Source of the DNA: Candidatus Woesebacteria bacterium GW2011_GWF1_31_35
GTDB lineage: Bacteria > Patescibacteriota > Microgenomatia > UBA8517
Direction: 5' to 3'
NCBI GenBank assembly: GCA_001029755.1
Contig: CP011214.1
Span: 777,258 to 819,458, forward strand
DNA: 42,201 nucleotides
Positions 1 to 42,201 of the stretch are shown piece after piece. The stretch's first letter is position 1, and each line of letters opens with the position of its first letter. The notes beneath the pieces were generated by a model, which was given only the letters and a program-made list of their open reading frames with translations, was not told where the DNA came from and did not search any database. Both the position numbers and the translations under genes were made by a program.

Positions 1-14
1 CTAAGATAAGAATA

Positions 15-947
15 CTAAAGATTAGTAAGTATTTCTTCATATTTTTTAGTAATTTTGTCCCAATCAAATTTTTCTGCTTGTTTCCTTGGTTTATCTTCCC
101 AATTTAAACTTAAGGCTTTTTCTAATTCTTTTGAATAACTATCGATATCCTCAGGGTCAGCAAATAAACCTGCATCACCACTAATTTCTTTTCTTATTGG
201 ATCATTAGTAACTACAACTGGTAAGTTAGTAGCCATTGCTTCAACTATTACATTCCCAAAAGATTCAGTTGGAGTAGAGGCAAGAGTAAACAGATTAACA
301 GATCTATAAACCTCAGGCATTTTTTCATATGGCATTTCAATAATTTGAAACCTATTAGAACCTAATAATTTATTACCTTTAATTTCAAGTTCATCTTTTA
401 AGTTTCCCCCACCTCCAGCAATAATTAAACTTACATTATCTAATTTTGAAACAGCATCAATTACCAAACCATGTCTTTTTTGTTCTGTAAAAGCTCCAAC
501 AGATAAAATAATTGGGCTTTTAAGATTAGTTTTAAATTTTTCTCCTTCTGGTTTAAATTTATTTATGTCAACTCCATTCGGAATATAAACAAGTTTTACA
601 AAAGGATTTACCTTTCTAGCCCAATTTAGGGCTTTTGAAGATAAAGCTACAAAATAATTTGGAAATGTACAAAGATTTATTCTATCATCTAATCCCTTTC
701 CGGATTGACCAGAGATAACAACTTTCGATCTTTTAAGCCAAGTTATAATTCTTACTAAAATAGCTTGTAATCTACCATTAGTTGGAATTATTAAATCGTA
801 ATCATTTTTTAACAAACTAAAATAGTTAACATCAGAAATAACATCAACTTTATGATTTTTAGAAAATCTTTTAGAAAGTTCTAATACGTAAGTTTCAGCA
901 CCTCTATTAACTTTGTTTTGGTATTTATTTAAAAATGCAATTTTCAT
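15..947 (-). CDS. Glycosyltransferase family 4-like (GT-B fold, retaining type)
   Basis: Intact 310-aa ORF. C-terminal ESFGNVIVEAMATNLPVVVT carries the E-x7-E signature of GT4 enzymes. The N-terminal MKIAFLN...RGAETYV is typical of a GT-B start. Confidence 0.75.
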   Translation of the reverse strand: MKIAFLNKYQNKVNRGAETYVLELSKRFSKNHKVDVISDVNYFSLLKNDYDLIIPTNGRLQAILVRIITWLKRSKVVISGQSGKGLDDRINLCTFPNYFVALSSKALNWARKVNPFVKLVYIPNGVDINKFKPEGEKFKTNLKSPIILSVGAFTEQKRHGLVIDAVSKLDNVSLIIAGGGGNLKDELEIKGNKLLGSNRFQIIEMPYEKMPEVYRSVNLFTLASTPTESFGNVIVEAMATNLPVVVTNDPIRKEISGDAGLFADPEDIDSYSKELEKALSLNWEDKPRKQAEKFDWDKITKKYEEILTNL

Positions 948-955
948 TAATTAAT

Positions 956-2215
956 TTAATTATTCTTACTACAAATTGAAACCCTTTCAGACATTTCTAC
1001 ACAATTATAAAATCTTTCTAAAAATACTTTCATCTCTTCCCAATTATAATCAGGTTTTGTACCAACTACTATTTGTTCTGGCATTTTTGTCTTTATATCA
1101 GAAAATATCTCTTCTTTAACATCTGGAACACTAAGGTACCAAGATAAATATGGGATCCATGGTTTAGTAACTGGCATTGAATCAGTTAATGCATAAATGT
1201 TGTCCCAATAATTTAGAACGAATATGTCATTATGGTTTGGGTTTAATATATTTAATTCAGTAGCCACATCTTTTACATCTTGCTCATAGAAACGAACTTC
1301 TCCACCCAAGTTTCGAGATAAAAACCTAATAAAGATTACCACAACGATTAAAATATAAAATAAAATTAATAATTTTTTAAATTTATCAGTTTTAAAAGAA
1401 AAACTTTTTAGGTTTGCTAAGGCTAATGCAAAAGAGATTGATAAAAAAGGAAGTGCTGGTTGAAAATGGAATAGACCCCACCTAGGATAAACCCCCATTA
1501 ACCCAGAGACTATCCAGGGAATAAGTGTCGGAGAAAAAATAGAAATGGTAAAAGGTAAAAATGCTAATCCAAGTTGTCTCAATGTAGGTAATACTACCTG
1601 GCCAGAAGCAGTGGGCAAATAAAACACACCAAACTTAATAGCCCAGAAATAAAAATCAGCTAAAATTCCAAAAGATAAGAGGGATAAAACAAACACAGTA
1701 AGTACTGCAACTAAACCAATCATAAATTTCTTAATAATTGGTACTAGATTTTTTTTGTTTTTAATATTTAGTAAAATCAGGGGAATTAAAAAATAAATAA
1801 ATGTTTGTTTTGTCAAAAAACCCAATGCAAACATAATTCCAGTTAATAAATACTTTTTTTTATTTATTAAATAGAAAAGTAATAATGCAAAAGGTACCAG
1901 TGCTAAATCGAACCAGAGACCATTACCTTCAAAGAGAAGTTGTATCGGAATGTAAAAGGCTAAAGCCAGAATTGCAGCATTTTTGTTGTAAATCTTTTTA
2001 GTAACCCAGAATAACAAATAATAATTAACTATTATTAAGGCCCAAGTAAAAATCTGTAGTTGGGTAATTCCAGTTCCAAACAATTTATAGAATAAAGTTA
2101 AAACAATAATTAACAAAGGATTATGGGCAATTGCTATGTCTTTATATGGAAGCCATCCATTTAAAATAAAATATGGCCAAGCAAGCATTTCGGGCCAAGC
2201 TGTAAACATTAACAT
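956..2215 (-). CDS. Polytopic membrane protein, GT-C-fold glycosyltransferase-like (PMT_2/ArnT type)
   Basis: 419 aa with many hydrophobic segments. Early-loop acidic motif PYKDIAIAHNP. The LGFLTKQTF motif recurs in paralogs across the window. About 110 aa of soluble C-terminal domain. Confidence 0.55.
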   Translation of the reverse strand: MLMFTAWPEMLAWPYFILNGWLPYKDIAIAHNPLLIIVLTLFYKLFGTGITQLQIFTWALIIVNYYLLFWVTKKIYNKNAAILALAFYIPIQLLFEGNGLWFDLALVPFALLLFYLINKKKYLLTGIMFALGFLTKQTFIYFLIPLILLNIKNKKNLVPIIKKFMIGLVAVLTVFVLSLLSFGILADFYFWAIKFGVFYLPTASGQVVLPTLRQLGLAFLPFTISIFSPTLIPWIVSGLMGVYPRWGLFHFQPALPFLSISFALALANLKSFSFKTDKFKKLLILFYILIVVVIFIRFLSRNLGGEVRFYEQDVKDVATELNILNPNHNDIFVLNYWDNIYALTDSMPVTKPWIPYLSWYLSVPDVKEEIFSDIKTKMPEQIVVGTKPDYNWEEMKVFLERFYNCVEMSERVSICSKNN

Positions 2216-2225
2216 AAATATAATT

Positions 2226-3467
2226 TTATCTTTTTTCTACCTCAATTGTATTATCACCCTTATTGTAGACGAAACTGTATTTTGAAGCTATTGTTTTATT
2301 GATAAATAAATCAATGGTTCCTGACTCTAACATTAAATTAGCATCTCTTTCTAAACTAATATCAGATATATTAATCTTTTTAATTTCGGGGTTAACATTA
2401 ATGTTTCCTTCTACACGAGAAACAACATTAAACATAGATACCTTTTGCCAATTAGGAAACTCCTGCCATGCAATTTTAGGTAAAATACTTCTTCCTCCAA
2501 ATATAAAAAGAATAAGAATATAAATTATTGATGTTTTTATATTCAACTTAGGTAAAAACATAGATAAATATATTAATAAATATCCGAAAGGCATATAAAT
2601 GTAATACATTTCTCTTCTATTAACCAAAAGTGACGCAGGTATTAATGTAATTAAACCAACAAGTAAAAGTGGCAAGTATTTATACTTTTTAGTAAGAATC
2701 GGAAGTAAAATTAAAAGAATTAATATTTTTATATCTACAAAATATAAAAATCCCCTAAACAAATCAACTACTTTAGAAGCTACTGTATATGAAAAGTTTG
2801 GTGTAAGTACCTTTTGTGTAATAAAAAAGTAACTGGCATAGATCCCATATAAAACTGAAATTCTAAATAAGTAATAGATCTTTTTTCTATCTAGCTTCTT
2901 GAAAAATGATATTGCAAAAAGAACCAAAGGAACTGTAAATGCAGTTTCTTTTGTAAAAAGGGCCAATATAAATGAAATAACACTTAAGTAGAATTTTTTA
3001 GGATAAGTTAAAAATAAGTAGATTGTTAAAAAACAAAACAGAGCAACTAAGTGTTCATGTATATTTGAATAATAGAAAAGATAATTTTTATTAAATATTA
3101 ATGATACAAAGAAAGCTGTAAAATCATTTTTAGTTAATTTTTTAACAATTAAAAATAAAATAATTAAATTAATAGTATTTGTTAAAAACATAAAAACATC
3201 AAACGCGTAGTTATTAGTACCAAATATTTTAAAAAGTGAACCAAAAAAAACGAAACCTGTTAATTTTCTAAAACCAAAAACATCTCCATTTATTAAAAAA
3301 TCAAAAGACATCTGTAAAATATTATGATTCTTTAAATAGGCTAAGACTGCGAAATCATCAACTGAAAAATAAGAGTTGGTTCTTAATCCAAAAATTAAAT
3401 ATCCCAAACTTAGAATAATAAGAGGAATAATAAATAAATATACCGAATTAAAGTATTTCTTAAACAT
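2226..3467 (-). CDS. Polytopic membrane protein, GT-C-fold glycosyltransferase-like
   Basis: 413 aa. TM1 is followed by YFSVDDFAVLAY (DD motif in the first loop). ALFTKETAF motif. Soluble C-terminal tail. The start ATG overlaps the upstream stop by 1 nt (TAATG on the minus strand). Confidence 0.55.
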   Translation of the reverse strand: MFKKYFNSVYLFIIPLIILSLGYLIFGLRTNSYFSVDDFAVLAYLKNHNILQMSFDFLINGDVFGFRKLTGFVFFGSLFKIFGTNNYAFDVFMFLTNTINLIILFLIVKKLTKNDFTAFFVSLIFNKNYLFYYSNIHEHLVALFCFLTIYLFLTYPKKFYLSVISFILALFTKETAFTVPLVLFAISFFKKLDRKKIYYLFRISVLYGIYASYFFITQKVLTPNFSYTVASKVVDLFRGFLYFVDIKILILLILLPILTKKYKYLPLLLVGLITLIPASLLVNRREMYYIYMPFGYLLIYLSMFLPKLNIKTSIIYILILFIFGGRSILPKIAWQEFPNWQKVSMFNVVSRVEGNINVNPEIKKINISDISLERDANLMLESGTIDLFINKTIASKYSFVYNKGDNTIEVEKR

Positions 3468-4303
3468 TAATAACCTACCTTGCTAAAAATTCTCCTGTTG
3501 ATTTTTCGAAATGGAGTTTCAACAACTGCTCTTGAAATATATTTAAATGATTTAGTTTTCCATGGAGAAGAAATAAACCCAGGTTTTCCTTTAAATAGAC
3601 TTTCAGGATAATAGAAATCAAGTGGAAATTTTTCTCCAAGTTCATATTTAAATTTAAGTTTTCTTTTTGGAACATTTAGATCATCAATTCTTCTTTCCCC
3701 TCTTGGAAGAAATGTTGTGTGTAAATATGGTGTATCTAATAATAATTGTTTATCTTCGTCTCTATCCTGTATCATTTGGTTTTCATCATCTACCCAACCC
3801 CAAACACCATGGACTCCTTGAGAATGTAATCCTGAAATTTTTTTGTTTATTGCCCTTAGGTTAAAATGTCCTGTTTTACCTTTAAACGTATACTTTCCAG
3901 CTTTTCCTTCTTGAAAATGAAAAATATCACCTACTAAATTTATTGTTGGAACAATTATAGATTCATGTTGGTCATTATCATTTCTAATTGTTTCAGTTAG
4001 TTTAATAATTTTTTCATCCCACCAAATTTCGTCAGCATCAACTACTAAAAACCAGTCAGAAGAGGTAGCATCAAGCATTTCTTGTCTTACTTTTGTAAAA
4101 GTCTTTGAAGTTACCTCTCCATACTCTTTAAGTTCAATTTTAGTAGGATATTTATTTTTAAGTAATGTTGCTATTTCCCAAGACCTATCAGTTGATCCAG
4201 TATCCCAAAGTAAAAGTTTATCAACATGGTTAATTACAGAAGTTACAGAATACCAAAGCCATCTTTCTTCGTTTTTGAATAAAGTATGAGCAAATATTTT
4301 CAT
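3467..4303 (-). CDS. Glycosyltransferase family 2-like (GT-A fold)
   Basis: 278 aa. N-terminal beta-strand followed by LLLWDTGSTDRS. The VVDADEIW acidic motif sits at the DxD position. No TM segments. Confidence 0.65.
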   Translation of the reverse strand: MKIFAHTLFKNEERWLWYSVTSVINHVDKLLLWDTGSTDRSWEIATLLKNKYPTKIELKEYGEVTSKTFTKVRQEMLDATSSDWFLVVDADEIWWDEKIIKLTETIRNDNDQHESIIVPTINLVGDIFHFQEGKAGKYTFKGKTGHFNLRAINKKISGLHSQGVHGVWGWVDDENQMIQDRDEDKQLLLDTPYLHTTFLPRGERRIDDLNVPKRKLKFKYELGEKFPLDFYYPESLFKGKPGFISSPWKTKSFKYISRAVVETPFRKINRRIFSKVGY

Positions 4304-4348
4304 ACTCTTCTATTTTAAACTATTTGGATTAAAATATTCATTATTAAT
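4304..4348. promoter_or_regulatory. 45-nt divergent intergenic region (GT2 block / asnB)
   Basis: Inferred only from divergent gene arrangement. It must hold two promoters in 45 nt, which implies very short or absent leaders. Confidence 0.25.
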
Positions 4349-6178
4349 ATGTGTGGAATCGCAGGGATAGCCTATTTTAATAATAAAAGAGAGGTTCATC
4401 TCCAAGAACTTAAATGTATGTCTGCTAAAATTGCCCACAGGGGTCCAGACGATGAGGGATTTTATATATCAAGAGATAGAAGTGTTGGATTAAACAATAG
4501 AAGACTTGCCATAATTGATCTTTCCAAAAAAGGTCATCAGCCAATGAAATATCAAAATCGCTTCGTAATTACTTTTAATGGAGAAATATATAACTACAAA
4601 GAATTAAAATTAAAACTTGAAAGGGAAGGCTATAAATTTAATTCAGACTCAGATACAGAAGTAATCTTAGCTTTATATGCAAAATACAAACAAGGATGTT
4701 TAAGATATTTAAGAGGTATGTTTGCATTTGCTATATATGATGAAATTGAAAAAACATTATTTCTAGCAAGAGACAGAATTGGTAAAAAACCCCTTAAATA
4801 CTCTTTAAATGAAAATGGAATTGTATTTGCATCAGAAATTAAAGCTATTCTAACCTACAAAAATATTAAAAAAGAAATAGATTATCTTTCATTACAAAAA
4901 TATTTTCTCTATGGTTATGTTCCTGCCCCTATGACAGGTTTTAAAAATATTAATAAATTAGAGCCAGGAAGTTATATATTTATGAATCTTAATAAAAAAA
5001 CCTACACTAAGAAAAGATATTGGCAACCAAGATTTAATAAAAAACTACAGTTATCTGAAAAAGAATGGTCTAGAAAAATTTTAGATACCCTAGAAGATTC
5101 TACAAAATTAAGAATGATATCTGACGTTCCAATAGGTGCTTTTCTATCAGGTGGGGTTGATTCAAGTGCTGTAGTTTCCATGATGGCTTTAAACTCCAAA
5201 AATCCTATAAAAACTTTTACCGTAACTTTTGAAAATCCAAAATATAATGAGAAAAAGTATGCCGACTTAATTGTCAAAAGATATAAAACAGACCACACTG
5301 AAATACTTGCAAAACCAACTTCTATTTCTAACTTACCTGAAATTGCCTATCAGTATGAAGAACCATTTGCAGACAATAGTTCTGTTGTATCTTTTATGGT
5401 TTCTAAAGAAGCAAGAAAACATGTAACTGTTACCTTAAATGGAGATGGAGGAGATGAAAATTTTGCAGGATATCCAAATCGTTATTTAAGACTTAAAAGA
5501 GATGTTGATTATGCTAAATGGATATCTAAGTTAAAACCCTTGACAGTATTAAAGATAAAAAGAGTTTCAAACTTTTTAGATAAATCAAAACTACCTTTAT
5601 ATGAAAGATTCACAAGTTATAGTCAAATTTTTTCTTTAAATGAAATTTTTACACTAACCAAAGGTGAACTTAAAGATACATTAACTTCAAAATGTTTATA
5701 TTCAAAAGCTAGAGAATGTTTTGAAAATTTTAAAGGTAGGGATTTAAAAGATGCAGGTTTAAAATTTGATTTACTTTATTTTTTGCCTGATCAGTTATTA
5801 ACAAAAATGGATATTGCTAGTATGAGATATTCTCTAGAAACAAGATCCCCCCTCTTAGATCAAAAGTTAATCGAACTTGCTTGCAAAATCCCTTTTAGTT
5901 TAAAAGTTAAAAACGGACAAACTAAATATATTTTTAAAAAAGCATTAGAAAAAATTGTGCCAAAAGAAAACCTATATAGACCCAAAATGGGTTTTACAAT
6001 TCCCCTCGAAGATTGGTTTAAGGGAGACATAAATTCATATACTAAAAGTGTACTTTTCTCCCAAAAAACAATTTTGAAGAATTTTTTTGATATAAGTAAA
6101 TTAAAAAATCAAAAGTTTAGCCAAAAGACTTGGTCACTGATAATGTTGGAGCTATGGTTAGAAGCATACTTAAAATAA
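4349..6178 (+). CDS. asnB: Asparagine synthase (glutamine-hydrolysing) family amidotransferase; probably a sugar or glycan amidotransferase in this context
   Basis: 609 aa. MCGIAGI start gives the Cys2 Ntn nucleophile. Also RRLAIIDLS, FNGEIYNY, SDTEVIL and the PP-loop FLSGGVDSS. Confidence 0.85.
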   Translation: MCGIAGIAYFNNKREVHLQELKCMSAKIAHRGPDDEGFYISRDRSVGLNNRRLAIIDLSKKGHQPMKYQNRFVITFNGEIYNYKELKLKLEREGYKFNSDSDTEVILALYAKYKQGCLRYLRGMFAFAIYDEIEKTLFLARDRIGKKPLKYSLNENGIVFASEIKAILTYKNIKKEIDYLSLQKYFLYGYVPAPMTGFKNINKLEPGSYIFMNLNKKTYTKKRYWQPRFNKKLQLSEKEWSRKILDTLEDSTKLRMISDVPIGAFLSGGVDSSAVVSMMALNSKNPIKTFTVTFENPKYNEKKYADLIVKRYKTDHTEILAKPTSISNLPEIAYQYEEPFADNSSVVSFMVSKEARKHVTVTLNGDGGDENFAGYPNRYLRLKRDVDYAKWISKLKPLTVLKIKRVSNFLDKSKLPLYERFTSYSQIFSLNEIFTLTKGELKDTLTSKCLYSKARECFENFKGRDLKDAGLKFDLLYFLPDQLLTKMDIASMRYSLETRSPLLDQKLIELACKIPFSLKVKNGQTKYIFKKALEKIVPKENLYRPKMGFTIPLEDWFKGDINSYTKSVLFSQKTILKNFFDISKLKNQKFSQKTWSLIMLELWLEAYLK

Positions 6179-6183
6179 ACTAG

Positions 6184-7488
6184 TTATTTATCAAACCAAT
6201 AATATTTAATTACAATTAGCCAAGTATAAATAGCTAAAATTGTATTAGTAATTCCAAATGTTAAAGTTGGACCTATTGGGCCATATTTGGGAATAAAATA
6301 AAGATTAAGTAAAAATATTGCAGCAAGCTGGAAAAAACTAAAAGCTCCTATATAAACAGTTTTCTTCATAGCATATACAATTGCAGTAACAGATGGAGCT
6401 GTAAAAATAAATGGAATCATTGAAATAGTTAATGCTTGAAAAATTGGAACAGCACTTAAGTATTTATCTCCAAACAGAATGACAATAAAAGGTTTAGCTA
6501 TAACAACCCAAAGAACTAATCCAGCAATTATTGGAATTAAGGCAAGAGTTGCTTTAATAATATATTTTTTCTCCTGATCCTTATTATTAAAGCTAGCAAG
6601 TCTTGGAGCTAACACCCCTGAAAAACTTGATGTTAAAACAATTACAAAACCTGCAAGCCTATTGGGTATTGAATAAAGACCTGTAGCAACAGCTCCAGTC
6701 ATTACTGCAAGCATTTGAATATCAAGTCTTCCTGAAATAGATGAAATTATTCTATTTACTCCAATCCAACCTGAATATTTAATAAGTTTTTTATATGTTT
6801 CCCTAGTTGGTTTTGATTTTAGAAAATCTGGCTTTATTAAAATAATTCCCACTATTGTTCCTACAATTCCACCTAAAACAAACGATATTAGGGAGTTACC
6901 TATTGTAAGCCTTGCTAGAAACATAAAAACAAAAGCAAATCCAAGACGAGACAAGTAAAGTAGGTTATCAGCAATTATAGAATTCAAAAATTTCTTTTTG
7001 GCTTGAAGAATAAAAGGAACTAACATTGGGAGAGCAAGAGATAAAGTAACTACACCAGTTAAAATTGCAACCATAGGGTCATTGGTTGCCAAAAATTTAA
7101 CTGAAACAAACTTTGAAAAAATAATTACTAATAATGAAACTATCAGTGTAACGATTAAACGGATAACTGAAGATGCTTTAATATATTCTTTCGATAATTC
7201 AATTTTTCCACTTGCATCAGCTTCAGCTACAAAACTTACGGCTCCAGTTGAAATTCCCAAATCGGTAATTGACGTTAAGATAATTACTAAATTAACAGCT
7301 GCTGAAAAAATACCAAAATCATAAATAGAAAGTGCCCTCGCAATTATTAAAGTATAAACAAAACCTAAAAATGCAGAAAGCACATTTCCTCCAAAAAGAA
7401 TATAGGTATCTTTGGCCGTTGAAGAAAAAACCAACAGTTTTGCTTTATTTATATATTTTTTCATTAGTTTATTTATTAGTAAAACCAT
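6184..7488 (-). CDS. wzx: MOP-superfamily oligosaccharide/polysaccharide flippase (Wzx-like)
   Basis: 434 aa, about 12 hydrophobic helices. The N-terminus (AKDTYILFGGNVLSAFLGFVYTLIIARALSIYDFG) is typical of Polysacc_synt proteins. An alternative ATG at 7464 (MKKYINK) would remove the 20-nt overlap with the upstream gene. Confidence 0.65.
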   Translation of the reverse strand: MVLLINKLMKKYINKAKLLVFSSTAKDTYILFGGNVLSAFLGFVYTLIIARALSIYDFGIFSAAVNLVIILTSITDLGISTGAVSFVAEADASGKIELSKEYIKASSVIRLIVTLIVSLLVIIFSKFVSVKFLATNDPMVAILTGVVTLSLALPMLVPFILQAKKKFLNSIIADNLLYLSRLGFAFVFMFLARLTIGNSLISFVLGGIVGTIVGIILIKPDFLKSKPTRETYKKLIKYSGWIGVNRIISSISGRLDIQMLAVMTGAVATGLYSIPNRLAGFVIVLTSSFSGVLAPRLASFNNKDQEKKYIIKATLALIPIIAGLVLWVVIAKPFIVILFGDKYLSAVPIFQALTISMIPFIFTAPSVTAIVYAMKKTVYIGAFSFFQLAAIFLLNLYFIPKYGPIGPTLTFGITNTILAIYTWLIVIKYYWFDK

Positions 7489-8224
7489 AACCCTTCTTTA
7501 AGAAAAACTTAGCAATTTCTTTTAAATAAAAATATGGATTATCAAGATATACAGCGACAGGTCCAGTTCTTTTTAATTTTGATTTGTTTCTTTTAACAAA
7601 ATCTCTATATTTCGTAATTATAATTCTAAAATCCAAGTCATTAATTTCATTCCATTTAATTTCTTTCTCCCAATAATATTCAAACTCTTCTTCTCCAATC
7701 CAGTTTGAATATTGAAATTCACTACTGTATAAAAGTGGATAATTTTTTGGAATTATCTGCACGATCTCTTGTTTTTGGTAGAAAAGCCATTTATGATGGC
7801 TTATTCCAGGAACTCTCCTTATTCCTGTTAGCCAATTAGTTATATCAACATGAGAAAATATAATATCATTACCAAAAGATGGAGTTACTAAATATCCTCT
7901 TTTTGCTACTCTACTCATTTCTTTTAATGCTAAAAATGGATACAGTAGATCCTCTATAGTATGGGTGCAAATACAAAAATCAAATTCATTATCCTCAAAT
8001 GGAAATATATCAGTATTTAAATCTAATCGGACAAATTTCTTAGCATATAGTTTCTGACTGCCCATATGAGACTCGCTTGGATGAAGAATATCAACTAAAG
8101 TGTCAATTTTAATATCAGTGTGTTGTTTCATACTTCCACCAACATCCAAAATCCTATCTTTAGGTTTAAGTTTAAACTTATTTATTATTTCTATATCTGT
8201 TAGGGCCATATTTTTATTTTTCAC
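7469..8224 (-). CDS. Class I SAM-dependent methyltransferase-like protein
   Basis: 251 aa. RILDVGGS at the motif I position; FDFCICTHTIEDLLYP and AKRGYLVTPS at post-I motifs. The annotated start is GTG; an ATG at 8209 (MALTD) is more likely. Confidence 0.5.
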   Translation of the reverse strand: MKNKNMALTDIEIINKFKLKPKDRILDVGGSMKQHTDIKIDTLVDILHPSESHMGSQKLYAKKFVRLDLNTDIFPFEDNEFDFCICTHTIEDLLYPFLALKEMSRVAKRGYLVTPSFGNDIIFSHVDITNWLTGIRRVPGISHHKWLFYQKQEIVQIIPKNYPLLYSSEFQYSNWIGEEEFEYYWEKEIKWNEINDLDFRIIITKYRDFVKRNKSKLKRTGPVAVYLDNPYFYLKEIAKFFLKKGYGFTNK

Positions 8225-8315
8225 ATTCTATTATATATGAATCAATCTAACCATTAAAATAATATAATTATATTATTAGCAATACTCATTACCCTTCTGT
8301 TATTATATATTCTAA
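8225..8315. promoter_or_regulatory. Divergent promoter region with duplicated TATTATATAT box
   Basis: 91-nt spacer. The 10-nt direct repeat TATTATATAT occurs at 8229-8238 and 8301-8310, each within 15 nt of a flanking annotated start. Confidence 0.3.
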
Positions 8316-9839
8316 ATGAAGATCTCATTAAGGTATAAGTTTTTTATACTTCTTTTAATAGCTTTTCTTCCCAGAATTGTGGGTTTAAGTAAACATAGTA
8401 TATTCGCTGATGAAGTCACCTGGATGGTAAGGGGAAAGGGGGTATACGCTGCCATTCACTCACGTATTTTTTACTATTTTGATAACGGTTGGTGGCTCGA
8501 CAAAACTACATCGGAACCAATAGGATTACCTATGTCTTTTTTGGGAGGAGTTGCAATGTCTTATTTGTCTCCTGGATATAGTAACTATTCATTAAATATA
8601 ACCAAAGATTTTATCGCTACACGTATACCTTCAGTATTTGTTGGTTCATTATTTGTACCAATATTCTACTTATTACTACGAAAACATATAGATGACAAAC
8701 TTGCTTTTATTACTTCACTTCTCATGTCTCTTGATCCTATATCAATTGCCTTAAGTCGATGGTTTCATCAAGACATGGCTTTAATGATCTTTTCAAGTCT
8801 TAGTCTTTTAACGTTTATATATAAAAAGAATAAAATTACTACAATAGTTTCTGCGTTTCTTGCAGCAATGGCCATACTTACAAAACCACAAGGGTTTCTT
8901 GTGCCAATAACATTGATTATTTTTTCTTGTGTCCAATTTTTAACAACAAAAAAAGTAAATATCAAAAAGTTCATTTTTTGGCTAATATTAACAAGTATTT
9001 TTATAGTTTTATTCTTCCCTTTTCTTTGGAACGAACCAATCAATGGAATAATTCAATATTTAGCAATTCAATACACTAATGCTGTAAACGGACAGATAAC
9101 ATTTTTTAACGGCAATATCACTACAAACCCACTATGGTATTATTATTTTGCAATTTTTCCATTTAGAATTCCTGAAAGTATTTTTATAGGTTTTATAATA
9201 GGATTTATATTGACACTTTTTGGTTTTAAAAAAGGTTTTATAAAAAATAGTTTTGTTCAAATAGCTTTAATATATTCAATTTTATTTATTACGGTCATTT
9301 CAATCTCTAGTAAAAAACTAGGAATAAGATATTTATTTGCTGTATGGCCGTACATTTATGTACTAGCCACATATGGTTTATTTAAGCTTTCAGATAAATT
9401 AAAGTGGATAAATAAAAAAATATTTTGGATTGTTGTGTTTGTGTTTCAAGTTTGGGGAATAGTTAAATTTTATCCATCTTATTATCTTTTCTACAATCAT
9501 TTCATTACCCCCCAAAAAATGCAAAATTTAGAATCAATTGCATTCTGCGACAGTGTAAAACCTGCCATAGAATATTTGGAGCCTAATTTATACCACGGAA
9601 TAATAATTATGCTTATGGGTTGTGATTCTACTATCAATTATTACACAGGGAATACTATTAAGAGTGTTTACAATGTAAACGATAATCCAAACTATATTAT
9701 TGAGGAAAATTATGACGCACAATTAAATCCTAATAGGGTTTTACAAATTGAAAACAGTGAATATAAAAAAATTAAAGAAATATATTTCAGAGGACTAATT
9801 ATTGCAAAGATATATCAAAAACCCTCAGATATTCAATAG
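8316..9839 (+). CDS. GT-C-fold glycosyltransferase-like membrane protein (GT39/GT83-like, PMT_2 type)
   Basis: 507 aa. TM1 then SIFADEVTWMVRG (DE motif in loop 1). AILTKPQGF motif. At least 10 hydrophobic helices and a soluble C-terminal domain. Confidence 0.65.
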   Translation: MKISLRYKFFILLLIAFLPRIVGLSKHSIFADEVTWMVRGKGVYAAIHSRIFYYFDNGWWLDKTTSEPIGLPMSFLGGVAMSYLSPGYSNYSLNITKDFIATRIPSVFVGSLFVPIFYLLLRKHIDDKLAFITSLLMSLDPISIALSRWFHQDMALMIFSSLSLLTFIYKKNKITTIVSAFLAAMAILTKPQGFLVPITLIIFSCVQFLTTKKVNIKKFIFWLILTSIFIVLFFPFLWNEPINGIIQYLAIQYTNAVNGQITFFNGNITTNPLWYYYFAIFPFRIPESIFIGFIIGFILTLFGFKKGFIKNSFVQIALIYSILFITVISISSKKLGIRYLFAVWPYIYVLATYGLFKLSDKLKWINKKIFWIVVFVFQVWGIVKFYPSYYLFYNHFITPQKMQNLESIAFCDSVKPAIEYLEPNLYHGIIIMLMGCDSTINYYTGNTIKSVYNVNDNPNYIIEENYDAQLNPNRVLQIENSEYKKIKEIYFRGLIIAKIYQKPSDIQ

Positions 9840-9886
9840 ATTTAGTGAACGAATATGGTAACTATCTGTAAACGCAGTATTTGTGG

Positions 9887-11446
9887 TCAGTCTTTTATAA
9901 AAAGTACGGCTTTAGCATCTTGTCTTTGATAATTATCTTCTGCTTTAAATGTGTATTCTCCAACAAACTTAAAATTCTTTAAAACTGTTTGAGTTTTAGG
10001 ATTATTAAACATTTCTCTCCAATTTATTCCCATATAATAGTTTTCATCGTCTATTAAATAACTTGTTAAATAAATTGCATCTATTTTATCCATAACAGGA
10101 ATAATCATTGAAGGCTCTAATGGAAACCAAACTGTTTTTCTTTCTCCATACCAACTACCCCAAGTATCAAGGTTGGTGAGAATAATATCAGAAGGATCAG
10201 TAATCTCTTTTAATTTATACGAAAGAACTGCATAAACTGGTGGTTTGTTTTTATTTATTGTTTTTACTTTAAACCTAGAATCCAAAAAAATTACTCCCAA
10301 AGTCTGTCCTATACAAAAAATAAAAACTAAAATTAAGGAAATTAACTTTACATGTTTTTTGTTTGCTAATTTTGAGACAATCTCAAATAAAGTTGCAATA
10401 GCGATTATATAAACAAAAGGTATAACTGGATGGATATATCTATAAAATGGAATAGTTAATGCAGTTATTAAAAAGGTAACTAGAGTCATGAAGATAGCTG
10501 ATATTTTAAAATTATTCTGTAATTTGTCTTTTCCCCAAGTAAACAGTCCTACAAAGAAAAGTCCCCAAAGATATGAATTTGCAATTTCTGGAAGTGCTTT
10601 ATAAAAATTATAAAGGTTATAAAAAACCTTTTTAAATACATCTATTATTGTTAATGAAGAAACTGTACCACCTCGTAATCCATCCGAAACCGCATTAAAA
10701 CTTGAATAAGTTAAAATTGACTGCATACCCCTCATAAAAATTGGTGTTACTGGAAATTTAAATGAAAGTGGATAAAGCACTAATTTATCAAACAATAATC
10801 CAATTACACCCAACCCAAAAAAGTAAACTAGTGCTTTTTTAAAACTAAATTTTAGAATTAACCAAAGAAAGATTAATCCTGCGATAAAAATAAAGGCCTG
10901 GGGACGAGAAAAGTACATTAATCCCATTACAAGAAAAAAAAGAAATGTTGTCCATCTTTTTCTTAATACTAAAAGATATGTTGCTAAAACTATCTCAAAA
11001 GCAAAAAAGGGTTCAGATGCACCAGATGTTGCATAACCGATAAAATTTAAGTTTAGTAGGACTACCAAGGAAGATAACAGCCCAACAAATGGATTAAATA
11101 TTTTCCTACCCAACAAAAACACAACCAAAGAAAGTAATAGATAAAAAGTAAAAGAAAAAGCCAGAACAGAAAAATCATTGGTTCCAAAAATATTCATAAA
11201 AAGACTCATTAAATATGGAATAAATACTGGTATTCCACTTGTACTAAAGAAACCTTCCCCCCAGAAAGAGAAGTCTGTTGAAAATCCGTTACCTAGGGCT
11301 AATTTTTTAGCAATAATTGCAAATTTTGCCCCATCTGAAAAATGTAGGTAAATATTATTTATTAAAAAATTCATTGATAGCTTTGCAAACATAATCAACC
11401 TCTTGTATTTGCATAAATGGGTGGCACGGAATGGATAGGATTTCAC
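9887..11446 (-). CDS. GT-C-fold glycosyltransferase-like membrane protein
   Basis: 519 aa. HFSDGAKFAIIAKKLALGNGF early motif; YFSRPQAF motif; soluble C-terminal domain of about 130 aa. The annotated start overlaps the upstream gene by 92 nt. Internal ATGs at 11392 or 11374 are more plausible starts. Confidence 0.55.
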   Translation of the reverse strand: MKSYPFRATHLCKYKRLIMFAKLSMNFLINNIYLHFSDGAKFAIIAKKLALGNGFSTDFSFWGEGFFSTSGIPVFIPYLMSLFMNIFGTNDFSVLAFSFTFYLLLSLVVFLLGRKIFNPFVGLLSSLVVLLNLNFIGYATSGASEPFFAFEIVLATYLLVLRKRWTTFLFFLVMGLMYFSRPQAFIFIAGLIFLWLILKFSFKKALVYFFGLGVIGLLFDKLVLYPLSFKFPVTPIFMRGMQSILTYSSFNAVSDGLRGGTVSSLTIIDVFKKVFYNLYNFYKALPEIANSYLWGLFFVGLFTWGKDKLQNNFKISAIFMTLVTFLITALTIPFYRYIHPVIPFVYIIAIATLFEIVSKLANKKHVKLISLILVFIFCIGQTLGVIFLDSRFKVKTINKNKPPVYAVLSYKLKEITDPSDIILTNLDTWGSWYGERKTVWFPLEPSMIIPVMDKIDAIYLTSYLIDDENYYMGINWREMFNNPKTQTVLKNFKFVGEYTFKAEDNYQRQDAKAVLFIKD

Positions 11447-12458
11447 TTATTAATTTTCTGGTCACTGGAATTTCTAAATTATTATACCTTCCCTTAAACA
11501 TTGGTTGATCAGGAATACTGATTGGATAATGTATTAAAGAAGGTATACCATTTTTCAATAAATATTCTTTTAATAAATCTCTTTTAGAAGTTTTAATAAC
11601 AAATAAGTGAAAATTAGAATCATCAAAATTACTGGGCAAAATCATTTTAATGTTTTCATTTTTTAACAACCTATCAACATATCTTTTTGCAATTAAACTC
11701 CTTTTATTATTATCTTTATCCAAAAACCTTAATTTTTCTCGAAGCACAGAAGCTTGAAGTTCATCTAGTCTACTATTTAAACCATATCTAGTATGCATGT
11801 ATTTAGTTTCTTGCCCATAATCTCGAAGTTGATACATAATTTTTGCCATTTTCTCATCATTTGTTGAGATAGCTCCCCCATCACCAATCGCTCCAAGATT
11901 TTTAGTGGGATAAAAACTAAAACAGGATATATCACCAAAAGTTCCTGCAATTTTACCTTTAAATTTAGTCCCATGTGCTTGGCATGCATCCTCAATTAAA
12001 AATAATTTATGCTTTTTACAAATATCATTTATTTTTTCAATCTCTAGTGGTTGCCCATAAAGGTGAACTGGCATAACCGCCTTGGTTTTTTTTGTTATTG
12101 CTTTTTCTATTAGATTTTCATCTAGTTGTCCATTTTCTTTAATATCAACAAAAATTGGAGTTGCATCAACTGCCATAATTGCAAGAGTTGTTGCAACAGC
12201 CGATAAAGGAGTTGTTATTACTTCATCGCCATTACCTATTCCAATAGCCATTAGAGAAATTTGTAATGCCTCCAAACCATTTGCAACTCCGATACAGTAT
12301 TTGGATCCTAAATATTTTGAAAATTCACCTTCAAAATTGTGAACTTCATCCCCCAAAACATATACACCTTTCTTCATAACTCTATCAAAGGCGTTTAGAT
12401 AAATACCCTTTCTTTCTTTATATTCTTTTGGAAAATCTAAATAATTGATTTTTTTCAT
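11355..12458 (-). CDS. DegT/DnrJ/EryC1/StrS-family PLP-dependent sugar aminotransferase (FdtB/QdtB-like)
   Basis: 367 aa. ANGLEALQISL, EDACQAHG and SFYPTKNLGAIGDGGAI (PLP-lysine motif). 4-nt overlap with the upstream FdtA-like gene. Confidence 0.8.
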   Translation of the reverse strand: MKKINYLDFPKEYKERKGIYLNAFDRVMKKGVYVLGDEVHNFEGEFSKYLGSKYCIGVANGLEALQISLMAIGIGNGDEVITTPLSAVATTLAIMAVDATPIFVDIKENGQLDENLIEKAITKKTKAVMPVHLYGQPLEIEKINDICKKHKLFLIEDACQAHGTKFKGKIAGTFGDISCFSFYPTKNLGAIGDGGAISTNDEKMAKIMYQLRDYGQETKYMHTRYGLNSRLDELQASVLREKLRFLDKDNNKRSLIAKRYVDRLLKNENIKMILPSNFDDSNFHLFVIKTSKRDLLKEYLLKNGIPSLIHYPISIPDQPMFKGRYNNLEIPVTRKLISEILSIPCHPFMQIQEVDYVCKAINEFFNK

Positions 12459-12874
12459 TTATATATTGATTTTAAGAAATCTTCATAATTTCTAACATAA
12501 TCACTTTCTACATGCCTTTTGGAAGCAAGTACTAGAAGTATAGTATTTTTTTTGAAATCTGACATCTCATGCCAAACACCAGGTTCCAAAATAACACCTA
12601 CGTTGGGTTTATCTAAGTGTATTGTCTCTTTATTCTTACTGTCATCTAGAATTATATCAATTGATCCTTGTATGCAAAAGATTGCTTGCACTGTCTCCTT
12701 ATGAGTATGTGCACCTCTAACTGCACCTTCAGATACACCATAAATAAAATAAACTCTTTCAATTTTAAAAGGGATTTGATTAAGGTATTGTAACTGACAA
12801 AGTGATCCGTCAGTTGTCATTAATGGAGCTTCAATTAATTTTGCTAGTTTCTTAGCCATCCTTTTATTTTCCAA
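12455..12874 (-). CDS. WxcM/FdtA-type cupin, dTDP-4-keto-6-deoxyhexose 3,4-ketoisomerase-like
   Basis: 139 aa. GSLCQLQYLNQIPFKIERVYFIYGV...RGAHTHK matches the FdtA/QdtA pattern including the His-x-His pair. Sits directly upstream of a DegT aminotransferase. Confidence 0.7.
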   Translation of the reverse strand: MENKRMAKKLAKLIEAPLMTTDGSLCQLQYLNQIPFKIERVYFIYGVSEGAVRGAHTHKETVQAIFCIQGSIDIILDDSKNKETIHLDKPNVGVILEPGVWHEMSDFKKNTILLVLASKRHVESDYVRNYEDFLKSIYK

Positions 12875-13830
12875 TAGAAAGGACCAAAGTATTTGGCCAA
12901 TCTTTGCCTCAACATCTGTGTTTTATTTTCATTATTTTGTGGAGGTTTAATTTCAAAATTTGTATCATATTTTTTGACAATTGCGTATTGTTTTCTCAAT
13001 TCCTCTTCATATGGTTTATATATATTATTAACAATATCGCTAGATAAAGTATAACCTAATACCCTACTGAAGTGATCTGGTCCCAATATTTGGAACTGGT
13101 GAAAATGATAACAAATTAGTTTTTCATTATTAAGAAAGACGTTTTCATTTTTATTACTTACTTTGTATTGAAATATATTCCATGGTGCAGCGTCCACACC
13201 GATATTTTTTGAAATTATCAAATTATCTTTATATAATTTTGGCCACTCATCTAAATACATTTGATCTCCTAATTTTCCATCTTCAAGTTTCCAATAACAC
13301 CAATCAATACACTGTTCTCTCCACCTTTTTAGACACTTGATTCCGATTTCATCTTTTCTAAAAACATTAAATGCTACATTAAATCTTCCCGCACTTTTAG
13401 ATAAGTGTTCTCTACCTTTAGGAAAACGGTGCTCAACTGCAAGTATAGATTTATCTTTTATTTCGTTTACTGCGAGAGTAGATGAAGAATAAAAATATAA
13501 ATCACCATCTAAATATACTACTAATTTAGTAGATGGATTTTGGTTAAAAACATAAAGAGGCCAAGAAGGAGTACATGTCCAAATATATTCAACTCTACTT
13601 CTAGTGTGTTTTATAGCTTTTAGGTCTTTATCTTCGAAATCACTAAATGGTACAACAGTTACTCCTTTTAGTTTCATTTTATTTAAAATCTCTTCGGTAT
13701 ATTTATCAAACGCAAGAACCCAAAGTTTTGCGTTTGGGTTGTGCTTAATTAAAGATGAACGGAGTGCTAAACCTTTTAGTAAAAAGTTTATATCGAAGTA
13801 AGTGCAAAATATAATTTCATCGTTCTTCAT
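12844..13830 (-). CDS. Putative GT-A-fold glycosyltransferase (GT8-like nucleotide-diphospho-sugar transferase)
   Basis: 328 aa, soluble. Starts IIFCTYFDINFLLKGLAL. VVYLDGDLYF at the DxD position; GDQMYLDEW. The family assignment is approximate. Confidence 0.45.
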   Translation of the reverse strand: MKNDEIIFCTYFDINFLLKGLALRSSLIKHNPNAKLWVLAFDKYTEEILNKMKLKGVTVVPFSDFEDKDLKAIKHTRSRVEYIWTCTPSWPLYVFNQNPSTKLVVYLDGDLYFYSSSTLAVNEIKDKSILAVEHRFPKGREHLSKSAGRFNVAFNVFRKDEIGIKCLKRWREQCIDWCYWKLEDGKLGDQMYLDEWPKLYKDNLIISKNIGVDAAPWNIFQYKVSNKNENVFLNNEKLICYHFHQFQILGPDHFSRVLGYTLSSDIVNNIYKPYEEELRKQYAIVKKYDTNFEIKPPQNNENKTQMLRQRLAKYFGPFYWKIKGWLRN

Positions 13831-13852
13831 ATATTATGAAATATATTATAAC

Positions 13853-14455
13853 TTATTGAAACCTTGTGTCTATCATAAATGTAGGCATCCCATTTTTAAA
13901 CCACTCAATAATTGGTTTATGTTGTTCAATAACCATGGCTAATTTTTCATTTGTAATTTCAACAAAATCAGATTGAAGTAATCCCATCTGTTTTTCATCA
14001 AGTAGAATCATAAATAAAAGAGTATCTGCAACAGTTTTTCTTTCTGGTTCAGGATATTTTGCAAACGCGACCAACCTTGTATTTTTTAAAAGACTATCAA
14101 TATTTACCTCTTCGTTAGATATTTCATTTCTTAACAAGAAAGGTAATATTTCATCACTTTTCTTATTACCAACAAATGAACCAGGTATGTGAAGTTTTCC
14201 ATCCCATTCTAATTCACCATTTCTAGCTGTACTATCTTTTCTAATTTTTAAAACAGGGTTACCATTTGGGCTAACAAGAAAAAGTTCGGCACATAAATAT
14301 GAGCCCGAAGCTTCTAATAATTTTAACCAAACCTCTTTTGGTAAATTTCCATTATTTTCATTTCTCTCTTTGACTATTCTATTTGTAATATCCGTAAATA
14401 AATTTAAGAATTCAGATGAAGAAATATCCATATCTTTATAATCTGTATTTTCCAT
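13853..14455 (-). CDS. Hypothetical protein, possibly a degenerate Nudix fold
   Basis: 200 aa; first gene of the fdt block. WDGKLHIPGSFVGNKKSDEILPFLLRNEISNEE resembles a Nudix box in spacing, but the REUxEE core is not conserved. Confidence 0.25.
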   Translation of the reverse strand: MENTDYKDMDISSSEFLNLFTDITNRIVKERNENNGNLPKEVWLKLLEASGSYLCAELFLVSPNGNPVLKIRKDSTARNGELEWDGKLHIPGSFVGNKKSDEILPFLLRNEISNEEVNIDSLLKNTRLVAFAKYPEPERKTVADTLLFMILLDEKQMGLLQSDFVEITNEKLAMVIEQHKPIIEWFKNGMPTFMIDTRFQ

Positions 14456-14545
14456 AGTTTCATTTTAACACAACGATTATTCAATTTAAATCTAGGTAAT
14501 ATATAAATTGTATTTTCTTACATAGATGAAATAAATGGCTTTGTC
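14456..14545. promoter_or_regulatory. Divergent intergenic region (fdt block / wzm-wzt block)
   Basis: 90-nt spacer. TATAAA at 14554-14559 lies 5-10 nt upstream of the ATG at 14564. Confidence 0.25.
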
Positions 14546-15388
14546 TTGTATCATATAAAGATAATGTCAAGTATAACTACAATAACACCAAAAACAAATC
14601 CTTTTGATATCAACTGGAAAGAAATTTGGGAAAGCAAAGATTTGTTTTATTTTTTAACCTGGAGAGATATTAAAATTCGTTACAAGCAAACAATACTAGG
14701 GGTTTTGTGGATTATTTTACAACCACTAATTTCAATGGTTATTTTTACAATTGTTTTTGGAAATTTTGCTAAAATTCCATCAGATAATATCCCATATCCA
14801 ATATTTGTGTTTATTGGTTTGTTATTCTGGCAATTTTTTTCTTCTATATTAAATAGCTCTGCAAACAGTCTTGTTTCAAACGAAAGTATTATTAAAAAGG
14901 TTTATTTTCCCAGAATAATGGCTCCAATTTCATCAACATTTGCCCACCTTATTGATATGATTCCAACTATCATTATTTTATTTGGGCTTTTAATTTATTA
15001 TAAAGTAAGTCTTACAATTGAATCATTAATTTTTTTACCACTCCTTCTGATGTTAGTTTTGTTCTTTGCTTTGGGTATAGGAATGTTTCTTGCCCCATTA
15101 AATGCAAAGTTTAGAGATATTAGATATATACTTCCATTTTTTATACAACTAGGAATGTATGCCACTCCTGTAATATATCCCTCAAGTTTATTCGGTGGAT
15201 CAATGAGATATATAAGAATATTTAATCCCATTGCTGAGGCAATTGAAGTTACAAGAATGTCTTTTTTTACAGTTAGAACCATGGATTGGCCAATTCTTAT
15301 ATTATCAATTGTGATTACGTTTCTAACATTTTTAATTGGATTTTATTTTTTCAGAAAACAGGAAAGTAATTTTATTGACATACTATGA
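14546..15388 (+). CDS. wzm: ABC-2-type polysaccharide export permease (Wzm/TagG-like)
   Basis: 280 aa, 6 hydrophobic helices. LTWRDIKIRYKQTILGVLWIILQP is the classic ABC-2 N-terminal motif. The annotated start is TTG; an ATG at 14564 (MSSITT) is likely. 4-nt overlap with wzt. Confidence 0.8.
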   Translation: MYHIKIMSSITTITPKTNPFDINWKEIWESKDLFYFLTWRDIKIRYKQTILGVLWIILQPLISMVIFTIVFGNFAKIPSDNIPYPIFVFIGLLFWQFFSSILNSSANSLVSNESIIKKVYFPRIMAPISSTFAHLIDMIPTIIILFGLLIYYKVSLTIESLIFLPLLLMLVLFFALGIGMFLAPLNAKFRDIRYILPFFIQLGMYATPVIYPSSLFGGSMRYIRIFNPIAEAIEVTRMSFFTVRTMDWPILILSIVITFLTFLIGFYFFRKQESNFIDIL

Positions 15389-16638
15389 ACAAAGATATAG
15401 CAATAGAGGTAAAAAATTTAAGCAAAAAGTATAAGATAGGTATTTCAAACCCAAGTTACTATACATTAAGAGATTTAATATCAGATATACCGAAAGCAAT
15501 TAAAGATGGTTTTAAGAAGGGGGTTAAAAAAGAAGAAATATTTTGGGCTTTAAATGATATATCTTTTTCTCTTAAAAAGGGTGAAGTTTTGGGAATAATA
15601 GGTAAAAATGGGGCTGGGAAATCTACTTTACTTAAAATTCTTGCCAGAATCGTTCCTCCTACTCATGGATCTATTGAAATTTCAGGCAAGGTTTCAAGCA
15701 TGCTTGAAGTAGGAACTGGATTTAATCCAGAGTTAACGGGAAGAGAAAATATATATCTAAATGGTGCCATTTTAGGTATGAAAAAGGCACAAATTGATAA
15801 AAATCTGAATAAAATTATTGATTTTTCTGGAGTTAGAAAATTTATAGATACCCCAGTAAAAAGATACTCCAGCGGGATGCAAGTAAGACTTGCATTTTCA
15901 GTAGCTGCCCATCTTAAACCCCAGATTCTTCTTCTTGATGAAGTTTTATCTGTTGGAGATATGGCATTCCAACGAAAATCACTTGCAAAAATGTATTCTA
16001 TTACTAAAAACGAGGGTACTACTGCAGTTTTTGTAAGTCATGATTTAAATTCTGTGGATATGTTGTGTGATAAAGCGATACTTCTGGATGATGGAAAAAT
16101 TGTAAGTTTTGGGAAAACAAGAAAAGTTATCTCTGATTACGTAAAGGATTTTTATGAAAGCAGGAAGAAGGTAAAATTAAACACATCAAGAAGATCAGGA
16201 CCAGGACCATTAAGAATAATTAAATTTTGGATCGAAAACATGAAAGGCCAAAAAATTGTAACACCATTTAACGGAAAGCCATGCAAATTTGTTTTTGAAT
16301 ATAAATCAACCGACAATTTACCTCAAAAAGATGTAGACTTTGGTTTTTCGGTTCACACACTTACAAGACAGGCTCTATTCCTTCACTATTTTTCTTTTAC
16401 AAACCAAGTTATGGAAAAGTGTCCTGCAGCTGGAAGATTCTATTTTCAATTTGACAAACTTCCGTTAGCACAAGGAAGCTATATTATTGCAACTCGAATA
16501 TTAATTGGAGATAAGGAGGTAGACTATGTACCCGACGCATCCGAATTTTCTGTAGACGAAGGCGATTTCTACAAAACAGGGCTACCTGTTAGACAGAAAC
16601 ACAGTCCGTTTTATGTGGATGGCCACTGGTTATTTTAA
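15385..16638 (+). CDS. wzt: ABC polysaccharide exporter ATPase with an extra C-terminal beta-rich domain (Wzt/TagH-like)
   Basis: 417 aa. Walker A GKNGAGKST, signature YSSGMQVRLAF, Walker B ILLLDEVLSVGD. The extra domain of about 150 aa (approx. 16177-16635) occupies the position of Wzt C-terminal carbohydrate-binding modules. Confidence 0.85.
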   Translation: MNKDIAIEVKNLSKKYKIGISNPSYYTLRDLISDIPKAIKDGFKKGVKKEEIFWALNDISFSLKKGEVLGIIGKNGAGKSTLLKILARIVPPTHGSIEISGKVSSMLEVGTGFNPELTGRENIYLNGAILGMKKAQIDKNLNKIIDFSGVRKFIDTPVKRYSSGMQVRLAFSVAAHLKPQILLLDEVLSVGDMAFQRKSLAKMYSITKNEGTTAVFVSHDLNSVDMLCDKAILLDDGKIVSFGKTRKVISDYVKDFYESRKKVKLNTSRRSGPGPLRIIKFWIENMKGQKIVTPFNGKPCKFVFEYKSTDNLPQKDVDFGFSVHTLTRQALFLHYFSFTNQVMEKCPAAGRFYFQFDKLPLAQGSYIIATRILIGDKEVDYVPDASEFSVDEGDFYKTGLPVRQKHSPFYVDGHWLF

Positions 16639-16644
16639 CAAGAG

Positions 16645-18576
16645 ATGAAAAACAAAGTATTTATTGTTATTCCTGTCCACAATCGAATTAATTATACAAA
16701 AAAATGTTTGCACTCATTAGAAGGACAAACTTACAAAAATTTTGAGATAATTATTGTCGACGACGGATCCACAGATGGCACAGAAAAATATATTAAAAAT
16801 AAATATCCTTTTTGGACAGTCTTAAAAGAAAATGGTGATCTTTGGTGGACTAAATCAATACATAGGGGTATTTGTTATGCTTTGAATTATTCAAAAAAAG
16901 GTGATTTTATACTGTCATTAAATAATGATTGTTATGCAAAAAAGAATTATCTTGAGAATATTATAAATTCAAGTTTAAAAAATAAACGATCGATAGTAGG
17001 TTCATTTGTAGTCGACGCGAAAAACCCTAAAAAAATTATAGAATCAGGTATCAAAATAGACTGGTCGAAACACTCAATTACTGGGGTAGTTAATAAATTT
17101 AAAGATTTAGATAAACATATAAATTCCAATAACATAATAATTCAAATTGATACACTACCAGGCAAGGGAACTCTCATTCCCATAGAAGTTGTTGAAAAAG
17201 CTGGTAATTTTAATTACAAAAGACTTCCTCATTATATCTCTGACTATGAATTTTTTATTCGAGCAAAAAGATACGGATTTAATTTAATAGTATCTATTGA
17301 TTCAAAACTTTACAATTTTTCTAAAGCAACTGGCACCACACACCTTGCAAATTTTAAATCTAGTTACAAAGAAGTTTTACATGCTCTCTTTGCAAGAAAA
17401 TCTAAACTTAACATTGTTGATTATTTAAATTTTATTCTACTATCGTGCCCAAAAAAATATCTATATATTAATCTTAAACATTTTATGTCAAGAATATTAT
17501 ATTTTATTTTCAATCTTTTTCCATTTTGTTATGTAGGATTAATTGTATCTAAAATTTCTCTATTCTTTCATAATTTACCAATTGTAATTAAACAATTAAA
17601 TAAGCAATCAATAGGTAAATATAAATGCAAAATCTGTCATGGTTGTACATATCTTAAACACAAAGGCTTATTTGACGATAGACATGGATATCCCAAAAAA
17701 TTTGATATTTATAAATGTTTCAATTGTGGTTTTATACAAACGCAACCTCAACTATCTTTCGAGGAATTATCAGATATCTATACTAATTATTATCCAAAAA
17801 GAGATGCTGATATAGACGGTATTATTGATAGTGCAAAAAATATACCAAATAAAAATACTATTTTAAAAAATGGGTGGAGTACTACTTGTCATTATCAAAC
17901 AAAAACAGGTCAAAAAGTACTTGATGTCGGCTGTGGCACATGCCAATCATTACTTGAAATTAAAAGATTCGGCGGAAAAGCTTGGGGAATTGACCCTGAT
18001 AGAAATTCAAGGGAAGTTGCTAAAAAACTAAAATTAAATTTTCATTTAGGTACGATTCATGATTTTAATGCTAAAGAGAAGTTCTTTAATTTAATTACAG
18101 TTTCTCAAGTCTTGGAACACGAAGCTGATCCATTATTATTTTTACTAGAATGTAAAAAATATCTAAACAATTCAGGCAAGATAATTCTTAGTTTTCCTAA
18201 CACTGGTTCACTATCACAAAATATCTATGGCAAAAAGTGGATTCATTGGCATATTCCCTATCACTTGAATCATTTTAATAGAAAATCATTTGTTACTTTG
18301 GCTCAAAAGGCTGAATTAAAAATAGATTCGATAAAAACTGTCACACCGAATCTGTGGACAATCCTTCAAATTAAATTTACCCTGAACAATATCCGAAGGG
18401 GGCAAAGGGATTCAATGTGGGACAGTGGAAACAAGAACACTAAAATAATTAAGGTTTCAAGAAAAAAACAACTACTGTTAAAATTAATACCTTTAGTAAA
18501 TAATTTACTTTTTTTTAACAGGATAATTGATCTTTTGAATATGGGTGATAGTTTTGTAGTTACTCTTAAAAAATAA
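16645..18576 (+). CDS. Fusion protein: GT2 glycosyltransferase + TM hairpin + 4-Cys zinc ribbon + class I SAM methyltransferase
   Basis: 643 aa. VIPVHNRINYTKKCLHSLEGQTY..IIIVDDGSTDGT and SDYEFFIRAKRYGF give the GT2 part. Hydrophobic segment around aa 255-315. CKIC..x26..CFNC at 17626-17728. VLDVGCGTC is motif I, and VSQVLEHEADP follows. Confidence 0.75.
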   Translation: MKNKVFIVIPVHNRINYTKKCLHSLEGQTYKNFEIIIVDDGSTDGTEKYIKNKYPFWTVLKENGDLWWTKSIHRGICYALNYSKKGDFILSLNNDCYAKKNYLENIINSSLKNKRSIVGSFVVDAKNPKKIIESGIKIDWSKHSITGVVNKFKDLDKHINSNNIIIQIDTLPGKGTLIPIEVVEKAGNFNYKRLPHYISDYEFFIRAKRYGFNLIVSIDSKLYNFSKATGTTHLANFKSSYKEVLHALFARKSKLNIVDYLNFILLSCPKKYLYINLKHFMSRILYFIFNLFPFCYVGLIVSKISLFFHNLPIVIKQLNKQSIGKYKCKICHGCTYLKHKGLFDDRHGYPKKFDIYKCFNCGFIQTQPQLSFEELSDIYTNYYPKRDADIDGIIDSAKNIPNKNTILKNGWSTTCHYQTKTGQKVLDVGCGTCQSLLEIKRFGGKAWGIDPDRNSREVAKKLKLNFHLGTIHDFNAKEKFFNLITVSQVLEHEADPLLFLLECKKYLNNSGKIILSFPNTGSLSQNIYGKKWIHWHIPYHLNHFNRKSFVTLAQKAELKIDSIKTVTPNLWTILQIKFTLNNIRRGQRDSMWDSGNKNTKIIKVSRKKQLLLKLIPLVNNLLFFNRIIDLLNMGDSFVVTLKK

Positions 18577-18588
18577 TTACTTATCTTT

Positions 18589-19296
18589 TTATTTTTTTTC
18601 TAATAGATATTGAGTAAAAAATATTTTTTCATCTATCCCGTTGACATCAATAATTTCTAACGTATAATCACGTTTAACAATTTTTAATTTTAAACGGCTA
18701 AACATATTTTCCAACTCGGTTCTGTTTAATACAATTAGTGTATATTTTTCATTTGAATTTTTATAAATAACCGTCTGTTCAACAAAACATGTTTCGTTAT
18801 ATTTAGATACAGGCATTCTTAAAATCATCACATATTTATTAGATACTCTTTTCATTTCGGTTAGAGATTCTTTCCACCTATCTATTGTGTATTGTAATGA
18901 TGCCGAACTAAATACAATATCATATTGGTTATCGTTTGCTTCAATGTTGTCCGCGTATGACTTAAAGAACCGACCTGAAGGACTTGTTTTCTTGCACAAA
19001 TTTACTAGATAATCATTTATTTCACATCCGGAATATTTAATGTTAATTTGGATAAAATTTTTAAAAAAATTATAATATTCACCACTTCCACAACCAACAT
19101 CCAACAGCTTCAATTGGTTACTAACCTTAAAAAAAATGTCTTTACATTCAATATTAAAAAAATATCTAAAATCATCAACAGCTGGCGAAACTTTAGATTG
19201 AAGAGAAGTATCTGTGACAGTATCTGGTAGATATCCGCTTCGTGTCAAAGTAATTTTGTCTACCTTACTGTAACTGATTTTGGGGAAATTATTCAT
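18589..19296 (-). CDS. Class I SAM-dependent methyltransferase
   Basis: 235 aa. LLDVGCGSGEYY (motif I); YDIVFSSASLQY. Confidence 0.65.
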   Translation of the reverse strand: MNNFPKISYSKVDKITLTRSGYLPDTVTDTSLQSKVSPAVDDFRYFFNIECKDIFFKVSNQLKLLDVGCGSGEYYNFFKNFIQINIKYSGCEINDYLVNLCKKTSPSGRFFKSYADNIEANDNQYDIVFSSASLQYTIDRWKESLTEMKRVSNKYVMILRMPVSKYNETCFVEQTVIYKNSNEKYTLIVLNRTELENMFSRLKLKIVKRDYTLEIIDVNGIDEKIFFTQYLLEKK

Positions 19297-19315
19297 ATTA
19301 ATATATTAATTATTA

Positions 19316-20044
19316 CTAATTACTACATTCAAAATAGCAATCAGATCTTTGTTTGTTCCAAGTTGTTTTTTTAAGCTTTACATTGTTAAAAACTTCTTTT
19401 AAGAATTTTTTAAGTTCTATTTCAGATATAAACTCATTTTTATGTTCCCAATTGCTAATATCCTTTTTATCATGGTTGAAAATTGGTGTTGATCCAAGTA
19501 GCATACCATTTTTCTTTAAACCATTTTTGATATTTTTAAGTACTTGAATTCCGACTTCTGGTGGAAAGTGCTCAATCACGGCGTATAAAGTAACTATTTC
19601 AAAATAGTTACTCGGTATCTTCCATCTGGTTATATCTTTTTTTTGGAAGAGAATGTTATCTTTCCTGTACAATTTGTTTGCGTGGACTATCGCATTTCTA
19701 TCTTTATCTATTGCTAATATTTTTTTTGCTTTATTTGTATAAAATACCCCATCAAACAATCCATCACCACAACCAATGTCTAACAATGAATCATTATTAT
19801 TTATCCTGTCCAAAGTATAAAACGCTCTTTCCAACCAGAAAAAATTTTCAACTCCTCGAAGATAATCATATCTATGGTCATACCAAGAAGTACCTAATAC
19901 ACTAAACAATAATGTATATGTCTTACCTATTATCTTTCCAAATTCTATGTTAACAACAGCTAACACAGAAATAGATTTTTTGATTAAACCTCTGAGATTT
20001 GGATGCTTATTCCAAAATTTAAATATTTCATTTTCGTAAATCAT
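19316..20044 (-). CDS. Class I SAM-dependent methyltransferase
   Basis: 242 aa. LLDIGCGDGLFDG (motif I), ILAIDKD, FEIVTLYAVIEHF, LKKNGMLLGSTP. Confidence 0.7.
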   Translation of the reverse strand: MIYENEIFKFWNKHPNLRGLIKKSISVLAVVNIEFGKIIGKTYTLLFSVLGTSWYDHRYDYLRGVENFFWLERAFYTLDRINNNDSLLDIGCGDGLFDGVFYTNKAKKILAIDKDRNAIVHANKLYRKDNILFQKKDITRWKIPSNYFEIVTLYAVIEHFPPEVGIQVLKNIKNGLKKNGMLLGSTPIFNHDKKDISNWEHKNEFISEIELKKFLKEVFNNVKLKKTTWNKQRSDCYFECSN

Positions 20045-20074
20045 TTGATGATATTAACATAAACAGTTATGGAT

Positions 20075-21190
20075 TTAAACATAACCTGAAATAATTTTTA
20101 CTAATTCTTTCATTCTTATATTATATGTATGATCTTTTAGTGTTCTAGATTGGCCATTTTTTGCAATTTCCTCTCTTTCTTTATCATGGGATAAGTAATA
20201 ATTGATTTTATCAAACAGCTCTTTATTACTATCATATTCCACAATTTCTTTATTGACCTTAAACAAGCTTGATAAGTTTTTTTTCTTATCTGTGATTAAC
20301 AAAGCACCCATACCAGTTGCTTCAAAAAGCCTCATGTTATTTGCATAATTCTCAGCTACATCAATATGCCTATTTATAGTTATCTTACTTTCGGCTATTT
20401 TCTGATACATTTCCATTGCCCACGCCTGACCATGATGATATCTATATAATTTTGAAGAATGAGGTAATAATTCTTTTCCATATCCCCATACATCTAATCT
20501 TAATTTATTAGCTATGAAATTTAACATTTTTGTCCCTTTAACATGAGATGGACTAATTCCACCCACAAAAGTTAAATCATATTTTTTATTTACACTCTTT
20601 ATCTTTTTAAGAATTCGACTTTCAAAAGCCAAAGGTAAATATTCACTGTTAATACCCATCTTCTTAAATTTATCCACATAATGAGGAAATGATGTTATAA
20701 TTAAATCAAACTCTTTTAAATTTACTTTTGCTGATAAAGGGCATGCTATTTGTCCAACTAGAAGTTTACAATATCGCTTGGCTTGCCTGAGTGTATCAGG
20801 ATTTAAAATACTTAAATCCTGTATATAGATAATATCTACATTCTCTTTCTTTATTTGTTCAAGAGCAACTTTTTGTACCCAATCAGGTCTACCAATAAAT
20901 TTATGAATATAAGGTAAACTTTGTAATTTTGAAAAAAGATTTGTCTGACTAACCTTTATTCCATTTTCCTTCGCCCATTTATATTGTAAAATTTCATCAT
21001 TTACAATTAAATCTACTGCTTTATGGCCTATTTTTTTTAAATTATATGAATAAAAATCCGAAGTCCCAAAACAGGCATCTAATAGCTTCTTTTTAATTTG
21101 CTTATATTTTTTTGTCCTGAAGTCTTTATTTTTATTCCAAAAATTATTTAAAAAACCTTGATAATATGTATCAATAATTACAAATTTCAT
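20075..21190 (-). CDS. CgeB-like glycosyltransferase (GT-B, Glyco_trans_1_2-type C-terminal domain)
   Basis: 371 aa. NMRLFEATGMGALLITD....EIVEYDSNKELFDKINYYLSHDKEREEIAKNG matches the CgeB/spore-maturation-type GT C-terminus. Confidence 0.6.
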   Translation of the reverse strand: MKFVIIDTYYQGFLNNFWNKNKDFRTKKYKQIKKKLLDACFGTSDFYSYNLKKIGHKAVDLIVNDEILQYKWAKENGIKVSQTNLFSKLQSLPYIHKFIGRPDWVQKVALEQIKKENVDIIYIQDLSILNPDTLRQAKRYCKLLVGQIACPLSAKVNLKEFDLIITSFPHYVDKFKKMGINSEYLPLAFESRILKKIKSVNKKYDLTFVGGISPSHVKGTKMLNFIANKLRLDVWGYGKELLPHSSKLYRYHHGQAWAMEMYQKIAESKITINRHIDVAENYANNMRLFEATGMGALLITDKKKNLSSLFKVNKEIVEYDSNKELFDKINYYLSHDKEREEIAKNGQSRTLKDHTYNIRMKELVKIISGYV

Positions 21191-21729
21191 TTTGTTGCGA
21201 CAATATATATCGATGAATACCTTTTATTTATATCTTCATTCTTTCTATAATTTCGTTCCTTTACTTTTTTAAATCCTACATGTCGTAATTTTGAAATAAT
21301 CGAGGTTTTATCAAAAAATATTTTGTGTTCTCCATTTCTGTAAAGCAACCACATAATTATATCAAATGGGGTATCATATATTTTTTTATATTGTTGAGGA
21401 ATGTCATTAATTTTATTTCTTAAAAACTTCAAATCATTTTTTAAATATGCATTTATATATGGATTCAAATGGGGAACTGTAAAATTTAAATCTTTTCCTT
21501 TCTTCAAGACTCGATGACATTCAGATAGAACAAACAATAAATTATCAATATCTAAATGCTCAAAGAAATGATCAGATCTTATTTCTTCAACTGAATCATC
21601 GTCAAACGGAATGCCTTTTGTTAAATCCCAAACTAAATCTGCATCATTAGTTAAATCTATTCCTACATATCCATCACTCTTCATCCCACTACTTCCTAAA
21701 TTTAATTTAATACTTTTTAGTTTTTTCAT
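21187..21729 (-). CDS. Small methyltransferase-like protein (atypical glycine loop)
   Basis: 180 aa. IKLNLGSSGMKSDGYVGIDL at the motif I position; SDHFFEHL and LKKGKDLNFTVPH as post-I motifs. 4-nt overlap with the downstream gene. Confidence 0.4.
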   Translation of the reverse strand: MKKLKSIKLNLGSSGMKSDGYVGIDLTNDADLVWDLTKGIPFDDDSVEEIRSDHFFEHLDIDNLLFVLSECHRVLKKGKDLNFTVPHLNPYINAYLKNDLKFLRNKINDIPQQYKKIYDTPFDIIMWLLYRNGEHKIFFDKTSIISKLRHVGFKKVKERNYRKNEDINKRYSSIYIVATK

Positions 21730-23263
21730 TTTCCAATAACAACAAATCTAATGACTTCAATATTGAAATGTCATTAAAATATTTAAAATATCTCCTATTC
21801 TTAAATAATTTTAACATTTCATAACCTAAAAAAGTTCTCAACAAATATCCAAGCTTAATATATCTTGAAAGTCTGAAAATATTTATATTTGGTAATGGAT
21901 GGCTACAAACGGCATCGAAATCTAATGTGTTATCGTTTGACACGCTAAGATTCTTATCCTCAGGATATATTCCAAACATTCGAAAGTAATTTTTTTGCCA
22001 TTCTCTATTTTCAAATAAGTTATTTGGTAAAGCTAGTATTTTAGAGACATTATTAAATGACAAAAATGGTGACCATGACGGCATACCAAAATAGTCTGGA
22101 ATAGTCATCAAATATGACAAAAGTGAAAATTTTATACGAATAAATATTAATAAATTTTTGTTTCGATGTAGAAGATGTTTTTTAAAATCAGAATAAAATT
22201 TCTTATAATCTTGAATTTTCGGTTTTGTCTTTAAAATTGAAGGGTTTATTCTAAGGTCGTGAGAATAACCAATTTTCCACACATCAGAAAGACTTAAAAT
22301 ATTAATTGGGTTTATATTGCCACTCCAAGCATCACCATATATCCCACTTAATACACTCATATTATTTTTTTTATGAAGCATTTTTCTAATTTTTTGATAA
22401 AATTCAATATGATACATTCCATGTAAATGGGTCGATATACCATATAATTGATACCATTTTAAATAATAAACTAGATATTTAGAAAGGTATATATTTTTCC
22501 ACCAAATATTTAGTTTTTCAGTAACATATTTTGCATTTACAATTTCAGAACTAGGTTTATATTTATCATTGATTATTCCATATGTAAAAGCTCTAATTCT
22601 TTCTTTATTAGAAATAAGTGAATTCAAAAATCTAGAATCAAAACCTCCGCTAGTAGGAATAATTATATTACCTTTAATTTTTTTTTCTGGTATTTTAATA
22701 TATTTATTAATGGTTTTAACAACTAAATCTGAGGTTGATTTACGTTTGTTAATACTAATTTTTTTCATATATATATCATCTTTAAATACTCGTCTTATAT
22801 CCTCATTTATAATTAATTTACTAAAATATCTCATTAATTGAACATTATCTACTGGGGTTTTTTCGAAACTAACGTATCCAAAATCTAAATAGTTATATAA
22901 TCCACTGATGTTTAAAGTCATATTATTAACATCGTAAGTTTTTTTATATAACGTACTAATTATTTTTAACTTTTTGTTGTAGTAAATAGGAATTGATCCA
23001 AGCCAATCATTTTCAATTATTATTGAATTATCATTAAATTTTATTAAAACATTTCTATCATCGAGCTTCTTATATAATGGAAACGAAAGCGAAATAGTAT
23101 TTTTATCAAGATAGCATTTATTTAAATTCCCGATACCCCAAAGATAAATGTTGTATCCTAAATTTATGAAACTTTTTATCGACAATCCTGAATTAAAAAT
23201 ATCAATATCATCACAGTTTATTTTACTTTTGGAAATAGCAAAACCTATTATCTTGTTATTCAT
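21707..23263 (-). CDS. AsnB-family PP-loop adenylating enzyme lacking the glutaminase Cys nucleophile
   Basis: 518 aa. Starts MNNKIIGF, so there is no Cys2. Retains NDWLGSIPIYYN (compare RDRIGKKPLKY in the canonical copy) and YLDFGYVSFEKTP. The PP-loop PTSGGFDS is encoded at 22634-22651. Confidence 0.65.
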   Translation of the reverse strand: MNNKIIGFAISKSKINCDDIDIFNSGLSIKSFINLGYNIYLWGIGNLNKCYLDKNTISLSFPLYKKLDDRNVLIKFNDNSIIIENDWLGSIPIYYNKKLKIISTLYKKTYDVNNMTLNISGLYNYLDFGYVSFEKTPVDNVQLMRYFSKLIINEDIRRVFKDDIYMKKISINKRKSTSDLVVKTINKYIKIPEKKIKGNIIIPTSGGFDSRFLNSLISNKERIRAFTYGIINDKYKPSSEIVNAKYVTEKLNIWWKNIYLSKYLVYYLKWYQLYGISTHLHGMYHIEFYQKIRKMLHKKNNMSVLSGIYGDAWSGNINPINILSLSDVWKIGYSHDLRINPSILKTKPKIQDYKKFYSDFKKHLLHRNKNLLIFIRIKFSLLSYLMTIPDYFGMPSWSPFLSFNNVSKILALPNNLFENREWQKNYFRMFGIYPEDKNLSVSNDNTLDFDAVCSHPLPNINIFRLSRYIKLGYLLRTFLGYEMLKLFKNRRYFKYFNDISILKSLDLLLLENEKTKKY

Positions 23264-24420
23264 GATAGTTTACTTTTGATAAATGATTTAAATTGTCTAT
23301 ATTTTAAATTATCAATTATGTTATTCTTATTACCTATTTTATTTGTTAATACGCTTATCGCATTTAATATGAATTCTCTATGTGACCTATTTCTAATTAA
23401 AACTGACAACAGTAACAAATTACTATTATTAACTTTAAAATTCATTTGACTAAAATAGCCTTTATAATAGGAATTAAACATATCAACAGACAGTATATTA
23501 AGAATTGAATTATACTTATTTGAATCTTCTAGAACATTATTTATGTTTTTTAGATACTTTTTTTCTAGTAGGTTCAACTTACTTACATTTAAATCTTGGT
23601 AATTAGTGTGAACAGCATAAAGATTACCGCTTAATATATTATTTCTACCTATCTCCAAAACCAATATATTTCCATAGCTTTTTTTATACGAGGAGTGAAT
23701 AAAATTTCCTAAGCTATAATAAATTAGCCCATTCTTATATTTTTCATATCCTTGTGGTATGTGTGGATGATGAGAAACAACAACCTTTGCTCCAAAATCA
23801 ATCAATTCTCTATATCTATTTCTTAAATAAGAAGAAGGTAATGGAATTTCTTCACCACCACCATGTCCGTATATAATTACAATCTTTCCTAATTTACACA
23901 GCATCTTTACAGTTTCAGTAATTTCTGTATTGTAAATACTGTAGTATCCAAATTGAGTATCACTTGAAACACCAAATTCATCTTCAGCGACAGCTAAAAC
24001 AACAATTTTATCAGTCAAATTTACATATTTTTTTGACTCATCTTTATTTCTTCCTGCACCAAAAAAAATAATATTTTTTTTTATTAAAAATTTCTGTGTT
24101 GACTCTACCCCGTCTAATCCATAATCAGATATATGATTATTTGCACCACCAAAATAATTAATATTTAGTATTTTGCATAACTTATCAATACTTTCAGGAG
24201 TCTGAAATAGATTGGAACCAGCTTTAGGTAATGGATGTTTAGTCTTTTCTTTAACTAATATTGGAGCCTCAAGATTTGCAATTCTAAAGTCTGCTTGTTT
24301 AAATAAGTCAATTGTAGATTTCGAAATATTATAATCGTCATCGTTTAAACAAATATCTCCACAGAATAATATTTTATTCGACGTTTTAATACGAGAAAAA
24401 AAAGGTTCTTTATTTTTCAT
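23260..24420 (-). CDS. CapA/PgsA-family metallophosphoesterase-like protein (PGA_cap)
   Basis: 386 aa, no TM segment. FCGDICLND, RIANLEAPI, GGANNHISDYGLDG, GHGGGEE, VSHHPHIPQGYE and YSLGNF are the full motif series of the CapA family. Confidence 0.75.
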   Translation of the reverse strand: MKNKEPFFSRIKTSNKILFCGDICLNDDDYNISKSTIDLFKQADFRIANLEAPILVKEKTKHPLPKAGSNLFQTPESIDKLCKILNINYFGGANNHISDYGLDGVESTQKFLIKKNIIFFGAGRNKDESKKYVNLTDKIVVLAVAEDEFGVSSDTQFGYYSIYNTEITETVKMLCKLGKIVIIYGHGGGEEIPLPSSYLRNRYRELIDFGAKVVVSHHPHIPQGYEKYKNGLIYYSLGNFIHSSYKKSYGNILVLEIGRNNILSGNLYAVHTNYQDLNVSKLNLLEKKYLKNINNVLEDSNKYNSILNILSVDMFNSYYKGYFSQMNFKVNNSNLLLLSVLIRNRSHREFILNAISVLTNKIGNKNNIIDNLKYRQFKSFIKSKLS

Positions 24421-26377
24421 TTAAAGCTTTATAGGAAAAAAAAAATAGATTTTCTTTTATTTGAGTAGAATTACAAACTACAAAATTATTGTCATGTCTC
24501 ATTTTTGTCTCTTTTGGTCCTTCATACCAATATTTAGATTTAACTTCTTTATCCTCAATACATTTAGAAGGAGTTACTGTCCAAAATTCTATTTTTTTCT
24601 CAATGGCACTCGATTTAATCGTTTCTAAAGATGTCGTATCAAGAGTCTGTCCGCCATAATAGCAATTAATTAAAAACGACCTCATATATCCCTCATCATC
24701 ATACCAAATCATATCAGGATCATATCTTGCTAATGATACGATTCCCCCAGGAGGGTTTTCACACCAAATAACAGCATCGTACACTCTTGGCAATCTAAAC
24801 TTTATCCAATTATATATATCATCTTTACCAATAGAATAATTAATTTCGTTCCAGGTAAGAGTTACTAAACTATTAGTCTTATTAACTACAATTATATAAT
24901 TTCGAATTATTGATAATAAAAATAATACTGCAACAATAATCTTAACAAATTTAGGAAACATATTACTCTTTATAAAGATATATGAAGAAATTGTAATTGA
25001 AAGTAATATTAATATTTGCATATGTTGATGATACCTAATATAAAAGCCTGATAATAACCTTAAGCTAATAAGCTCAAATATAAAAATAAAAAGATAGAAT
25101 ACAACTAATTTCTTTTCTTTAACAAATTTTTTACAAAATATTGAGAATGTCGAGAGAAGTGCCATAATCACAATCGGCTTACCGCCGGGAATAAGGCTTA
25201 ATATTATACTTTTTATATTAACTAAATTTATTTTAGTGGTCCATTCCCCAAAAAAGGAAGCTCCTGTATTGCAATCCATTGCGTATTTACCCCAACATGG
25301 AAAAAGAAATGGATAAATAGGATTCCCATAAATTATTATATTTTTTATATACCAGTATCCTCCAAACATCAAAAATATTAACGTCAAATAGACAATGTTT
25401 TTTATATATTTTTTAGTAAATAGTTTTTTTATTATTGAAAAGTTAAAGATTAAAAGCGCCAGAACTATAGGAATAAATGCTGTAATTATCGTATATTTTG
25501 TACCAAGCGACATAGCTAAAAATATTGTTGCTAAAATTAATATTTCAAATTTATTTTTCTTTTCAAGTACATTTAATGAAGAAAAAATCAAGCCTAATAT
25601 AAAAAGGGCATAAGCAGAAATATCAACAAAACCAACAGTTGATGTAAAAACTATATCCTGAGGAAGGCTAAAAAATAACAATACGAAGAAAATGCCAGTA
25701 AAAAGATTGAGACGTTTTCTTAAAAAATGTCCAACAAAAACTATCGACGTAATAAGAATTGAAAATAATGTAAGTCTTACAATTGAATAAGTTTTGGTAA
25801 GAGAAAATCCTAAAACAAAGAATGTGTCAATTAATCTGGGTGCGTTATTTAGCACTCCCCCATCAAATCTCCAAACATCAGCAAGCTGATAATTTGCAGT
25901 GTATGGAGATATAAAATGATAAGCCATTTCATCACTATAATATGGAGGTAGTGAAGCCTTAACAAAAACAGCAGGTAACAAGGGTATTACTATTATTAAA
26001 AACGGGAAGAGAATTTTAACTTGCTTTATTAATTTTACATACTCTTTATTTTTAATATACCAAGGTAATGTTAAAACCAAAATAAATGTGGCACTAATTA
26101 ATATTACTAACTGTGTTGGACGTATTAGAAACCCTGCCAAAAACCATAGAAATATAAAAAAACCAAAACCAATTAACCAATTTAAAATTCTAGTATTATC
26201 AGATAGTTGACGATTTTTGATAAAATATTTTTTAATAAAAGTTCCAACCACGTCAAAGAAAAATATCATAATTATAAATATTAAAATATTTCTAATATTT
26301 AGCGGTTGAAAATAATCAGAGAGTTTAGGTGACATATTTAGTCTAAAAATACTTGTATGCATTGTATCATTATGCAT
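24410..26377 (-). CDS. Large GT-C-fold glycosyltransferase-like membrane protein with a Cys-containing C-terminal domain
   Basis: 655 aa with at least 12 hydrophobic helices. PPYYSDEMAYHF (DE motif) and SLGTKYTI motif. The soluble C-terminal domain of about 160 aa contains 4 Cys. Confidence 0.55.
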   Translation of the reverse strand: MHNDTMHTSIFRLNMSPKLSDYFQPLNIRNILIFIIMIFFFDVVGTFIKKYFIKNRQLSDNTRILNWLIGFGFFIFLWFLAGFLIRPTQLVILISATFILVLTLPWYIKNKEYVKLIKQVKILFPFLIIVIPLLPAVFVKASLPPYYSDEMAYHFISPYTANYQLADVWRFDGGVLNNAPRLIDTFFVLGFSLTKTYSIVRLTLFSILITSIVFVGHFLRKRLNLFTGIFFVLLFFSLPQDIVFTSTVGFVDISAYALFILGLIFSSLNVLEKKNKFEILILATIFLAMSLGTKYTIITAFIPIVLALLIFNFSIIKKLFTKKYIKNIVYLTLIFLMFGGYWYIKNIIIYGNPIYPFLFPCWGKYAMDCNTGASFFGEWTTKINLVNIKSIILSLIPGGKPIVIMALLSTFSIFCKKFVKEKKLVVFYLFIFIFELISLRLLSGFYIRYHQHMQILILLSITISSYIFIKSNMFPKFVKIIVAVLFLLSIIRNYIIVVNKTNSLVTLTWNEINYSIGKDDIYNWIKFRLPRVYDAVIWCENPPGGIVSLARYDPDMIWYDDEGYMRSFLINCYYGGQTLDTTSLETIKSSAIEKKIEFWTVTPSKCIEDKEVKSKYWYEGPKETKMRHDNNFVVCNSTQIKENLFFFSYKALNEK

Positions 26378-26417
26378 AGAAATTTCCTACCAATACTTGT
26401 ATCATTATTAAACTACT
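26378..26417. promoter_or_regulatory. 40-nt divergent intergenic region (seven-gene operon / methyltransferase)
   Basis: TATTAA at 26406-26411 lies 7-12 nt upstream of the ATG at 26418. Confidence 0.25.
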
Positions 26418-26993
26418 ATGAAATTTGCAGATATAACTACACCAGTAAGAGCTAAGTTAATAGCAAAAACCTATAAAGATTGGATAAAACCAAAAGATAA
26501 TGTACTAGATATAGGTTGTGGAAATGGAGTTGTAAGTCTTTTGTTAAAAAAACTTCTAAAAATTAACATAACCGGATGTGATAGAGAAAAATATTTGATT
26601 AGAAATATAACCTACAAATGTATGGTAAATGATTCTACATTACCGTTTAATAATGAAGTTTTTAATGTTTCAATGTTTAATGATGTCCTCCACCATACCT
26701 CTTACAAAAATCAAATTGGACTAATTCTTGAGGCATTAAGAGTATCAAAAAGGGTAACTATTTTTGAATTAAAACCAACGATTATTTGTAAGTTTTTAGA
26801 CTTTACCTTAAACAAGATACATAATCCAAGAATGGATATCCCTTTCACATATAGAAGTGAAATAAAATGGGAAAATTTATTCAAAAATAACAATATTAGT
26901 TACAAAAAGAAAACTGTTAAATCTCCAATTTTTTATCCATTTTCTCATGCAGCATATTTATTAACGAAAACAAAAACTCTATTGAAAAGTTGA
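26418..26993 (+). CDS. Class I SAM-dependent methyltransferase
   Basis: 191 aa. VLDIGCGNGVVS (motif I); FNVSMFNDVLHH. The 3' end overlaps the convergent GT2 gene by 15 nt. Confidence 0.7.
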   Translation: MKFADITTPVRAKLIAKTYKDWIKPKDNVLDIGCGNGVVSLLLKKLLKINITGCDREKYLIRNITYKCMVNDSTLPFNNEVFNVSMFNDVLHHTSYKNQIGLILEALRVSKRVTIFELKPTIICKFLDFTLNKIHNPRMDIPFTYRSEIKWENLFKNNNISYKKKTVKSPIFYPFSHAAYLLTKTKTLLKS

Positions 26994-27794
26994 GACATAT
27001 ATTTCAAACAAAAACCTCATTATTCCGTTAATATTTCTTTTATCTAACTCTCTATAAAGTTGTTTATAAGAATTCCATTTCTTTAGTAAATTTTCACTAT
27101 TTAGCGAGACATTCTTCTTATGATATCTATATTTTACAAGTCTTTCTGGAACTATAATAATATTTTGTACCCTATCAATTACTTCTAAAACATACTTCCA
27201 ATCTTCACCACCATGATTATAATTACTATCAAATTTTAAACCTTTTATTTTATTTGCTTTAAAAAGCATATGGGAAAGTTGACACAAGTAAAAACCCCCT
27301 TTGGGCATCTTTCCACAATTTAAATAAATAAATATCATTTGAAAAACATCTCTTATCAAAGAAAGTAAATACACTTTTAACTTGAATGATTTAGATAAAC
27401 ACTTGGCAAAAATTGGTTTAGATAACGCGACAGTTACATCTGATTGTGTAATTTTTAATTTATTAACTGATTTTTCTAAAAAATTAGGATCCCACACATC
27501 ATCTGAATCTAAAAAGGCTACATATTCTGAATCTAAATACTTTAAAGCTTGATTTCTAGATGGCCCAGATTTTAAATTCTTTTTATTTCTAATTATTTGT
27601 ACTTGAGGAAATAGCCCACTAATAACTTTTTTTACAGGCTCAGGATAATTGTCATCGATAATTATAATTTTTATCTTAAATTTACCTTTTTGACTATAAA
27701 CACTAGTCAAAGTCTCAATTAATAAATCGTATCGACCATAAGTTGGAATTATTACGGTTACAGAATTTTTACTTTCTTGCATAGATATATCCAA
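26979..27794 (-). CDS. Glycosyltransferase family 2
   Basis: 271 aa. VTVIIPTYGRYDLLIETLTSVYSQ, IIIIDDNYPEP, YVAFLDSDDVW. Confidence 0.75.
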   Translation of the reverse strand: MDISMQESKNSVTVIIPTYGRYDLLIETLTSVYSQKGKFKIKIIIIDDNYPEPVKKVISGLFPQVQIIRNKKNLKSGPSRNQALKYLDSEYVAFLDSDDVWDPNFLEKSVNKLKITQSDVTVALSKPIFAKCLSKSFKLKVYLLSLIRDVFQMIFIYLNCGKMPKGGFYLCQLSHMLFKANKIKGLKFDSNYNHGGEDWKYVLEVIDRVQNIIIVPERLVKYRYHKKNVSLNSENLLKKWNSYKQLYRELDKRNINGIMRFLFEIYVSTFQ

Positions 27795-28572
27795 TGTCGT
27801 TTTCTATTGAGTGATACCAATGTTTTACTTTAAACCCTTTCAATTTCAACAAGTCTAATAAAAGATTATGATTTTGTTCTGGAATAAGTTCATGAAATTC
27901 CATTGTTATTTTTTTAATATTTTTAAATACATCATCTGGACAATTATTTAAAATGTCATATTCTGCACCTTCACAATCAATTTTAAGTAAATCACACTTC
28001 TTAATATTATTTTTTATAAAAATATCTTTTAAAGCTATAATTTTAACGGATTCAAATTTTTTCTCTCCCCTGGTTTTATATACACTTCTTTGACCAGATA
28101 TACCCATATCATATAGTTTGATTTTTCCACTTTTACCACCAACGGCATTTTTAATTGGTATTATTGAATTTTCAAATCCGTTTAAATTAATGTTTTCTAC
28201 TAATTGGTTGTAAGTTTTTTGGGAAGGTTCAAAAGCAAATATTTTTGAAGTTTTATTTTTATTCGCAGCATAAATTGAAAATACTCCGATATTTGCACCT
28301 ATATCAATAATTGTAGAATGATTTTTCAATTTATAAATTTTGTAATCATTATTATTAAATATTTCATTTATTATTAAAGTGTCCATAATATGAATTACTT
28401 TAAAAATTATTCCGTTTTTTAATTTCATAAAATACCCCTTTCTGAAATCTAAAAAACCAAATGCAGATAATGGAATTAAAATCCAATTTTTAAATGTATG
28501 TATCATCCCGATAGAATTACTAAAGTATAAAAATTTCTTTATAATTTTTGGTTTTTTAATTGGCTTCTTCAT
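27769..28572 (-). CDS. FkbM-family SAM-dependent methyltransferase
   Basis: 267 aa. IIDIGANIGVFSIYAA, IFAFEPSQKTYNQLVENI, LLKIDCEGAEYDIL. Confidence 0.75.
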   Translation of the reverse strand: MKKPIKKPKIIKKFLYFSNSIGMIHTFKNWILIPLSAFGFLDFRKGYFMKLKNGIIFKVIHIMDTLIINEIFNNNDYKIYKLKNHSTIIDIGANIGVFSIYAANKNKTSKIFAFEPSQKTYNQLVENINLNGFENSIIPIKNAVGGKSGKIKLYDMGISGQRSVYKTRGEKKFESVKIIALKDIFIKNNIKKCDLLKIDCEGAEYDILNNCPDDVFKNIKKITMEFHELIPEQNHNLLLDLLKLKGFKVKHWYHSIENDIGYIYARK

Positions 28573-28588
28573 ACAGTATATGTTTTAT

Positions 28589-29641
28589 TCAAGGTAATCG
28601 ATTAACCAAATGTGTTTTAACTGTTTCTATTAAAAACACCCAGATTAATACAATTGACATTATAGCTCCTAAAAGCATTTTTGTACCCATATGTTTATCT
28701 GGTAAGAGATATATCACTAACCCAACAATCAACAAAAAAAGTAAAACTATTGGAACCAAATAGTTATTATTTATCAATTTTGATACAGGGTTATGTACAG
28801 ATTCTATAGCAAAACCTAAAAACGTTAGTGCTAAGAAACTAAAAAGTGTGACCGTAAACAACAGAATGAAAAGACTTGTCAGACCAAAATTCGTTTGAAA
28901 TGCAAGTAGAGACAAAATAAGAAATATTACCATCAGATATATGAAAAGTACTGGCTTCAATAAAATAATTGATTTTAGATGTCTCCAACCATCAGACCAT
29001 CTTGATAAATGGGGCTTATTTCCTCTTTTATCTTTCATAAATTTTATAGGTACTTCTTGATATTTACCTCTTTTTATTGCAGTTTTAAGAAGTAGTTCGC
29101 TTGCCCACTCCATTCCTGAATTTCTCATATTCAAATTGTTATAGAAAGATCTTTTGACCATTCTCATACCTGAATTACAATCTGTTGTTGGAAGGTTATA
29201 CAGTAATTTTATTAATAATGTAAGGATTGGTGTTCCAAAATATCTATTTAAAAATGGCATAGCTTTTTTTTGTATTGTTCCCTTAATTCTAGATCCTAGG
29301 ATTAAATCTGGATTGCCCCTAATTAAAGGTTTAAACTTATCAAGATTTGAAAAAGGATAACTTAAATCAGCGTCTGCAAAAACGACATAATCTCCCATAG
29401 AATTTTTAATTCCCCAATGAAGTGCTGCCCCATATCCCTTTACGGGAACTTGTATAATTTTAATACCTTTAATTTTTCTAATAATTTCTAAAGATCCATC
29501 AGTACTTCCATTATCTGCCACAACTATTTCATACTTGTTTTTAAAAAGTTTATCAGCATTAATTTTTGCATCAAAAATAGCTTTCTTGATTGTTATTTTT
29601 TCATTAAGACAGGGAATTAATATAGAAATAGTATATTTCAT
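28589..29641 (-). CDS. GT2 with C-terminal TM bundle: polyprenyl-phosphate sugar synthase-like (GtrB/DPM1/ArnC type)
   Basis: 350 aa. ISILIPCLNEKITI, VVADNGSTDGS, VVFADADLSYP. About 4 C-terminal hydrophobic helices. Confidence 0.7.
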   Translation of the reverse strand: MKYTISILIPCLNEKITIKKAIFDAKINADKLFKNKYEIVVADNGSTDGSLEIIRKIKGIKIIQVPVKGYGAALHWGIKNSMGDYVVFADADLSYPFSNLDKFKPLIRGNPDLILGSRIKGTIQKKAMPFLNRYFGTPILTLLIKLLYNLPTTDCNSGMRMVKRSFYNNLNMRNSGMEWASELLLKTAIKRGKYQEVPIKFMKDKRGNKPHLSRWSDGWRHLKSIILLKPVLFIYLMVIFLILSLLAFQTNFGLTSLFILLFTVTLFSFLALTFLGFAIESVHNPVSKLINNNYLVPIVLLFLLIVGLVIYLLPDKHMGTKMLLGAIMSIVLIWVFLIETVKTHLVNRLP

Positions 29642-29816
29642 TACAAATCGTATTATACACAGATATGAATTCGAATTAAAATATATTAAATAAATCTGTG
29701 CAATACCATATAATTAAACTGTTTGTATAAAATTTAATAAAATTCAAAAATACCAAAGAGTATTTTCGACATAAATCAAAAATGTTTATCTGATTCAAAC
29801 TTGCCAATCATCATCA
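29642..29816. promoter_or_regulatory. Largest intergenic region (175 nt); divergent promoter region with inverted repeats
   Basis: Lies between two divergent GT2 genes. TATAAT (minus sense) at 29652-29657. Inverted repeat CACAGAT (29658-29664) / ATCTGTG (29694-29700). Perfect 10-bp palindrome AATTCGAATT at 29668-29677. Confidence 0.35.
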
Positions 29817-31085
29817 ATGACGTATAATATCAACCAACTCAAATATATGACAACAGGAAACAGTAATTTAAAAAATTATTATCAACAAGATACCAAAAAT
29901 CTAATTAAATTTTTGGTTCCAAATAAGGCAAATGTATTTACAGCAAATCAAAAAAACTTAATTCCTTCCAAGAATGATGATTTTATAATTATCAATGAAT
30001 TAATAGGAGATATAGCAGATATTCAAAGTTTTTTTACACAAATAAGAAATAATTGTGATGAAAATGCAAGAATACTGGTTACCTATTACAACTTTCTATG
30101 GCAGCCGATTTTAGAACTTGCTACAATCCTTGGGTGGAGAAAAAACATTGGTCAGCAAAATTGGCTTGGTCATGATGATATTAAGAATTTACTCGAACTT
30201 TCCGGACTGGAAATAATCACCAGCCAAAAAAGACTTTTAATTCCGATTTATATTCCATTCGTTTCAAATTTTGTAAACCGATGGATTGCTCCTCTCCCAC
30301 TAATAAATAATTTCTGCCTAAAAACATGGACATTAGCTAGACCAAAGCAAGCAAACAATAAGAATTATGATGTATCAATTGTCATCCCCACCAGAAACGA
30401 AGAAGGTAATATTCCAACATTAATACAAAAAATTCCCTTTTTTGGAAAATCACAAGAGATAATATTTGTAGAGGGTCATTCGATAGACAATACATGGACG
30501 GAAATTGAAAAAATATCCAAAGAGAAATATACAAAAAAACTAACCATTAAAAAGTACCAACAAAAAGGTATAGGCAAAGCTGATGCTGTAAGATTTGGAT
30601 TTGATAAAGCAAAAGGTGACATCTTAATGATTCTTGACGCAGATTTAACTGTGGATCCAAAGGATTTACCAAAATTCTACAAAGCATTATCAATGGGACA
30701 AGCAGAATTTGTCAACGGATCGAGACTTGTGTATCCGATGGAAAAACACGCAATGAATACCTTAAACATTATTGGTAATAAAGCATTTAGTTGGCTGTTT
30801 ACTTGGATACTGGGACAACGATTTAAAGATACACTTTGCGGGACAAAAGTTTTATTCAAAAAAGATTATGAAAAAATCAAAAAGAATAGAGCTTTTTTTG
30901 GTGATTTTGATCCCTTTGGTGATTTTGATCTTATATTTGGGGCAGTTAAACAAAACTTGAAAGTAGCAGAAATTCCTATTCGTTACAAAGAGCGCGTGTA
31001 TGGTTCAACTAATATAAATAGGTTTAAACATGGATGGTTACTGTTGAAAATGTTCGTATACGCATACAAAAAGTTCAATTTCTAA
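29817..31085 (+). CDS. Two-domain protein: degenerate methyltransferase-like N-domain + GT2 (polyprenyl-phosphate sugar synthase-like) C-domain
   Basis: 422 aa. The N-domain (29817-30365) has DFIIINELIGDIADIQ..ARILVTYYN MTase-like post-I motifs but no GxGxG loop. The C-domain has VSIVIPTRNEEGNI, MILDADLTVDP and FVNGSRL. Confidence 0.65.
   Translation: MTYNINQLKYMTTGNSNLKNYYQQDTKNLIKFLVPNKANVFTANQKNLIPSKNDDFIIINELIGDIADIQSFFTQIRNNCDENARILVTYYNFLWQPILELATILGWRKNIGQQNWLGHDDIKNLLELSGLEIITSQKRLLIPIYIPFVSNFVNRWIAPLPLINNFCLKTWTLARPKQANNKNYDVSIVIPTRNEEGNIPTLIQKIPFFGKSQEIIFVEGHSIDNTWTEIEKISKEKYTKKLTIKKYQQKGIGKADAVRFGFDKAKGDILMILDADLTVDPKDLPKFYKALSMGQAEFVNGSRLVYPMEKHAMNTLNIIGNKAFSWLFTWILGQRFKDTLCGTKVLFKKDYEKIKKNRAFFGDFDPFGDFDLIFGAVKQNLKVAEIPIRYKERVYGSTNINRFKHGWLLLKMFVYAYKKFNF
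30897..30930 (+). repeat. In-frame tandem duplication, 18-nt period (16/16 identical core TTTGGTGATTTTGATC x2)
   Basis: Copies at 30897-30912 and 30915-30930 encode FGDFDP FGDFDL inside the GT2 domain of the 29817-31085 ORF. Confidence 0.9.
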
Positions 31086-31093
31086 CAGAATAA

Positions 31094-31822
31094 CTATTTA
31101 CTTGCAATCAAATTAGCATATGACATTCTACCTTGATTTTTACCATATATACGTTCTCTATAATCCTTTTCTAAAAATTTTATTTTCAAATTATATTTCT
31201 TCAAGAAATTGAGATAATCTTTATGAGATTCACCAGCTTCTTTTAAATCAAAACGAGAAAACTCACTTAATAGTATTATTTTCTTTAATCTTGAAAGTGT
31301 CTTTTTCATACCTCTGATTACGCTAAATTCAAAACCCTGTGTGTCAATTTTTATAAAATCAAATTTTATATCTTTAAATAAATTATCTATTGTTACACAC
31401 TTAATTAGTATTTTTTTTCTTCCTTCGTTATTATCATATGTTAAATGATCGACATTTAAATTATTAGATAAATACAAGGTCAACAATCCATCATGATCAC
31501 TAACTGCCAAGTTGTAAAGAACAATATTTTTTCTTCCATTGCACAAATCCTTAAGATGTAAAAAATTTTTCTTTTCTGGTTCAAAACAGTAAACCTTACC
31601 TTCATTACCAACCAAATTTGAGAAAATTAATGAATAAAATCCAATATTTGCTCCTATATCTAATACCGTCATTCCTGGTTTAACAGAACTTTTAATAAAT
31701 TTTATTTCTTCCTTTTCAAATATATTTTTATAAATAAAATATATAAATTTATAAAGACCAAAATTAATTTTATATATTTTATTGGCAATTTTAAAGGGAA
31801 GCATTAAGTTTAATATTTGCAT
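31094..31822 (-). CDS. FkbM-family SAM-dependent methyltransferase
   Basis: 242 aa. VLDIGANIGFYSLIFS, VYCFEPEKKNFLHL, FIKIDTQGFEFSVIRG. Confidence 0.75.
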   Translation of the reverse strand: MQILNLMLPFKIANKIYKINFGLYKFIYFIYKNIFEKEEIKFIKSSVKPGMTVLDIGANIGFYSLIFSNLVGNEGKVYCFEPEKKNFLHLKDLCNGRKNIVLYNLAVSDHDGLLTLYLSNNLNVDHLTYDNNEGRKKILIKCVTIDNLFKDIKFDFIKIDTQGFEFSVIRGMKKTLSRLKKIILLSEFSRFDLKEAGESHKDYLNFLKKYNLKIKFLEKDYRERIYGKNQGRMSYANLIASK

Positions 31823-33357
31823 TTTGATTCTATTAATCCTATATCATCTGTTCCAGAAACCAACTTGTATTTATTCTTATATTGTGGATATTTATCTATA
31901 AATATTTTAGCAGAACTTTCTAAAATATAAAGTTTGTCCCAACAACGATCAAACAATCCAACAGAGCTTCCTTCGGGGGTACTTATCTTCTCAAGATTTG
32001 TACTTAGTTCATATAAATTATTGTTTACTAGTTTGTTTCCAAAAACCCACCCACCTGTCCAATCTCTTATCCAAATAATTGCAAAATCTTTTGATCTACC
32101 CCATAACCAAACTGTTCCATTCTTCGATGGATTTGAATATACGTAGTTTTCAATTGCTTTTGCTTTATCTGATGATCTTACGGCACTAGAATAAAAAGAC
32201 TTTATATTTACAACAACAGGCATTATTAAAGTCAATACACCAATAATAGTGAGTAACTTATTTTTATCTCGCAAATTATACGACAAGAGATAAATTACAA
32301 TCAAGTAGTTGGTAAGTTGATAATAGCTTAAATAGTATTTTGAAAATATAAAAATTGTAATGGTTACGCCAAGAAGCATTATCAGTTGAGGAGAAATTTG
32401 TTTATCTTTTTTAAACGCCAAATTTAATAAAGTTAACAAAAACATAGCAAGCACAACAAATGACGGCACTTTTTCTCTACTTACCAACATTTTTACGGAT
32501 AAAGTATAGGCATCAATATTAAAAAAAGTCTTTTCGCCACTTCCCTGTACTCCAACAGTTGTGGCCAAGGTGTTTACCCATCTAAACATTCCTACATAAT
32601 TTTGTCTTATGGGCCAAGTAAAAACAATAAATGCAAATATTACAATTAGAACAGATAATAACGAATTTAAAACTTTTTGTTTTATATTCAAATTAGGTAA
32701 TGTAGCTGGAAGCATAAAGCTAATTACTACTAGTGGTAAATTAGTAAATTTATTAGCAAGAGATGCACCAGCTATCAAAGATAATAAAATAAATATAAAA
32801 GGAGAACGATTTTTTTGAAAAAACGAAAAGACAAAAAGCCAAACTGACACAAATAAAAACGATAAAGTTTCAGGTACTATTGTAATTCCAAAATGCGGAA
32901 AACTACTAAAGGTAAATAATGCAAGCCAAGCAAACGTAATTAATAATATTGATCTCGTGCTCTTATAAATCGAAATTAAAAATATACCCACAGAAATGGC
33001 CAGCAACAAAGACTGAAAATACCTGATGTAATGAAATACACCATATATATTTTGATACACCCAATCTATAAATGAAACTCTTATAACAAAATGGGTGAAT
33101 ATCCTAAGAGGAAGCAAGGCGTAAGAATGTAATATTATTGTTGGAGTTCCGGGATGTGTATTAAATCCAATAGTGTCTGAGACAATATATTGAAGTGAAT
33201 TTCCAAGATAAGGTACATCTGGGTCAATAGTAAAAAAAGTAGACAATGGACCCATTTTTAGAAGCATTACGGAAGTCAATAAAAATGTAAAAACTGAAAA
33301 AATTATAACTATAATTATTGGTTCGCGTTTCATATACACGTAATTATTTTTCAGCAT
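31810..33357 (-). CDS. GT-C-fold glycosyltransferase-like membrane protein
   Basis: 515 aa. TM1 then FFTIDPDVPYLGNS (DxD in loop 1); SLANKFTNLP motif; soluble C-terminal domain. An alternative ATG at 33333 removes the overlap with the upstream gene. Confidence 0.5.
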   Translation of the reverse strand: MLKNNYVYMKREPIIIVIIFSVFTFLLTSVMLLKMGPLSTFFTIDPDVPYLGNSLQYIVSDTIGFNTHPGTPTIILHSYALLPLRIFTHFVIRVSFIDWVYQNIYGVFHYIRYFQSLLLAISVGIFLISIYKSTRSILLITFAWLALFTFSSFPHFGITIVPETLSFLFVSVWLFVFSFFQKNRSPFIFILLSLIAGASLANKFTNLPLVVISFMLPATLPNLNIKQKVLNSLLSVLIVIFAFIVFTWPIRQNYVGMFRWVNTLATTVGVQGSGEKTFFNIDAYTLSVKMLVSREKVPSFVVLAMFLLTLLNLAFKKDKQISPQLIMLLGVTITIFIFSKYYLSYYQLTNYLIVIYLLSYNLRDKNKLLTIIGVLTLIMPVVVNIKSFYSSAVRSSDKAKAIENYVYSNPSKNGTVWLWGRSKDFAIIWIRDWTGGWVFGNKLVNNNLYELSTNLEKISTPEGSSVGLFDRCWDKLYILESSAKIFIDKYPQYKNKYKLVSGTDDIGLIESKCKY

Positions 33358-34057
33358 AAATTAGAAGTGATCCAGAAATTTCTTTTAGAAATGGTATTTT
33401 TTCAAGTACTGTGCCAGCAGTTTCTAAGAAACTAATCATAGATTGTGGAGCCCATGGCAGCAAAAAATCATAGTTTTTGACAGATACAAGACTAAAACCA
33501 GTATCATGCAATATTTTTTCTACATCTTTTTTCAAAAGTGCTTTCTCACCTGGAGAATATTCCATTACTTTTCTTAATGGTTTAATATTTGTAGTGATAT
33601 TAATGATCGGATTCAATAAATTTGGTTCAGTGAAAAACAATCTTCCTCCATCTTTTAAAACTCTGTAACACTCTTGAAGTGTTTTTTTGGTATTAACATG
33701 ATGTAATATCGATATACCACAGACAATGTCAAACGATTTATTCTTAAATGACATCTTTTCACAATTTTCTATCTTATATGTTAATCCTTCAAATTTAATT
33801 ATTTTTTTACTTCTTTCAATAACAGCTGGGGTAATATCTGTAGCAACAATTTGAGATTTGATTCCTTTCAATCTTTTTGTAAAAACTCCGTCACCGGAAC
33901 CTATCTCTAATACTTTATCCTTAGCGACCGGCTTACATATTTTTCTAAAGAGCACAGCTTTATTGTCATATCTTTTTTGTCCAGCTGGAGTTTTTTGTCC
34001 ACTCCAAATATACTCTAGCTCTGTAAAATGTTTTATTTCTTGCTGTATCCTACTCAT
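33344..34057 (-). CDS. Class I SAM-dependent methyltransferase
   Basis: 237 aa. VLEIGSGDGVFT (motif I), IVATDITP, FDIVCGISILHHV, LKDGGRLFFTEPN. Confidence 0.75.
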   Translation of the reverse strand: MSRIQQEIKHFTELEYIWSGQKTPAGQKRYDNKAVLFRKICKPVAKDKVLEIGSGDGVFTKRLKGIKSQIVATDITPAVIERSKKIIKFEGLTYKIENCEKMSFKNKSFDIVCGISILHHVNTKKTLQECYRVLKDGGRLFFTEPNLLNPIINITTNIKPLRKVMEYSPGEKALLKKDVEKILHDTGFSLVSVKNYDFLLPWAPQSMISFLETAGTVLEKIPFLKEISGSLLIYAEK

Positions 34058-34060
34058 ATT

Positions 34061-35074
34061 TTATATAACATCATCTAACTTATCAGAAAGTAATAAGGGT
34101 TTCCATTGTGAAAAAGTATTTTCCAGTTTAGAAGCATTACAAAAAATAACATTATCAATGAGAAGCGTCGCTCTCCAAAGTGAATTGTAAATAGTAGGCG
34201 ATAAATAATTTTCCAATTTGTATATGACAGGTCTAGTCTGTGTAAGTATTCTCCAAATAATTTTTGGTAAATATAATGGTTTATATTTTAATTTCATTTT
34301 GTTATATAAGAGAATTGATATTTGTTTTAATGTAAGAGACTCTGTGCTTACATTAAATATTTCCCATCTTCTTGGTTTAGGAGGCTTATCAAGCATTAGA
34401 AGTACTGATTTTGCTGCGTCATCAACATGAACAAAACTAGACAGTCCTGGCCAATTCAAACGCATGAGCGGTGAATTTTTTTCAATGAGTCCTTTAAGAT
34501 AGTCAAAAAAACTATTTTTCCTTGGATCTTTTCCATAAACAGTAGGATATCTAATAATACTTAATTTAAATCCATGTTTAAGACAAGATTTTTGAACTAA
34601 TGTTTCTGCTGTTAACTTACTAAACCCATAATTATTTGTTGGTACTGGCGTAGCGTTTTCATTAAAAGTATTTTTACAATTTAATCTTCCACTCATTATT
34701 GCAGTTGTACTTATATGAACAAAGTGTGTTTTTGGTCCCAGACCTTTTAAACATTCCAATAAATTTCTTGTTCCAATATCATTGCATCTGTAATCTGAAG
34801 AGTATGTATCGGTATTTCCTGCAAGATGTATTACGATACTTGGAGATTTAATAATTGGTTTTAAATTTGCCTTGGTAACAAGATCTACTTTAATTGTCTT
34901 AACCATTAAATTCGAAAGTATTTTTCTTCCACTAGTTTCTAATTCACTATTTTTTTTCCAAATTAAACAAAGAATAGATGATGGTTTGTATTTCCTTACA
35001 AGTAATTTAACGACTCTTCTTCCGATAAAACCTGTTGCACCAGTTACAATAATCATCAAAAAGCAGTATATCAT
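34061..35074 (-). CDS. NAD-dependent epimerase/dehydratase (extended SDR) acting on a nucleotide sugar
   Basis: 337 aa. VTGATGFIGRRVV (GxxGxxG) and YGFSKLTAE (YxxxK). The likely start is the ATG at 35056 (MIIVTG). Confidence 0.75.
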   Translation of the reverse strand: MIYCFLMIIVTGATGFIGRRVVKLLVRKYKPSSILCLIWKKNSELETSGRKILSNLMVKTIKVDLVTKANLKPIIKSPSIVIHLAGNTDTYSSDYRCNDIGTRNLLECLKGLGPKTHFVHISTTAIMSGRLNCKNTFNENATPVPTNNYGFSKLTAETLVQKSCLKHGFKLSIIRYPTVYGKDPRKNSFFDYLKGLIEKNSPLMRLNWPGLSSFVHVDDAAKSVLLMLDKPPKPRRWEIFNVSTESLTLKQISILLYNKMKLKYKPLYLPKIIWRILTQTRPVIYKLENYLSPTIYNSLWRATLLIDNVIFCNASKLENTFSQWKPLLLSDKLDDVI

Positions 35075-35126
35075 AGCCTACTTTTTTAAAACATGATACA
35101 ATTTTTGTTATAATTAAAATCATAAT
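35075..35126. promoter_or_regulatory. 52-nt divergent intergenic region (SDR block / small TM protein + GT-C block)
   Basis: TATAAT at 35109-35114 lies 13-18 nt upstream of the ATG at 35127. Confidence 0.25.
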
Positions 35127-35609
35127 ATGAAAATATTTATTAGACAAATAAAAATAATTGTATCTATTTTTTCATTTTTTTTTATAATTTTCCTAGTGTT
35201 ATCTTGGAGTTCGAATCCTAGTGCCCCCTTGCAATATAATTTAAAACGCATACAAGAAAAGGTCATTCTTAAATTAAGAATTACACCTCAAAGTAATTTA
35301 AAATATCAATTGAAATTATTAGATAAAAGACTAAATGAAATTATATTTATTATCGATATGAATGAACACTCATACATTTTAAAATCTTCATTAAGATATT
35401 CTACGACAGCTGGTCAAATTACTGAATATATACTCAAAAATAATATAGAAATAGATAATACCTCAATTTTATACATATTTAATAACCATCGTGAAATATT
35501 CCAAAACATAATTGATAATTATCCTAAGGGGCTAGACATGGAATGGAAATACATTCAAGATGATATAAATTATCTTGATATATACTCCAAAATGCTCATT
35601 AAAGATTAA
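35127..35609 (+). CDS. Small single-pass membrane protein, helical ectodomain (possibly DUF5667-like)
   Basis: 160 aa. N-terminal TM (IIVSIFSFFFIIFLVL), then PLQYNLKRIQEKVILKL...LKLLDKRLNEI. The stop lies 2 nt before the next gene's ATG. The family call is from memory and unverified. Confidence 0.3.
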   Translation: MKIFIRQIKIIVSIFSFFFIIFLVLSWSSNPSAPLQYNLKRIQEKVILKLRITPQSNLKYQLKLLDKRLNEIIFIIDMNEHSYILKSSLRYSTTAGQITEYILKNNIEIDNTSILYIFNNHREIFQNIIDNYPKGLDMEWKYIQDDINYLDIYSKMLIKD

Positions 35610-35611
35610 TT

Positions 35612-37279
35612 ATGAAAATAAGATTTCTTCAAATAAGTATTCTTATATTATTAATGGGAATATATTTTCTAGCTTTTTTATCAACATTTTCAAAAAAAGG
35701 AACTTTTTATATGGATGAGCCAGCAGTTGTTATGTCCAGTTTAAGTAAAAATCGAAGCATTTACAGTATTTTTAAAGATGCCGCTGGGATAGCCCAACCA
35801 CCATTGGAACATTTAATTAGAGAGAAAATATACCAACCAATCGGTGACAATTTAGGATTGTCTAAAACTTATCCAGAATTTTTTCATAGATTTTTATCAT
35901 TACTTTGGTGGTTATTACCTATTGGATATTTCAGTATTAACATCAAAAATTTTTCTAATAAAAAAAGGTTTATTGTACTTTTATCATTTCTATTAATAAT
36001 TTCGTCTGAGTTTTTTCGAAGTTATTTAACTGAAGCAAGACACTATTCAGCAATTGCTGCATCTTTTGCTACAATGATCATTGTCTTATTATCAGATAAT
36101 GTCCTCATCTACAAATTACGTTATCATTTTTTATTATTATCTTTAATACCACCATTATTACATATCATTTCTTTTCCATATTATCTAATTCTTGTATTTT
36201 ATTTTTTTTATAGATTTGCAGTTGAATCCTATAAAAAACAAAAAAAATATTTTTTCGACATGGTTACTCTTTTTTCTTTATATATAATATTTTCCATATG
36301 GATGTACCTACAGATAACTAACCTTAGTTCGCAGTGGCAACAGCCAAGTATTAATAATATTAATTTGATATACATTAATTCGAGGCTAAAGTGGACATTA
36401 GATTGGTTATTCTCTGGTACTATTTTTTATTTATTGTTCAAACTGATACCAAACATTATTAAGAGTCATCTAGTTCAATTTTTTGGTATTATTACCTTAT
36501 ATTATTTTGTAAACATAAGACAACTGTTCATTATTAAAAAAAATATTTTTGAAGTATCATCGACTTTTCTATTAATTACTTGTTGCATCTGGCCATTAAC
36601 AATAGCATTAGTTACATATAGAAGTGGAATGTTTTCTGGAGAAAGATATTCTATTGCAATACTGGTTATTATATTTTTCGGATTAAGTACATTCATAATT
36701 AATGTGATATATAAAATCAATAATTTAGGGGCTAAACAAACATCTCTAATTATCATCGGATTAACAACTATATTTTCAATATTAATAAACATATTACCAA
36801 TAGAAAACTTTTCACTTATGTCTGATGAAAATAAATTTGTTAAAGAAAATATTAATATTATTATTAACCCTGATAGTTATTTAATTTCTGACAATGGTTC
36901 TTATTCTACTTCTATATCTTTACTTTCAATTATTAATAAAGTTCCTTTCAATACAAACTATATTATGTGTCGATGGGGAACTTTTTATTCAGACGATGGT
37001 AAAAATAATATTAACGATTGGTTGTCAAATCACTCTAATAATAATATATATTTATTAACTACCGGAAACGCACTGACTGATAACAATGAGATTATATGGA
37101 AATCGGGCAATGAAACTTTGTATTTAATCAAATCTATAAATGAATCCGATCTCTGTAGTAAAAATGATTACCTACAAGTGAGTAAGTGCTATATTAGGTG
37201 TACAAAAGGTCTAGAGCCTAGCAGTGACAGAAGAAGTATTTTAGGAGTTATACCACACTTAGATATTTATCGTGAATAA
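35612..37279 (+). CDS. Polytopic membrane protein, GT-C-like
   Basis: 555 aa. TM1 then GTFYMDEPAVVMSS (DE motif in loop 1). About 10-12 hydrophobic helices and a soluble C-terminal domain of about 150 aa. The second shared motif is not clear. Confidence 0.4.
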   Translation: MKIRFLQISILILLMGIYFLAFLSTFSKKGTFYMDEPAVVMSSLSKNRSIYSIFKDAAGIAQPPLEHLIREKIYQPIGDNLGLSKTYPEFFHRFLSLLWWLLPIGYFSINIKNFSNKKRFIVLLSFLLIISSEFFRSYLTEARHYSAIAASFATMIIVLLSDNVLIYKLRYHFLLLSLIPPLLHIISFPYYLILVFYFFYRFAVESYKKQKKYFFDMVTLFSLYIIFSIWMYLQITNLSSQWQQPSINNINLIYINSRLKWTLDWLFSGTIFYLLFKLIPNIIKSHLVQFFGIITLYYFVNIRQLFIIKKNIFEVSSTFLLITCCIWPLTIALVTYRSGMFSGERYSIAILVIIFFGLSTFIINVIYKINNLGAKQTSLIIIGLTTIFSILINILPIENFSLMSDENKFVKENINIIINPDSYLISDNGSYSTSISLLSIINKVPFNTNYIMCRWGTFYSDDGKNNINDWLSNHSNNNIYLLTTGNALTDNNEIIWKSGNETLYLIKSINESDLCSKNDYLQVSKCYIRCTKGLEPSSDRRSILGVIPHLDIYRE

Positions 37280-37287
37280 ATTATCCT

Positions 37288-38064
37288 TTATATAATATTC
37301 CCAATAATTTTTCTTCCAAGATTATTAAATTTATGTAATATTAGCACAAATATATTTTTTGTATATTTTTTTACAATTTCTTCGTCATTTTCCAATATTT
37401 CATTAAAAAGTCTTTTAGTTTTTGTGGATGATTCTATCCTAAATTTAGATAAATATTTATCTATAACAACTGGCATTTTATCTTTTCCAATTTTCAACCA
37501 CATTTCATATTCCATAACAAAATATTCTGTCCCACAAAATAATCCATATTTCGTTAAAGCTTTTTTTGTCAAAAATACTGAAGGTTGCATTAAATAATTA
37601 GTTATTAGCAAACGTTTGAAGTTATTACATTTTAAAAGCATATTTTTGTAAATTGTAACTAGTTTTACTATCTCATTTCCCATTTCATTAATTACCCTCC
37701 CCTTTCCTACAAACCACAATATATCAGTGTTTTCAATATAATTATTTGCAACTAGTTTGAAAGAATCTTTTTCATATACATCGTCTGCATTTATAAAGGT
37801 AATAATGTCTCCAGTAGATTTTTTTAAACCCTTGTTAATTGCATCCAACTGTCCATTGTCTCTTTTAGATTCTAGTTTAATAATATTGGGGTGTTCATAT
37901 AAATAATCTTTAATTATTTTTAATGTTCCATCTGTAGAACCACCATCTTGAATAATAACTTCTAAATTTTCATATTTTTGATCAAAAATTGAATCTAGTG
38001 TTTCTTGAATATATTTAACTTTATTATATGAAGGAATAACAACAGAAATTTTTGGAAGTTTCAT
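37288..38064 (-). CDS. Glycosyltransferase family 2
   Basis: 258 aa. ISVVIPSYNKVKYIQETLDSIFDQ, VIIQDGGSTDGT, TFINADDVY. Confidence 0.8.
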   Translation of the reverse strand: MKLPKISVVIPSYNKVKYIQETLDSIFDQKYENLEVIIQDGGSTDGTLKIIKDYLYEHPNIIKLESKRDNGQLDAINKGLKKSTGDIITFINADDVYEKDSFKLVANNYIENTDILWFVGKGRVINEMGNEIVKLVTIYKNMLLKCNNFKRLLITNYLMQPSVFLTKKALTKYGLFCGTEYFVMEYEMWLKIGKDKMPVVIDKYLSKFRIESSTKTKRLFNEILENDEEIVKKYTKNIFVLILHKFNNLGRKIIGNII

Positions 38065-38387
38065 TTTTTCATTAAAGCATCTCTACGAATTAAATCTTCT
38101 AACTTCTTTTCAATCTTTTTAGTTTTTAAATATAAAATTGCAACCATTGAAATAACAAGAATAAAACCTCCTGCAATTAATAAATCTAAAAGCCTTGAAA
38201 CAGCAAATGCTTGGCTATAAGTACGAAGTATCTCTGGAAAGATAACTGCTAGAATTACCAATGTCCAAATAACAAGCCATGTCGCAATTTCCATTCCATT
38301 AAGACTACCTTTTTTATAATGCACAATTGAAAGATAAATCATTAAAAGAGCAAATATAAAACCAGTGATTTGTAATCCTATTATCAT
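38061..38387 (-). CDS. Small 3-4 TM membrane protein, DUF2304-like
   Basis: 108 aa, hydrophobic helices plus a charged C-terminal helix (KKIEKKLEDLIRRD). Sandwiched between two GT2 genes with a 4-nt overlap downstream and a 7-nt gap upstream. The family call is from memory of the typical DUF2304/GT2 pairing. Confidence 0.5.
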   Translation of the reverse strand: MIIGLQITGFIFALLMIYLSIVHYKKGSLNGMEIATWLVIWTLVILAVIFPEILRTYSQAFAVSRLLDLLIAGGFILVISMVAILYLKTKKIEKKLEDLIRRDALMKK

Positions 38388-38394
38388 AATTAGT

Positions 38395-39066
38395 TTATTT
38401 TAAAGTTAGCTTCCAATAAAACAAGTTTCCTAATACTCCCAAAGCATCTATAATACTAACTCCCTTATAATTATCATAGTATACTGTCTCCACTGAAACC
38501 TCGCAATGACTTAGGCCTCTCTTTTTAGTTCTAATCACCATTTCAGTTTCCACCCCATAACCAGTCGAATCCCATTTAATCTTTTTATAACCTTTTTGGG
38601 TTAATCCTCTAAATCCACATATTAAATCCGACACGTAAATACCAAACATAAATCCAACTAAGACTGAAGCAAGTTTATTACCCATATAACGATCGAGTGG
38701 TACACCAAAATTTAAATTTCTAGAACCAAAAACTATATCAAACTTACCAGTTTCTAATTTTTCAACAAACTTATTTAAATCTGAAACTTTATGTTGTCCA
38801 TCAGAATCCATATATATAACGGCATCAGCCCCTTTATTAAAAGCATAATCAGAACCAGTTTTCAAAACCGCACCTTTACCTAAATTAATTTTGTGTCCTA
38901 AAAGAGTTACATTTTTTAATTTCGCTTCTCTAATCTTTTTTTGTGACCCATCAGTGCTTCCATCATCAATAACAACAATTGGATATTTAGTTTTTGAAAT
39001 TTCTTTTAATACCCCAATAACTTTACTTTCTTCGTTATAGACTGGAATGACTATATATATTTTCAT
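38395..39066 (-). CDS. Short soluble GT2, polyprenyl-phosphate sugar synthase-like (DPM1 type)
   Basis: 223 aa. IVIPVYNEESKV, VVIDDGSTDGS, IYMDSDGQH, ICGFRG. Confidence 0.75.
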   Translation of the reverse strand: MKIYIVIPVYNEESKVIGVLKEISKTKYPIVVIDDGSTDGSQKKIREAKLKNVTLLGHKINLGKGAVLKTGSDYAFNKGADAVIYMDSDGQHKVSDLNKFVEKLETGKFDIVFGSRNLNFGVPLDRYMGNKLASVLVGFMFGIYVSDLICGFRGLTQKGYKKIKWDSTGYGVETEMVIRTKKRGLSHCEVSVETVYYDNYKGVSIIDALGVLGNLFYWKLTLK

Positions 39067-39069
39067 TTA

Positions 39070-40011
39070 TTATTTATTTTCTGTATACCAATCAATTGTA
39101 TTTTTTAAACCTTTTTCAAAAGTAGTTTTGGCGCTAAATCCAAATTCTTTTTGTGCCATAGATATGTCTAATTTCCTTTTTGGTTGCCCATCTGGTTTTG
39201 TTTTGTCCCAAGAAAGTTTTCCTTTAAAGCCTGTTAATTTCTTAATTAACTGTGCCAAATCTTTAATTGATATTTCAAACGCTGATCCCAAGTTTACTGC
39301 GTCAGGTTTATCATATCTTTCGCAAGCTAAAAGTATTCCCTCAACCGCATCTTCCACATATAAAAACTCTCGAGTAGGTTTTCCTGTACCCCAAACAACA
39401 ACTTCTTTGTCATTATTTTGTTTTGCTTCAACGAACTTTTTAATTAATGCTGGGATTACATGAGACGACTTAGGATTGAAATTATCTCCAGGTCCATACA
39501 AGTTAACGGGGAGTAAAAATATTGAATTAAAACCATATTGGTCTCTACACGCAGTAGATTGTACTAATTGCATCTTCTTAGCCAGACCGTATGGAGCGTT
39601 TGTCTCTTCAGGATACCCATTCCAAAGATTAGTTTCTGTAAATGGTATGGGTGTAAATTTAGGATATGCACATATTGTTCCCAAGGCTAAATATTTTTTA
39701 ACCTTATTTATCCTTGCAGCCTTCATCATAAAGGTTCCCATTAAAATATTATCTTCAAAAAGATCTGCAGGGAATTCTCTATTAAACCCAATTCCTCCTA
39801 CTTTTGCAGCTAAATGAATTACAACATCAATATCCTTAGTAGCTTTTAAACAATCTTCATATTTTCTCAAATCATATTTATTAATATCTGCTATACGAAC
39901 AAGTTTTGGATTAAGTTCTTTTAATTTTTTAACTAAATAACTTCCTAGAAATCCATTCCCACCAGTAATTAATACTCTTTTATTCTTCCAATATTTTTTA
40001 TTTAAATTCAT
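39070..40011 (-). CDS. fcl: GDP-L-fucose synthase-like (GDP-4-keto-6-deoxymannose 3,5-epimerase/4-reductase)
   Basis: 313 aa. VLITGGNGFLGSYL, ICAYPKFTPIPFTETNLWNGYPEETNAPYGLAKKM (YxxxK), VWGTGKPTREFLYVEDAVEGI. Confidence 0.75.
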   Translation of the reverse strand: MNLNKKYWKNKRVLITGGNGFLGSYLVKKLKELNPKLVRIADINKYDLRKYEDCLKATKDIDVVIHLAAKVGGIGFNREFPADLFEDNILMGTFMMKAARINKVKKYLALGTICAYPKFTPIPFTETNLWNGYPEETNAPYGLAKKMQLVQSTACRDQYGFNSIFLLPVNLYGPGDNFNPKSSHVIPALIKKFVEAKQNNDKEVVVWGTGKPTREFLYVEDAVEGILLACERYDKPDAVNLGSAFEISIKDLAQLIKKLTGFKGKLSWDKTKPDGQPKRKLDISMAQKEFGFSAKTTFEKGLKNTIDWYTENK

Positions 40012-40041
40012 AGATATTTTTATTTTTTTTAAATTAGACTT

Positions 40042-41130
40042 TTACGATAAAAAATAACCATTCACAAACAACATCTGGGCAACTAAAAGAATTATACTAA
40101 GAATTACATAAATTCCAAGCTTTAATAATTTAGGAAGTTTTGAAACTTCTTGAGCTAAAAAGAAAAATGCTGGAAAGATAACTAAAACATAACGAGGAAG
40201 AGACGAAAAACTTCCTGAAAGTGTTGGAATTAAATAGGCTAAGACTAAAAATATCCAATATTTGATATCTAACTTCTTAAAACTAATAAATATTAAGGCT
40301 AAAAACAAAACTGCAATAGTTATTTCTAAAATAGTAGTAAAAACTACTGGAAAATAACTCCAAGTTAGATTTGGAATGATCTTTACAAAATATCTATAAA
40401 AGACTTGAGGTAACATTATTAGGTGATCTGATCGCTGCTCTCCAAACCCACTGGCTGAATTGAAAAATTTTAAATAATCTCCCCAAGTTATATATGAATA
40501 GTACATATAACTTAAAAGCCCTAATGGAACTAGTAATATAAAATTGATTCTCTTTTTAATAAATACATATAAATAAACTAAAACTATACCTATTATTCTT
40601 GTAGCTGATGAAAACATTCCTAAAATTCCTGATAATAAATACTTTTCTTTCCTAAAAAAGTAAAATGACCAAACAACAAGTGTTAAAAATAAGCTTTCTG
40701 TGTAGACTCCAGCAAAATAAAATGAGGTGGGGAAGAGTAGTAATAGGATTATGGCAAGTTTTGAAATTTTTTCTGAATAATCCAATTTTGCCAACTTATA
40801 CATTCCAAAAAGTGCCAATAAAAAGCTTAAATTTGATATTGTCAATCCTCCCCAAATCCCCTCCCCTAAAATTTTAACAAGTAGGGGATAGAGTGGAAAA
40901 AAAGCTTGTTCCCCTCCCCCATACCCCATTTTTGCAATTGATAAATAATGTTCCCCATCAAAGTTGGCCCAACTCCAAAGATAAGGATTAGATAAATATT
41001 TTCCCATTCCCCCACCTAAAAAATTATTTTGAAGTTTAAAAAAAAATGGAGCTAAGAATATGGGGATAAATAAAAGTATTCTCCAAACAAGAAAACTTTT
41101 TAAGATAAATAACTTTTCATCCCTGTTCAT
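40042..41130 (-). CDS. GT-C mannosyltransferase-like membrane protein (PIG-V / Mannosyl_trans2-like)
   Basis: 362 aa. WANFDGEHYLSIAKMGYGGGEQAFFPLYPLL matches the PIG-V-family loop motif. About 8-9 hydrophobic helices. Confidence 0.6.
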   Translation of the reverse strand: MNRDEKLFILKSFLVWRILLFIPIFLAPFFFKLQNNFLGGGMGKYLSNPYLWSWANFDGEHYLSIAKMGYGGGEQAFFPLYPLLVKILGEGIWGGLTISNLSFLLALFGMYKLAKLDYSEKISKLAIILLLLFPTSFYFAGVYTESLFLTLVVWSFYFFRKEKYLLSGILGMFSSATRIIGIVLVYLYVFIKKRINFILLVPLGLLSYMYYSYITWGDYLKFFNSASGFGEQRSDHLIMLPQVFYRYFVKIIPNLTWSYFPVVFTTILEITIAVLFLALIFISFKKLDIKYWIFLVLAYLIPTLSGSFSSLPRYVLVIFPAFFFLAQEVSKLPKLLKLGIYVILSIILLVAQMLFVNGYFLS

Positions 41131-42172
41131 ATATGTCTAGTGTTTCTTTTGCAGTTTTTTCCCAACTAAAGTCTTTAATTCTTATTAAACCATTGCTAAT
41201 TAATTTTTGTCTTAAATCACTATTACTTAATATTTCATTTATCTTTTCTACTAAATCATCTGTACTCTGAGTATCAAAATACAAACATGCATCACCACCA
41301 ACTTCTACTAAAGCCTGTGTTTTCCCAGCAATAACAGGGCAACCTGCAGCAAAAGCATGAATTATAGAAAGACCAAAACCTTCATAGCAAGAAGGTTGGA
41401 CTAATACGCTAGCTATGTTTAATACTTTATTTGCCTCTTCATCAGTAATATAACCTAATCTTCTTACCTTATTGGAATTAATTAAGGTCTCATAAACAGG
41501 TTTTAAATGAATTAATTCTGGATGGTTTAAATCCATTGTTTCAATCTCTTTTATTTGTTTACCAGCAATAACAAGTAGAATATTTAATTTCTCACATGCC
41601 TTAACTAGTGTAGGAACGTTTTTATTGTAATTAATATCTCCAAAATAAAAAATAAATTTTTCAGGCAATTTAAAAACATTTTGGGATTGAACTTTTTTAT
41701 CACGTAGTGACAAAATTTGTTTATATTCTTTCTTTGAACCTAAATAAATTACGTGTACGATTTTTGGATCAACTCCTAAAAATCTACAAATGTCTTTTTT
41801 AGAGGTTTCAGAAATTGTAATTATCTTATCAACATATAATTTCACTAATAACTTGTTAATTAAAAAATTTACTTTTCCTTTAATTCCTGACTTATAAACC
41901 TTAGGGTAAATTAAGGGAATTAAATCATGAATCGTTAAAACAAATTTCGTACCTTTTGGTTTAGTAAACGGTAGTGAAATAAAAAATGGTCTAAAAGAGG
42001 TAAAGTGAATAACATTATAATGTCTATTTTTATCTATTTTTGAATCTATCTGAATGTCGTTTTTATTCTTAATCTCTATATCTAAAGCTTTAATAAGCTC
42101 ATTTGTATGAACTCCAATACCCCTAACTGCATCCTCATTACTTGAACTTCCACTCTGAATAGCAATCTGCAT
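41117..42172 (-). CDS. Glycosyltransferase family 4-like (GT-B fold)
   Basis: 351 aa. QPSCYEGFGLSIIHAFAAGCPVIAGK is a GT4 E-x7-E region with His at the second position. First gene of the terminal minus-strand block. Confidence 0.8.
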   Translation of the reverse strand: MQIAIQSGSSSNEDAVRGIGVHTNELIKALDIEIKNKNDIQIDSKIDKNRHYNVIHFTSFRPFFISLPFTKPKGTKFVLTIHDLIPLIYPKVYKSGIKGKVNFLINKLLVKLYVDKIITISETSKKDICRFLGVDPKIVHVIYLGSKKEYKQILSLRDKKVQSQNVFKLPEKFIFYFGDINYNKNVPTLVKACEKLNILLVIAGKQIKEIETMDLNHPELIHLKPVYETLINSNKVRRLGYITDEEANKVLNIASVLVQPSCYEGFGLSIIHAFAAGCPVIAGKTQALVEVGGDACLYFDTQSTDDLVEKINEILSNSDLRQKLISNGLIRIKDFSWEKTAKETLDIYEQG

Positions 42173-42201
42173 ATGCAGTAATTATACCTCAAATATGATA
42201 A

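Follow-up and report, generated by a model that had tools for sequence, protein, structure and literature searches.

What kind of glycan is built by a 42-kb stretch of DNA that appears to be given over to glycan genes, and does its assembly follow a known scheme? The window, which is the whole 42,201-nucleotide stretch that was analysed, contains 40 non-nested ORFs whose union covers 98.2% of its length (Table 1). Thirty-one genes lie on the minus strand and nine on the plus strand, and 16 gene junctions overlap. The original prediction of a glycan cluster without a housekeeping gene was confirmed. ARAGORN and Rfam found neither a tRNA nor an RNA family in the window. Three ORFs (g21, g22, and g33) have weak or generic matches only, and two (g12 and g13) received no assignment in the searches run; none of these is a housekeeping gene.

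The predicted three GT-B (g01, g19, and g40) and eight GT-C-like proteins were recovered, whereas Pfam gives seven GT2 enzymes (g04, g16, g25, g27, g28, g35, and g37) rather than the eight GT-A enzymes first counted. Pfam also identified about ten methyltransferases of the SAM and FkbM types (eight firm and two weak), export genes (g14 for Wzm, g15 for a Wzt that carries a Wzt_C domain, and g06 for a Wzx-type protein), sugar-nucleotide enzymes (DegT g10, FdtA g11, the SDRs g32 and g38, and AsnB g05), and, as a small membrane partner, the DUF2304 protein g36. Both the FdtA/DegT pair and an enzyme resembling fucose synthase had been anticipated and were borne out at the family level.

Table 1. 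Predicted genes of the window and the evidence for their assignment.
Gene	Predicted product	Position	Strand	Evidence
g01	GT4 (GT-B) glycosyltransferase	15..947	-	Pfam Glycos_transf_1, 91 bits
g02	GT-C (PMT_2 type), 7+ TM	956..2215	-	Pfam PMT_2 38 bits
g03	GT-C-like, 8 TM	2226..3467	-	hhalign 97% to local PMT_2 paralog profile; VDD motif
g04	GT2	3467..4303	-	Pfam Glycos_transf_2
g05	AsnB-type glutamine amidotransferase (probable sugar-acid amidation)	4349..6178	+	Pfam Asn_synthase 298 bits; TIGR01536 479 bits, above cutoff
g06	Wzx/MOP-type flippase	6184..7488	-	Pfam Polysacc_synt 93.7 bits; 13 hydrophobic segments
g07	SAM methyltransferase	7469..8224	-	Pfam Methyltransf_11
g08	GT-C (PMT/PMT_2)	8316..9839	+	Pfam PMT_2 41.5 bits, PMT 35.5 bits; hhalign 98.5%
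g09	GT-C (PMT_2)	9887..11446	-	Pfam PMT_2 39 bits
g10	DegT/FdtB-type sugar aminotransferase	11355..12458	-	Pfam DegT_DnrJ_EryC1 360 bits
g11	FdtA-type 3,4-ketoisomerase	12455..12874	-	Pfam FdtA 138 bits
g12	Soluble protein	12844..13830	-	No Pfam, NCBIfam, or PDB match; collinear with g11-g10 in relative L015
g13	Soluble protein	13853..14455	-	No match found
g14	Wzm ABC-2 permease	14546..15388	+	Pfam ABC2_membrane 61 bits
g15	Wzt ATPase (TagH/Wzt-like), C-terminal glycan-binding domain	15385..16638	+	Pfam ABC_tran and Wzt_C 41.9 bits, above cutoff
g16	GT2-methyltransferase fusion (candidate elongation/capping enzyme)	16645..18576	+	Pfam Glycos_transf_2 residues 7-127, Methyltransf_23 420-562
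g17	SAM methyltransferase	18589..19296	-	Pfam
g18	SAM methyltransferase	19316..20044	-	Pfam
g19	CgeB-like GT-B	20075..21190	-	Pfam Glyco_trans_1_2 111 bits
g20	Small methyltransferase-like protein	21187..21729	-	Weak Methyltransf_11 match
g21	Weakly AsnB/NAD-synthase-like (PP-loop)	21707..23263	-	NCBIfam E about 2e-3 only; no PDB match
g22	CapA/PGA_cap metallophosphoesterase-like	23260..24420	-	Pfam PGA_cap 148 bits
g23	GT-C, 655 aa	24410..26377	-	AlphaFold and Foldseek; invariant D149, E150
g24	SAM methyltransferase	26418..26993	+	Pfam
g25	GT2	26979..27794	-	Pfam Glycos_transf_2 94.5 bits
g26	FkbM methyltransferase	27769..28572	-	Pfam Methyltransf_21 66 bits
g27	Polyprenyl-phosphate hexose synthase-like GT2, 4 predicted C-terminal TM	28589..29641	-	PDB 5mlz E 1.8e-11
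g28	GT2, weak N-terminal methyltransferase-like region	29817..31085	+	Pfam
g29	FkbM methyltransferase	31094..31822	-	Pfam Methyltransf_21 82 bits
g30	GT-C-like, 9 TM	31810..33357	-	Family profile 95.6% to PMT_2 profile; DPD, HPGTP motifs
g31	SAM methyltransferase	33344..34057	-	Pfam Methyltransf_11 72 bits
g32	SDR epimerase/reductase	34061..35074	-	Pfam Epimerase 104 bits
g33	Small single-TM protein, partner of g34	35127..35609	+	Weak DUF5667 match; homologue in same neighbourhood in L015 and L016
g34	GT-C	35612..37279	+	AlphaFold and Foldseek; invariant D35, E36
g35	GT2	37288..38064	-	Pfam 109 bits
g36	DUF2304 small membrane protein (GacJ/WpsB type)	38061..38387	-	Pfam DUF2304 66 bits; PMC8327497
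g37	PpgS/GacI-like polyprenyl-phosphate sugar synthase GT2	38395..39066	-	NCBIfam PpgS 100 bits, below cutoff
g38	GDP-L-fucose synthase-like SDR	39070..40011	-	NCBIfam NF047922 283 bits, below cutoff 500
g39	PIG-V-like GT-C, 8 TM	40042..41130	-	Pfam PIG-V 21.7 bits vs cutoff 22.4; invariant D58
g40	GT4 (GT-B)	41117..42172	-	Pfam Glycos_transf_1 95 bits

Are the eight polytopic proteins (g02, g03, g08, g09, g23, g30, g34, and g39) GT-C enzymes, as proposed, or are they transporters, Wzy, or WaaL? Sequence profiles and structure models support the assignment of all eight as GT-C. Three of them (g02, g08, and g09) match PMT_2 above the Pfam threshold, and g02, which has an acidic loop-1 motif, also reaches 96% in hhalign against the local PMT_2 profile. 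No Pfam match was obtained for g03, whose motif follows TM1. The AlphaFold models of g23 (pLDDT 91.7) and g34 (pLDDT 89.4) retrieved GT-C structures without exception among the top 20 and top 10 PDB matches, respectively, in Foldseek. The g30 family profile matched that of the g23 family at 94.6%, and homologues of g39 matched PIG-V (13 of 37), PMT_2 (6 of 37), or GT87 (2 of 37). The negative controls Wzx, Wzm, and Wzy_C gave 0.1-1.8% in the profile comparison. The family of g23, which bears a Cys-rich outer C-terminal domain, is confined to Microgenomates; those of g30 (11 homologues) and g34 (24 homologues in Patescibacteria, the invariant pair following TM1) are narrow; and that of g39 is very large.

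Two candidate polyprenyl-phosphate-sugar synthases, g27 and g37, support the presence of this donor type. The best PDB match of g27 is the Dol-P-Man synthase of P. furiosus, followed by ArnC, and g27 also resembles AglJ/Dol-P-hexose transferases. The g37 gene lies immediately upstream of g36, and a GT2 gene with a DUF2304 neighbour is what characterises the GacI/GacJ and WpsA/WpsB pairs (PMC8327497). The earlier claim that most sugars are added outside the membrane was nevertheless too strong, because the window has eight GT-C enzymes versus about eight cytoplasmic glycosyltransferases.

A contig walk through public assemblies, with zero mismatches in all overlaps, revealed that the window forms the centre of a ~115-kb run of glycan genes, which continue for ~21 kb beyond window position 1 and for ~52 kb beyond position 42201. 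The region measures 115.5 kb of the 819,458-bp genome (~14%) and ends at dcw cell-division genes (MraZ/RsmH/PBP) on one side and at secreted CAP/LTD proteins on the other. The organism is an uncultivated ultra-small groundwater CPR bacterium of the Microgenomates group, probably one of the Candidatus Woesebacteria, with an apparent genome size of 0.82 Mb. Inside the window, Pfam gave no match to Bac_transf, Glycos_transf_4, Wzy_C, Wzz, Wza, or TagF, and to this extent the reported absence of a primer and of Wzy is correct. It does not apply to the region. The contig flanks, already named as a place to look for a priming phosphoglycosyltransferase (PGT), hold a Bac_transf PGT ~18 kb and a Wzy_C protein ~10 kb beyond position 1, both in the same uninterrupted cluster. 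In other words, the apparent lack of a primer, of Wzy, and of a canonical layout arose from the position of the window's edges. The position-42201 side carries a second Wzx and RmlB/C/D, and the extension also holds DUF4012 and ~23 more GT-C-like genes. An LCP ligase, WecA/TagO, a GtrA flippase, Gmd, and RmlA were not seen within the ~115 kb. The parts are all of known kinds; the scale is exceptional.

No characterised locus syntenic with the window was found. The gene set does, however, match a known layout, contrary to the original prediction: the Gram-positive rhamnose-type wall-polysaccharide scheme, which comprises an ABC exporter, a GacI/GacJ pair, Wzx, and GT-C (PMC8327497). The region looks like an enlarged version of this logic, with an ABC-exported chain, a GacI/GacJ-type pair, Wzx, and GT-C decoration. 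It is probably one cell-surface glycopolymer locus combining three lipid-carrier routes, and its acceptor would be a wall-linked polysaccharide. In the ABC-transporter route, a chain would be assembled in the cytoplasm on a polyprenyl carrier by GT-A and GT-B enzymes (g16, g19, g25, and others), O-methylated by several methyltransferases, and then, in this presumed order, exported via g14/g15. The C-terminal domain of Wzt belongs to a class that recognises capped chain ends, and g16, encoded beside Wzt, is a candidate for the capping enzyme. In the single-sugar route, polyprenyl phosphate would be loaded by g27 (Dol-P-Man-synthase-like) and by g37 with g36 (GacI/GacJ-type), with donor sugars and GT-C/donor pairing that we can only infer. 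The loaded sugars would be flipped, possibly by g06, and on the outer side of the membrane the eight GT-C enzymes would attach them to the exported polymer. The Wzx/Wzy_C route would use the Bac_transf primer and Wzy_C, as polymerase or ligase, from the region outside the window. What counts against this explanation includes the ratio of ~4-5 candidate polyprenyl-phosphate-sugar synthases to ~31 GT-C-like proteins in the region, and the absence from the region of the LCP ligase, WecA/TagO, GtrA flippase, Gmd, and RmlA named above.

A core module, g27-g26-g25-g23-g19...Wzt-Wzm (g27 to g14), is syntenic across Microgenomates and present in the relatives L014-L017, L020, L022, L026, and L078. Homologues of g26 adjoin those of g27 in six genomes, and g19 is kept beside g23 in relatives. 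The sister species has the core module only, with different neighbouring genes, and there the g16 fusion is two separate genes. Since these neighbourhoods differ, the whole 115 kb is presumed, rather than observed, to function as a unit. The available metatranscriptomes, at nil coverage, yielded no transcripts. It is possible, though doubtful, that the region is instead a string of separate, independent glycan loci (of ABC type and Wzx/Wzy type, along with Gtr-like decoration cassettes) accumulated at a recombination-prone site; the cell would then make more than one surface glycan, either differing from each other or varying among strains, which could, for instance, help it to evade phage or host recognition. 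The reduced gene set of the sister species is consistent with such accumulation, as are the same skeleton within 22 kb in L026, the presence of two Wzx, one Wzm/Wzt, and one PGT, the toxin-antitoxin pairs and Bro-N-like gene between and inside modules, and a GC content slightly lower than that of the flanks (28-29% vs 31-32%). However, the window's FdtA/DegT pair needs the product of RmlB, encoded at the region's far end, the whole region yielded only one PGT and one Wzy_C, and identical proteins in roughly 85-110 assembly blocks argue for a stable population.

Could the machinery glycosylate proteins and not a wall polysaccharide, with an S-layer protein, a pilin, or a fibre of the TasA/camelysin type as candidate acceptors? 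An ABC-exported methyl-capped glycan would then be put on protein by Wzy_C as an O-oligosaccharyltransferase, and PMT_2-type GT-Cs would O-glycosylate Ser/Thr. The model is the S-layer glycan pathway of Geobacillus stearothermophilus (WsaP, Wzm/Wzt, WsaE, and WsaB), whose parts list is reproduced by Bac_transf, Wzm/Wzt, the glycosyltransferase-methyltransferase fusion, the Rml genes, and the single Wzy_C. Several GT-Cs match PMT/PMT_2 models, but Pfam PMT_2 also takes in ArnT-like lipid/glycan transferases, so a match is no sign of a protein acceptor. The flanks had been named as a place to look for acceptors, and secreted proteins directly adjoin the region end, among them a signal-peptidase/LTD fusion whose tail is rich in Ser/Pro/Thr and an M73/TasA-like protein. 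This link is one of proximity only, however, and neither an S-layer gene nor a pilin was found inside the region. The high number of GT-Cs is also more in keeping with a polymer built step by step than with the priming of proteins. Protein glycosylation is unlikely.

A membrane-anchored lipoglycan like mycobacterial LM/LAM, extended outside the membrane on a glycolipid primer rather than peptidoglycan by GT-C enzymes using polyprenyl-phosphate sugars, is quite improbable: GT-C dominance, the polyprenyl-phosphate-sugar synthases, the lack of an LCP ligase in the region, and the pairing of a small membrane protein with a PpgS-like GT2, reminiscent of the mycobacterial pair Rv3631/Rv3632, agree with it, but PimA/PimB-type and phosphatidylinositol-related genes and large C-terminal domains of the Emb/Aft type are absent, and Wzm/Wzt, Bac_transf, and Wzy_C, which the region has in addition, indicate polyprenyl-diphosphate-linked intermediates.

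The window has a GC content of ~28% and contains 40 non-nested ORFs (g01-g40) that cover 98.2% of its 42,201 bp. The minus strand carries 31 of the ORFs and the plus strand nine, and neighbouring ORFs overlap at 16 junctions. ARAGORN and Rfam detected no RNA gene in the window, and Pfam scans revealed no housekeeping gene among the 40 products. The original prediction of 40 ORFs in a 98% coding cluster dedicated to glycans, with no housekeeping gene, was therefore upheld. The three predicted GT-B enzymes were also recovered by Pfam, but seven GT2 enzymes were found in place of the eight GT-A enzymes that had been counted. Two ORFs, g12 and g13, received no assignment at all, and sequence-only PDB searches with the soluble products of g12, g21 and g13 gave nothing useful. 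The g20-g22 genes, chained by overlaps to g23, are kept in a sister species at 74% identity and are missing from more distant relatives.

Features of the window, of its flanks (L001, L006, L008, L010-L012), of loci from relatives (L016-L022) and of the sister species (L078)
Feature	Genes	Coordinates	Description
GT2 (7)	g04, g16, g25, g27, g28, g35, g37		Pfam
GT-B (3)	g01, g19, g40		Pfam
Pfam-level GT-C (3)	g02, g08, g09		all PMT_2; PMT_2 or PMT matches
Export	g14, g15, g06		Wzm; Wzt with Wzt_C domain; Wzx-type flippase (Pfam)
Sugar-nucleotide and tailoring	g11, g10, g32, g38, g05, g22		FdtA; DegT; SDRs (g32, g38); AsnB; CapA-like (Pfam)
Small membrane partner	g36		DUF2304 (Pfam)
Methyltransferases (~10)			8 firm, 2 weak (Pfam)
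Genes overlap-chained to g23	g20, g21, g22	window 21187-24420	small MT-like; weak AsnB/PP-loop-like; CapA-like metallophosphoesterase
GT2-methyltransferase fusion	g16	window 16645-18576	directly downstream of wzt
Counterpart of g16 in the sister species		L078:18176-20168	separate methyltransferase (319 aa) and GT2 (343 aa), beside wzt
Wzy_C protein		L006:11401-12747	36.5 bits
Bac_transf phosphoglycosyltransferase		L006:19491-20144	200.9 bits; ~18 kb outside the window
DUF4012 protein		L008:10688-12628	646 aa, single TM; directly after the priming phosphoglycosyltransferase
Toxin-antitoxin/SDR stretch		L001:7041-9958	~0.1-3 kb past position 42201; PhdYeFM/ParE and AbiEii/DUF6922 pairs, two short-chain dehydrogenases
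Bro-N-like gene		L010:1413-2240	weak Pfam match; between two PMT_2 GT-C genes, starts and stops overlapping
GT2-GtrA (PF04138) fusion		L011:1154-2275	~45 kb from the window
RmlB fusion		L012:13699-15615, minus	RmlB (residues 1-323) and a ~315-aa C-terminal half without family assignment
Secreted proteins		L012:16833-20651	directly beside the region's end; include two CAP-domain and one M73/camelysin (TasA-like) protein
Tandem g23-type copies		L016:9986-13739; L017:9995-16151; L020:4466-13968; L022:9998-13619	2-3 diverged copies

What are the eight large membrane proteins of the window? Hydropathy analysis indicates 7-15 hydrophobic segments in each of g02, g03, g08, g09, g23, g30, g34, and g39. 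Hydropathy together with helical-bundle AlphaFold models of g23 and g34, which were based on homologue alignments (pLDDT 91.7 and 89.4), shows the polytopic form of at least eight TM helices that characterizes the GT-C superfamily. The proteins were compared by hhalign with a profile of 17 PMT_2-type paralogs taken from the enlarged region. Values of 98.5%, 97.0%, and 96.0% were obtained for the single proteins g08, g03, and g02, and values of 98.0%, 95.6%, and 91.2% for the g23, g30, and g34 families. The Wzx, Wzm, and Wzy_C proteins of the region, used as negative controls, gave 0.1-1.8%. Sequence-only PDB searches were unproductive for single g30, g34, and g23 and for family profiles of g23, g34, and g39, so a comparison of folds was needed. 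When the models of g23 and g34 were searched against the PDB with Foldseek, the confident matches were GT-C proteins only (ALG12, ArnT, ALG9, STT3/PglB/AglB, DPY19, AftA/AftB/AftD, Pmt4, and EmbC); WaaL, Wzy, SEDS proteins, and transporters were absent from them. The best matches were ArnT and ALG9/ALG12, with a probability of 1.00 and TM-scores of 0.38-0.55. The g39 protein scores slightly below the cutoff in Pfam, and it belongs to a very large family (9,501 representatives) in which 37 sampled members matched PIG-V (13/37), PMT_2 (6/37), and GT87 (2/37).

Further evidence comes from acidic residues in the first extracytoplasmic loop. Family alignments show invariant residues at D149/E150 in g23, D35/E36 in g34, D47 in g30, and D58 in g39; the first-loop motifs are DE (g23 and g34), DPD (g30), and NFDG (g39). 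Acidic residues also follow TM1 in g02, g03, g08, and g09. ArnT (GT83; PDB 5ezm, 5f15) and ALG9/ALG12 (PDB 9s6s, 9s6t, 9s6u) share the acidic first-loop motif with g23 and g34, whereas sequence identity is just 10-14% and the C-terminal outer domains, Cys-rich in g23, are unlike theirs. Because Pfam, hhalign, Foldseek, the matches of g39 homologues, and an acidic first-loop motif in every family converge, all eight proteins are of the GT-C type, as had been predicted. On the hhalign controls and the Foldseek results, the alternative that they are transporters or Wzy/WaaL proteins was rejected.

A polyprenyl-phosphate-linked sugar is the candidate donor for these enzymes, as suggested by the presence of two candidate donor synthases, g27 and g37. 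The g27 protein is a GT2 enzyme with four C-terminal TM helices, and among solved structures it is closest to the Pyrococcus Dol-P-Man synthase (5mlz; E 1.8e-11), with ArnC second. The g37 protein is a PpgS-like GT2 enzyme (100 bits), and g36 (66 bits for DUF2304) follows it in the same orientation after a gap of 8 nt. Such an order, GT2 and then DUF2304, is the hallmark of the GacI/GacJ, WpsA/WpsB, and EpaI/EpaJ pairs, which make Und-P-GlcNAc for the decoration of wall rhamnan (PMC8327497); g37 and g36 thus form a GacI/GacJ-type (WpsA/WpsB) pair. Among the sugar-supply genes, g11 (FdtA, 138 bits) and g10 (DegT, 360 bits) are adjacent with overlapping ORFs and constitute the pair of the dTDP-3-amino-3,6-dideoxyhexose pathway. 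The far end of the region encodes RmlB (381 bits, above cutoff), but a clear RmlA was not found, and the nucleotidyltransferases seen are GalU-like and ManC-like. The 638-aa flank protein was considered as a PglF-like enzyme, which was rejected because its N-terminal part is RmlB, joined to a C-terminal half without assignment; the NTP_transferase beside it was likewise rejected as RmlA because it is GalU-like.

Two export routes are represented in the window. The first is an ABC exporter, consisting of a Wzm permease (ABC2_membrane, 61 bits) and a TagH/Wzt-like Wzt ATPase (ABC_tran, 88 bits; Wzt_C, 41.9 bits). The second is the Wzx-type flippase g06 (Polysacc_synt, 93.7 bits), of which a second copy lies outside the window. 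In the ABC-dependent O8/O9a O-antigens of E. coli, the carbohydrate-binding domain of Wzt goes together with a methyl or phospho-methyl cap made by WbdD, and in the S-layer glycan system of G. stearothermophilus, WsaE is a methyltransferase-GT. The window resembles these systems in its Wzt_C domain and in a GT-methyltransferase fusion adjoining wzt. By its domains and position, g16 is a candidate capping enzyme, but unlike WbdD it has no kinase or coiled-coil ruler. Pfam scans of the 40 window products found no Bac_transf, Glycos_transf_4, Wzy_C, Wzz, Wza, or TagF domain, and neither the window nor the gene tables of the flanks gave a Wzz or GNVR match. The Gtr three-component systems (GtrA/GtrB/GtrC; lactococcal CsdAB) are similar in having a GT2 polyprenyl-phosphate-sugar synthase and an outside-acting polytopic transferase. 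However, the 40 window proteins include no GtrA-family flippase (PF04138, seen only as a GT2 fusion far outside), and the transferases here far outnumber the synthases.

The window is a slice of a much larger region. The contig was extended by exact-protein matches in public groundwater metagenome assemblies (ENA ERZ28563639 scaffold_16, NCBI GCA_035291365.1, and several JGI assemblies), and the pieces were merged with zero mismatches in all overlaps. The resulting region spans ~115.5 kb and contains ~31 GT-C-like genes; it takes up 14.1% of 819,458 bp, which is the length of the longest contig carrying g23 and the apparent size of the genome. Past position 1, another 21 kb carries GT-C, GT2, and GT4 genes, a hexapeptide acyltransferase, a Wzy_C protein, a ManC-like nucleotidyltransferase, a Bac_transf phosphoglycosyltransferase, and a DUF4012 protein, followed by RecO and the dcw cell-division genes. 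In other words, the predicted lack of an initiating phosphoglycosyltransferase and of a Wzy/WaaL-type protein is true of the 42-kb slice only, since the contiguous flank contains Bac_transf and Wzy_C. The DUF4012 protein at this end of the region could be a chain-length or attachment factor.

On the other side, past position 42201, a stretch with two SDRs and two toxin-antitoxin pairs leads into ~43 kb with ~20 polytopic GT-C-like genes, seven of them tandem paralogs (pairwise E ~1e-45 to 1e-94), the second Wzx, additional GT2, GT4, and methyltransferase genes, and the GT2-GtrA fusion. The window and this GT-C-rich stretch are one region. TrmD, RmlD, RmlC, the RmlB fusion, and a GalU-like gene come next, and genes for secreted CAP/LTD/M73 proteins mark the end. 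One of these, a 459-aa protein, has an N-terminal region that is signal-peptidase-like by eye, without a domain match, followed by an LTD domain and a Ser/Pro/Thr-rich tail (SSSSPSPTPIPEVFPTPTLSPSPSPEPSPT). The GC content is 28-29% in the glycan region and 31-32% in the genes for housekeeping and secreted proteins that flank it; a foreign island was considered and rejected, the gap being too small to argue for recent transfer. Six groundwater metatranscriptome runs contained no match to the sequences sampled and gave no coverage of window positions 14000-30000, a result that is uninformative about expression.

How do these genes compare with known systems? The rhamnose-type wall polysaccharide loci of Gram-positive cocci (S. 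pyogenes gacA-L, L. lactis cwps with WpsA-J, and E. faecalis epa) are alike in an ABC exporter of the RgpC/D-GacD/E type. They are also alike in a GT2 with a DUF2304 partner (GacI/GacJ, WpsA/WpsB, EpaI/EpaJ), a Wzx-type flippase (GacK, WpsG), and extracytoplasmic polytopic transferases (GacL, WpsI/WpsJ), and Rml genes are present in the region here (PMC8327497). The pair, the Wzm/Wzt exporter, the flippase, the outside-acting transferases, and the Rml genes together indicate that the layout, by analogy, scales up the dual-chain scheme of Gram-positive wall polysaccharides; it also recalls mycobacterial GT-C logic. The layout thus has precedent, in contrast to the earlier view that it fits no canonical pathway. 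There are also differences. The window has eight GT-Cs and the region ~31, compared with 1-5 in the gac, cwps, and epa loci, and the region spans ~115 kb compared with ~20-30 kb. Furthermore, the window has ~10 methyltransferases, the primer found is a small Bac_transf protein rather than TagO/WecA, no LCP ligase is found in the region, and the genes belong to a CPR bacterium whose genome measures ~0.82 Mb; there is no ortholog-level similarity. A dominance of GT-C enzymes, from which it had been argued that most sugars are added outside the membrane, is not seen within the window, where eight GT-Cs are balanced by ~8 cytoplasmic GTs.

It is fairly likely that the window encodes part of the assembly of a cell-surface glycopolymer. 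An O-methylated chain would be built in the cytoplasm and exported through Wzm/Wzt, with g16 as the candidate cap enzyme. Once it is outside the membrane, the chain would be decorated or lengthened by the eight GT-Cs, using sugars carried on polyprenyl phosphate by the action of g27 and g37/g36. FdtA and DegT would supply a 3-amino-3,6-dideoxyhexose from the RmlB product, and fucose-synthase-like g38 and AsnB-type amidation would supply other unusual sugars. The analysis establishes the gene content, the GT-C fold, the extent of the region, and the synteny, whereas we infer the donors, the order of the steps, the acceptor, and the unity of the region.

Three alternatives can be weighed. The region may be a hotspot at which several independent glycans are encoded. 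The toxin-antitoxin/SDR stretch, which may be a module boundary or a recombination hotspot, is consistent with this alternative; against it, the FdtA/DegT pair of the window needs the product of RmlB, which is encoded at the far end of the region. Another alternative is protein O-glycosylation, for which the Ser/Pro/Thr-rich tail of the 459-aa LTD protein is a possible target. A LAM-like lipoglycan is the weakest: mycobacterial arabinogalactan and LM/LAM synthesis (PPM-/DPA-dependent) is alike in many GT-Cs elongating outside from few polyprenyl-phosphate donors, and PpgS (Rv3631) with Rv3632 and Rv3779 has a likeness in the window's PpgS-like GT2 and small membrane partner, but mycobacteria have these genes dispersed rather than in one contiguous run as here, Emb/Aft-type domains and PI-anchor genes are absent, and Foldseek TM-scores of the g23 and g34 models to AftA, AftB, AftD, and Emb are only 0.2-0.4.

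Comparison of gene order, including the sister species at 74% identity, showed a conserved core of g27, g26, g25, g23, and g19, followed by Wzt-Wzm. One relative (L015) is collinear with the window from g33 to g23 and again at g19, g18, and g12-g10. Another (L026) retains the skeleton g40-g39-g37-g36-g35...g27...g23...g09-g07 within 22 kb. Different sugar-nucleotide genes and a transaldolase adjoin the core in the sister species. A conserved core with differing neighbours means that the region is modular, with an old core and lineage-specific additions. In a scan of species-representative genomes, full-length relatives of g23 were confined to MAGs of CPR bacteria (Woese-, Gottesman-, Ames-, Pace-, and Yanofskybacteria), although some of the matching TPA MAGs bear a Gammaproteobacteria label while having the same CPR-type loci. 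The named relatives are Candidatus Woesebacteria and other Microgenomates or Patescibacteria. Nitrospirota and related groups gave just N-terminal core matches. The g23-type gene, single in the window, is present in tandem in Gottesmanbacteria, Amesbacteria, and other relatives.

A wider interpretation, which we regard as improbable when taken as a whole, is that CPR bacteria of the Microgenomates group have in common a lineage-specific route to a wall glycopolymer, centred on this core. The g27 synthase and the always-adjacent FkbM methyltransferase g26 would produce a polyprenyl-phosphate sugar that is O-methylated. Outside the cell, this sugar would be transferred onto the ABC-exported chain, or the chain would be ligated, by the lineage-restricted 635-655-aa GT-C g23. 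GT-C paralogs would have expanded around the core to the number seen in this one contiguous region. If so, the surface glycan would be the largest single genetic investment of the cell and a likely determinant of host attachment or phage evasion.

CPR/Patescibacteria are ultra-small, mostly uncultivated bacteria of minimal metabolism, many of them presumably attached to other cells; almost nothing is known of their surface chemistry. For comparison, M. tuberculosis has a genome five times the size but fewer GT-C enzymes. The devotion of ~14% of ~0.82 Mb to one glycan region with ~31 GT-Cs suggests that a surface glycan of complex structure, probably with heavy O-methylation, is central to the biology of these bacteria, and the conserved core offers a small, testable entry point through g27 and g23. 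The individual parts are ordinary members of known enzyme classes, and nothing is categorically new. What sets the region apart is the extreme concentration of GT-C genes, the conserved synthase-methyltransferase-GT-C module, and the Microgenomates-restricted GT-C families g23, g34, and g30, none of which has a sequence-level match to a solved structure. Our search found no literature on such loci in CPR bacteria, which does not prove that such papers are absent.

CPR-type loci (L014, L018-L020, L022, L023, L027, L029, and L032-L034) also occur in several TPA MAGs whose titles read "uncultured Gammaproteobacteria" or "Pseudomonadales"; they hold close homologues of window genes at up to 50-61% identity. 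These titles are probably taxonomic mislabels.

Follow-up and report, generated by a model that had tools for sequence, protein, structure and literature searches.

The conserved core of the gene cluster described here is a dyad of AsnBL, an asparagine-synthetase-B-like adenylating enzyme, and a CapA-like protein, accompanied by methyltransferases. We regard this core as a widespread, so far uncharacterised tailoring module consisting of AsnBL, a soluble CapA/MslH-type protein, a dedicated Leloir glycosyltransferase and one to several methyltransferases, whose probable role is to modify a surface sugar polymer in some undescribed way. The enzyme set turns up in over 15 phyla, in gene clusters for surface sugars. 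With about even confidence, we propose that the module works in the cytoplasm on a carboxylate-bearing glycan residue or substituent, which it would epimerise at the alpha-carbon, convert to an amide at the expense of ATP, and methylate. A search of Pfam, NCBIfam, PDB names and the literature found no described pathway for the combination, and an earlier sequence-only reading, too, had known it from no characterised pathway.

A seven-gene unit in a surface-glycan island

Seven co-directional, tightly packed open reading frames occupy positions 26377..18589 on the minus strand of the window (the whole stretch of DNA analysed, 42,201 nucleotides). They make up one unit of an island for surface glycans, 42 kb long, in a tiny groundwater bacterium of the CPR (Woesebacteria-like; Table 1). 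Their junctions are, in order, overlaps of 11, 4, 23 and 4 nt followed by gaps of 30 and 19 nt; coordinates, strand, lengths, overlaps and gaps match the sequence-only reading exactly. The operon boundaries call for some caution, as the unit is separated by only 40 nt from a divergent methyltransferase gene at 26418 and by only 12 nt from a convergent gene ending at 18576, and terminator-like sites are lacking in 18–30 kb of the window. A single transcript for the seven genes is what we infer.

Table 1. Genes of the seven-gene unit and its surroundings in the window
Feature	Position	Strand	Length (aa)	Basis
GT-C glycosyltransferase, PMT_2-related	24410..26377	-	655	~13 TM helices; AF2 fold; family PMT_2 matches
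CapA/PGA_cap-family protein, MslH/PgsA-like (P0123)	23260..24420	-	386	Pfam PGA_cap, 147.8 bits, 5e-43
AsnBL (P0002)	21707..23263	-	518	Asparagine-synthetase-B-fold PP-loop adenylating enzyme; N-terminal domain truncated, Cys-less
Small class-I-like SAM methyltransferase (P0124)	21187..21729	-	180	Weak, partial Methyltransf_11; PDB SAM-MTase 8k76, 1.4e-3
CgeB-type Glyco_trans_1_2 glycosyltransferase	20075..21190	-	371	Pfam, 110.7 bits, 8e-32
Class I SAM methyltransferase (MT242)	19316..20044	-	242	Pfam Methyltransf_25/11/23
Class I SAM methyltransferase, TIGR04325-related	18589..19296	-	235	Pfam, NCBIfam
Upstream syntenic block (26418..29641): methyltransferase	26418-26993	+		Pfam
Upstream syntenic block: GT2	26979-27794	-		Pfam
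Upstream syntenic block: FkbM methyltransferase	27769-28572	-		Pfam
Upstream syntenic block: GT2	28589-29641	-		Pfam
Wzm/Wzt ABC exporter and GT2-methyltransferase fusion, convergent	14546..18576	+		Pfam
Canonical AsnB-type copy	4349-6178

The functional calls of the sequence-only reading were likewise borne out: a Glyco_trans_1_2 match (8e-32) identifies the CgeB-like glycosyltransferase; all three methyltransferase candidates are SAM methyltransferases, the 180-aa one by a weak Methyltransf_11 match together with a conserved family; the 655-aa GT-C with a Cys-containing outer domain has a fold match and four invariant Cys; a PGA_cap match and the absence of a membrane anchor agree with a cytoplasmic CapA/PgsA-family protein; and the AsnB-type adenylating enzyme without a glutaminase nucleophile combines a two-domain fold with an intact PP-loop and no Cys nucleophile. 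The gene order of the upstream block is kept in loci L089 and L086 with 56–76% identity, and the block probably shares a pathway with the seven-gene unit. On the convergent side, Wzt carries a C-terminal carbohydrate-binding domain, and the Wzm/Wzt and GT2-methyltransferase neighbours recur in L001, L085 and L089. No carboxylate source was found in the window.

Co-conservation of AsnBL and the CapA-like protein

We analysed 81 loci picked solely on AsnBL similarity, covering about 20 phylum-level groups, archaea included. A CapA-like gene was present in 55 of them and, according to ORF calls, it occupied position -1 or +1 relative to AsnBL in 52 of 53 cases and the same strand in 52 of 53. This adjacency spans at least 14 phylum-level groups, two methanogen genera included. 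Fusions were found as well, with PGA_cap preceding AsnBL (L048, P0283, P0286, P0318) or following it (P0311). Larger polypeptides combine FkbM, PGA_cap, methyltransferase and AsnBL (L021) or TPR, PGA_cap, AsnBL and methyltransferase (L050), while AsnBL is also joined to a CgeB-like domain (43% identity) and a methyltransferase domain (P0246) or to TPR, methyltransferase and GNT-I-like domains (P0245). All loci inspected were polysaccharide clusters that encode either Wzx or Wzm/Wzt.

The triad of CapA, AsnB-like and CgeB-like proteins, whose co-conservation the sequence-only reading had named as a check, was thus found in part: the dyad and its methyltransferases recur, in 55 of 81 loci and in fusions, whereas the CgeB-like enzyme was detected in only 8 of 81. 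AsnBL thus has two alternative partner transferases that exclude each other, the CgeB-like enzyme and an unrelated 307-aa GT-A-like protein (49 of 81 loci; together in none, P = 3e-4). Two CPR-like relatives, L085 and L086, possess AsnBL and lack CapA. The closest relative, L089, keeps CapA and its neighbours with the AsnBL gene replaced by one for an unrelated 675-aa protein, indicating that CapA and AsnBL are not strictly interdependent. A DUF362 protein is encoded directly 5' of AsnBL in seven CapA-less loci, with zero overlap with CapA (P = 2e-4), and about a quarter of the loci contain neither. A source of the carboxylate is no regular neighbour, which counts against the tailoring route proposed below: within 10 kb, UDP-sugar dehydrogenase homologues occurred in only 5 and DegT aminotransferases in 11 of the 81 loci.

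AsnBL resembles amide-forming enzymes without a glutaminase

AsnBL gave no Pfam match, and its matches to TIGR01536 and NAD synthase were weak. Its PP-loop (SGGFDS) is intact, with S205-G-G-x-D-S210 invariant in 24 family members, and the N-terminus reads MNNK, i.e., the Cys2 nucleophile is missing. The AF2 model (pLDDT 91) found its best PDB matches by Foldseek in carbapenam synthetase (1q15, 7.6e-12), beta-lactam synthetase, AsnB, human ASNS and TsnB9, and hhalign aligned AsnBL with canonical AsnB at 95.7% probability across the inter-domain region and the PP-loop. Since both Cys2 and the glutaminase domain are lacking, AsnBL itself would not use glutamine. To our knowledge, the characterised Cys-less AS-B homologues (beta-lactam synthetase, carbapenam synthetase, lasso cyclases) all form intramolecular amides, so that intermolecular amidation by AsnBL is not the default expectation.

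Like its closest structural relatives, AsnBL might be a lactam synthetase that closes an intramolecular amide, for example a lactam of an amino-uronic acid or, on an amino sugar, an N-acyl group of the 5-oxoproline type, with CapA setting the stereocentre and the methyltransferases C- or O-methylating the ring. We consider this unlikely, if worth weighing: it would suit the order of the fold matches, the missing nucleophile, and the presence in the window of an FdtA/DegT pair for 3-amino-3,6-dideoxyhexose with no recognisable N-acyltransferase. However, the Foldseek scores of AsnB and ASNS were only slightly weaker than those of the lactam synthetases, at TM-scores of ~0.5 throughout, amino-sugar genes lie near just 11 of the 81 loci, and positions in AsnBL that correspond to the catalytic Tyr/Glu/Lys of beta-lactam synthetase could not be assigned.

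The CapA-like protein is a candidate epimerase

The best and only solved PDB relative of P0123 is the epimerase MslH (8gq9, 2e-13), whose NCBIfam model was also the best match. An N-terminal hydrophobic segment is absent (the Kyte-Doolittle 19-residue average peaks at 0.66 in the first 70 residues); no TM segment was found in P0123, and none of 12 AsnBL-linked CapA-like proteins inspected had an N-terminal anchor. Throughout 51 AsnBL-linked CapA-like sequences, the positions aligned with MslH D11, E44, N87, H88, D91 and H261 are conserved or invariant, as is the SHHPH motif aligned with MslH H295, while MslH His259 aligns with Tyr184 of P0123. As the conserved PGA_cap residues also belong to the general metallophosphoesterase scaffold, they do not discriminate between an epimerase and a hydrolase. 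Judged by its homology, P0123 is a candidate alpha-carbon epimerase. MslH epimerises the C-terminal residue of a lasso peptide (Trp) with one Ca(II) (PMC10406935), CapA has been proposed as the PGA epimerase (PMC8179263), and PGA of B. subtilis is 95% L without and 25% L with pgsA (PMC6029982). By analogy, these precedents and the occurrence of DUF362, a member of the lactate-racemase (LarA) clan (PMC11770544), in place of CapA lend support to the epimerase reading.

We think it quite unlikely that AsnBL instead joins a sugar carboxylate to a phospho-amine (ethanolamine phosphate, serinol phosphate) from which the CapA-like metallophosphoesterase then removes the phosphate. Campylobacter jejuni reportedly makes its glucuronamide in this way, with an amidoligase followed by a phosphatase (Cj1438/Cj1435 work); PGA_cap shares the calcineurin-like metallophosphoesterase fold with metal-ligand motifs intact, and adjacency or fusion to an amide-forming enzyme would be expected of consecutive steps. 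Yet phosphate-ester hydrolysis is known for no PGA_cap member, and MslH, the sole biochemically defined one, epimerises its substrate with one Ca(II) (PMC10406935); the exchange of CapA for DUF362 in seven loci fits an epimerase better; and no conserved aminotransferase or decarboxylase for phospho-amine supply is encoded nearby.

A polyamide or peptide product, arising either from AsnBL as an iterative ligase with CapA as epimerase (a PgsB-independent poly-gamma-glutamate analogue) or as a lasso-like RiPP (MslC-like cyclase and MslH-like epimerase), appears very improbable. The pairing of an amide ligase with a CapA-type protein does recall PgsB/PgsA and MslC/MslH (PMC8179263, PMC10406935), and the MslH model is the top NCBIfam match, but PgsB/PgsC, an RRE (PqqD-like) and a transglutaminase-type leader peptidase are absent from the window and the annotated loci, and the contexts are all glycan clusters, with fusions to glycosyltransferases and methyltransferases.

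Methyltransferases and glycosyltransferases of the unit

The CgeB-like gene is located directly 3' of AsnBL in L001, L009, L036, L039, L048, L056, L085 and L086, and further 3' in L054 (one gene between) and L019 (~3.9 kb, two genes further). P0124 is a conserved accessory of the module: identity amounts to 75% in L089, 61% in L086 and 48–51% in a cyanobacterium and a planctomycete, homologues adjoin CapA in L026 and L045, and a related domain lies within the CapA fusion of L027. TIGR04325 methyltransferases neighbour the module in eight other loci, and a domain related to the 235-aa protein is fused to the CgeB-like transferase in L048 and P0246. MT242 is lineage-specific, with no homologue in the other loci and none in L089. 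Although glycan islands shuffle genes, and MT242 and the AsnBL swap in L089 might point to unrelated tailoring genes thrown together in a hypervariable island with no common pathway, we reject such random juxtaposition as negligibly probable, because it is contradicted by the adjacency seen in 14 or more phylum-level groups and by several independent single-polypeptide fusions in both orders.

The GT-C itself had no Pfam match, while 11 of 35 family members matched PMT_2. All top 14 PDB matches of its AF2 model (pLDDT 89.7) were GT-C enzymes (ALG12, ArnT, AglB, ALG9, STT3, DPY19, AftA, EmbC, AftD). A PPxxxDExxY motif in the first outer loop is invariant (DE = D149/E150), as are C539, C572, C606 and C635 in the C-terminal soluble domain. 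The annotated start may lie five codons further downstream (P0125, 650 aa). Family members stem mostly from CPR-type metagenome contigs. As an operon component, the GT-C stands in the window, but not as a general partner: an association with the module was seen solely in the four CPR or CPR-like loci examined, and the family also occurs without the module (L090).

Proposed function

In the tailoring route that we favour, the partner glycosyltransferase would install a residue or substituent whose carboxylate is free, or the pathway would supply one; uronic, ulosonic, amino and hydroxy acids are candidates. The CapA-like enzyme would epimerise the carbon adjoining the carboxylate by metal-assisted His/Asp acid-base chemistry as in MslH, AsnBL would adenylate the carboxylate and form an amide, the nitrogen coming from free ammonia, from an amine or from an amine of the same molecule, and the methyltransferases would act on the same residue. 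Export of the product would fall to the adjacent Wzm/Wzt system, or else, in this lineage, the PMT_2-type GT-C may receive it as a polyprenyl-phosphate-linked sugar and transfer it outside in the manner of ArnT. The folds (adenylating enzyme, glycosyltransferase, methyltransferases, GT-C) behind the earlier suggestion of ATP-dependent amide formation combined with glycosylation, methylation and external transfer are confirmed, while substrate, product, the individual reactions and their sequence are what we infer.

Comparison with known systems

AsnBL shares with beta-lactam and carbapenam synthetase the two-domain AS-B fold, in which the N-terminal domain is dead and the PP-loop intact, and similar chemistry would be expected, namely ATP-dependent carboxylate adenylation followed by amide formation. 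However, identity is only ~10–12%, certain motifs (ENDWLGSIP, HLHGMYH, SGIxGDAWSG) are peculiar to the family, and AsnBL resides in glycan rather than antibiotic clusters. Compared with AsnB, its N-terminal domain is ~55 residues shorter. O-antigen and cell-wall AsnB-type amidotransferases are known from WbpS-type uronamide formation and from the amidation of peptidoglycan by LtsA/AsnB1. These, too, are AS-B enzymes of envelope-glycan pathways that convert a carboxylate to an amide, and the window holds a canonical copy as well; unlike AsnBL, they retain both Cys2 and the glutaminase domain and score above the Pfam thresholds.

With MslH and PgsA/CapA, the CapA-like protein has the PGA_cap family in common, and its residues at the positions aligned with the Asp/His catalytic dyads and most Ca ligands of MslH are conserved. 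Each partners an enzyme that forms amides with ATP, either PgsB or MslC, the latter an AsnB homologue. The CapA-like protein differs in being soluble, lacking both a membrane anchor and PgsB/PgsC, in having no precursor peptide or RRE, and in its polysaccharide-synthesis context; it also bears a ~140-residue C-terminal extension and a Tyr aligned with MslH His259.

WbdD and WsaE are multidomain methyltransferase-containing terminators of ABC-transporter-dependent glycans. Here as there, glycosyltransferase and methyltransferase (and TPR) domains are fused in multidomain proteins encoded beside a Wzm/Wzt system whose Wzt has a binding domain at its C-terminus, but the module accompanies Wzx flippases at least as often as Wzm/Wzt, a kinase domain is absent, and AsnBL and CapA have no counterpart there. 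Compared with the Arn pathway (ArnC GT2, ArnD, ArnT GT-C), ArnA/B/D homologues are absent and the GT-C bears a Cys-rich C-terminal domain. As in this pathway and in three-component GT2/flippase/GT-C decoration systems, however, a PMT_2/ArnT-fold GT-C adjoins cytoplasmic tailoring enzymes and GT2s, which suggests, by analogy, transfer of a tailored polyprenyl-phosphate sugar on the outer side of the membrane.

Architecture of the seven-gene unit and its surroundings

The sequence-only reading had described a chain of seven genes, and the ORF coordinates reproduced exactly its overlaps of 11, 4, 23 and 4 nt and its gaps of 30 and 19 nt. On its upstream side, 40 nt separate the unit from a divergent methyltransferase gene; on its downstream side, 12 nt separate it from a convergent GT2-methyltransferase gene. 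Its genes are co-directional and joined by overlaps or short gaps, with no terminator-like site between them, as in a predicted operon. A promoter/terminator scan, uninformative in DNA of 27% GC (the value of the window), found no terminator-like sites at 18-30 kb of the window and 108 promoter-like sites (89 expected). The window sequence is present in groundwater metagenomes, and its sequence words were absent from metatranscriptome runs of the same groundwater studies; as no RNA run carries it, we infer a single transcript from the architecture only.

Judged by gene content, the entire 42-kb window is a surface-glycan island, with Wzm/Wzt (Wzt bearing a C-terminal domain), a Wzx flippase, numerous GT2 and GT4 genes, several PMT_2 GT-C genes, FkbM and class I methyltransferases, FdtA/DegT and a canonical Cys2 AsnB that keeps its glutaminase domain. 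This AsnB might supply ammonia or serve a separate amidation; in locus L087, such a gene lies directly upstream of the CapA-AsnBL pair. Adjoining FdtA/DegT is a 328-aa protein that matched nothing in Pfam or NCBIfam and for which a PDB sequence search gave nothing useful; it carries a DGD motif and resembles a GT-A/GT8-type transferase. Its homologues occur in 11 AsnBL loci, and a related neighbour cluster is often accompanied by a DegT gene. A 191-aa methyltransferase gene wedged among minus-strand genes overlaps the 3' end of a GT2 gene by 15 nt, and its inverted placement is kept in L086 and L089 (56-72% identity). Three further large ORFs gave no Pfam match; the 413-aa one weakly matched the AZOBR_p60025 'cell surface glycopolymer formation' family.

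Coordinates of the seven genes and of further features in the window and the compared loci
Feature	Locus	Position	Strand
GT-C, 655 aa	window	24410-26377	-
CapA-like, 386 aa	window	23260-24420	-
AsnBL, 518 aa	window	21707-23263	-
MT180, 180 aa	window	21187-21729	-
CgeB-like transferase, 371 aa	window	20075-21190	-
MT242, 242 aa	window	19316-20044	-
MT235, 235 aa	window	18589-19296	-
Canonical AsnB	window	4349-6178	
Canonical AsnB	L087	7041-8816	
328-aa protein	window	12844-13830	
191-aa methyltransferase	window	26418-26993	+
ORF, 413 aa	window	2226-3467	
ORF, 515 aa	window	31810-33357	
ORF, 555 aa	window	35612-37279	
Protein X (P0389), 675 aa	L089	13739-15766	
SIS/epimerase/Hydrolase_3 set	L087	1691-5873	
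SIS/epimerase/Hydrolase_3 set	L090	15301-20085	
AsnBL (467 aa) and 55-aa ORF	L003	8001-9586	
GT-A-like protein, 307 aa	L046	12532-13455	
DUF362 protein, 522 aa	L051	8363-9931	

The 655-aa protein (P0001) is predicted to be a GT-C glycosyltransferase, as its modelled membrane fold and acidic first-loop motif indicate. Pfam searches with the protein itself stayed below threshold and a PDB sequence search gave nothing useful; among 35 aligned homologues, 11 matched PMT_2. With the AF2 model (pLDDT 89.7), the first 14 PDB matches in Foldseek were all GT-C enzymes (ALG12, ArnT, AglB, ALG9, STT3, DPY19, AftA, EmbC, AftD). The first loop holds an invariant PP-x3-DE-x2-Y motif, including the invariant D149/E150. 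The outer domain said to contain cysteines is indeed present, as a C-terminal soluble domain with four invariant cysteines. The one named member of the GT-C family agrees with a placement of the window in Woesebacteria. The CgeB-like assignment held at the family level: the transferase scored 110.7 bits (cut-off 25) against Glyco_trans_1_2 (PF13524), the Pfam family to which CgeB belongs, and a PDB sequence search with it was of no use. MT180 is a minimal class-I-like methyltransferase of a well-conserved family with weak Pfam and PDB matches, and MT242 and MT235 are ordinary class I SAM methyltransferases by Pfam, MT235 being related to TIGR04325.

AsnBL, an AsnB-like family without the glutaminase nucleophile

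AsnBL (P0002) had been proposed to lack the glutaminase nucleophile. It starts with MNNKIIGF, and no N-terminal Cys is conserved among 24 family members. In the alignment of these members the PP-loop SGGxDS (S205-G-G-F-D-S210) is invariant; other invariant residues are H279, H281, Y284, D311, R376, K378 and R420. A Pfam search returned no match at E <= 0.01, Asn_synthase included, the NCBIfam score against TIGR01536 was 17.5 bits (cut-off 267) with a sub-threshold NAD-synthase match, and a PDB sequence search found nothing useful. Foldseek with the AF2 model (pLDDT 91) retrieved carbapenam synthetase (CarA) and beta-lactam synthetase as best matches, with E. coli AsnB, human ASNS and TsnB9 next (E 7.6e-12 to 2.4e-8 for ranks 1-22, TM-scores 0.46-0.57). 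At the fold level, the model predicts the two-domain AS-B architecture. Alignment to canonical AsnB by hhalign (probability 95.7%) paired residues 83-261 with AsnB 139-322; the N-terminal domain is accordingly what is left of the glutaminase domain, shortened and without its Cys.

Clustered at 50% identity, the family numbers 318 representatives at E <= 1e-30 (607 at 1e-10), in a long (~530 aa) and a short (~455 aa) form. Its members are mostly labelled hypothetical in their sources; we found no Pfam or NCBIfam model for the family and no homologues in the plasmid collection. In a Thermodesulfovibrio locus (L003), the AsnBL call has 467 aa and a 55-aa ORF comes after it; this ORF looks like the C-terminus of AsnBL, detached by a frameshift or an error in sequencing.

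Genomic and fusion linkage

We compared 81 distinct loci selected by AsnBL similarity alone. They derived from Bacteroidota, Planctomycetota, Cyanobacteriota, Bacillota, Gamma- and Alphaproteobacteria, Desulfobacterota, Spirochaetota, Chloroflexota, Acidobacteriota, Ignavibacteriota, Nitrospirota, Synergistota, Omnitrophota, Patescibacteria, Actinomycetota and others, as well as from the methanogens Methanoculleus and Methanohalophilus. A recurrent triad of CapA-like, AsnB-like and CgeB-like genes would have been expected from the sequence-only reading; the CapA-AsnBL pair recurred in 55 of the 81 loci, and the CgeB-like gene was near AsnBL in only eight. According to the ORF calls, 52 of 53 CapA-like copies lay at position -1 or +1 of AsnBL, in either order, and 52 of 53 on its strand. 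Without 20 redundant Sphingobacterium loci, the pair was retained in 37/61 loci from at least 14 phylum-level groups. Furthermore, fusion proteins provided Rosetta-stone links for five of the seven window genes; the CgeB-like portion of one of them, P0246, is 43% identical to the window's protein.

The commonest third partner of AsnBL and CapA was a 307-aa GT-A-like protein with weak similarity to GNT-I, GT2, EpsD and NTP_transferase, found in 49/81 loci and not in the window. It never co-occurred with the CgeB-like protein (hypergeometric P = 3e-4), suggesting that the two are alternative dedicated transferases. FkbM, TIGR04325 and other methyltransferases were recurrent neighbours as well. 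A carboxylate or amine source was not enriched around AsnBL: uronic-acid, amino-sugar and deacetylase genes stood near 5-14% of the loci (Ugd 5/81, DegT 11/81, polysaccharide deacetylase 4/81), and canonical AsnB near 5/81.

Gene orders of the window and compared loci and composition of fusion proteins (MT, methyltransferase; <MT, inverted MT; X, P0389)
Locus or protein	Order
Window	GT2, FkbM, GT2, <MT, GT-C, CapA, AsnBL, MT180, CgeB-like, MT242, MT235
L089	GT2, FkbM, GT2, <MT, GT-C, FkbM, CapA, X, MT180, CgeB-like, MT, convergent GT2-MT, Wzt, Wzm
L085 (CPR-like)	FkbM, GT-C, AsnBL, CgeB-like, MT
L086 (CPR-like)	GT-C, MT180, GT2, AsnBL, CgeB-like
L001	FkbM, CapA, AsnBL, CgeB-like (without GT-C)
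L048, P0283, P0286, P0318	PGA_cap+AsnBL
P0311	AsnBL+PGA_cap
L021 (Okeania)	FkbM+PGA_cap+Methyltransf_24+AsnBL
L050	TPR+PGA_cap+AsnBL+Methyltransf_23
L027	PGA_cap+small MT+FkbM, then AsnBL+MT
P0246	AsnBL+CgeB-like+MT
P0245	AsnBL+TPR+MT+GNT-I-like
L048	CgeB-like+MT

Among the loci examined, the GT-C gene adjoined the module only in CPR or CPR-like ones; L090 has the GT-C family and lacks the module. L089 is the closest relative of the window's cluster (identities: GT-C 74%, CapA 67%, MT180 75%, CgeB-like 70%, Wzt 90%). It keeps CapA, MT180, CgeB-like and MT genes, and the place of AsnBL is taken by an unrelated protein X (P0389). The family of X is rare (10 sequences, no Pfam match, one member named 'predicted SAM-dependent methyltransferase'), and a PDB sequence search with it was unproductive. 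CapA is absent from L085 and L086. The module is plastic, as expected of a glycan-diversifying cassette, and the exchange of AsnBL for another gene in close relatives is consistent with serotype-like diversification. Two CPR glycan clusters (L087 and L090) also have in common a set encoding SIS, ribulose-phosphate 3-epimerase, a ~490-530-aa protein and Hydrolase_3 (KdsC-like), which adjoins Wzm/Wzt and may lead to an acidic sugar of the Kdo type, although these organisms lack LPS.

Two candidate epimerases beside AsnBL

The CapA-like protein (P0123) matched PGA_cap (PF09587) at 5e-43 with 147.8 bits (cut-off 27). With this score above gathering and no N-terminal hydrophobic segment, it is the cytoplasmic CapA/PgsA-family protein that had been claimed. 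MslH, which depends on Ca and epimerises the C-terminal Trp in a lasso peptide precursor (PMC10406935), is its only relative with a solved structure. We compared the catalytic dyads of MslH (His88/Asp91 and His295/Asp11) and its Ca ligands (Glu44, Asn87, His259, His261). The residues aligned with D11, E44, N87, H88, D91 and H261 are kept, an SHHPH motif aligns with H295, and Tyr184 takes the position of the Ca ligand His259. These residues and the SHHPH motif are invariant in 51 AsnBL-linked CapA-like proteins, but the residues are generic to the fold, so that MslH-type activity cannot be called from them; in a rival reading, the protein would be a phosphatase and not an epimerase.

A hint as to its function came from seven loci (L029, L032, L036, L039, L042, L051, L056) of Acidobacteriota, Planctomycetota, Omnitrophota and Victivallales, in which a 522-aa DUF362 (LarA-clan) protein is encoded immediately upstream of AsnBL. 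None of them has a CapA-like gene, an exclusion with a chance of 2e-4; a PDB sequence search with the DUF362 partner found nothing useful. The clan of DUF362 is that of lactate racemase (PMC11770544). CapA and DUF362 have unrelated folds and occupy the same place beside AsnBL, and relatives of both invert a carbon next to a carboxylate. This shared place is the best available hint that the CapA-like protein may be an epimerase. By analogy, an epimerase would agree with the MslH mechanism (PMC10406935) and with the role proposed for CapA as epimerase of PGA (PMC8179263), and the L-rich PGA of B. subtilis without pgsA (PMC6029982) fits as well.

Proposed function and comparison with known systems

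AS-B-fold PP-loop enzymes adenylate a carboxylate and then transfer the acyl group to a nitrogen nucleophile. AsnBL would do likewise to give an amide; without a glutaminase nucleophile, it must take the nitrogen from free ammonia or from an amine, be it external or intramolecular. Intramolecular amides are formed by lasso cyclases and by beta-lactam and carbapenam synthetases, the latter two with a catalytic Tyr-Glu dyad and Lys443 or its equivalent, and AsnBL might alternatively be a lactam former, a reading beside which the Foldseek ranking may be set. The third rival, a polyamide or RiPP product, recalls the lasso pair of MslC (an AsnB homologue) and MslH; as main reading, RiPP/lasso was set aside because of the uniformly glycan context and the lack of a precursor, RRE (PqqD-like) or leader peptidase (transglutaminase-like) among window ORFs >= 90 aa searched with Pfam, a size limit that a very short precursor ORF would escape.

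In the simplest reading, the CapA-like protein would bind a free carboxylate through the metal and epimerise the neighbouring carbon, which could be C5 in a uronic acid or C-alpha in an amino acid held by an amide bond. The fusions with glycosyltransferase and methyltransferase domains imply that these enzymes would all work on one residue, on the cytoplasmic side of the membrane, after which Wzm/Wzt or Wzx would export the product. It is possible, if doubtful, that the AsnBL/CapA-like dyad, in which DUF362 can stand in for CapA, supplies the missing enzymes for amide-type surface-glycan decorations with inverted stereocentres in bacteria and archaea. Such decorations could be uronamides, or uronoyl/aminoacyl amides that contain D-amino acids or uronic acids epimerised at C5. 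The carboxylate, borne by a carbohydrate, would then be the substrate of a metal-dependent epimerase of the PgsA/MslH type, and the glutaminase-less AS-B enzyme would fix the product as amide. If true, CapA-type epimerases would serve glycans as well as peptides, and the dyad would constitute a new, pan-phylum tailoring system.

Tight coupling, by genome context and by fusion, of AsnBL with a CapA-type protein, methyltransferases and a transferase of its own marks a widespread, apparently unstudied glycan-tailoring unit. It adds a concrete, variable surface-decoration pathway to CPR biology, and culturable carriers (Sphingobacterium, Pontibacter, Rheinheimera, Nostoc) open it to study outside these uncultured bacteria. 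The module is of real interest for its wide distribution, for the tests that culturable bacteria allow and for its bearing on the decades-old question of CapA/PgsA function; a soluble non-PGA CapA branch, paired with another kind of amide-forming enzyme, makes the epimerase hypothesis amenable to testing.

Each individual fold is already known, as is AS-B-type amidation of envelope glycans. The novelty lies in an AS-B family that lacks the glutaminase, in the coupling of this family with a soluble CapA-type protein (or with DUF362) and in the fusions that include GT and MT parts. Literature searches found no description of the gene combination, in line with the initial impression that it was new to characterised pathways, nor of AsnBL being paired with CapA in glycan clusters. 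PgsA of the PgsBCA complex has a membrane anchor and the partners PgsB and PgsC, whereas the window's CapA-like protein has neither; no PgsB (Mur-ligase-like) or PgsC gene was found by Pfam among the window ORFs. In the Arn pathway, a GT-C enzyme transfers its residue from a polyprenyl-phosphate carrier, and the PMT_2-type GT-C of the window's lineage may do the same as an alternative to export.
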